A DNA stretch of 34,967 nt from a bacterium (GCA_018656485.1 JABIAA010000075.1:1-34967); one strand, 5' to 3'. Numbered from the stretch's first letter, positions 1-34,967 are shown. The notes: generated by a model from the sequence alone, not told the origin. Translations and numbers: made by a program.

Positions 1-1
1 A

Positions 2-1435
2 AGAGGCAAAGAATTCCGCGCAAAAACCGTGATCATCGCCTGTGGAACCTTCGCCAACTCGACGGTACACATCGCCGAGGAGGTTCGTCACGTCGGACCC
101 GAGGGGCTGCCGTCCGCAAAAAAATTGTCAAAGTCCATCGAGAATGCCCTGGGGAAAAAACTTGGGCGGCTCAAGACTGGCACACCCCCAAGAATTTTGA
201 AATCGAGCATCGATTATTCTCGGCTAGAAAAACAGGACGCGACCAAACTCGATCAGCTCTTCGAATTCCGCCAGGTCCCCGTAGAGGAAAAAGTCCCCTG
301 CTACATCGCGCGCACAAATGAAAAAACAAACCGAGTCATCGAGGCCGGCATTGACCGCTCTGCTTCGTTCAGCGGAGCCATCATTGGAACCGGTCCGCGC
401 TACTGCCCGTCGATCGAGCACAAAGTTGCTCGCTACCCCGAGCGGCTGTCGCATCACGTGTTCGTCGAACCGGAGGATTCCGTGTCAGAGGAAGTTTATC
501 CCGCCGGGCTTTACACCTCTCTTCCACGTGAGGTACAAGATGCGATGATCAACAGCATGATCGGATTCGAAAACGCAAAAATTACAAAGTACGGCTACGC
601 AATCGAGTACGACTTCATCCAGCCGAACCTCCTCAAAAAAACACTCGAAGCAAAAAATGTCTCCGGGCTTTTCTTTGCCGGGCAAATCAACGGAACGACA
701 GGCTACGAAGAAGCCGCAGGCCAAGGACTCGTCGCAGGAATTAATGCAGCACTGAAAGTTCAATGCAAAAAGCCTTTCACGCTCGACCGTTCGGAATCGT
801 ACATCGGTGTCATGATCGACGACACCACAACGCTCGGAACCAACGAACCATACCGAATGTTCACTTCGCGCGCTGAACGCCGGCTCATCCTCCGGCAAGA
901 CAATGTTTTCTCACGGCTCATGCCCAAAGCCCGTGAACTCGGCTTGATCGACGATGAAACCTGGAAACTATTTCTGGCCGAGGAAGCAACAATCGCCGCA
1001 GGCAAAAAACTCGTCTTTGAACAAAAGCCACACGACGAGCTATACAAAAAATTCGATGTCCAATCGTTCGATTCCGAGGCGCGAGAAGCCGCGCGAGAAT
1101 CTTTGAAAGAAGTTATTTCAGTCGCAGAAATTTCAAGCCGCGCGCTCACACAAATCCACGCGGAAGTCCGCTACTACGGCTACCTCGAAAAAGAAATTAA
1201 AGAAGCTGAGAAACTTGTAAAATATCGAGACATGAAAATTCCACAAAACTTTCGCTATCGCGATCTTCCTGGCCTCAGCATGGAATTGCAGGAAAAGCTC
1301 GAAGCCGTCCGCCCCGACAGCATCGCCAATGCAATGCTCATTCCCGGAATGACCCCATCCGCCATCACCCTACTGATATTCCAGGGAAACAGAAAGATAC
1401 TTCAATCTGAAAAAACAACCCGTAAAATTACGTAA
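2..1435 (+). CDS. mnmG: tRNA uridine 5-carboxymethylaminomethyl modification enzyme MnmG (GidA), 5' end outside window
   Basis: The frame is open to the window edge (from pos 2: RGKEFRAKTVIIACGTF...), so the GTG at 29 is not the true start. MnmG hallmarks are present: GTGPRYCPSIE, YAIEYDF, LFFAGQINGTTGYEEAAGQGLVAGINAA, and the C-terminal PGMTPSA helix region. Confidence 0.95.
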   Translation, partial: RGKEFRAKTVIIACGTFANSTVHIAEEVRHVGPEGLPSAKKLSKSIENALGKKLGRLKTGTPPRILKSSIDYSRLEKQDATKLDQLFEFRQVPVEEKVPCYIARTNEKTNRVIEAGIDRSASFSGAIIGTGPRYCPSIEHKVARYPERLSHHVFVEPEDSVSEEVYPAGLYTSLPREVQDAMINSMIGFENAKITKYGYAIEYDFIQPNLLKKTLEAKNVSGLFFAGQINGTTGYEEAAGQGLVAGINAALKVQCKKPFTLDRSESYIGVMIDDTTTLGTNEPYRMFTSRAERRLILRQDNVFSRLMPKARELGLIDDETWKLFLAEEATIAAGKKLVFEQKPHDELYKKFDVQSFDSEAREAARESLKEVISVAEISSRALTQIHAEVRYYGYLEKEIKEAEKLVKYRDMKIPQNFRYRDLPGLSMELQEKLEAVRPDSIANAMLIPGMTPSAITLLIFQGNRKILQSEKTTRKIT

Positions 1436-1543
1436 AACATTTGAAAAAAGCATATAAACAACCACCCATAAGACAATTCTGGAATGTGTAACTATAGTCG
1501 ATTCAGAACTATAAAACAGATGTCTTTCTGAAAGCGCAAAGCT

Positions 1544-2494
1544 ATGAACCGTTCAATAATAATAAAATCCCTAGCAATCTTGTTATTTGCAGGACAAATG
1601 CATGCTGGAGTCACTGGTCTGTTTTATGACCTTGTCGGAACAGGAACAAATACAGCAAAATGGCTGCTCAATCGATTTACACCTCAAAAGAATGTTTCTT
1701 TTATTTACCCAATGGCCCCACCAGTTGAAACGGATGATTCATATGGCTTTTACACATTAAAAAAATACAGACTTCCAAACGGCTCAATCGTAAGCAATGA
1801 GCCTGACAATGAACCGATAATCCTAGATGGCTCACAGGATGGTTCGATTAGCATCGCACATTACCACATGTACAAGTACTGCGCATATCCAGAAAACTAC
1901 GTGATTCTTCCAAGCGGAACCGTTCCTCCACCCCTTTTGTGGAAAGGTAGCCCCAAAGACATTTCTAACAACCAAAAACAATACATAATCTATCCACAAG
2001 GAACAAAGTTAACTAGAAAACATTTTGACGCTCCAGATGGTTCGCTACTGTACAATGAAAAATCAAGATCATGGACCCAAATGAGAGATGAAATCGGCGA
2101 TGTCGTTTTATCTACAATTGCAATTCCATACAAAAAAGATTTTCTCTTGGATGTAGAAGAAACAGAACAACAAAATGAAAGCGCGACATCATTTTTAGAC
2201 GATGAAGGAATGTTTATGATGGGTGGCGGAATCACCCAAAATGCGTATGTTTATTTAGAAAGAGATTTTCACATTCCAATCCCAAGGGGGGGAAATAAAC
2301 TTGAAAAGCTTGAAACACATTCTATAATTCCTGAAGGAAAATCAATTTCAACTAAAGCAATTGGAACAAAAGATTGCCCAGAATTTATGAGCACATTTCC
2401 ACCCGGAACATTTCTTCCACCACATACTGATATTCCAATGAGCACGATCCGCCCGGCCAACAGTGGAATTGCAGATTTTAATTACACACACTAG
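1544..2494 (+). CDS. Secreted hypothetical protein, family A (copy 1)
   Basis: ATG start and N-terminal signal peptide MNRSIIIKSLAILLFAGQMHAG. It is collinear with the 4559-5332 product (YPMxPPVETxxxYGFY, YRLPNxS, CAYPxxYxxLPxxxVPxPLLW, IYPxGT, LPNGSL/APDGSL, VAIPI/IAIPY). I recognise no known domain. Confidence 0.75.
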   Translation: MNRSIIIKSLAILLFAGQMHAGVTGLFYDLVGTGTNTAKWLLNRFTPQKNVSFIYPMAPPVETDDSYGFYTLKKYRLPNGSIVSNEPDNEPIILDGSQDGSISIAHYHMYKYCAYPENYVILPSGTVPPPLLWKGSPKDISNNQKQYIIYPQGTKLTRKHFDAPDGSLLYNEKSRSWTQMRDEIGDVVLSTIAIPYKKDFLLDVEETEQQNESATSFLDDEGMFMMGGGITQNAYVYLERDFHIPIPRGGNKLEKLETHSIIPEGKSISTKAIGTKDCPEFMSTFPPGTFLPPHTDIPMSTIRPANSGIADFNYTH

Positions 2495-2631
2495 AAATGC
2501 ATATCCCGAACATAAACAATTCATCAAGTTATTCATCCGCTAGTTATAATTAGATTATCGACTTTTCAATCGCAGAAGTTGTAAATTTTTATTTCGGAAG
2601 GACCAGGGCATGATGGAGGGGGGAAACCATC

Positions 2632-3261
2632 ATGGGAACGACCGTTTTACTTATCGCGCTCACAATTTTGTTATCAAATTTTTCAAACGCAGCAAAACCT
2701 CCAGATATTCCGCATTTCAAATTCTTAAAAATAAAGGCCCCAGACGAATGCAAAATATTCTTCCATGCACTTTGGCGAGGGACACAACAAGGCGCAACTT
2801 TCGAAGAAATCGAATACTTTAAAGAAGCTGTCAGACTCGTGCAACTCGACTGTAGTAACCTTGAAATAGAAGAACTTCCCCAATGTATTGGGAGCTTGGT
2901 CAATCTACGAATTTTAAAACTCAAAAGAAATCGGCTACAAAGCCTTCCTAAAGAAATTGGAAACCTAAAATTTCTAGGGCACCTAAACCTTTCTTACAAC
3001 CAACTTGAAGAACTTCCATGTGAAGTTGGACGACTCGAAAATCTCATTGGATTGAATGTAAAAAACAACAAGCTAGAAACTGTGCCTGAAGAAATCGGAG
3101 GGCTCCGCCTCATGGCACTTCTAAACCTCGCAAACAACAATATTAGCCATCTTCCATTATCACTAGGACTTCTGACGAACCTCCGTCGAGTAAAATTGAA
3201 AGGAAATCCATTTGGCAGCAAAGCACAACTTCAAAATCTAATGAAGCTTCTCAAGCGATAA
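2632..3261 (+). CDS. Secreted leucine-rich-repeat protein (LRR-1)
   Basis: A GGAGGGGGG Shine-Dalgarno lies 7 nt before the ATG, followed by signal peptide MGTTVLLIALTILLSNFSNA. At least 6 canonical LxxLxLxxNxLxxLPxEIGxL repeats are visible (e.g. LRILKLKRNRLQSLPKEIGNLKFLGHLNLSYNQLEELPCEVGRLENL). Confidence 0.85.
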   Translation: MGTTVLLIALTILLSNFSNAAKPPDIPHFKFLKIKAPDECKIFFHALWRGTQQGATFEEIEYFKEAVRLVQLDCSNLEIEELPQCIGSLVNLRILKLKRNRLQSLPKEIGNLKFLGHLNLSYNQLEELPCEVGRLENLIGLNVKNNKLETVPEEIGGLRLMALLNLANNNISHLPLSLGLLTNLRRVKLKGNPFGSKAQLQNLMKLLKR

Positions 3262-3263
3262 AA

Positions 3264-3506
3264 TTAGTCCCTCGACTTTGGACTTACAAATTTGTAAAGT
3301 GCTACAAAATCGGGAAGCTCAAATATCTTTCTCTCGACAACAATAAAATTAAAATCCTACCCAAAGAAATCACCAGACTACAAAATCTCGTGTGGCTCAG
3401 CCTCGATGGGAATCAAATCAATTTTGTACATACAGAAATCACAGATTGGCTAAGCAAATTTTACAAAAAAGATGAGTGGTCATTCATTCGCACCGATGCA
3501 ACCTAA
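3264..3506 (+). pseudogene. 3' fragment of an LRR paralogue (no start codon, no signal peptide)
   Basis: It lies in a different frame from LRR-1, directly after that gene's stop. The translation reads ...IGKLKYLSLDNNKIKILPKEITRLQNLVWLSLDGNQINFVHTEITDWLSKFYKKDEWSFIRTDAT*, which gives two clean LRR units and a tail but no ATG/GTG with an RBS. Confidence 0.5.
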
Positions 3507-3594
3507 TTTGCCTTGACTTCCAAAGCGAGTTTTTGTAGAGTTCTACGCAGCAAACGGCTCGCTCGCATTTTTTCAAAACAAAGGAACCCACGAC

Positions 3595-4395
3595 ATGAAA
3601 AAATTATTGTTACTCCTCACCGCTGTTGCCCTCGCATCATGTTCGACAAATGCGATGATGGAAGACACCGAAACAGGATCATCTTCCCAGAGACCTTTTG
3701 AAGGGTTCAGCTTTGCAAGACAACACGCGATGGAATCGTTGCTGGAATTTCCTGTAATTCCTCCAAATGGCATTGTAAAAATAAAAAGCCAAAAAGAGTA
3801 CTTCGCATTCTTTTCAATTCTTGAAGGCATAGCGCAAAATCATATAACACCAACCCATGAAGAACAACGATACTTTAAATGGGCAAAGGAAATAAAAGCA
3901 CTTTCATGCCCGAATCTTGGAGTTACCGAACTTCCAAAAGAAGTTGAACTGCTCACAAATCTTACTTTATTAGACCTAAGAGACAACAGGATCAAAGAAC
4001 TGCCAGGTGAAATTGGAAATCTTTCTGACCTCGAATCACTGTACGTCCGCGGAAACCCACTCGAGCGTCTCCCGGAGGAAATCTGTAAGCTGAAAAAAGT
4101 AAAAGTAGACATCTGCCCTGGTTCAGGAATCCTAGATCCAGGCTCTTTTCTCCACATCATGGAACTTACACGACTTGATATTGATATTAACTACAACAAA
4201 TTCACAAAGATTCCACCAAAAAATGGGAAACTTGCCAATCTTAAGTGGCTTAATTTACAGCCGCGCAGCGAACCAGTTGTCCGGACCTGGATCAATGTGA
4301 AAAGCACGCATAATGGGGTAGCAGGGGAAAAACCAGCCCCATCATCTGGCAGTGTACGAACAACCACACCGGACGACGACATTTACCGCATGTAA
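3595..4395 (+). CDS. LRR lipoprotein (LRR-2)
   Basis: ATG start; MKKLLLLLTAVALASC carries a canonical lipobox (L-A-S-C). LRR units are visible (LTLLDLRDNRIKELPGEIGNLSDLESLYVRGNPLERLPEEI). The pre-LRR segment is collinear with LRR-1 (EYFKxA...L.C.NL...ELP). Confidence 0.85.
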   Translation: MKKLLLLLTAVALASCSTNAMMEDTETGSSSQRPFEGFSFARQHAMESLLEFPVIPPNGIVKIKSQKEYFAFFSILEGIAQNHITPTHEEQRYFKWAKEIKALSCPNLGVTELPKEVELLTNLTLLDLRDNRIKELPGEIGNLSDLESLYVRGNPLERLPEEICKLKKVKVDICPGSGILDPGSFLHIMELTRLDIDINYNKFTKIPPKNGKLANLKWLNLQPRSEPVVRTWINVKSTHNGVAGEKPAPSSGSVRTTTPDDDIYRM

Positions 4396-4558
4396 GAACC
4401 AGTGGCAACGTACGTCAGAAACACAAACACAGAATAGAAAAAGAAAAATTCTAGATCACAACTTAAAAACACCATGCCATCGGAAGGAAGCAACTTCATA
4501 ACAACAAATCATTGTGCGATCACAATTTAATGTATTTTTTTATCGGGAAGGATAAATC

Positions 4559-5332
4559 GTGAACAAGTTATCAATAACAAAATATGTCGCATTGATGTTA
4601 CTCGCCGGACAGACACATGCAGGCTTCGAATATCCAATGAAACCACCTGTGGAAACAAATAATGAATACGGATTTTATCTTTTAAACGACAAGCAATACC
4701 GACTCCCAAATGATTCCGTCCTAAAAAATGAATGGTGTGGAAGAGCGCGCAACACTCGTCTCGATGGAACAAAAGACACCATGGTTGGAAAAGCCCTGCA
4801 CTTCATGTACAAAAACTGCGCATACCCAACAGCATATGCACTTCTTCCTGACAGCTATGTTCCAGCGCCTCTCTTGTGGAAGGAAAACCCTTGTTCTGAT
4901 TCCGAAAACTCAACTCAATACGCAATCTACCCAAAGGGAACCGAAGTCGCTGTCGAAAACTATTATTTACCAAATGGATCATTGATGTACGTTGAAAAAA
5001 ATGAAAAATGGTTTCCAATAAGTGGAAGTGTTTATTCCCGGTTCACAGTCACAGTTGCAATTCCGATCAGCAATGAAGAAGCGCTTCCACAAGTAAGACC
5101 AGTCTATCAACACAAAGATGATTTTTCATTTCAAATTGACCGCTGCGGAGGACTTCTGATCGCTGGAGGACAAACCCAAGATGCATGGATTTCTTTGCCA
5201 TTCGACCTCAAAATTTCAGATAAAAAAACATTCCCTGCTGAAACACCTATTCCACCTTCAACTTTTCTCCAGCCGGGCACAGAACTCAAAAATACAAATT
5301 GCGGGGTCGTTGATTTAAACTCAACACGCTAA
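4559..5332 (+). CDS. Secreted hypothetical protein, family A (copy 2)
   Basis: GTG start 8 nt after GGGAAGGA, with signal peptide ...LMLLAGQTHAG. It is a paralogue of 1544-2494 along its whole length. Confidence 0.75.
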   Translation: MNKLSITKYVALMLLAGQTHAGFEYPMKPPVETNNEYGFYLLNDKQYRLPNDSVLKNEWCGRARNTRLDGTKDTMVGKALHFMYKNCAYPTAYALLPDSYVPAPLLWKENPCSDSENSTQYAIYPKGTEVAVENYYLPNGSLMYVEKNEKWFPISGSVYSRFTVTVAIPISNEEALPQVRPVYQHKDDFSFQIDRCGGLLIAGGQTQDAWISLPFDLKISDKKTFPAETPIPPSTFLQPGTELKNTNCGVVDLNSTR

Positions 5333-5421
5333 ACAAAAACACTGACAACAGTAGACATTAAAAAAGGCCTGTGCAAAACTCCGTGCAATGATTTCTAACA
5401 AGTCATTGGGAAGGCGTTTTT

Positions 5422-6555
5422 GTGAAAAGATTTTGTAAGCTTTTTATGCACAGGCTTTTTGCTATCCTTATCGCGGTTTTATTGATCTTATCGTCCTCCG
5501 ACGCCAGCATCTTTTTTCATGACGGAACCTTTTTCCCGTTCGGCGATATTCACGGATGTAAAAAACTAGTTGAATCAACGTGCGCAATGCGAGAGTCCAT
5601 GTTAGGGGGCCACACGTACGACGAACCGGTCACAACAGAAAGAAATAAAGTCACAACTTTCATCGCAAATTACATGGCTCTGCCTGCTGTCGGAGCAGCC
5701 GTCCTCGCAACCATTGCATGTCATTTGTCACGTGTGGGAGAAAAAAGAAGAGCTTGTGGAATAGCAGCAGAACAAAACAAAAAGCTTCTCAAAATCCTTG
5801 GAGGTATCGAATTAATCTCTGCGGCGACAACCGCTGCAGCATTGGGTTGCTACCTCAAAGAAAGATTTCTATATCGCGTTCTGGAAAGTGATATAAAGTT
5901 TCCAATGGACGACAAACTCGCATATCAAAACCAACTTCCAATGGGCGAAGAAAGAACACAAACCTCGAGTGCAGCAATCCCGTTCGCCGCAAGATTTTTC
6001 GCGGAAGTTGATGGGGGAGAAGAAATCAAAATCGAATGGGTCGATGCCAACTTTTTAGACAAAAACATAGACGATAAAGTAGAGCGAAAAACAAAAACGA
6101 TCACAGCGAAGCAGGCAAAGAAATTCTTGGAAAGCTACTCGGACTGCGTCAGCAACATGGAATACTTTCAAAAAGAGGTATGCCGCAGTTATCGTAGATC
6201 GAGCATTACACTTAATGAGTTTTGTGCATCCGCAATGGCAAATGCCGCGAAATCTATTTACAAAGCGCTTGGTGAAGAAATTCCAAGAGAGCTAAAAAGT
6301 TTCAACGCCAGAGAATATTCCATCTTTCCACCACTGAGAAAAATTCCATACATCATTCACGAATTCGGACCACTCGCGACAGAACTTGCTCGCATTGCCC
6401 TGAAAAATTGTGACGGAAAATTAAAACACGTCGCAAACTACCTAAAATTAAAACCATGGAAGATGCCAGAAGTCTACCTGGCAACCGAACCAGAAAACAT
6501 GAACAACATCCATATCACAGTCACATACACAGTGACACACTATTACTACTACTAG
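5422..6555 (+). CDS. Membrane protein, family C (copy 1): N-terminal hydrophobic leader plus two internal TM helices
   Basis: GTG start after GGGAAGG (ATG at 5446 is an alternative). Hydrophobic segments are FAILIAVLLILSS, FIANYMALPAVGAAVLATIACHL and LGGIELISAATTAAALGCYL. It is collinear with 6648-7823. Confidence 0.7.
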   Translation: MKRFCKLFMHRLFAILIAVLLILSSSDASIFFHDGTFFPFGDIHGCKKLVESTCAMRESMLGGHTYDEPVTTERNKVTTFIANYMALPAVGAAVLATIACHLSRVGEKRRACGIAAEQNKKLLKILGGIELISAATTAAALGCYLKERFLYRVLESDIKFPMDDKLAYQNQLPMGEERTQTSSAAIPFAARFFAEVDGGEEIKIEWVDANFLDKNIDDKVERKTKTITAKQAKKFLESYSDCVSNMEYFQKEVCRSYRRSSITLNEFCASAMANAAKSIYKALGEEIPRELKSFNAREYSIFPPLRKIPYIIHEFGPLATELARIALKNCDGKLKHVANYLKLKPWKMPEVYLATEPENMNNIHITVTYTVTHYYYY

Positions 6556-6647
6556 GCAGAGGCCGCCAGGGAACCACATAGAAATTTTATCTTTCTGATG
6601 TAAAATGAACTGACCGTTGGCATGGACTAAAACTTCGGGGAGAAGGA

Positions 6648-7823
6648 ATGTCACGCAAGATCTTTGTAATGATTGCGATTGTAGGGTTGGCAAGTACATG
6701 TACAGCTGAACGAGGTGGTGCACCGCCTCGGGACACTCTTGCCGAATTGTTCACACAAATTTGGCCATTCGGAAAAATAAAAACAACCGACTCACTAGTT
6801 CGCCACACACTCGCAATGAATCAATCTATGCTGGATAAAACAACATATGATGACATGCGTAACGCAAAAATTCTTTCGGGAATTCCACGCTGGACTATTT
6901 TGCTAGGACTTCCCGCAATTGCATTTCTTGCAGCGACAGCCAAAGATAAATTTGTCCCTCAAAAAAACAACGCAATGCTATGTGCGACAGCAACGCTTGC
7001 AGGACTTCTTGCGGGGATTTACATCGACAAGAGAGTAAACTACCGCGTCAAAGACGAAGACATCACGATCGATCCAACAAACACTTTTGCACACCAAAGA
7101 ATTCTGCCACTCGGCTCGATTGAAAAAAAAACATCGTGGGCAGCTTTGGTACTCGCGTCGTATTGCTACAACGAACTTTGTGAACAAAATTCCACCAATA
7201 AACCGAGCACGGCATGGGTTCAGATAAAAAATTCATGGCTCGAACGCCAGAAAAACCAACCCCAACAGCCGGCCAATACGGTATCATTCAAAGTTGAAGA
7301 CGAGAACAAAGAGCAAGAAAAAGAGGCAGACGCCCCCACCTCGTACAAGTGGAACGGAAACAATTTTCTCGCATCATTTTTAACTGGGCACATTGCCAAA
7401 GCAATTTCAATATTCGAAACATGGAACAGGAACGGAACAACAACACTTCATGAAAACGACGCTAAAATAATTGCAGGGGTAGCACTCGGACTTTTGGATT
7501 TTGCCCACGACACAAAACTCATCGACGAAAAACACCCACCCGTAACCAACTTTTCTCAAATCGCAGGACTTATTGCAATATCACATAGCATCATCAGCTT
7601 CCTCGGAGATGGCGCATTCGAACTCGCGTACAACGCTCTCGAAAAAGCCTCGGGAAAATACAAAAGTGCCGCACAGTATTTAAGATTAGAACCACCAACT
7701 GTTAGTAGCGAAAACCGCAGAATTTACAACTGCTTTTACGTTCCAATCAAAACAACATTGGCCGATTCATCAACCGTCGTAGTCGACCGCGACCAGGCTG
7801 AACCTGGCCCCACAGACAACTAA
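6648..7823 (+). CDS. Membrane protein, family C (copy 2)
   Basis: ATG start after GGGGAGAAGGA. It shares motifs with copy 1: (F/W)PFGxI, AMxxSMLxxxTYDD/E, two closely spaced TM helices (WTILLGLPAIAFLAATA / MLCATATLAGLLAGIYI), YRVxxxDI and a C-terminal YL(K/R)L(K/E)P. Confidence 0.7.
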   Translation: MSRKIFVMIAIVGLASTCTAERGGAPPRDTLAELFTQIWPFGKIKTTDSLVRHTLAMNQSMLDKTTYDDMRNAKILSGIPRWTILLGLPAIAFLAATAKDKFVPQKNNAMLCATATLAGLLAGIYIDKRVNYRVKDEDITIDPTNTFAHQRILPLGSIEKKTSWAALVLASYCYNELCEQNSTNKPSTAWVQIKNSWLERQKNQPQQPANTVSFKVEDENKEQEKEADAPTSYKWNGNNFLASFLTGHIAKAISIFETWNRNGTTTLHENDAKIIAGVALGLLDFAHDTKLIDEKHPPVTNFSQIAGLIAISHSIISFLGDGAFELAYNALEKASGKYKSAAQYLRLEPPTVSSENRRIYNCFYVPIKTTLADSSTVVVDRDQAEPGPTDN

Positions 7824-7906
7824 CTTTACAAAGGATTGCCAATTAAAAAGTTATTGGTATGCTTCGCAACATCAAGCAGCGATAAAAATAATCCGAAAGG
7901 CACCAA

Positions 7907-8587
7907 ATGAAAAAATTAATCTTGATAGTAGGCTTTGCGGTTGCATCGACACTTTGCCAAGCCCAAACAAAAATCAGCGTTATAACCTTCAGCACCCTTT
8001 CATCGCTTATCATGGAATTAAAAAATGGGCTCAACGTAAAGGCAAAAGATGTTCTCGATGACGATACAATAAAAGCAGCCAATTCAAAACAGCCGCAAGA
8101 ATTCGTAGAACGCGCAACAAACTATCTAATTGAAGACAAAAAAGAACAAATAATACTCTTAGAAAAAATATCCGAAAGTGATCTGGGAACATGGATTCCG
8201 TGCCTTACCTTCAATGGAATCGGGAAATATCAATCTGACTTTTTATACGCATATCCATCCGAAGAAAGAGAACAGCTAATTAATGGGCTACATGGACAAC
8301 ATCCATATGCATTTTGGGAAGCGCTCTTCGTGGAACATTCAAAAAAAATAACCACAGCTCCAGGAACATTTGCAAACGAAATGAGCCAGTGGCTTAATTC
8401 AAGCCAAATTCCTGTTCCTGTCCCACGATTCATTGGAAAACTATTTGGGCAGCAGTTGTACCATTATAAAACCCAAAAAGCTCCACCAACATTCACGATT
8501 GCCTGTTGTTTCTCTGGAATACCAATAGAATACTCTGCGGACGTCAAAGAACCCTTTTTGGATATTGAAGAAATTGAGCAATCTTAA
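7907..8587 (+). CDS. Secreted hypothetical protein (orphan)
   Basis: ATG start and signal peptide MKKLILIVGFAVASTLCQAQ. There is no paralogue in the window and no motif I recognise. Confidence 0.65.
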   Translation: MKKLILIVGFAVASTLCQAQTKISVITFSTLSSLIMELKNGLNVKAKDVLDDDTIKAANSKQPQEFVERATNYLIEDKKEQIILLEKISESDLGTWIPCLTFNGIGKYQSDFLYAYPSEEREQLINGLHGQHPYAFWEALFVEHSKKITTAPGTFANEMSQWLNSSQIPVPVPRFIGKLFGQQLYHYKTQKAPPTFTIACCFSGIPIEYSADVKEPFLDIEEIEQS

Positions 8588-10211
8588 TTTGCACGCACCT
8601 GCGTGCCGAAGGCTGGGAACAATTCTTGGTGGATCACTTGTCGAGGGACTCGTGATGCGCTTGGAAAATGAGGTTCCGCTGGAAGAAGTTAAAGCTGGAA
8701 AATTCGCGTGCGTTAAAGGCCAGCATTACTCATTTTTTTCGTTGATTACCGATCTATCTTTGGAAGCAACAAACCACGAGATTATGTTGTTTCCTCCTAC
8801 GGAATCTGAGGGCTTGCTCGGCGACATGCTACGCAACCGCGATGTCTTCGCAAAAATTTCCTTGAAGCCCATGCTCATGCTCGACGCCAATGGAAACCGG
8901 ATGCCGGTAAAAACAATCCCGCAACATTTTTCCTCGGTGCACGAAGCGCAGCCATCGGACATCGCCATGATTTTTGGCGACGAAAAACAAGACCCAAAAT
9001 ACTTCAACATTGGCGCCCCACTCGACATGGAAGACGTCCCCGTGTGCCTCGATTTCAGCCGGTTCACAGAACGCAGCAATGGAATATTCGGAAAAAGTGG
9101 AACAGGCAAAACTTTCATCACTCGCGTAATCCTTGCAGGAACTGTCCAACGCAAGGCGGCAGTCAATTTGATTTTCGACATGCACAGCGAGTACGGACTT
9201 CAAGCACGCTGTGAAAATAAAGGAACACCGTTCGTCAAAGGGCTCAAAACTTTATTCCCTAGCGAAGTCGCAATTTTTTCTTTAGACCCAGAATCAACGC
9301 GTAAGCGCGGCGGATCTCCAGATGTTGAAGTCACCATTGGACTCAACGATATCCGCGTCGAAGATGTCATGCCACTTGCAGATGAACTCAACTTGCACTC
9401 AACCGCACTCGAAGCAGCATACCTCATCATCAACAAATACGGATCGCGGTGGCTTTCAGAATTATTGTCACAGGAAGGAACAATCAAAGAGTTCGCAGAA
9501 AACATTGGAGCACACACAGAATCTGTTGGTGCACTTTATCGAAAATTGAAACGACTAGAACGATTTCCGTTCATAAAACCGAAATCATCGGGCAAATCTG
9601 TGATCGATCAAATGATCGAATATCTCGACCGCGGGCTGCATGTCATTCTGGAATTTGGAAACCACACATCGATGCTCTGCTATCTTTTGATCGCTAGCAT
9701 GGTCACAAGAAGAATCCACGCACGCTACGTTGAGAAAACAGAAGCTTTCCTCGCATCGCAACTTCCGGAAGACGAACCAAAAAAACTCATGATCACAATC
9801 GAAGAAGCACACAAATTTTTGAATCCGCAAGCGGCAAAGCAAACCATTTTTGGAAAGATCGCACGCGAGATGCGAAAATATTATGTTTCACTTTTGATCG
9901 TTGATCAGCGCCCTTCCGGCATTGACGATGAGGTTCTTTCACAAATTGGAACAAAGGTTGTCGCCCAATTAAACGACGACCGCGACATCCAAGCCGTGCT
10001 CACCGGCGTCAGCAACGCATCCGGACTGCGATCTGTTCTCGCAACTTTGGATTCAAAAAAACAGGCACTGTTCATGGGACACGCACTTGCAATGCCAATT
10101 GTTGTAAGAACTCGCGAGTACGACGAAGAATTTTATAACGCAGTTGCTCCGAAATCTAAGGGGAAAACTTCCAAGCAAAGTGTCCACTCTGCCATCCAAG
10201 AACTTTTTTAA
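8565..10211 (+). CDS. HerA/DUF87-type P-loop ATPase (FtsK-HerA superfamily)
   Basis: Walker A is GKSGTGKTF and Walker B/DEAH-like is LMITIEEAHKF. The HerA-like tail is LLIVDQRPSGIDDEVLSQIGTKVVAQLNDDRD. The start is uncertain: in-frame TTG at 8565 (23-nt overlap with the upstream gene), 8574 or 8589, or ATG at 8655 (GAGGGA RBS). The N-terminal barrel-like segment LGTILGGSLVEGLVMRL favours a TTG start. Confidence 0.85.
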   Translation: MKKLSNLNLHAPACRRLGTILGGSLVEGLVMRLENEVPLEEVKAGKFACVKGQHYSFFSLITDLSLEATNHEIMLFPPTESEGLLGDMLRNRDVFAKISLKPMLMLDANGNRMPVKTIPQHFSSVHEAQPSDIAMIFGDEKQDPKYFNIGAPLDMEDVPVCLDFSRFTERSNGIFGKSGTGKTFITRVILAGTVQRKAAVNLIFDMHSEYGLQARCENKGTPFVKGLKTLFPSEVAIFSLDPESTRKRGGSPDVEVTIGLNDIRVEDVMPLADELNLHSTALEAAYLIINKYGSRWLSELLSQEGTIKEFAENIGAHTESVGALYRKLKRLERFPFIKPKSSGKSVIDQMIEYLDRGLHVILEFGNHTSMLCYLLIASMVTRRIHARYVEKTEAFLASQLPEDEPKKLMITIEEAHKFLNPQAAKQTIFGKIAREMRKYYVSLLIVDQRPSGIDDEVLSQIGTKVVAQLNDDRDIQAVLTGVSNASGLRSVLATLDSKKQALFMGHALAMPIVVRTREYDEEFYNAVAPKSKGKTSKQSVHSAIQELF

Positions 10212-10289
10212 AATTGACGATTTCTCACTCTCGCGGTACTCTTCCAACATTCGTATATGTAACTGTATTTCAGTGTAAGGGTTTTTCAA

Positions 10290-10856
10290 ATGAAAAAAAT
10301 TGCTGCAATTTCTGCTCTACTTGCTTCAACCGCAACAATGGCAAATGCACCAAAGGCGCCAGCTGTAGCTAAAAAATCTGAGGTCACCCAGTACATCAGC
10401 ATGGGACATCTTCTAGAAAGTTCAAAGCAGGGAAAAAAAGTTTTAGCAAAACGCGACAAGGCAATTGGAAACCTCCAAGAGCTTGCGAAAAAAGAAAATG
10501 AAGCCGTTGCAAAAATTGAAACCGAATTTTCCGGGATGCAGCAAAATTCCAAAGAAGCAGTTAACAAAGCCGCTGATTTGGAATACGCCAAGCGCCAAGC
10601 ATCGTTGAAAATGGAAAAAGAAAAAGCAAAGCTAGAAGTTGAGCTCAAAGGAATGGAGCAAACTCTTTTTGTCAGCGTAAAGAACGCAACAGAAAAAACA
10701 GCAAAGCAAGAAAATTGGGCAGTTGTTAAAACTAGCGACGCACCAGACGTGCTCTATGTTTCCGAGGCACTCGTCGAAGAGGCAACCAACAAAGTCGTAG
10801 AAACAATGAACAAAGAGTACATGGAAGAGCTCGCAAAGTCAGACCTCAAGGCATAA
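10290..10856 (+). CDS. OmpH/Skp-like periplasmic chaperone
   Basis: Signal peptide MKKIAAISALLASTATMANA is followed by a long Lys/Glu-rich coiled-coil region. The size (188 aa) and the VVKTSD...VLYVSEA...EATNKVVETMNKEY tail fit the OmpH family. The assignment rests on pattern, not a search. Confidence 0.65.
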   Translation: MKKIAAISALLASTATMANAPKAPAVAKKSEVTQYISMGHLLESSKQGKKVLAKRDKAIGNLQELAKKENEAVAKIETEFSGMQQNSKEAVNKAADLEYAKRQASLKMEKEKAKLEVELKGMEQTLFVSVKNATEKTAKQENWAVVKTSDAPDVLYVSEALVEEATNKVVETMNKEYMEELAKSDLKA

Positions 10857-10875
10857 TCCGAGGTTAAGGGATTAA

Positions 10876-11460
10876 ATGTCCAAAGAACTAAAAGCTCTGG
10901 CGGCAAAATTTAAAGAGGCCGACATTCGCGCAGTCGTCGGCCTCGGCAATCCTGGACCAAAATATGAGACCTCGCGACACAACGCGGGGTTTCTTTTTTT
11001 GGATTACTTTGCTGACCAACTTGTCGCAGAACCGTGGACCGAAGATAGCAACGCACTTTCATCAAGAGCAGACAACCCTTTCGAAGGTACAACAAACAGA
11101 AACTTGTTCTTGATCAAGCCACAAACTTTCATGAACACTTCCGGAACTGCGGTTGCTCCACTCACTCGCAAAGGAATCAAAGCAAAAAATATTCTTGTTG
11201 TGCATGATGAACTTGAAAAACCTTTTGGTACCATCGCCATGAAACTTGGCGGCAGTGCACGCGGACACAACGGCTTGAAGTCAATAATCGAAAACATCGG
11301 CTACGACTTTTGGCGACTTCGCATCGGCATTGGCAGACCCGACAAAAAAGAAAATACACCGGACTACGTCCTACAACCATTTTCAGAAGATGAACTCGCA
11401 CGACTTGAACAAGTTTTCATTGATGCCAGGCTACGGATATCACCCGGCTCCAACAGCTAG
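10876..11460 (+). CDS. pth: Peptidyl-tRNA hydrolase
   Basis: VVGLGNPGPKYETSRHNAGF and HDELEKPFGTIAMKLGGSARGHNGLKSI are canonical Pth motifs, including the catalytic His and GHNG. Confidence 0.95.
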   Translation: MSKELKALAAKFKEADIRAVVGLGNPGPKYETSRHNAGFLFLDYFADQLVAEPWTEDSNALSSRADNPFEGTTNRNLFLIKPQTFMNTSGTAVAPLTRKGIKAKNILVVHDELEKPFGTIAMKLGGSARGHNGLKSIIENIGYDFWRLRIGIGRPDKKENTPDYVLQPFSEDELARLEQVFIDARLRISPGSNS

Positions 11461-11518
11461 AATTTTATACATTTAATTCCGCACCCAACTTACAGCTTTG
11501 TGAGTTAAAAAATTCTTG

Positions 11519-11559
11519 TTCACAAATAAGTTTTCCATGGTTATGCTTCGGTAACTCAG
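11519..11559 (+). promoter_or_regulatory. Candidate sigma70-like promoter (TTCACA-N17-TATGCT) / conserved GTTATGCTTCGGTAAC word upstream of D1
   Basis: -35 TTCACA at 11519-11524, a 17-nt spacer, and -10 TATGCT at 11542-11547. The same architecture recurs at 13446 and 14455. The word also folds as a short hairpin with a C(UUCG)G loop. Confidence 0.4.
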
Positions 11560-11582
11560 AAAAAAACCATGAAGGAGAAGTC

Positions 11583-12443
11583 ATGAAATATTTTTTAAAT
11601 TTCACAATAGCAGCAATCGTAATGAGCGGACTTTGTAGCCAAGATTTATGCGCGCGCATTTCTGTTCACGACTTCAAGAGTTCTTTCTCGGATGGCAAAA
11701 CACGGAGAGATATTACGGTTTTTTCCAACACCACCGTCGCCGAAATTCACGATGCAATATCAAGCAAAAAAGACGTCTCTGGCGAAACATCGATTCCCAA
11801 AGAAATCCATGTAACAATTTACGATGGTGGCTCTACTGCCTTCTTTAATTTCATAGAAAAATCCCCACGGCTTGCCAAAATTCGACCATATTGGCTTCAT
11901 CTTCAGGATGATAAACTGCAGGTTATTCCCGACGAAATCGCTTTGATAGAAAAACTTCACATGCTCACAATTCACACAAGAAAACCGCTTTTGGAAATCA
12001 ACCCACTCATCGGAAATTTACAATTCCTCAAATCCTTAGACCTCCCTCTTTCATGCCGCCTTCCTCTCCCTGCAACTCTAAGAAAAAAAATTGAAGATGG
12101 GTTCGACTCATTTTCCCTCTCCGTATCCCTTGGCACAGCATTTTTCACAGACACAAAAACAGTAAGCATTAACCTAACTGATGGAGTTGCACGAATGCGC
12201 TGCGACGGATGTATTGGAGGTTTTTTGAAAACCAAAGGTGAAGCTGCATCTGCAAACATAGTCGGTTTCCTCTACCACGCCCTACCAGGTTCAAAAACGG
12301 CGCACCTTAACGGCGTCATTGATTCCCTAGAAGATATGCTAAACGGCTCCGATGCAGCCGTAATTTGCAATGGTTCGGTTGGTGCTCCCGAGTATGATGA
12401 AGTAGACGAACTCGTCTACCAAATGTCAAAAAACAACAAATGA
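11583..12443 (+). CDS. Family D secreted protein, member D1 (diverged core)
   Basis: GAAGGAG RBS and signal peptide MKYFLNFTIAAIVMSGLCS. It has the SPRLAKI segment, LRR-like LQVIPDEIALIEKLHMLTI...IGNLQFLKSLDL, and the core LPATLRKKIEDGFDSFSL...FF...INLTDGVARMRCDG. Confidence 0.8.
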   Translation: MKYFLNFTIAAIVMSGLCSQDLCARISVHDFKSSFSDGKTRRDITVFSNTTVAEIHDAISSKKDVSGETSIPKEIHVTIYDGGSTAFFNFIEKSPRLAKIRPYWLHLQDDKLQVIPDEIALIEKLHMLTIHTRKPLLEINPLIGNLQFLKSLDLPLSCRLPLPATLRKKIEDGFDSFSLSVSLGTAFFTDTKTVSINLTDGVARMRCDGCIGGFLKTKGEAASANIVGFLYHALPGSKTAHLNGVIDSLEDMLNGSDAAVICNGSVGAPEYDEVDELVYQMSKNNK

Positions 12444-12495
12444 CACGAAGAATCTAAATCGGTAACTCAGGAAAAAAAACCATGTAGGGGAAGAC

Positions 12496-13221
12496 ATGAA
12501 ATTTAATTTGAAAATTGTGTTGGCACTTTTTGTCGCAACTTGTTCAAACTCCACCATGACCAACGATGGAAGCTCTTTCACATTCACAAAAGATATGACA
12601 ATTCAAACATTGGAGCATGTCGGGAAATGGAATAATGTATCGCGATTAATTTTGGATGCACCATGCCCGGGACTTCCGGAATCTTGGAGAGAAAGAATCT
12701 GTACTCCTGAAAGTAAATTCTATCTGTGTGCCAGCCTTGAGCCAATATTCTTTTACAAAAAAAACAACGAGCCGGTATGCGCATTTGTTAACTTTACAAA
12801 CGGACCGGGAAAAATTGAATGCAATGGAGAAATCTACAATGTATTCTTGCCTGGTGCACAGGGAATATCGCTGGAAGCCAGAGAAAAAAATAGGCGTGCA
12901 TTTGAAACAGGATTTAAAAATTCTCCGAAGAAAGATTTATTTGATCTAGTTGCAACCTACGCAGACGACTGTCTTATAATCCCCGAATTGTTGGACAGCG
13001 AAAGAATCCCATGGCTAGTCACAAACCGACTGTCTAACCTGCAAAAAGAAAGACTGTCCAAGTTGCAAAATGAAAGTCGATGCAACCTCCGCGGAATGGA
13101 ATGCGTCGAAAATGGACATCTATTTTTGCCGTTTATCAAGATCCAACACGGTCGGCTACGGCGACTTCCCATGTATATCAATGGGGCGCAGTATTCAATC
13201 GGATCAACCCCAATCGAGTAA
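12496..13221 (+). CDS. Family D secreted protein, member D2 (short N-terminal region, no clear HPxLA/LRR module)
   Basis: Leader MKFNLKIVLALFVATC. The core is LPESWRERICTPESKFYL...EPIFFYKKNNEPVCAFVNFTNGPGKIECNGEIY. The C-terminal CNLRGMECVENG segment matches D3. Confidence 0.8.
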   Translation: MKFNLKIVLALFVATCSNSTMTNDGSSFTFTKDMTIQTLEHVGKWNNVSRLILDAPCPGLPESWRERICTPESKFYLCASLEPIFFYKKNNEPVCAFVNFTNGPGKIECNGEIYNVFLPGAQGISLEAREKNRRAFETGFKNSPKKDLFDLVATYADDCLIIPELLDSERIPWLVTNRLSNLQKERLSKLQNESRCNLRGMECVENGHLFLPFIKIQHGRLRRLPMYINGAQYSIGSTPIE

Positions 13222-13444
13222 AGCAAACCGAAACGCAGTAAGTTAAATAATGCTGAGGCTTGCCGATGCAAAATAAAATTGAGTGAAACGAGATTAAATA
13301 ATGCTGAGGCTTGCCCGATGCAAAACAAAGTTGACGACTTAAAAAGGAGTCGACTAAATAAAACTGAGCAACGCGAGGTTAAACACTGAGAGCCTAGCGA
13401 ACAGAAATAAAACTGAGTGTAACTGGGTAAAGGCTCAGCCTTCC
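13222..13444. repeat. Spacer repeat cluster (partial copy of the element at 24529-24983)
   Basis: It holds degenerate tandem units containing TTAAATAATGCTGAGGCTTGCC(C)GATGCAAAA twice. The 45-nt word at 13229-13273 matches 24624-24668 at 44/45. The word at 13271-13301 matches 24591-24621 at 30/31. The terminal GGGTAAAGGCTCAGCCTTCC (13425-13444) is identical to 24964-24983. Confidence 0.8.
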
Positions 13445-13445
13445 T

Positions 13446-13486
13446 TTCACAAAAGATTTTTTTGTGGTTATGCTTCGGGAACCTGA
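13446..13486 (+). promoter_or_regulatory. Candidate promoter TTCACA-N17-TATGCT / conserved word upstream of D3
   Basis: -35 at 13446-13451 and -10 at 13469-13474. The word GTTATGCTTCGGGAAC is at 13467-13482, 30 nt before the GTG start. Confidence 0.4.
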
Positions 13487-13512
13487 AATAGAAAATTAAC
13501 CGGATTAAAGAC

Positions 13513-14427
13513 GTGAAATTTAATTTAAAACTATCATCAACGACTCTCGCAATTTTCTTTGTCTGCACAGGTTGCATCGCAGTGAAACGGCACAATGAAG
13601 GCCCCAACGAACAACAAGCACAACCCAAAAAAAAGTGTTCCGAAAAAGACACCACAAAAGAAAAAAACAAACCCGGAACTCCGCACATTCTTGTCAAGGA
13701 TGGTGAGTCAGACATCCTTTTTGAAAGCGCAAAACAACACCCCGACATTGCAAAGAAAATTGCCACGCTGATATTTAACGATCATCTCCTAAAAACAATC
13801 CCTGATGAGATCTCGTTATTCACAAACCTTAAAACACTCGTAATCAAAACAGCACACTGTGAGCCAATCGAAATAAGCGAATCGGTCGGACTCCTGCCAC
13901 AACTTTCACAACTTTGTGTAAACGCACCATGCATAGTGTTGCCAGAAACACTTCGAGAAAAAGTGTGTACCCCTGGAAGCAACTTCAATCTACAAGTCCG
14001 TATTGGCCCCGCATTTTTTTTCAAAGATGGAACAAATCCAACGTGCGCACTTGTCAATTTTAGCAGAGGACCGGGTAAATTTTTGTGCAACGGACAGATC
14101 TATAAATTATTTATGTGCCAGACAAAAAAAGACAACGCGTTAGCATTTTTATTTGGGGTAAAAGTCTCACAAATCTTTGGTGAATATCACAATAAGATAC
14201 TAGCCCAAAATCCATCCGAGTGGCTCAAATATTTTCCAATAAGCCAGGAAAATCTGTGGTGCGGAATATCCGGAATCGAATGCGTCGCTCAAGAAAACTT
14301 CGCCGGTTCATTAATCGCCGTAAAACAAGGAACGCTGTACAGTGTCCCATCATCAGGAAAACATTACGTATTTAATAACTGCGGAAAGCTTGAACCAATA
14401 GAAACATTTGTTAAACAAATATCATGA
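13513..14427 (+). CDS. Family D secreted protein, member D3
   Basis: GTG start with leader MKFNLKLSSTTLAIFFVCTGC. It has QHPDIAKKIATLIF and LKTIPDEISLFTNLKTLVI...VGLLPQLSQLCV. The core is LPETLREKVCTPGSNFNLQVRIGPAFFFKDGTNPTCALVNFSRGPGKFLCNGQIY (13939-14100). Confidence 0.85.
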   Translation: MKFNLKLSSTTLAIFFVCTGCIAVKRHNEGPNEQQAQPKKKCSEKDTTKEKNKPGTPHILVKDGESDILFESAKQHPDIAKKIATLIFNDHLLKTIPDEISLFTNLKTLVIKTAHCEPIEISESVGLLPQLSQLCVNAPCIVLPETLREKVCTPGSNFNLQVRIGPAFFFKDGTNPTCALVNFSRGPGKFLCNGQIYKLFMCQTKKDNALAFLFGVKVSQIFGEYHNKILAQNPSEWLKYFPISQENLWCGISGIECVAQENFAGSLIAVKQGTLYSVPSSGKHYVFNNCGKLEPIETFVKQIS

Positions 14428-14454
14428 CGAAAAGGTCAGTAACAAAGCTACAGG

Positions 14455-14496
14455 TTGTGCAGACAAAATGAACCTGTTATGCTTCGGTAACTTAAG
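14455..14496 (+). promoter_or_regulatory. Candidate promoter TTGTGC-N17-TATGCT / conserved word upstream of D4
   Basis: -35 at 14455-14460 and -10 at 14478-14483. The word GTTATGCTTCGGTAAC is at 14476-14491, 26 nt before the GTG start. Confidence 0.35.
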
Positions 14497-14517
14497 GTAA
14501 AAAACGGGATAAAAAGC

Positions 14518-15204
14518 GTGAAACTAAACTTAAAAATTGCAATCGCTGGAGCCATAATCTTCATGGCTTTCGGACAAAAATTAACCGCAAAAATAACAGT
14601 CGGTTCCACTTTCGGAAACTGCCACTCTTTTATCGTCGGGGATGATACAACTATTGAGGATTTGGAAAACACATTTGCCAATCTTCCAGAAAATAAAAAA
14701 GCGGATATCATCACCAATAGTCCCAATAATCTAGTGGTATTTGACTTTATACGACAACACCCAGGACAAGCACAAAAAATTGCAATCCTTTCATTCCAAA
14801 AGGAGCTATCGGAAATTCCTGAAGAAATCGCGTTGTGCACAAACCTTGCGGCATTCGTTGCACACGACTATCACGGCGAAGAAATTGATCGGCTTTCACA
14901 GCTAGACAATTTACTGCTGCTTTTTGTTGACAGTAAAACCCCAAGATCCGTGCTTGCCCTCCCAACTGACGTTGTCGATAAAGTACATGAAAAGGACCCT
15001 TCCGCTTTCTGCACACAGGGAAAAAGCATGGTCCACTTCAATCTATTTAATAACACCGCAAGAAACCTCACAACCCATGGACCACTCATTTGCAACCCAC
15101 AGAAATTTACTGAATGGAAAAAGGCACAAAAGAACCCCCGGAAAGCAAAACGCTTAGCAATGCCCGACGGAATAATGAGAAAAATGAAAATTTCTTTTTC
15201 TTAA
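14518..15204 (+). CDS. Family D secreted protein, member D4 (diverged core)
   Basis: GTG start with leader MKLNLKIAIAGAIIFMAFG. It has QHPGQAQKIAILSF and LSEIPEEIALCTNLAAFV. The degenerate core is LPTDVVDKVHEKDPSAF...HFNLFNN...HGPLICN. Confidence 0.75.
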   Translation: MKLNLKIAIAGAIIFMAFGQKLTAKITVGSTFGNCHSFIVGDDTTIEDLENTFANLPENKKADIITNSPNNLVVFDFIRQHPGQAQKIAILSFQKELSEIPEEIALCTNLAAFVAHDYHGEEIDRLSQLDNLLLLFVDSKTPRSVLALPTDVVDKVHEKDPSAFCTQGKSMVHFNLFNNTARNLTTHGPLICNPQKFTEWKKAQKNPRKAKRLAMPDGIMRKMKISFS

Positions 15205-15284
15205 AAAGCACTTAACAACTTTGTGGATCTAAACACTTTTGAACAAACCCAAATGCCAAACCACATAAAAATAAAAGAAAGCCA

Positions 15285-16223
15285 ATGAAAAACAAATTTA
15301 AAATTGCCCTCACTTTTGTTGTCGCAGCAGGTCTCGCTAGCCACAATCTAAACTCAACCGCAGCACACGAAGAAACGATCGAAGCTGAAAAAGTTAAACT
15401 TGAATTAGTCGAACAAGGCAACAACCTCTTTGCAATTAAAATAACGATAATGAAAGGTGCAACAACAGAGGAAATCGTTAAAAGCCTTAAAGAGGCGGTC
15501 GAAGCTCCAGCAAACCAAAGAGCAAAAATCAATGTGGAGCTCCATCACTGGAACAATAACACCAAGCCTTTCTACGAAGCGGCCAGGCAACACCCCGAAT
15601 TAGCAGCCCAAATAGACTCCCTAACACCACCTTGGAGCAATGTTAACATAAGACCGGAAATCAGATTTTTTACAAAGCTTACAGAACTCAGAGGCTGGGT
15701 CGATGATGAAACAGTCCCAGAAGGAGTCGGAAAACTTCCAAACCTTCAATCGCTCACATTGGGCGGAAAAAAACTACAGTTCCTCCCAGAAACATTGCGT
15801 AAAAAAATCTGTTCTCGTAAAAGTAAATTTAAATTGTACATCTATTCATCAGACGCAACGTATTGCGACGCTACACGTTATACCCACAAACCCAACGATG
15901 TCCGCGCCGACTATAGAATCGTCCATATGATTAAATTCGAAAATGGTATCCCCGGAATGATCGCCTGCGAAGCAGAAATTAGAGACATAGACGTAGATGA
16001 TCCTGATGCAGAAGTTGCAAAAAATCTCACAACCTCAGCCAATGTCGGAGCAAATCCAGTCATGGTTAAAGCCGCGACACAACACATGATTCGAACTATT
16101 GTGAGAAAATACATTTGCGACCGAAGTCGCGGATACCAATTACTGCCATACGCAAACTCACAATGGGCTACTGCGTATATTTCACCCCAAAACACTTCGA
16201 CCGCATGCTGTTCTTTAATGTAA
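15285..16223 (+). CDS. Family D secreted protein, member D5
   Basis: Leader MKNKFKIALTFVVAAGLASHNLNS, then QHPELAAQIDSL. The core is LPETLRKKICSRKSKFKLYIYSSDATYCD...MIKFENGIPGMIACEAEI. Its closest relative is the adjacent D6. Confidence 0.85.
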   Translation: MKNKFKIALTFVVAAGLASHNLNSTAAHEETIEAEKVKLELVEQGNNLFAIKITIMKGATTEEIVKSLKEAVEAPANQRAKINVELHHWNNNTKPFYEAARQHPELAAQIDSLTPPWSNVNIRPEIRFFTKLTELRGWVDDETVPEGVGKLPNLQSLTLGGKKLQFLPETLRKKICSRKSKFKLYIYSSDATYCDATRYTHKPNDVRADYRIVHMIKFENGIPGMIACEAEIRDIDVDDPDAEVAKNLTTSANVGANPVMVKAATQHMIRTIVRKYICDRSRGYQLLPYANSQWATAYISPQNTSTACCSLM

Positions 16224-16234
16224 GGGAAAAATCA

Positions 16235-17134
16235 ATGCACAATAAATTGAAATTTATTTTTGTCTTGGCTATTGCCACAGGACTCAACAATTGTAATCTT
16301 AATTCAACTGTCGCCGGCGAATGTGTTGAACTTAAATATAACGAAGTCGGCTGCTACGACTACAATACAGAGATTATACTACACGATGGTTCAACAGCAC
16401 CGGAAATTATCGAAAAACTCAAAGAAGCAACAATACACCAAACCCTTTTTGGGTACAAGGTCATCATCACACTGGCTACACACCAGTGTGAATCTTTATA
16501 TGCAGCAGCAACAAAAAATCCAGTATTAGCATCCACCGTCGACGCAATTCAGGTTAACCGAAACTACAATTTTTACATCTCGCCAACAATTGGATTATTT
16601 ACAAGACTTACACACATTGTAAGCGAAACACCTCAAAGCACACTTCCAGAAGAAATTGGAATGCTCCCAAGGCTTTGCTCACTCGTATTGCGAGGACAAA
16701 ATCTAAAGTATTTTCCAGACACCTTGCGGAAAAAGATATGCTCACATGGAAGTTCTTTTTTTATGGATATAAATTCATCCGACGCAACGTATTGCGACCT
16801 TAATGAAAACAACCAACCCGTCCACATGATCAAATTTAAAAACGGCCCCCCTGGAGTAATTCTCTGTGCTACAATAATGCGAAAAATAAATTGTATCCAT
16901 CCGAACGAAGAAGTTGCAAAAAATATCGCCACGTCACAAGGCCTTGCAAAGTCATTCACCGTAGAATCCGCAACAAGAAAAATGATTTCCAAAATAGCAC
17001 CCGAAGAAACGTATAAAAAAGAAAGTACTGTGGAGCAGGCCTATAACAAGAAACATGGCATTGTGGATATTAATAACCCATTTTCCTGCATACACTACGT
17101 CGAACCGGACACTCGTTTAGAAAGAATAAAATGA
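16235..17134 (+). CDS. Family D secreted protein, member D6
   Basis: I chose the ATG at 16235 (AAGGGA RBS, 12 nt after the D5 stop), which gives leader MHNKLKFIFVLAIATGLNNCNLNS. The longer 16115 ORF would overlap D5. The core is FPDTLRKKICSHGSSFFMDINSSDATYCD...MIKFKNGPPGVILC. Confidence 0.85.
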   Translation: MHNKLKFIFVLAIATGLNNCNLNSTVAGECVELKYNEVGCYDYNTEIILHDGSTAPEIIEKLKEATIHQTLFGYKVIITLATHQCESLYAAATKNPVLASTVDAIQVNRNYNFYISPTIGLFTRLTHIVSETPQSTLPEEIGMLPRLCSLVLRGQNLKYFPDTLRKKICSHGSSFFMDINSSDATYCDLNENNQPVHMIKFKNGPPGVILCATIMRKINCIHPNEEVAKNIATSQGLAKSFTVESATRKMISKIAPEETYKKESTVEQAYNKKHGIVDINNPFSCIHYVEPDTRLERIK

Positions 17135-17907
17135 AAGATAAATTTAAAATTGCGCTCACCATAGCAATTTCCGCAGGACCATTGATCCACGGTATGGGAA
17201 ATGAGTTTTTCACTCTTGATGATGGAATATCAAAACCAATAATAAGAAAAAATGTCCCACTTCGTGAAATATTTGAAATCGTCGGCGGAGATGTCGATTT
17301 TGCAAAAACAGTCATCGATCTTCGACTGCAGGATGATAACCTGGAAGTTGTTCCAGATGAAATCGGCAACTTCGAAAATCTAGAACGGCTTTTGATTCTC
17401 AAGTCCAGCAGCACTGCCCCAATAAAAATAAGTGAAAAAATTGGAAAGCTCAAAACGTTGAAAGAACTAGTTATTCAACGACACTGCCCCGTTCTTCCAA
17501 AATCTCTTCGAGAAAAAATTTGTACACCAGGAAGTACGTTCAACTTGTATGTAAATCTCGAACCAGCATTCTTCTACAAAGAAAAAGGTGGGCCGACATC
17601 CGCATTCGTAAACTTTACAAACGGACCGGGAAGGTTCGAATGCAATGGAACAATTTATCGCGCCTTCATGAAAGGACCTTTGGAAGAAAGCTTGAGGGCT
17701 TTCACAACAGGCACAAAAATTTCCTGTGATGCAAAAACCGATGTCGTCAACGACAATGCTTCCGCGGGAATACAACATGTCAACAACCGTGGTTGTCCAA
17801 TGCATCCTGACATGTACATAAAACAAGGGCAGCTCTTCTTTCTTCCGGATTTATCGTGGGAACAAAAAAAACAATTTGGACGCCCACAGCTCACCCAAAT
17901 AAAATAA
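17131..17907 (+). CDS. Family D secreted protein, member D7
   Basis: Its start overlaps the D6 stop (ATGA, 17131-17134). Leader MKDKFKIALTIAISAG and LEVVPDEIGNFENLERLLI are present. The core is LPKSLREKICTPGSTFNLYVNLEPAFFYKEKGGPTSAFVNFTNGPGRFECNGTIY (17494-17658). Confidence 0.85.
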   Translation: MKDKFKIALTIAISAGPLIHGMGNEFFTLDDGISKPIIRKNVPLREIFEIVGGDVDFAKTVIDLRLQDDNLEVVPDEIGNFENLERLLILKSSSTAPIKISEKIGKLKTLKELVIQRHCPVLPKSLREKICTPGSTFNLYVNLEPAFFYKEKGGPTSAFVNFTNGPGRFECNGTIYRAFMKGPLEESLRAFTTGTKISCDAKTDVVNDNASAGIQHVNNRGCPMHPDMYIKQGQLFFLPDLSWEQKKQFGRPQLTQIK

Positions 17908-17987
17908 TAAATACACAAAATGAATTGTGTTTAACTTGCACAAATCATTTTAACGGAGCGACTCATCTAAAAACCAGGGCAAACTCA

Positions 17988-18893
17988 ATGAAAACAAAAT
18001 TCAAAATTGCGGCTTTCGTTTTAGCATTTTTTCCCGCATCGTCATCGCAGGCATACATCGAATTAAATGAAAAAAAATACGATTGCCACTACGACCTGCG
18101 CAACCCAGCAAACCTTCCAGCAAACATTGAGGAAATAATTGGTGCAATGGAAAGATTTCAATCACCGAGCATAACACTCCACGACAACTCTTCAGAGGTA
18201 TTTTTTGACTTACTAACACAGCGCCCCGATCTCGCAGCAAAAATTGAAAAAATAATTATCGAAGATGACAACTTAACACATGTGCTTGATTCAATTGGAT
18301 TCTGCTCAAATCTTCGGACTTTACACATTTATTCAGAAAGCCTCATTCACATCAGCGAGCAACTTGGGAACATCCATTCTCTTGAAAATCTATGTATAAC
18401 TGGAAGCCAAGATTTCAAATTCCTGCCATCATCCCTACGCAGGAAAATCTGCAACCAAGATGGGTATTTGAATTTTTGGTTGGACTTCAAAGTCGTGTAC
18501 TTTGATTTCGACGAAAATGGAAATCGCGTTGCCATGGTTAATTTTGCGGATGGGGCAGGAAGAAAAATGTGTAACGACGATGGCGATGGTGATATCAAAA
18601 ATGTTCCACTTGACATACAATTCGCAATTGAAGAAAATCGAAACACATTTTATCGTGGGGTTATCGCGTGGGCAGAGTCACACAACGCTCACAAACTGAT
18701 GGAGGCAGCAGAGACAATGCTACTTTCAAACATCGTAGATCATGCCGCAACACTTAGACAGATGCCAGAGGAGATTCAACAGATTTTAGATTGCGCTGGA
18801 CGAGATGAAGCAATGAGATCGATAATCAGTAACGGCGAAGTTCAACATGGATGTGTATGCATTGGTGATGATTCTTCCTTCATGATTTTTTAG
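17988..18893 (+). CDS. Family D secreted protein, member D8
   Basis: I chose the ATG at 17988, giving leader MKTKFKIAAFVLAFFPASSSQA; the 17856 ORF start overlaps D7. It has QRPDLAAKIEKIII and the core LPSSLRRKICNQDGYLNFWLDF...MVNFADGAGRKMCNDDGDGD. It is collinear end-to-end with D13. Confidence 0.85.
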   Translation: MKTKFKIAAFVLAFFPASSSQAYIELNEKKYDCHYDLRNPANLPANIEEIIGAMERFQSPSITLHDNSSEVFFDLLTQRPDLAAKIEKIIIEDDNLTHVLDSIGFCSNLRTLHIYSESLIHISEQLGNIHSLENLCITGSQDFKFLPSSLRRKICNQDGYLNFWLDFKVVYFDFDENGNRVAMVNFADGAGRKMCNDDGDGDIKNVPLDIQFAIEENRNTFYRGVIAWAESHNAHKLMEAAETMLLSNIVDHAATLRQMPEEIQQILDCAGRDEAMRSIISNGEVQHGCVCIGDDSSFMIF

Positions 18894-18924
18894 TTTCACA
18901 TACAAACTTTGAGAAAACCCTACC

Positions 18925-19857
18925 ATGAAATTATTCGCAAAATTCGGACTTGTCGTCACAACAACATTATTTTTTGGAACTTCTTCCAAAACAGAAGTTC
19001 TCTTCACAGACTATGGAGACGAACATAATTACACCCTGCTTCATGAAACATCATGCGAGGAAATCAAAAATTCCATTGCCGAACATAGTGGACATCTGGA
19101 CACCGCAATTAGCGTGAGTACAAATCATCGAACCGCTAACGCCTTTTTCGAATTCATTAGTAAAAATAGGCAGCTAGCAACCCGGGTCGTCGACTTAACA
19201 CTTGGCGACCAAACCCTCGAGAAAACTCCAGAGACAGTCGCACTTATGCCAAATTTGCACACCCTAAGAATTCATTTTGGAAATGAACTGACAGTCCCAA
19301 CACAAGTCGGGGAACTTGAAAAATTGAAACAACTAGAAATCTCCAAGGATTCCGGAGTTAAGTGTCTTCCAAAATCACTTCGAACAAAAATAGACTCGCA
19401 TGGTGGGAATTTTAAATTTGAAACTTATTTTGGATTAACATACTTTTCCATTGGCAAAAATGAAACACTAGAAGCTCTCGTAAACTTTGAAGATGGACCA
19501 GGTATGTTTGGATGTAGCGGGATTATCAATGAAATCAACGACTGCGATCATAACAATGTGCGTGATATTAACAAAGAGGGCTTTTTTCTTGGACTACAAA
19601 ATAAATATGAAGGCAGCCTATACTACCACGTAATAAAAAATATAATCACCAAATGGAATGCTGAAAAAGCAAGCAATGAAGACATTCCAGACAAACTCAG
19701 ATGCGACTTAACGGGATTAGCAAGGGCGATTTCAGCAATCGATTTCATTTTGAAAGAAAACAACGGAACCATCCCCCCGGGGGTATTCGTAAAAAATGGG
19801 AACATCTTTTTGGGGGGCGAATATGACGAGGAATCATCGGACGATGACGATTTTTAG
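18925..19857 (+). CDS. Family D secreted protein, member D9
   Basis: Leader MKLFAKFGLVVTTTLFFGTSS. It has KNRQLATRVVDLTL and LEKTPETVALMPNLHTLRI. The core is LPKSLRTKIDSHGGNFKF...ALVNFEDGPGMFGCSG, followed by an acidic tail EYDEESSDDDDF. Confidence 0.85.
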   Translation: MKLFAKFGLVVTTTLFFGTSSKTEVLFTDYGDEHNYTLLHETSCEEIKNSIAEHSGHLDTAISVSTNHRTANAFFEFISKNRQLATRVVDLTLGDQTLEKTPETVALMPNLHTLRIHFGNELTVPTQVGELEKLKQLEISKDSGVKCLPKSLRTKIDSHGGNFKFETYFGLTYFSIGKNETLEALVNFEDGPGMFGCSGIINEINDCDHNNVRDINKEGFFLGLQNKYEGSLYYHVIKNIITKWNAEKASNEDIPDKLRCDLTGLARAISAIDFILKENNGTIPPGVFVKNGNIFLGGEYDEESSDDDDF

Positions 19858-19877
19858 CCAATTTAAAAACTAAGCTT

Positions 19878-19907
19878 TTGGAAATTCCAAAATTTGTACT
19901 TTATAAT
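19878..19907 (+). promoter_or_regulatory. Candidate sigma70-like promoter for D10 (TTGGAA-N18-TATAAT)
   Basis: TTGGAA at 19878-19883, an 18-nt spacer, and a perfect TATAAT at 19902-19907, 20 nt before the ATG at 19928. Confidence 0.4.
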
Positions 19908-19927
19908 CCAAACGGATAGAAGAAATA

Positions 19928-20857
19928 ATGAAACAACAATCAAAATTAATTCTTGTTTCAATCATCGCATGCACGACAGTCAGCTGCAGCGCAAATTGGA
20001 TTTCCAGCGTTTCATTTGAAGAAAGAAACAACATTGCTTTTCAAAATCCAGAGCGCAACCAATTCCATTGGTCATCGTACGATAATCTAAAAAAGATCTT
20101 TCAGAGTGCCCAAGAATCGGCTGTCGCATCTAGGCCAATAATCCATGTGTCGGTCAATCTTTCTGGAGATCTAAAGGCTTTGTACACATTCGCAAAAGAT
20201 CACCCTGAGATTGCCGCAACAGTCACAAAGTTATCATTACGAATGACCGATCTAAAAATAGTTCCCGACGAAATTGCACTGTTCAAAAATCTAAAAGAAC
20301 TATCCATGGATCGGACAGAGTTGCCTGTTGAACTCAGCGAAGAAGTCGGCAATATAAAAACCCTTTCAAAACTCCTACTTCTCTCCAACGCACCAGTCAT
20401 GAGCCTCCCAGAATCGTTAAGAAAAAAAGTTTGCACGCCTGGAAGTAAATTTCATCTTACTGTAAGATTTGGAACCGTTTTTTTCTTATGTCCCAATAAT
20501 GCCAAGATCGTTTCTTTGGTAAATTTTACAAATAGACCTGGCGTCGTTTATTGTAATGCAACTGTATTTGGAATACATATGCATAATCACGGGAAAGAGG
20601 CATTCAACTTGGGTGTCCAACTATCTGCAGCTCACCAAAGCCTATACAAGTTGACGTCACAATACATACACACAAAACGCCTCCTTCAAGTCGCACAACG
20701 CGCAGAGCTTCCAAAAAGCGTCCAAAAAAAAATGCAATCCTTCACACTGACAAATGAAGATCGAAAAAGTTGTACCCGTGGAATGCTTATTGCTGAAAAC
20801 CTACAAAAAAATACCCAGCGCCACTGGATCCAGATTAGACAGGGATTTTTGACATAG
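19928..20857 (+). CDS. Family D secreted protein (possible lipoprotein), member D10
   Basis: The leader MKQQSKLILVSIIAC is lipobox-like (I-I-A-C). It has DHPEIAATVTKLSL and LKIVPDEIALFKNLKELSM. The core is LPESLRKKVCTPGSKFHLTVRFGTVFF...LVNFTNRPGVVYCNATVF (20405-20569). Confidence 0.85.
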   Translation: MKQQSKLILVSIIACTTVSCSANWISSVSFEERNNIAFQNPERNQFHWSSYDNLKKIFQSAQESAVASRPIIHVSVNLSGDLKALYTFAKDHPEIAATVTKLSLRMTDLKIVPDEIALFKNLKELSMDRTELPVELSEEVGNIKTLSKLLLLSNAPVMSLPESLRKKVCTPGSKFHLTVRFGTVFFLCPNNAKIVSLVNFTNRPGVVYCNATVFGIHMHNHGKEAFNLGVQLSAAHQSLYKLTSQYIHTKRLLQVAQRAELPKSVQKKMQSFTLTNEDRKSCTRGMLIAENLQKNTQRHWIQIRQGFLT

Positions 20858-20886
20858 ACTGTAGCTAAAAAAATGAAAGGAACAAA

Positions 20887-22302
20887 GTGCGACATTTTTT
20901 AAAATATGCTTTTTTCACTGCAATCGCAGGCACAACATTATACTGCAACACATCATCAATAACCAAGCCAATCTCAACAAAATTCCAACACGGAGTTGTT
21001 AACCCAATCTGCGAATTTTCCAAACGGCTTACCACACGGCTAGAATCATCCGAGTGGCTCAATAAACAAAATCCTGACATTACAAAATACTTTAATTTTG
21101 CAAAATACTCATGGGACGAAAATTACAAAACGACTTCGTTTGTTCCGTACGTAGAAAAGCTTATTGTTGAACCAGAAACGAAGATTGTTGTTATCCCAGA
21201 TATCCACGGCAATGCCCGCTTTTACTACCGCGTCATGAAAGACCTTGTCGAGCGAAAAATAATTCGAAGAACTGACAATGGCTACCAAATTGCACAAGAA
21301 AACCTCTACTTCATTTTCCTAGGCGACTACGTTAACGCCCTCTTCGGCGGCGCAGAAATTCTTCTGAATGCAATACAACTTTCTAACAACAGCCCCGGTA
21401 AGGTTTTTCTTCTGCGCGGCAACCACGAAAACATCGGCTACTGGAATCCAATGTTCGCATCATACTGCCATGGCGAACTTGTAAGGTGGGAAGTTATGGA
21501 AAGATTCTCCGCGCCTTCCTACGCAGATGCCAACAAATTTTTCTATACATACGATCTTCTCTCACTCACCATGTATCTTGGATGCAAGAACACAAACGGA
21601 AGCACGGATTTTTTACAAATCAGCCACTCCAACTTTGAAGTCGGATACAACGCAAAAGATTTCTTGGACAGTACTTCCCAATTTCACTTTTTAGAAAGAT
21701 TCGATCGCCCAGGAATGCTTGCGCAGCTGCCACTTTCTGAAGAATTGCAAAGAAAAAAAGATGGCATCGAACCTTGGGGCTTCGTAGAGAAACTTAAGGG
21801 AATTCATCTGCTTTGCGAAGACCTCCAACCAGAAGATTTTGTCGGAACCAACTATCAGTTTGGTGGCTTTGTTGGGTGCGGAGATTTTTTGGATTCAGAC
21901 CCTGGCTGGGATGAAGGACTCGGGGACGGAATTTCTATTTCCAAGAAAACAGCCAAACACCCGCACAGAGCCGTTCCGGTGTGGGGAGAAAAGGCAACCA
22001 AAAGATTTCTCGATCTTAACAGCTCTAGTAAAAATATCCTTCGCGGAATTATCCGAGGACACCAACACGGCAATCACGAAAAAATCTACCGAACACATGG
22101 CTTTATGCCGCAATGGAATGGGACCGTCACGACCCTCGCATCAGCATCAACATTTCCTCGGGACAACGGCGATTACACGTACTTCATAATCACAACGAAA
22201 AACTCGTACCGAGAGTGGACAATTGAACACAACTGGGTTACAGTCCGGCAAGCTCCTGTGAACGTTTTTTCGCGGGCAACACACAAACTTTGGGAAACAT
22301 AG
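20887..22302 (+). CDS. PPP-family (calcineurin-like) metallophosphatase with N-terminal hydrophobic leader
   Basis: GTG start 5 nt after AAAGGA, with leader MRHFLKYAFFTAIAGTTLYC. The PPP motifs appear in order: VVIPDIHGN (GDxHG-like), FLGDYVN (GDxVDRG-like), LLRGNHEN (GNHE) and IIRGHQHG (RGH). Confidence 0.85.
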   Translation: MRHFLKYAFFTAIAGTTLYCNTSSITKPISTKFQHGVVNPICEFSKRLTTRLESSEWLNKQNPDITKYFNFAKYSWDENYKTTSFVPYVEKLIVEPETKIVVIPDIHGNARFYYRVMKDLVERKIIRRTDNGYQIAQENLYFIFLGDYVNALFGGAEILLNAIQLSNNSPGKVFLLRGNHENIGYWNPMFASYCHGELVRWEVMERFSAPSYADANKFFYTYDLLSLTMYLGCKNTNGSTDFLQISHSNFEVGYNAKDFLDSTSQFHFLERFDRPGMLAQLPLSEELQRKKDGIEPWGFVEKLKGIHLLCEDLQPEDFVGTNYQFGGFVGCGDFLDSDPGWDEGLGDGISISKKTAKHPHRAVPVWGEKATKRFLDLNSSSKNILRGIIRGHQHGNHEKIYRTHGFMPQWNGTVTTLASASTFPRDNGDYTYFIITTKNSYREWTIEHNWVTVRQAPVNVFSRATHKLWET

Positions 22303-22333
22303 AAACAATAAAATTTTTTGGGGAAGCAACACG

Positions 22334-23140
22334 ATGAAACATTTCACAAAATTTGCACTAGCGCTCGCACTGACAACTGGTTTTGTTTGTCACAATTCAA
22401 CCGCACGCGTGATAGTTCTTTGCGAGGGCAATGGCTACGTAAATCTAAATATTTACGCAGACGCAACAGAGGAGCAACTTCGCCAAGAGTTTGAAAAAAG
22501 ACCAGACGTCAAAGAAGTACATGTCAATTATTACGACAACGGAGTCGAATTTTTGGACTTCGTAAAAAGACACCCTCACCTCGCAACCAAGATTACCGAA
22601 ATCAACTCGGGCAATTATTCAATCAAAAAGCCAGGGCTAATCACGCTATGTGAACATTGCAAAAATCTCACGAGCCTAGAGATTAACGTCGATGATGAAA
22701 CCATCCCAGAAGAAGTTGGTGAACTTTCATGCCTCAAATCACTCGAAATTGGTGGAGAAAGCACAAGATATTTACCAGAATCACTGCGAGCCAAAGTCTG
22801 CACACAATTTAGCAACTTTTTTTTGGGCATCGATCACCGTGGCCCTGCGTACTTCGACATGTTCGAGTTTAGACCAATTGCCACGATCAATTTTAAAAAT
22901 GGAACCGGCAGATTTTTTTGCAATGGCAGCATTGAAGGAATCGAAAGAAATCTCAAAAAAGCCATCGAAATAAATTTTCGCGCAGCACTCTTTCACAAAC
23001 CAAGGACCTTTAAAAGAGAAGGTATCGACCTTGCAATGCAAACGATAAGCCACGGCCTAGAAAGCACCACCATACGAATCGAAGCTGGAAGCGCTTTGAA
23101 CATAATCCCACAGAACACTCTGGGAGCTTTGATTGGGTAA
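22334..23140 (+). CDS. Family D secreted protein, member D11
   Basis: Leader MKHFTKFALALALTTGFVCHNS, then RHPHLATKITEI. The core is LPESLRAKVCTQFSNFFLGIDHRGPAYF...TINFKNGTGRFFCNGSI. Confidence 0.85.
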   Translation: MKHFTKFALALALTTGFVCHNSTARVIVLCEGNGYVNLNIYADATEEQLRQEFEKRPDVKEVHVNYYDNGVEFLDFVKRHPHLATKITEINSGNYSIKKPGLITLCEHCKNLTSLEINVDDETIPEEVGELSCLKSLEIGGESTRYLPESLRAKVCTQFSNFFLGIDHRGPAYFDMFEFRPIATINFKNGTGRFFCNGSIEGIERNLKKAIEINFRAALFHKPRTFKREGIDLAMQTISHGLESTTIRIEAGSALNIIPQNTLGALIG

Positions 23141-23147
23141 ACCCGTC

Positions 23148-23213
23148 ACTGGGTTCAGTATGGTAAGCCCTGTGCACGAATTTTATAGAACAACACAAAA
23201 ACTTTGGAAAAAC
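23148..23213 (+). pseudogene. Relic of a phosphatase-gene 3' end
   Basis: My hand alignment to 22232-22298 (the last ~22 codons of the 20887-22302 gene) gives 51 matches over 66 aligned columns with 2 single-base gaps. The translation VSPVHEFYRTTQKLWKN compares with RQAPVNVFSRATHKLWET. Confidence 0.55.
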
Positions 23214-23572
23214 GGGCTAAACCCGCCTGCGTACAGCCACAAGCAAGCTTGGGCTTGGCCCGACCAACACGACATTCGAAAAATAACTTCTTCTATTGCA
23301 ACTTACAAAACTGGCGGGATCCTGTCCGCGACTCCAACGAGCTCCTCGCTCGATTAAAAAATTAGAAAATTTGCAAAACCAATTCCGCGGGAAAAATCAT
23401 ACAAGTTTTTGTTGCTGTAATCCTCCGAACAACGAAAGCAGGAAAGCGGCGGTTTTCGCTTTACACTCAGTATGTTTTTGTTACACTTCATAAAATCAGA
23501 AATTCGGAACTCTAAAAAAAATAAACCCCTTGAAGGTCACAAATGATTTTTATCTGTTAGTTAGGAAATATT

Positions 23573-24520
23573 ATGAAAAACAAATCAATATTGATATCCA
23601 CACTCGCAACCATCGCACTAACAATTTGCAGCAACTCCAGTGGAGCATCCGAACTTTTTCTTGAGTACAGGACACCCCACCATCGCAGCGCAACCTCTCC
23701 ATTCGAATGGTCCAACAAAGAAGAACTTCTGGAGTTGTTCAATGTTGAGGTTCTTGAAAATGGAAAGCGAGTCGAGATAGTTCACATAACAAAGCCTGAA
23801 GACTGCAAAACTTTTTTCGAAGTTGTAGACGAAAATAAGGCTCTTGCAGAACAAACCAAGAAGTTGTTGGTAAATCACGATGAGGCGATAATAATTCCAC
23901 ATACAATTTACAAATGCAGCAACCTCGAATGGTTGTGTTTGACGACATCAGATGTAGTCAAAATGCACCCAATGATCGTAATGCTCAATAAACTGAAATC
24001 CCTATGGATATCAGCATCCAACAGACAAATTTTTCCATCGACATTTAGGCACAAGCTCTGTTCCGCACATTCAACTTTATCCACAGAATTCAATTTTGAA
24101 ACCGCACACTTCTCAATGAGCGATGATGGCGAAGTTTCCGCACAGGTAAACTTTAATAACGGGCCTGGCGAAGTAAAATGTAAAGCAGAAATCCACGGAA
24201 TCCCCGAAGACATCGACGAGTTCATCACGAAGAACGCTCTCGCGCATCTACCGACAACACTTGTAGAATTTATGATCAGAAGATTTCACTCAAACAATGA
24301 GTTGCCGAACAAAGCATTTGAATCCGGAATTCCGACAACACTGCACCAAAGCATACAAAGAGGATGCTCTGCCAAACGCAAACGAGACAGCGCAAAAACA
24401 GTTACAGAGATAAATAAAAAACAGCTGGTTAAAGAAATGTGGAACTTAGCACACGATAGAGTTTTCGACCGCAGGGTAAAAATTAGAAACGGGGAAATCG
24501 TCCAAGCACCTGCGGAGTGA
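23573..24520 (+). CDS. Family D secreted protein, member D12
   Basis: Leader MKNKSILISTLATIALTICSN. It has ENKALAEQTKKLLV and the core FPSTFRHKLCSAHSTLSTEFNFETAHF...QVNFNNGPGEVKCKAEI. Confidence 0.85.
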   Translation: MKNKSILISTLATIALTICSNSSGASELFLEYRTPHHRSATSPFEWSNKEELLELFNVEVLENGKRVEIVHITKPEDCKTFFEVVDENKALAEQTKKLLVNHDEAIIIPHTIYKCSNLEWLCLTTSDVVKMHPMIVMLNKLKSLWISASNRQIFPSTFRHKLCSAHSTLSTEFNFETAHFSMSDDGEVSAQVNFNNGPGEVKCKAEIHGIPEDIDEFITKNALAHLPTTLVEFMIRRFHSNNELPNKAFESGIPTTLHQSIQRGCSAKRKRDSAKTVTEINKKQLVKEMWNLAHDRVFDRRVKIRNGEIVQAPAE

Positions 24521-24528
24521 CTCCGCTA

Positions 24529-24983
24529 GGAAGGCTGAGCCTTCACCCATCAAGCACACACAAAATTTATCTATCGATTTGGAAGTGACAAAATAAAATT
24601 GAGTGTAACGAGATTAAATAAAACGAAACGCAGTGAGTTAAATAATGCTGAGGCTTGCCGATGCAAAACATGGGGAGTGCCGCTCTCTTTCCGTTGGTCA
24701 GAGAATTTTTATAAAAAAATCTGACAATCGCATTATGCAAATTAGAAATTAAATAAAACTGAACGCAGTGAGGTTAAATAAAATAAAACGACCATGGGGA
24801 GTTAAACTGAACGCAGTGAGGAAGGGGAGAACTCATTACATTTGTTGTGTTGCAAGGCGGCAAACAAATTTAGCGGATTGCTCGATGCTTGGGTTCCCTT
24901 GGAAAATGACCATATTTTTGGAGCTTGTTCTTTAGAATGTAAATCACCTGGACAGCTTGCTGCGGGTAAAGGCTCAGCCTTCC
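24529..24983. repeat. Non-coding repeat element bounded by 20-bp inverted repeats (MITE-like)
   Basis: The left end is GGAAGGCTGAGCCTTCACCC (24529-24548). The right end is GGGTAAAGGCTCAGCCTTCC (24964-24983). Its reverse complement matches the left end at 19/20. The interior carries the same TTAAATAA / TGCTGAGGCTTGCCGATGCAAAA / AACGCAGTGAG words as 13222-13444. There is no credible ORF inside. Confidence 0.6.
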
Positions 24984-25135
24984 TGACCTACAGCCGACAT
25001 AAAACGGCGCTTTTGGCCTAAAAATCAAGTTTTTCTTTCACAATTGGATATTTGAAAAAAACCGGCTACATTACTAATCCACACATTGAATAAACATGAA
25101 AATGTAAAATTCAACCTCAAAACAAGGTTTTTCAA

Positions 25136-26083
25136 ATGAAAAAAAATGCACTCGTAATACTTGCGACAATAATCCTCGCGTCACATTCAAATGCCAAAAT
25201 TAAAAGTGAGTACGGATCAATCGACATTTTTGGACCAACAAACTTAGATGAAATAACCCAAACCCTTCAAAACGAACCTGAAAGAAGTGGGGTTATAGTC
25301 AATTTATTTAATAATACTGCAGAAACATTTTTTAGAGCCGTAGCGGAAGTTAATCCAGAATGGGTCAAGAACATATATACAATCTACATTTCTGATGATG
25401 AACTGGTAACAATCCCAGATTCAATCGGCAAGCTTCAAGCACTCTATGTTATGACAGTTTCCTCAGAAAAATTGCAATCCATAAGCGAAGAAATTGGAAA
25501 CATTGATGAACTTACATATTTAACAATTACAGACAGCCCCCAATTTAAATACCTTCCAGAGTCATTGCGCCCCAAAATATGTAGCGAACAGGCATTTTTC
25601 AATTTGTGGCTAGATTTCGGAGTTGCACACTTCAGCCTTAATGAAGATGGCCGCCTTGTCTACAGGGTAAACTTTATTAACGGTCCAGGAAAAAAGAGAT
25701 GTGACGACAATGGAGAATGCGACGTTAAAGGATTTTATGGCCCATTCTTCAATCCCAATCTCAACATAGAAAAAAACAATGAAACGTTTTATAACGGGGT
25801 TATTGCGGCAACTAGAGGTTACGAAGAGCAACAAGAATTACACCAGGCCGCACAAACAATGTTAGATACCGAGCCAAGCCATAGAGATGAAGTCCTTCAG
25901 TCAATGCCAGCACCAATCGCAGTCGCCCTTAACACTGACCGGCAAGAAGAAGCAATCCGGTGTATCGTGGATAATAACATGATCGAACAAGAAGGCCTCA
26001 AAGACAATTGTTTTTTAGACATCTCAAATAACGAGGATGTTCCATTCTCACAGTTCATTCACCACAATTTTATTAACCAATAA
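25136..26083 (+). CDS. Family D secreted protein, member D13
   Basis: Leader MKKNALVILATIILASHSNA and LVTIPDSIGKLQALYVMTV are present. The core is LPESLRPKICSEQAFFNLWLDF...RVNFINGPGKKRCDDNGECD. It is collinear with D8, including the C-terminal region. Confidence 0.85.
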   Translation: MKKNALVILATIILASHSNAKIKSEYGSIDIFGPTNLDEITQTLQNEPERSGVIVNLFNNTAETFFRAVAEVNPEWVKNIYTIYISDDELVTIPDSIGKLQALYVMTVSSEKLQSISEEIGNIDELTYLTITDSPQFKYLPESLRPKICSEQAFFNLWLDFGVAHFSLNEDGRLVYRVNFINGPGKKRCDDNGECDVKGFYGPFFNPNLNIEKNNETFYNGVIAATRGYEEQQELHQAAQTMLDTEPSHRDEVLQSMPAPIAVALNTDRQEEAIRCIVDNNMIEQEGLKDNCFLDISNNEDVPFSQFIHHNFINQ

Positions 26084-26102
26084 GTTTTACAAGAGATTCC
26101 AA

Positions 26103-26519
26103 ATGAAAAACAAATCAATTTTTATATCCACACTCGCAACCATCGCACTCACAATTTGCAGCAACATGTCCACCAATGCAGCAACAATCGAACTTCATTG
26201 CATCAGCCCCGCAGGACAAATAATCTCCTGGGAAGAAAAATGGTCAACTGACTTTGAGCTCATCGAAATAATAAAAGTAGAGGTCTTAAAAAACCACCGA
26301 AGTGTCGGAGCGGTTGTTGTAGAAAATCAGCAAGAGTACGACGCGATCAACAACATCTTAGAAGAAGCAAGTCGTGCAAACCAACCGATCCAAGGCGAAA
26401 TTATAATTTATAAAAGCGAGTCAGCTACAACAACAGAAATTACAAATCTCAGAAAGCGAAAAGATTGGTCTGGAAATGAAGGATCCAACGAACTTCGCAA
26501 CATCCGCAGAAAATTTTAG
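26103..26519 (+). CDS. Family D N-terminal-module-only paralogue (D14, truncated)
   Basis: I chose the ATG at 26103; the 26037 ORF start overlaps D13. The first 63 nt match the D12 start at 60/63. The downstream sequence aligns weakly to the D12 N-terminal domain (EVLxNxxxV). The LRR-like units and the Cys core are absent. Confidence 0.65.
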   Translation: MKNKSIFISTLATIALTICSNMSTNAATIELHCISPAGQIISWEEKWSTDFELIEIIKVEVLKNHRSVGAVVVENQQEYDAINNILEEASRANQPIQGEIIIYKSESATTTEITNLRKRKDWSGNEGSNELRNIRRKF

Positions 26520-26620
26520 AGGCATGAAAAAACCACTTGTTATTGTTTATAAGCAAGGCAGGTAAGGGTTGTATTTCAAAAACACTCTAGGAATAATATG
26601 GTTGCCTTTTTGTGGAATAC

Positions 26621-27472
26621 CTAACAAGGTAAACCATTCTGATGTTTATAGATTCTCAGCCACCAGTACTGCTCTGTTTTCTTCGCATCAACAAATGGAA
26701 TGTCCAAAGACGCCCTCATCCCAAACTCAAACCTGGTGATACAACTCGCTAGCAACGTTATAAATTTATCTCCCATTTGCCCGATACATAGTTTTTCAAG
26801 CAGTATCGGCTCAAAAAAGCGCTCCTCAAAGTAATTGTAGAACTCACGCCGCTCTTTATCGTCAAAATCATAAAATACGAGAACATCGCGGTTAAACTGT
26901 TCAAGATCTTCAACAACATCAACATCAATCCCGGACCTTGTCCTAAAGGAAACTTCATCCCAACTGTACTTGATAGATTTATTAAAAAGGACATCGCGAC
27001 AGATAAAAATTGCTTTTGCAAAAAACTTAATCAAAAACTCTCGGACAGATTCTCTACCGCCCAATTCGTTTGCAAAGTAAGAAATTTCGCCAGCACGGTA
27101 AATCATGTTGATTGTTTCGTCGTCATAGTAGTCATGGTTGATCCGAATCACAACCTTGCGAGGTTCTTCTTCTGTGTCAATTTCTTTTTCCACAGGAAGC
27201 TCTTCTCGTCGGACTTTTTCGCCAATCACCTCATCCTGGCGTGCAATTTTAGCAGGACGATCAGAATGTGACCAAACATTAAGTCGTTTTCTTTTTTTCC
27301 CTCGATTCAGAGGTTTGTTCGAACAAAGCTCCTTCAGTGGAATGCAATAACGCTCGGGATTGGAACGACGATCGTCCGCATTACTGGAAAAACATGACTG
27401 CAAAAAGCCTGTCAATAAAAAAATTACGAGTAACATCCGACGCACCAGGCTTATACAATCATCGCTGTCCAT
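26621..27472 (-). CDS. Hypothetical protein with N-terminal hydrophobic leader (only minus-strand gene)
   Basis: The ORF is 283 aa. The leader ...MLLVIFLLTGFLQSC is lipobox-like (L-Q-S-C), and an alternative start Met at 27436 is possible. It has a Lys/Arg/Glu-rich linker and then a Phe/Tyr-rich domain. No paralogue or motif was recognised. Confidence 0.65.
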   Translation of the reverse strand: MDSDDCISLVRRMLLVIFLLTGFLQSCFSSNADDRRSNPERYCIPLKELCSNKPLNRGKKRKRLNVWSHSDRPAKIARQDEVIGEKVRREELPVEKEIDTEEEPRKVVIRINHDYYDDETINMIYRAGEISYFANELGGRESVREFLIKFFAKAIFICRDVLFNKSIKYSWDEVSFRTRSGIDVDVVEDLEQFNRDVLVFYDFDDKERREFYNYFEERFFEPILLEKLCIGQMGDKFITLLASCITRFEFGMRASLDIPFVDAKKTEQYWWLRIYKHQNGLPC

Positions 27473-27923
27473 TATCTCCCTTTTCTAGGTGAAATCCCAT
27501 TTCCATGTTTCAGGAAACACCATTAAAAAACATTTTTCACAAAGTTGATTTTTAGGAGATCGCATCCCTCCTTGGTCGATCATTCTACCCAACTTTTTTG
27601 AGGTTGTTTAGTAAAAAATAAAAATAATTTTTTACTTTATTTCCCTGAGAAAACTGGTACAAAAATCGAGAATTCTAGGAACACTTAAATGCTTTTTCGA
27701 AAGACCTCTGGCATCGGCGGAGGTTGCCAAAAGATCTTGTTGCCTGAGCCACTTTTATGACGCTCTCACTTCCATCAGTAAAATTTAAATTCGGACATTT
27801 ATTTTTTTTACACCTACCATTTAATTACACAACGACATTTCTTCGCTTACCCTAAAAAATTCACACGGGAAGATTTGTAGTAGACTTGCTTGCGATTGTT
27901 CCTTTTTTCGCCAGGCAAAAATA

Positions 27924-28928
27924 ATGAAAAAATCATTTGTGATTTTCATTACCACACTTTTAATTTCATGTACAACGTGCAATTCAATGCCAACACATAC
28001 ATTCTACTGCAATACCCATTGCTACAGACCATACCAATGGAACATTGAAAAAAGACGTGAATCTGTCTGCATACACTTTTATGGTTATGACAGCAACGGA
28101 TTTACCGAGGAAGGAGAATGCTTCATCCAATGGAATTGGGGTTTTTACAAATTCTTATTCTCTAAAAACTCTATGGAAATTTTTTCCTATGTATTCTACC
28201 ACGATGATGAATTTAGAGGCTTGATTCAATCTGCTTTTACACCATCGCAAATTGAGGTAAAAGTGGACACTTCAACAATGCAAAACGAATCTGATTTTCA
28301 AACCCTGGAAGCACAAGCAGGCCACCTAAAAAAGAAAATTCACAGGTGCGAGTCTGTCCATGTTATTAAAGATAAATCATGCAGACATCGTACAACTGCA
28401 TCGTCTTACATGATAAGCTCTGAAAAATATCGTTGGGAAATCACACGGGATGAAGCAACAAACGTAACAATTCGCATTTTGCCCATCGCAGGGCATCTAA
28501 AAATATCTGAGCTGGAATTCAAAAAAAAAGCCGATCGTTATGTAATTTACCGCAGAGTTTTAGAAATCGCCGGGGATCTAAAAAGGTTTGTATCTCTCAT
28601 CGCAACAGACAGGCAATTCGAACGAGTGATTATAAATCTTAATCCACACGCGATCAATGTGTTTATCCCAGATGACGAAGGTGAAAATGAAGTACACGAA
28701 GTAGAAAAGCAATTAGAGGAATTAACAGACATCATCAAAGTAAGGGGCTGCATCGTTCGATGCACACACAAAGAACAACAAAAAAAAATTCCAAAATTAG
28801 AACTTCCAAAAATCTCCGGGAAAAATTCTGTCACCCAAACCGAAGAACTATCTCAATCAATAACTACAAGGCTTCCATCAATTACGGCTAAACACATAAA
28901 AACTGGTTCAAGAACAGCGCGGAAATAA
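27924..28928 (+). CDS. Family E-related secreted protein / possible lipoprotein (E0, distant member)
   Basis: The leader MKKSFVIFITTLLISC is lipobox-like (L-I-S-C). It is weakly collinear with E1: IQWNW vs ILWNK/VRWNR, DEFRGLIQS vs QEFRELISN, QIEVKVD vs AVEIRVP, and EKQLEELTDIIKVRG vs EKQLRAVMRKLPGIR. Confidence 0.7.
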   Translation: MKKSFVIFITTLLISCTTCNSMPTHTFYCNTHCYRPYQWNIEKRRESVCIHFYGYDSNGFTEEGECFIQWNWGFYKFLFSKNSMEIFSYVFYHDDEFRGLIQSAFTPSQIEVKVDTSTMQNESDFQTLEAQAGHLKKKIHRCESVHVIKDKSCRHRTTASSYMISSEKYRWEITRDEATNVTIRILPIAGHLKISELEFKKKADRYVIYRRVLEIAGDLKRFVSLIATDRQFERVIINLNPHAINVFIPDDEGENEVHEVEKQLEELTDIIKVRGCIVRCTHKEQQKKIPKLELPKISGKNSVTQTEELSQSITTRLPSITAKHIKTGSRTARK

Positions 28929-29009
28929 AAGCAATATTCGCGCTTCACAAAACAAACTTCATAGGATAGCCTCTGTTCCAATACATAAAAAAACACTTGG
29001 AGAAGAAAA

Positions 29010-29831
29010 ATGAATAACCATTGTACAAAAATTTTAATTGCATCACTTTTTATTTCAGGCTCACAATGCACGGCAATGCCAACATCATTGTATCTGCGTG
29101 ACTCCTGTTTCGGAGTAAATATTAGCAACGAAATTTTAGAACTAAAAATAAAACGCTTCGGTGATAACACAACAATAGAATACAGAGACAATGAAACCGA
29201 GATAATCTCAAAATTCTACATCCTATGGAACAAATTTAGAAAAGAATTTGTGATAGTCATTCCCGCATGTAGTATCGCAAGCTTTAAATCTGCCTTTGAG
29301 TCATGTCAGGAATTTCGGGAATTAATAAGTAATCTCGAGAGCCCTGTTGCCGTTGAAATCAGAGTACCTCAAAACACAGATATTTTGATTCCAGGAAAAT
29401 GGCTGAGCAAAAACATCCCGAAGTTCAACGGAGCCTACGTTCTCGACACCCATCTCGGGTTAAGTCACGAAGTAAACACTGTATCTCGAGCAGAAAATTT
29501 TATTTGTGGAATACAACAAATAAATAGTGAACGGCGAGCAAATGTCACATTCACTGACACAGAAGAATCTCTTGGATATCGCATGGCAGATTCAGACCAA
29601 AGGCCATACATTATTTACATTCACGAAAAAGTCTTTCCGATACTTCTCGAGAAATTCAACACAAACCCCGAGTTTCATGAATACGTTTGCAGAATGTTTT
29701 ATGGCGCATTCATCGATCTGATCATGTCATCTCGCGACGACGACAAAAAACCAAAACTAAAAAAACTGCTTTCTGGTTTTGCACAAAAAATTCCAGGAAT
29801 TGTTGGCACCCAGGTTTACGTTGGCTCATAG
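29010..29831 (+). CDS. Family E1 secreted protein (E1a)
   Basis: GGAGAAG RBS and leader MNNHCTKILIASLFISGSQCTA. Motifs include YILWNKFRKEFVIVIP, SFKSAFESCQEFRELI, IPGKWLSKNIPKFNG, NPEFHEYVCRMFYGAFI and KIPGIVG. Confidence 0.8.
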   Translation: MNNHCTKILIASLFISGSQCTAMPTSLYLRDSCFGVNISNEILELKIKRFGDNTTIEYRDNETEIISKFYILWNKFRKEFVIVIPACSIASFKSAFESCQEFRELISNLESPVAVEIRVPQNTDILIPGKWLSKNIPKFNGAYVLDTHLGLSHEVNTVSRAENFICGIQQINSERRANVTFTDTEESLGYRMADSDQRPYIIYIHEKVFPILLEKFNTNPEFHEYVCRMFYGAFIDLIMSSRDDDKKPKLKKLLSGFAQKIPGIVGTQVYVGS

Positions 29832-29838
29832 GGAAAAA

Positions 29839-30675
29839 ATGAAAAAATATTCATTCGCCGCACTTATCGCAATGTTTTGCCTATCGTGTCACGCAGCACC
29901 AAAAGAATTCTGCTCGCATTTCGACAAGAATACATTGTCATATACTGTGACTGATGCTACCGGAACCTTAAGCGTTTCCCACGAAAATCACATCATATGC
30001 GCCACTTACACAGCCCCAAATGGCTCAGACAAAGTAAAATTTCACGTCCGTTGGAACAGGCAAAAAAAAGAACACATAATTGTAATACCATCTCATCAAT
30101 CCCTTCTCTTCAAAACAGCCATTGAAAACTGCCCAGCATTAAGAGATTTAATTTGCAAAATCGATAATGCTTTCATAGAAATCATAGAGACACCAAGCGA
30201 AGATTTTTACTTTCCCGGAAAATGGCTTCGGGAACATATGAAGAATTTCGTAGGATCCAAAATTTTCCCCGGGCACCTGCTTCTACAGCAAGTCAACGAG
30301 ACCCATAAAAACTTCTCACTTCGCGAAACCGAAAAAGACGGTACCGTCACGATAACTTTTCCTGAAGGTCCTTATTCTTTTTACATAAGAACCTACCAGT
30401 CGGAAGAACCATCCCCATACCAGATTGATATAGACGCCAAAAATATCTCAGACTTATTGTTTTTCTTGGAAAAGCACGTCGAATTTGAAGAATATCTGCA
30501 CCACGCGTTTTATGACGCATCAGTTTTTCTACTGGTTCCCCAAGGAAAGACCGACGAAGAATTAGAGTCTTATGAAAAACAATTACGCGCAGTTATGCGA
30601 AAACTCCCAGGGATAAGGAGCTTTAAGGTCATGGAGCAAAAATCAGAATACAAATGTATGATGGCTCCGGAATAA
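29839..30675 (+). CDS. Family E1 secreted protein (E1b)
   Basis: I chose the ATG at 29839 (GGGAAAAA RBS, 7 nt after the E1a stop), giving leader MKKYSFAALIAMFCLSCHA. Motifs are HVRWNRQKKEHIIVIP, LFKTAIENCPALRDLI, FPGKWLREHMKNFVG, EEYLHHAFYDASV and KLPGIRS. Confidence 0.8.
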   Translation: MKKYSFAALIAMFCLSCHAAPKEFCSHFDKNTLSYTVTDATGTLSVSHENHIICATYTAPNGSDKVKFHVRWNRQKKEHIIVIPSHQSLLFKTAIENCPALRDLICKIDNAFIEIIETPSEDFYFPGKWLREHMKNFVGSKIFPGHLLLQQVNETHKNFSLRETEKDGTVTITFPEGPYSFYIRTYQSEEPSPYQIDIDAKNISDLLFFLEKHVEFEEYLHHAFYDASVFLLVPQGKTDEELESYEKQLRAVMRKLPGIRSFKVMEQKSEYKCMMAPE

Positions 30676-30743
30676 TGCATTAAACGACAAACAAAAATCC
30701 TTCGATGTTCGCAAAATCATGTAACCACAACCAGGAACCAAAA

Positions 30744-31844
30744 ATGAAAACGCTTTTTTCCTACTTACTTATCACAATGTTTTGTGCAACACCCGCAACA
30801 CCTAATACAATTTTATGCAAACATTTTTCCGTGATACAACACCAGAACGAAGCATCTTTCTCAGCAATATTGGAAATCGTAAACTATTTTGAAAATGGCA
30901 AAACACTAGAACAAATCCACTATACAGTTATGGGCGCAAACTCAAAAAATCCCAAAATCATGATTGATCGCAACATGCTTAAAAAGATGGAGGAGTTGGC
31001 ACAAAAAGATAAATTTTTTGATCATTGGTTCAGAGACAATTTTCATAAAAAGCATATACTCGACACACAAAGTCACAGATCAGGACCAATGATCAAGGTT
31101 GACACACTATTGCCCCAAGAGGTCACTCTGTTTCTGGAAGCGGAAGAATATGTCCGCAACAGTAATGCCTGGGGAAAGATACAAAGCTTTGTTACAGATT
31201 CAAGCGGAAAAACAATAATGAAAATTTCTGATGGGGAAGATGCAGCATGCGCAATTTTCCAGGATGAATACGTTGCATTCTCAGGAAACCGCTGGTTATT
31301 CGACGAATTACTTCACAAGGACAATAAATTTAAACAAAAAATACAATCCCTCCGCGCATTTAAACTCATCACGAAAATTGAATATGATGATGAAAGTGAA
31401 GAGTGCCAACTGATGCACGACTTAGAAGGAATCATACCAACACAAGGGATTGTGAGAATAATTTTTTTGCCAAAAGATGCTTTCAAAGAAACATCAACCG
31501 AGACCATTAAAAAACGGCTTCTTTCTTTATGCTCAGGAAAAAGCACAAACAGAGAAACAGTAACTAAGATTTTTGACGAAGACTTGAATCGCTTTATCAG
31601 ATTATTAGACGAACAGCCGGACTTCAGGCGCACACAACAAGAATATTTTCAAAATATGCCCATTGAAATCATAGTCACAGAAAAAACTTATAATGATCCT
31701 ATCCTAAGGCAAGTCATAGAATACGACTTCGAAAAACTAGCTCGGTTGCTTCCTGGAATAAAAACACCACAGATTAGGCAAAACACAATCGAAAAGCCAC
31801 TTGAAACACATCGTGTCCATTTCCTTCAACTTAATGAGCATTAA
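30744..31844 (+). CDS. Family E2 secreted protein (E2a)
   Basis: I chose the ATG at 30744, giving leader MKTLFSYLLITMFCATPA. It is collinear with 32850-34070: FSV(I/T)QHQ, VNYF(E/D)(N/D)GK, AxKDxxFxxW, ACAxFQDEY(V/I)A, IFxEDLxRF(I/V)R(L/M)L, LLPGIKxPxxRxNT(I/V)(E/D)KP and FLQL. Confidence 0.8.
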   Translation: MKTLFSYLLITMFCATPATPNTILCKHFSVIQHQNEASFSAILEIVNYFENGKTLEQIHYTVMGANSKNPKIMIDRNMLKKMEELAQKDKFFDHWFRDNFHKKHILDTQSHRSGPMIKVDTLLPQEVTLFLEAEEYVRNSNAWGKIQSFVTDSSGKTIMKISDGEDAACAIFQDEYVAFSGNRWLFDELLHKDNKFKQKIQSLRAFKLITKIEYDDESEECQLMHDLEGIIPTQGIVRIIFLPKDAFKETSTETIKKRLLSLCSGKSTNRETVTKIFDEDLNRFIRLLDEQPDFRRTQQEYFQNMPIEIIVTEKTYNDPILRQVIEYDFEKLARLLPGIKTPQIRQNTIEKPLETHRVHFLQLNEH

Positions 31845-31948
31845 AAGGCAAACATCGACAAAAAGCAGCAAAAACACTCCAAAGTGACAAACAACACAAA
31901 GTCCTGTAGCATCTGGTGAAATACGCAAAAACAATTGGAAGGGAAACA

Positions 31949-32818
31949 ATGAAAAAGCTTTTATCCTACGCATTTATCGCAATCCTTTGTAGCGCACAAA
32001 TCACATGTGGCAATCATCAGACAAAACCAAAAAACACGCCGGAACCACCAGCGGAAGAAATGAAGTTAAAAAAAGATTTATACATCTTGAACACAGTACC
32101 CCTCGGAGAGAGCATTGGGGTAAAATTATCTATTTACACAGACAGTACAGAAGTAAAAAGTTCGGAAAGAATCTATTTCATTCGACGAACACCAAGCACA
32201 AATGAATGGACCATAATCATTCCGGGGCGCCTCAAAGCCTTCAAAGATGCTTTTAAAACATGCAAAGAATTCAGAAAATTAATCGCCGATCTGTCCGGTC
32301 CAACCTCAGTAGAATTCAGAGGATATGAACCAGCCAATCCATCCAAAGATGACAAACAATGGCTAGCCGCAAATATTCCAAACTTCACGGGCAACAACAT
32401 CAAGGACTTGCCTAATCATCTATTGCTAAATTACGAGCCCTGCACGCTCTTTTCTGATGCAAAAAGTTTTGTCCATGAAGAAGAACAATTCAGTCGCTTC
32501 CGCGTTAGTAAACTAGTAACCGTCTACATTCCTAAAACAAAGCAAGAAACCCGCTTTTCTGTTGTTGAATCAGGCACATTCTATTGTCAGCCGTACATGA
32601 TCGATATTATTTACAATGATGTTCAATTGCTATGCAACGAATTTAAAACAAACCCAGAATTTAGAGAATACGTCTGTCAAGTATTCTACGGTGCAACTGT
32701 TTGTATCACGCGATACAGCAGCTATAAAGGAACATATACACCCGAAGAGGCAAAAGAACAGTTCTTGAAAATTGCACACGAAATCCCGGGCATTAAAAAT
32801 GTAGTAACCCATTTTTGA
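31949..32818 (+). CDS. Family E1 secreted protein (E1c)
   Basis: I chose the ATG at 31949 (GGGAAACA RBS), giving leader MKKLLSYAFIAILCSAQITCG. Motifs are WTIIIPGRLKAFKDAFKTCKEFRKLI, QWLAANIPNFTGN, NPEFREYVCQVFYGATV and EIPGIKN. Confidence 0.8.
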   Translation: MKKLLSYAFIAILCSAQITCGNHQTKPKNTPEPPAEEMKLKKDLYILNTVPLGESIGVKLSIYTDSTEVKSSERIYFIRRTPSTNEWTIIIPGRLKAFKDAFKTCKEFRKLIADLSGPTSVEFRGYEPANPSKDDKQWLAANIPNFTGNNIKDLPNHLLLNYEPCTLFSDAKSFVHEEEQFSRFRVSKLVTVYIPKTKQETRFSVVESGTFYCQPYMIDIIYNDVQLLCNEFKTNPEFREYVCQVFYGATVCITRYSSYKGTYTPEEAKEQFLKIAHEIPGIKNVVTHF

Positions 32819-32849
32819 AACTAGCCATTGCATCAATTGGAGTGTAAAC

Positions 32850-34070
32850 GTGAAAAAATATTTATTCGCCACGCTAATCGCAACATTTTTGACCGCAACG
32901 CACATCACCAGTAAGCCATTTTCTGACAGTGCGCAAATTAAATTCTCCGTAACACAACACCAAGTCTATTATCACACAAGGGATTACAAATCTTATTGCT
33001 TGCTTTATACGGTCGTTAACTACTTTGATGACAACGGAAAAATAAAGGATCAAATACGATACTTCGTGAAACTCAACAAATCAAACAAGATAGAAATTGT
33101 AATCTATAATGATGAATTCAGAAGAATGAAAAAACTAGCAAAAATGGATCCGTATTTTGAACGCTGGCTCATTGACAATATTTATGATAATCGTATCGAT
33201 GCGTGGGACGCCAAGTGGCTCCCCCCTAGTGATGAAATATTTACACTCTATGAGCTAAACCATAAAGAACTTGGTTTATTGTCTGAGGCAAATGAACATC
33301 TCCACACAAGTAACACCTGGAGAGACGGACTAAGACGGACCGTCACTTCAGATGGAAAGACTGTTATGGAAATCAGAAAAAAGACCGAATCTCAACTAGA
33401 CCATTCCTCAGCATGCGCTTTTTTTCAAGACGAATATATTGCAATAGCAGGAAATTATACTTTGCTTGTAGGCTCACTTGAATTCTCACGAATAATTAAG
33501 TCTTCACAAAAATTCAAATTTCTTGTGTACGACATGTTTGGCCCACAAATATTTGGCAATATTTATTCTATTGTTCCAAAGCAAAGTATTGTGGTCTGGA
33601 TGAACGACGAAGAATTAAAATGCCACAAATGTCGAAAAGATCGTGAACCCCTCACTAGTCTTGTCTCACTCGTGATGGTCCAAGAAAGAGAGGGCCTAGA
33701 GACAGTTATTAAGATTTTTTCCGAAGACCTTCATCGCTTTGTAAGAATGCTAAGACATGGCAACTTTACAGCCACCCAAAAAAAAGATTTTGAAAGCGCT
33801 CACGTTGAAATAATAAGCACAGAGAAAGAGTTAAGCAATCATTCAAGGATGAAAGATTTAAAAAAATACGAAGAACAACTTACGAACCTGCTTCCTGGAA
33901 TAAAACCCCCAGAATTTAGACCAAACACAGTCGACAAGCCAGGAAGAGCACATTACACCAAATTTTTACAACTGGGCAAAGCATCACACCACAGACAAGA
34001 AGCTTCAATAAACCCACAGGGCCCCGATGAATTTGCCCCGTCGGACTTTGAAGAAATCGCATTTTTTTAA
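32850..34070 (+). CDS. Family E2 secreted protein (E2b)
   Basis: GTG start after GGAGTG, with leader (M)KKYLFATLIATFLTATHITS. It is a paralogue of E2a along its whole length and carries a longer C-terminal tail. Confidence 0.8.
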   Translation: MKKYLFATLIATFLTATHITSKPFSDSAQIKFSVTQHQVYYHTRDYKSYCLLYTVVNYFDDNGKIKDQIRYFVKLNKSNKIEIVIYNDEFRRMKKLAKMDPYFERWLIDNIYDNRIDAWDAKWLPPSDEIFTLYELNHKELGLLSEANEHLHTSNTWRDGLRRTVTSDGKTVMEIRKKTESQLDHSSACAFFQDEYIAIAGNYTLLVGSLEFSRIIKSSQKFKFLVYDMFGPQIFGNIYSIVPKQSIVVWMNDEELKCHKCRKDREPLTSLVSLVMVQEREGLETVIKIFSEDLHRFVRMLRHGNFTATQKKDFESAHVEIISTEKELSNHSRMKDLKKYEEQLTNLLPGIKPPEFRPNTVDKPGRAHYTKFLQLGKASHHRQEASINPQGPDEFAPSDFEEIAFF

Positions 34071-34075
34071 AAAAA

Positions 34076-34153
34076 CCAAAATTTATACCAAACACAATCG
34101 ACAAACCTAAGAACAAATTATGCCAATTTTTCACAGCTTGGGAGCGCAATTAA
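34076..34153 (+). pseudogene. Relic of an E2-type 3' end
   Basis: The translation PKFIPNTIDKPKNKLCQFFTAWERN* compares with E2b PEFRPNTVDKPGRAHYTKFLQLG and E2a PQIRQNTIEKPLETHRVHFLQLN. The DNA is visibly alignable to 33908-33976. It starts 6 nt after the E2b stop and has no start codon. Confidence 0.55.
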
Positions 34154-34303
34154 ATTGCATTCATTTTCTTACACCCACTTTAATAATCCCCGAGAAATCA
34201 TCTGGAAAAAGTTTCCACACAAAAACATCCTAGACAAAACGATTTTATACCAGTATTGTTGGCACAGAATTGCAATAAAATATGTAAAACAAAAGGAAAC
34301 AAA

Positions 34304-34843
34304 ATGAAAAAATTTTTATTCGCCATACTTGTCTTATCACTATGTGCCACGAACAATTCTAAAAGTTGTATCGTCATCAAGTGCGGCGGAAAAGCAACAT
34401 CCTCCAAATCTCCACATAAGCGTATGTCCAAAAAAGAAGTTAGGGCAATTGGCGCAGAATTCCAGACAAAAACCGGAGCGGAATATCAGGCAACAGCTTA
34501 TGTGTATGACGGCAATTCGGGAAAACCGAAAATGGTATCAATGGACTCCGAAAATTTTATCAACCTCTTGAAATTAGTTACAGAAATGGATTCCCCAGAA
34601 ATAAGTGATTTAGAACTTATAAACAATCTCAGACACAGCAATGTATTGATCGCTCTTCCTAAAGAAGTTTACCGTTCCACAAATCAAATGGAAACCTTCG
34701 CAAGGAGAAAACGCCAGCTAAAAGAATCACTTTATGAGATACGATCAATCACCTTCATTCCGCAACATTCTGAAGCGATTGAAGTTATAGAAATATCGGA
34801 CGGTGGGCGTCCAGAAAAAAAATTAGTACAATTCCCCGTTTAA
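34304..34843 (+). CDS. Small secreted protein / possible lipoprotein (possible distant E-family member)
   Basis: I chose the ATG at 34304 (AAAGGAAACAAA before it), giving an E-type leader MKKFLFAILVLSLCATNNSKSC. The C-terminal RKRQLKESLYEIRSITF loosely resembles the E1 EKQLRAVMRKLPGIRSF. Otherwise it is unique. Confidence 0.7.
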   Translation: MKKFLFAILVLSLCATNNSKSCIVIKCGGKATSSKSPHKRMSKKEVRAIGAEFQTKTGAEYQATAYVYDGNSGKPKMVSMDSENFINLLKLVTEMDSPEISDLELINNLRHSNVLIALPKEVYRSTNQMETFARRKRQLKESLYEIRSITFIPQHSEAIEVIEISDGGRPEKKLVQFPV

Positions 34844-34967
34844 AAATCACACACGCTGCACAAGGCATAGGGTGTGGACTGCAGGGGTACAAGCCCATGC
34901 CGACCTAAACCGCGACGATCCGTTTCTTAAATGCCTTCTGTGACATCGATGAATTTACGCCAAGACC

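Follow-up and report, generated by a model that had tools for sequence, protein, structure and literature searches.

Results

Positions 11583-26519 of the window (by which we mean the whole 34,967-nucleotide stretch of bacterial DNA analysed) carry, on the plus strand, a head-to-tail array of 13 intact paralogous genes (D1 to D13) and one N-terminal fragment (D14), here termed family D; open reading frames and alignments confirm the gene count, orientation and shared architecture proposed in a first-pass annotation of the sequence. That architecture comprises a leader, an N-terminal variable domain, a cap with an HPxLA motif, LRR units, a Cys-bearing core and a C-terminal region, and the alignments recover it across the full-length copies with the exception of D2, which lacks the N-domain, the cap and the first LRR. 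The array is broken up by one metallophosphatase gene and three non-coding spacers, with short dispersed repeats in the long spacers. Gaps had been put at -4 to a few hundred nt, which holds for most intergenic distances (-4 to 615 nt) but not for the D10-D11 interval of 1476 nt, which contains the foreign gene.

Most copies are canonical: D3 (13513-14427; 304 aa, GTG start), D5 (15285-16223; 312 aa, its core lengthened by an 11-residue insertion), D7 (17131-17907; 258 aa, the shortest canonical member and the copy modelled below), D8 (17988-18893; 301 aa), D9 (18925-19857; 310 aa, canonical except for Asp at the first core Cys, with an acidic C-terminal tail), D10 (19928-20857; 309 aa), D11 (22334-23140; 268 aa, short C-terminus), D12 (23573-24520; 315 aa, with the motif variant FPSTFRHKLC) and D13 (25136-26083; 315 aa). 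The start of D6 (16235-17134; 299 aa) was set at a family-type ATG (MHNKLKF...) at 16235, the mechanical open reading frame beginning at 16115; the last 4 nt of D6 are also the first of D7, and the D6 protein is identical to database protein P0009. D5 and D6 are sisters (E=5e-46), as are D8 and D13 despite a distance of 6 kb (E=1e-45). The remaining copies depart further from the plan: D1 (11583-12443; 286 aa) has all parts and a degenerate core, with INLTDG replacing VNFxNG (leave-one-out HMM E=1e-33); in D2 (12496-13221; 241 aa) hardly anything separates the signal peptide from the last LRR, which is followed by the core and the C-terminal region, and the family HMM matches at positions 119-292 only (leave-one-out 1e-27); D4 (14518-15204; 228 aa) keeps the signal peptide, N-domain, cap and LRR, with a degenerate core and a short C-terminus (leave-one-out E=6e-15); and D14 (26103-26519; 138 aa) is truncated to the signal peptide and N-domain (leave-one-out 7e-4), being closest to D12 (E=9e-10), with 95% identity over the first 63 nt. 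An upstream element, TTCACA-N17-TATGCTTCGGTAAC, precedes D1 (11519-11555, plus strand); D3 has a further copy ahead of it (13446-13482) and D4 a partial one (14475-14491), giving 3 matches against 0 in shuffled sequences. The element looks promoter-like, and its positions suggest that the duplication unit may have brought its own regulatory region along.

The gene embedded between D10 and D11 (20887-22302, plus strand; 471 aa) is not a family D member but a predicted calcineurin-like metallophosphoesterase (PF00149, E=2e-10) with a signal-peptide-like N-terminus. It contains GDxHG and GNHE motifs, with GDYVNA where GDxVDRG would be expected, and resembles PPP enzymes weakly (BSU1 and calcineurin; only 19 bits). 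Because it shares the strand of its neighbours and is separated from D10, upstream, by 29 nt and from D11, downstream, by 31 nt, co-transcription with the D genes is likely, making it a candidate exported enzyme co-expressed with the array.

All named best matches of MnmG are Candidatus Dependentiae or Babeliales (55-60% identity), and HerA shares 69% identity with its counterpart in the Dependentiae MAG GCA_018817025.1, which has the same HerA-OmpH-Pth neighbourhood with two additional genes between OmpH and Pth; these similarities assign the window to an uncultured Dependentiae (TM6) bacterium. The array's own neighbours are the envelope and housekeeping genes OmpH/Skp, Pth and HerA, and in two relatives a secretin gene adjoins gidA. 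No family D relatives outside the contig were found in 185,579 species genomes, JGI metagenomes or neighbouring Dependentiae loci, in searches of which the sole exhaustive one, with the family profile, returned an overwhelming number of LRR proteins, and those by word index missed most of the window's own paralogues.

Export leaders were assessed with our own heuristic for n-region, h-region and cleavage site, using Pth and HerA as cytoplasmic controls. In each of the 14 copies the n-region is rich in K/R and the h-region is hydrophobic, and most have a small-x-small cleavage site, which upholds the earlier proposal of secretion-competent leaders throughout; in D7 the predicted signal peptide (17131-17199, plus strand; approximately aa 1-23) runs from MKDKFK through a hydrophobic stretch to GMG, with pLDDT<50 over aa 1-34. 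Eight of the 14 copies have a Cys at residues 14-23 (binomial P=0.003), as do 10 of the window's 16 other leader-bearing proteins (P=9e-6). In family D this Cys mostly follows non-canonical residues (L, T, N, V, I), and a textbook lipobox (IIAC) occurs in D10 and no other copy; D4, D5, D7, D8, D9 and D13 have no leader-end Cys and instead show AxA-type cleavage sites. Mature parts contain 4-11 Cys per full-length copy (n=13) and 1 in the truncated D14, with none in Pth and OmpH.

An AlphaFold2 model of D7 (pLDDT 75-96 over aa 41-130) shows a helical cap (aa 44-60) followed by three LRR rungs (cap and rungs together at 17260-17538, plus strand) and a fourth strand. Beta strands lie at aa 63-66, 86-89 and 112-118, the rungs are 23, 26 and 26 aa long, and each has an ascending segment of the form (I/L)-P/S-x-x-(I/L), namely IPDEI, ISEKI and LPKSL; the two LRR-like units first described are thus three in the model. 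Foldseek returned LRR proteins as its sole matches, headed in the PDB by Leptospira LIC12234, Rsu1 and SHOC2 and in BFVD by giant-virus LRR proteins. The SHOC2-PP1 complexes in the Foldseek list reflect the shared LRR fold only. Family profile positions 89-153 match thousands of multi-LRR proteins, in up to 43 stretches each, and the profile also picks up two upstream genes of the window that encode canonical LRRs, whereas no Pfam LRR model exceeded its gathering threshold for family D (best 17.9 bits versus 40). On the model, the profile matches and the repeat pattern, the scaffold is predicted to be a true short LRR solenoid of three rungs, so that a protein at first regarded as unrecognised in its entirety is, by profile matches and Foldseek, a short LRR protein.

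The Cys core (in D7, 17494-17655, plus strand; aa 122-175, by AlphaFold2 and alignment) proved to be composite. In the model, aa 122-136 supply LRR3 with its helical half and turn, with Cys131 within the LRR3 helix, and aa 137-175 form the fourth strand and a beta-meander bearing FF, VNFTNGPG and Cys171. The core had been described as belonging to no named family; its first 16 or so residues (LPxSLRxKIC and the following turn) in fact finish the third LRR, but the description stands for the approximately 45 residues that remain after LRR3 (F..FF..VNFxNGPGxxxC), which matched nothing in Pfam, NCBIfam or PDB sequences or by fold. This module looks like a family-specific, Cys-bearing C-terminal cap, modelled at pLDDT 65-82 within D7 and 58.6 alone. 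Of the reported features of the core, the two conserved Cys hold in most copies, the first being absent from D1 and D9, and the degeneration of the core in D1 and D4 is evident from the alignment, the core HMM finding no core in D4.

Conservation is concentrated in this scaffold, with mean BLOSUM62 pair scores of 1.53 in the core (the highest), 1.13 in the HPxLA cap and 0.95 in the LRR, versus 0.12 in the N-terminal variable domain and 0.02 at the C-terminus, in agreement with the picture of a conserved scaffold with diversified termini. The C-terminal region is as variable as was claimed but has motifs of its own: AFxxG after the core, and h-x-h-(K/R)-(Q/N)-G-x-h near the end of D2, D3, D7, D9, D10 and D12 and, more weakly, D8. 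The pI ranges from 4.4 to 9.7 across copies.

Pairwise identity within the family is 16-36%, with all copies significantly related. At E<1e-3 (BLASTP, nominal database size 1e9), each full-length copy except D4 has 3-11 paralogue partners and D14 has one, D12; a degenerate DNA pattern with fixed spacing (P-x-[ST]-L-R-x-[KR]-h ... N-F-x-[ND]-G) found 6 copies versus 0 in 100 shuffles. Synonymous sites are saturated (pS 0.64-0.82), and pN (0.39-0.50) is lower than pS in every pair tested; the 13 frames of 228-315 codons are still open despite this divergence, and the conserved alignment positions are structural residues (L, P, G, C, F). Given the low identity and synonymous saturation, the copies are ancient, contrary to the recent expansion hinted at by the earlier wording 'amplified 14-fold'. 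No phase-variation or recombination signature was found in the array, in which the D12/D14 leader is the only long shared DNA repeat. Misassembly is excluded by two further assemblies from different samples, which match the window at 99.99-100% across the 7.8-14.9 kb covered, and by a contig from a third sample encoding an identical D7 protein.

Discussion

Dependentiae are obligate intracellular parasites of protists, and in the cultured Chromulinavorax 44% of CDS have signal peptides, with an ORFan-rich secretome and Sec export (PMC6561590); TM6 core genomes retain type II secretion components, including two gspD copies, and TM6 LRR, ANK, WD40 and F-box proteins have been interpreted as host-interaction factors (PMC4776705). 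Given such a lifestyle, secretomes so rich in signal peptides and ORFans, and this interpretation of repeat proteins, an effector, adhesin or surface repertoire is the natural reading of family D, its function being inferred, and the family most likely belongs to the protist-host interaction toolkit. We favour, at a probability of about 0.58, an ancient birth-and-death repertoire of exported, perhaps partly lipid-anchored LRR binding proteins for host interaction. Under this model, the lineage-specific family would have arisen by repeated tandem duplication long ago and then been kept by selection. Each copy would be made with a Sec signal peptide and pass the inner membrane; about half may be cleaved and lipid-anchored at the leader-end Cys, and the others released, presumably through the type II secretin conserved in the phylum or in outer-membrane vesicles. 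Once mature, the protein would be a rigid three-rung LRR solenoid between the helical HPxLA cap and a family-specific beta-sheet cap, the latter with the motifs FF and VNFxNGPG and, probably, a Cys-Cys disulfide. With this solenoid as a binding platform, and with the non-scaffold surface, the N-terminal alpha/beta domain, the C-terminal region and pI differing from copy to copy, the array would encode some twelve binding specificities; their targets would most plausibly be proteins or surfaces of the protist host, bound while the bacterium is taken up and grows inside the cell.

It is possible, if rather unlikely, that the proteins instead form a surface-anchored lipoprotein or adhesin repertoire, acting on the outer surface in attachment to and uptake by different protists, or in surface variation, and not as soluble effectors inside the host. 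The excess of leader Cys in family D and its neighbours and the D10 lipobox are consistent with anchoring; the nearest structural matches are Leptospira LRR proteins, many of which are predicted lipoproteins, and the small internalins are an analogous adhesin/invasin repertoire. However, the six copies with AxA-type sites and no leader Cys, the mostly non-canonical residues before the Cys in the others, the window's silence on lgt, lspA or a surface-lipoprotein export route in this genome, and the array's low identity and missing phase-variation or recombination signature argue against this reading.

A periplasmic or envelope role unrelated to the host, for example in envelope assembly or as nutrient-capture binding modules, seems improbable. 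A Sec leader proves inner-membrane passage only, leaders sit on almost every window gene and so do not by themselves mark effectors, and the neighbouring genes serve the envelope and housekeeping. Yet envelope proteins with housekeeping roles are as a rule shared by the whole of a phylum, whereas family D had no relatives in the genomes and metagenomes searched, and twelve-fold diversity of charge and of both ends suits changing external partners better.

We consider it very unlikely that the D proteins serve the embedded exported metallophosphatase as targeting or regulatory subunits, steering it to different substrates, as the eukaryotic LRR proteins SHOC2 and SDS22 steer PP1. The enzyme's leader-like N-terminus, its close spacing to D10 and D11 and its weak PPP likeness fit such a role, but gene position is the sole basis for it, the GDYVNA substitution and the 19-bit score set the enzyme apart from PPP phosphatases, a three-rung solenoid falls far short of the LRR arcs seen in SHOC2 and SDS22, and we know of no bacterial precedent for one enzyme with 13 adaptors. 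That the whole array consists of decaying, functionless duplicates or arises from misassembly, as the truncated D14, the degenerate D1 and D4, the half-missing D2 and the spacer repeats might suggest, is effectively refuted by the open frames, pN < pS, conserved structural residues and matching assemblies.

Viewed as a host-interaction repertoire, family D is new, and such repertoires are already known in Dependentiae. The closest are the secretomes of Dependentiae such as Chromulinavorax destructans and Babela massiliensis, from the same phylum as the window by MnmG and HerA, with Sec leaders on eukaryote-type repeat proteins and lineage-specific ORFans read as host-manipulation factors (PMC6561590, PMC4776705). 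The expansions described there are mostly of ankyrin-repeat proteins, with LRR proteins just mentioned, and we found no description of family D, its Cys-bearing cap or the 14-gene tandem layout in that literature (PMC6561590, PMC4776705). The best structural matches, Leptospira LIC12234, LIC10831, LIC11098 and LSS11580 (E=2e-3, probability 1.0; 21-26% identity over ~100 residues, with a query-normalised TM-score of just 0.28), are likewise exported, with many paralogues, in a host-associated diderm bacterium; they consist almost wholly of canonical 23-residue LRRs passing Pfam thresholds, whereas family D has only three degenerate rungs with non-LRR N- and C-terminal modules. Listeria internalins are tandem-clustered paralogues that bind host proteins, and the small ones (InlC class) resemble family D in size (~300 aa) and in order, with a signal peptide, a helical cap, a short LRR solenoid and a beta-rich domain fused straight onto the last repeat; InlB and InlC also occur among the weak Foldseek matches. 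However, internalins have six or more regular 22-residue rungs versus three irregular ones of 23-26 residues, Pfam Internalin_N and LRR_adjacent do not match family D, the internalin alignments reach TM-scores of only ~0.2 with rmsd >10 A, and the organism is a diderm unrelated to Listeria. The only named bacterial families to score (NCBIfam) were the Xanthomonas type III effectors XopL, XopAE and XopAC, over the LRR segment (10-27 bits versus cut-offs of 450-600); these are without Sec leaders, and their E3-ligase or Fic domains have no counterpart in family D. Beyond family D, nearly every other gene is also leader-bearing, and the 35-kb window is full of leader-bearing paralogue families.

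Array composition and age

Fourteen mutually alignable gene products lie between positions 11583 and 26519 of the plus strand (family D, copies D1 to D14 in order), within a run of plus-strand genes that is almost unbroken across the window. The 14-copy array proposed in the first-pass annotation was recovered as 13 full-length copies (D1–D13, 228–315 aa) and a short one (D14, 138 aa), but not as a continuous series, being interrupted by a metallophosphoesterase gene and non-coding spacers. D14 retains the signal peptide and N-terminal domain alone, with D12 as its nearest copy; D2 lacks the N-domain, the HPxLA cap and the first repeats; and the cores of D1 and D4 (the core being the LP(E/K/S)(S/T)LRxK(I/V)C ... 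FF ... VNFxNGPGxxxC segment, D7 residues 122–175) are degenerate, as first described, that of D4 going undetected by the core HMM. The mechanical ORFs of D6 and D8 begin upstream of the family-type ATG (16235 and 17988), from which the products are identical to the database proteins P0009 and P0006, respectively.

The paralogue relationship is not due to chance. At E < 1 × 10−3 (BLASTP, nominal database 1 × 10^9), each full-length copy except D4 had 3–11 paralogue partners and D14 had one (D12); leave-one-out HMMs recovered D1 (1 × 10−33), D2 (1 × 10−27), D4 (6 × 10−15) and D14 (7 × 10−4); and a degenerate DNA pattern of two core motifs at fixed spacing matched 6 copies, versus 0 in 100 shuffles. 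Nor is the array an assembly artefact, because two other assemblies, from different samples, were 99.99–100% identical to the window over the 7.8–14.9 kb covered, and an identical D7 protein recurred on a contig from a third sample. The only between-assembly differences seen were the substitution N225Y in D1 (database protein P0027) and, in ERZ27237584, a G-to-C SNP at the intergenic position 24893.

The array had also been described as amplified 14-fold, which cannot be read as recent: the copies are old, with pairwise identities of 16–36% and saturated synonymous sites (pS 0.64–0.82; dS above 1.4 or undefined). This saturation precludes a per-site selection test, so that only pN < pS, found in every pair, can be stated. 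Sister groupings (D5/D6, D8/D13, D12/D14 and D2/D3/D7/D10) were not always of adjacent copies, and 13 reading frames are still open. Judged by these divergence patterns, family D is an old birth-and-death family maintained by selection. As regards a possible horizontal-transfer island, the D genes have GC contents of 0.39–0.43 and GC3 of 0.36–0.44, slightly below those of the window's GidA, HerA and Pth genes and similar to those of OmpH, and skews are uniform across the window.

A short leucine-rich repeat solenoid

Sequence profiles assigned no D copy to an above-threshold family in Pfam or NCBIfam. The best Pfam leucine-rich repeat (LRR) scores were sub-threshold (LRR_14, 17.9 of the 40 bits required; LRR_8, 15.5 of 27), 6 copies out of 10 searched at E ≤ 1 had no Pfam LRR match, and D11 and D12 had none at E ≤ 0.001, the sole threshold used for both. 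The NCBIfam models of XopL, XopAE and XopAC matched the LRR region at 10–27 bits, against cut-offs of 450–600. An AlphaFold2 model of D7, built from the 13-paralogue alignment, had a mean pLDDT of 63, with residues 41–130 at 75–96, and placed beta strands at residues 63–66, 86–89, 112–118 and 138–142 with short helices between them, forming three rungs (of 23, 26 and 26 residues) and a fourth strand; a beta-meander comes next (147–178). With this model as Foldseek query, the best 30 PDB and best 20 BFVD matches were all LRR proteins, the former including Leptospira LIC12234, Rsu1, CCR4 and SHOC2 (best E = 2 × 10−3, probability up to 1.0) and the latter being giant-virus LRR proteins. The full-length family profile also matched the window's two canonical LRR genes (2632–3261 and 3595–4395). 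Thus defined structurally, by 20–30-residue strand/turn/helix rungs and an LxxLxL-type strand, the repeats are LRRs, although their scores fall short of the Pfam gathering cut-offs, and the model and profile matches together show the middle of the D proteins, as predicted, to be a genuine short LRR solenoid.

This solenoid extends into what had been described as a core of no recognised family. A common ascending segment recurs in the three modelled D7 rungs (IPDEI, ISEKIG and LPKSLR), and because all rungs carry this like segment, LP(E/K/S)(S/T)LRxK(I/V)C is read as the helical half of the third repeat (LRR3). The LPxSLRxKIC half of the core therefore belongs to LRR3, and about 45 residues of it are still unmatched.

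The contrast between a fixed scaffold and variable ends was borne out by the regional mean BLOSUM62 pair scores, which were highest in the core (1.53), followed by the HPxLA cap (1.13) and the LRR (0.95), and far lower in the N-variable domain (0.12) and the C-terminus (0.02). Although variability peaks in the C-terminal region, motifs recur there: AFxxG directly after the core in the family alignment, and h-x-h-(K/R)-(Q/N)-G-x-h near the C-terminus of D2, D3, D7, D9, D10 and D12, in a weaker form in D8.

A family-specific module after the third repeat

The residual module of about 45 residues (F-x-L-x-V ... FF ... VNFxNGPGxxxCNG) comprises the fourth strand and the beta-meander with FF, VNFxNGPG and the second Cys. 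Among 12 core-to-end segments searched against Pfam at E ≤ 10, no family matched more than one segment, and no PDB sequence matched the core profile even at E ≤ 10. Structure prediction from the core alone, a check suggested in the first-pass annotation, was too poor to inform (pLDDT 58.6, pTM 0.30), and a Foldseek search with that poor model, which returned nothing below E = 1, is not evidence of a new fold. In the full-length D7 model, the module is packed directly on the last rung; its conserved residues are of structural types (L, P, G, F, C and N), with no obvious catalytic set. From the model, we read the module as a cap, specific to this family, that would close the C-terminal end of the solenoid; a disulfide linking the LRR3-helix Cys to the one that follows GPG probably holds it in place. 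The two conserved Cys reported earlier are present as a pair, but the first is absent from D1 and D9 and one of the two sits inside the LRR3 helix. A eukaryote-type LRRCT does not describe the module, which has no recurrent Pfam match and two conserved Cys as opposed to the four-Cys pattern.

Predicted export and possible membrane anchoring

Leaders were scored with our own heuristic, based on the K/R count before a 10-residue window and the mean Kyte–Doolittle hydropathy of that window. All 14 copies have 1–3 K/R followed by a 10-residue hydrophobic stretch of mean hydropathy 1.9–3.2, most have a small-x-small site about 18–25 residues in, and D7 alone has an acidic residue (one) in the n- or h-region. 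The cytoplasmic control Pth scored 1.15, well below the D range, and the HerA control scored 1.74, its hydrophobic peak not coming until residue 17, behind a lead-in that is longer and, with 4 K/R, more basic. By this heuristic, the D proteins have predicted tripartite leaders of the Sec/SPase I type, which combine a basic n-region, an h-region of 10–15 hydrophobic residues and a small-x-small cleavage site. A Cys at residues 14–23, at the end of the h-region, occurs in 8 of the 14 copies (binomial P = 0.003, with the Cys frequency of the mature part as background) and in 10 of the 16 other leader-bearing proteins of the window (P = 9 × 10−6); the canonical lipobox [LVI][ASTVI][GAS]C was found in D10 only. 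Part of family D may accordingly be lipoproteins with a relaxed lipobox, and the other Cys-bearing leaders hint at widespread lipoproteins of this kind. Predicted pI of the mature D proteins ranges from 4.4 to 9.7.

Genomic context

For the truncated MnmG (GidA) with which the window opens, the best named matches (55–60% identity) are exclusively in Candidatus Dependentiae/Babeliales, and HerA and Pth are 69% and 52% identical, respectively, to those of the Dependentiae metagenome-assembled genome GCA_018817025.1. A block of HerA (DUF87), OmpH and Pth genes (8565–11460) has the same order in that genome (locus L015, 59–4905), where two extra genes, for a hexapeptide-repeat protein and a ribose-phosphate pyrophosphokinase-type protein, lie between OmpH and Pth; the D array starts directly after this conserved block. 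In two relatives (L015 and a second Dependentiae locus, L019), secretin (gspD-like) genes adjoin gidA. Scans of the window for tRNAs and Rfam families found none.

Outside gidA, herA and pth, nearly all genes in the window are leader-bearing, mostly in small paralogous families without Pfam matches: 1544–2494 with 4559–5332, 5422–6555 with 6648–7823, and seven paralogues between 27924 and 34843 with a common (L/I)PGI motif at the C-terminus, in addition to the two canonical LRR genes. Dependentiae have been described as obligate intracellular parasites of protists. For the cultured member Chromulinavorax destructans, signal peptides are reported on 44% of CDS and ORFans are over-represented in the predicted secretome; its export is ascribed to the Sec system, and outer-membrane vesicles were observed as well (PMC6561590). 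The core genome of TM6 retains components of type II secretion, gspD being present twice, and TM6 LRR, ankyrin, WD40 and F-box proteins have been interpreted as factors of host interaction (PMC4776705). What surrounds the array in the window fits this known secretome picture.

The 1,476-nt 'gap' between D10 and D11 is filled by a gene for a calcineurin-like metallophosphoesterase (20887–22302, plus strand, 471 aa; PF00149, E = 2 × 10−10), which begins 29 nt after D10 and ends 31 nt before D11. Its N-terminus resembles a signal peptide, and its motifs are GDxHG, GNHE and, where GDxVDRG is expected, GDYVNA. It resembles BSU1 and calcineurin, both PPP phosphatases, only weakly (E = 4 × 10−3 to 9 × 10−3), and nothing matched in NCBIfam. 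The product may be an exported eukaryote-like phosphatase effector.

Distribution

The full-length family profile matched 53,876 proteins in a library of 1.84 billion. The 150 matches listed were multi-LRR giants, 12 of the window's own proteins and the one-residue variant of D1, and the long proteins among them aligned at profile positions of about 89–153, in up to 43 stretches each. The LRR columns of the full-length query thus swamped the search, and weaker true relatives of the core may be hidden. Word-index protein searches with the core alignment and with D10 returned only the window's own proteins, and also missed most of its own paralogues, so that as negatives they carry little weight. 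Motif scans gave 22 pattern matches in GTDB species genomes and 343 in JGI metagenomes, none confirmed as a relative, and zero in IMG/VR; a hand-made two-motif DNA pattern gave 8 matches in JGI metagenomes, all with in-frame stops or in unrelated contexts. The fetched loci of related Dependentiae, which end before the array position, contained no D-like genes. PADLOC returned nothing, and PHROGs only an unnamed family, whose alignment covers the LRR segment in the member displayed. Within the reach of these searches, the collections held no relatives of family D outside this contig.

Interpretation

Family D is best read, with moderate confidence, much as first proposed: as a set of predicted exported proteins that would serve host interaction or a surface function. 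This reading is strengthened by the Dependentiae context. Members of this phylum are widespread, almost uncultured protist parasites; we know of no experimental work on how they manipulate their hosts. Likeness to known LRR systems is partial. Listeria internalins combine Internalin_N, regular 22-residue LRRs and an LRR-adjacent Ig-like inter-repeat domain, whereas family D has rungs of unequal length, a Foldseek TM of about 0.2 to internalins and no match to the internalin Pfam models at E ≤ 1. XopL, XopAE and XopAC are type III effectors without a Sec leader, whereas all D proteins have Sec-type leaders.

A more ambitious proposal is that the post-LRR3 module does more than cap the solenoid, being a new ligand-binding or catalytic fold that would define a new Dependentiae effector class and could work with the putative exported, PPP-like phosphatase of the array as LRR-targeted holoenzymes, a bacterial analogue of the LRR-targeted PP1 complexes SHOC2–PP1 and SDS22–PP1. 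We regard this proposal as very improbable. Polymorphic toxin or contact-dependent inhibition cassettes pair a conserved N-terminal delivery region with a variable C-terminal toxin domain and have a cognate immunity gene directly downstream; the array does not fit this pattern, with no toxin or immunity family found by Pfam, NCBIfam or PADLOC, no small ORF in most of the gaps (those of −4 to 90 nt) and a separate leader on each D copy.

As an exported host-interaction or surface repertoire, the array would offer a concrete candidate set: about a dozen putative exported LRR binders on one scaffold, together with a co-located, predicted exported phosphatase. What is new is family D and its putative cap module, a sequence family without a Pfam or PDB counterpart and a clean case of a secretome family that evolved long ago by birth and death within a reduced genome. 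That Dependentiae have diversified repertoires of Sec-exported repeat proteins was already known, and the view of the phylum is unchanged, large ORFan-rich, signal-peptide-bearing repertoires with eukaryote-type repeats being a known hallmark.

Spacers and minor features

Most intergenic gaps in the array measure −4 to 90 nt. Three spacers, of 291, 432 and 615 nt, lack coding sequence; in two (13222–13512 and 24521–25135) there are short dispersed repeats that matched nothing in Rfam: 13225–13273 matches 24620–24668 at 96% and 13269–13301 matches 24589–24621 at 97%, the unit AAATAAAAYTGARYG.AACGAGRTTAAATAA occurs 3 times in the window versus 0 in shuffles, and GGGTAAAGGCTCAGCCTTCC is present at 13426 and 24966. 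Candidate explanations are a small mobile element remnant, a regulatory repeat or a small RNA. A promoter-like element, TTCACA-N17-TATGCTTCGGTAAC, lies 30–65 nt upstream of D1 (11519–11555) and D3 (13446–13482), with a partial copy upstream of D4 (14475–14491), and is otherwise absent from the window. In the 63 nt at their 5′ ends, which encode the signal peptide, D12 (23573–23635) and D14 (26103–26165) are 95% identical, whereas protein identity beyond the leader is only about 34%; local gene conversion is one possible cause, strong constraint on the leader another.

An open frame at 3147–3503 (plus strand), 3′ of and overlapping the LRR gene at 2632–3261, aligns with the LRR portion of the D profile (E = 9 × 10−4); it could be either the remnant of an LRR gene or the continuation of that gene after a frameshift. 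The region's sole sizeable minus-strand gene (26621–27472), convergent with D14, encodes a 283-aa ORFan without a Pfam match, with a hydrophobic segment from about residue 14 that ends in a lipobox-like LQSC.
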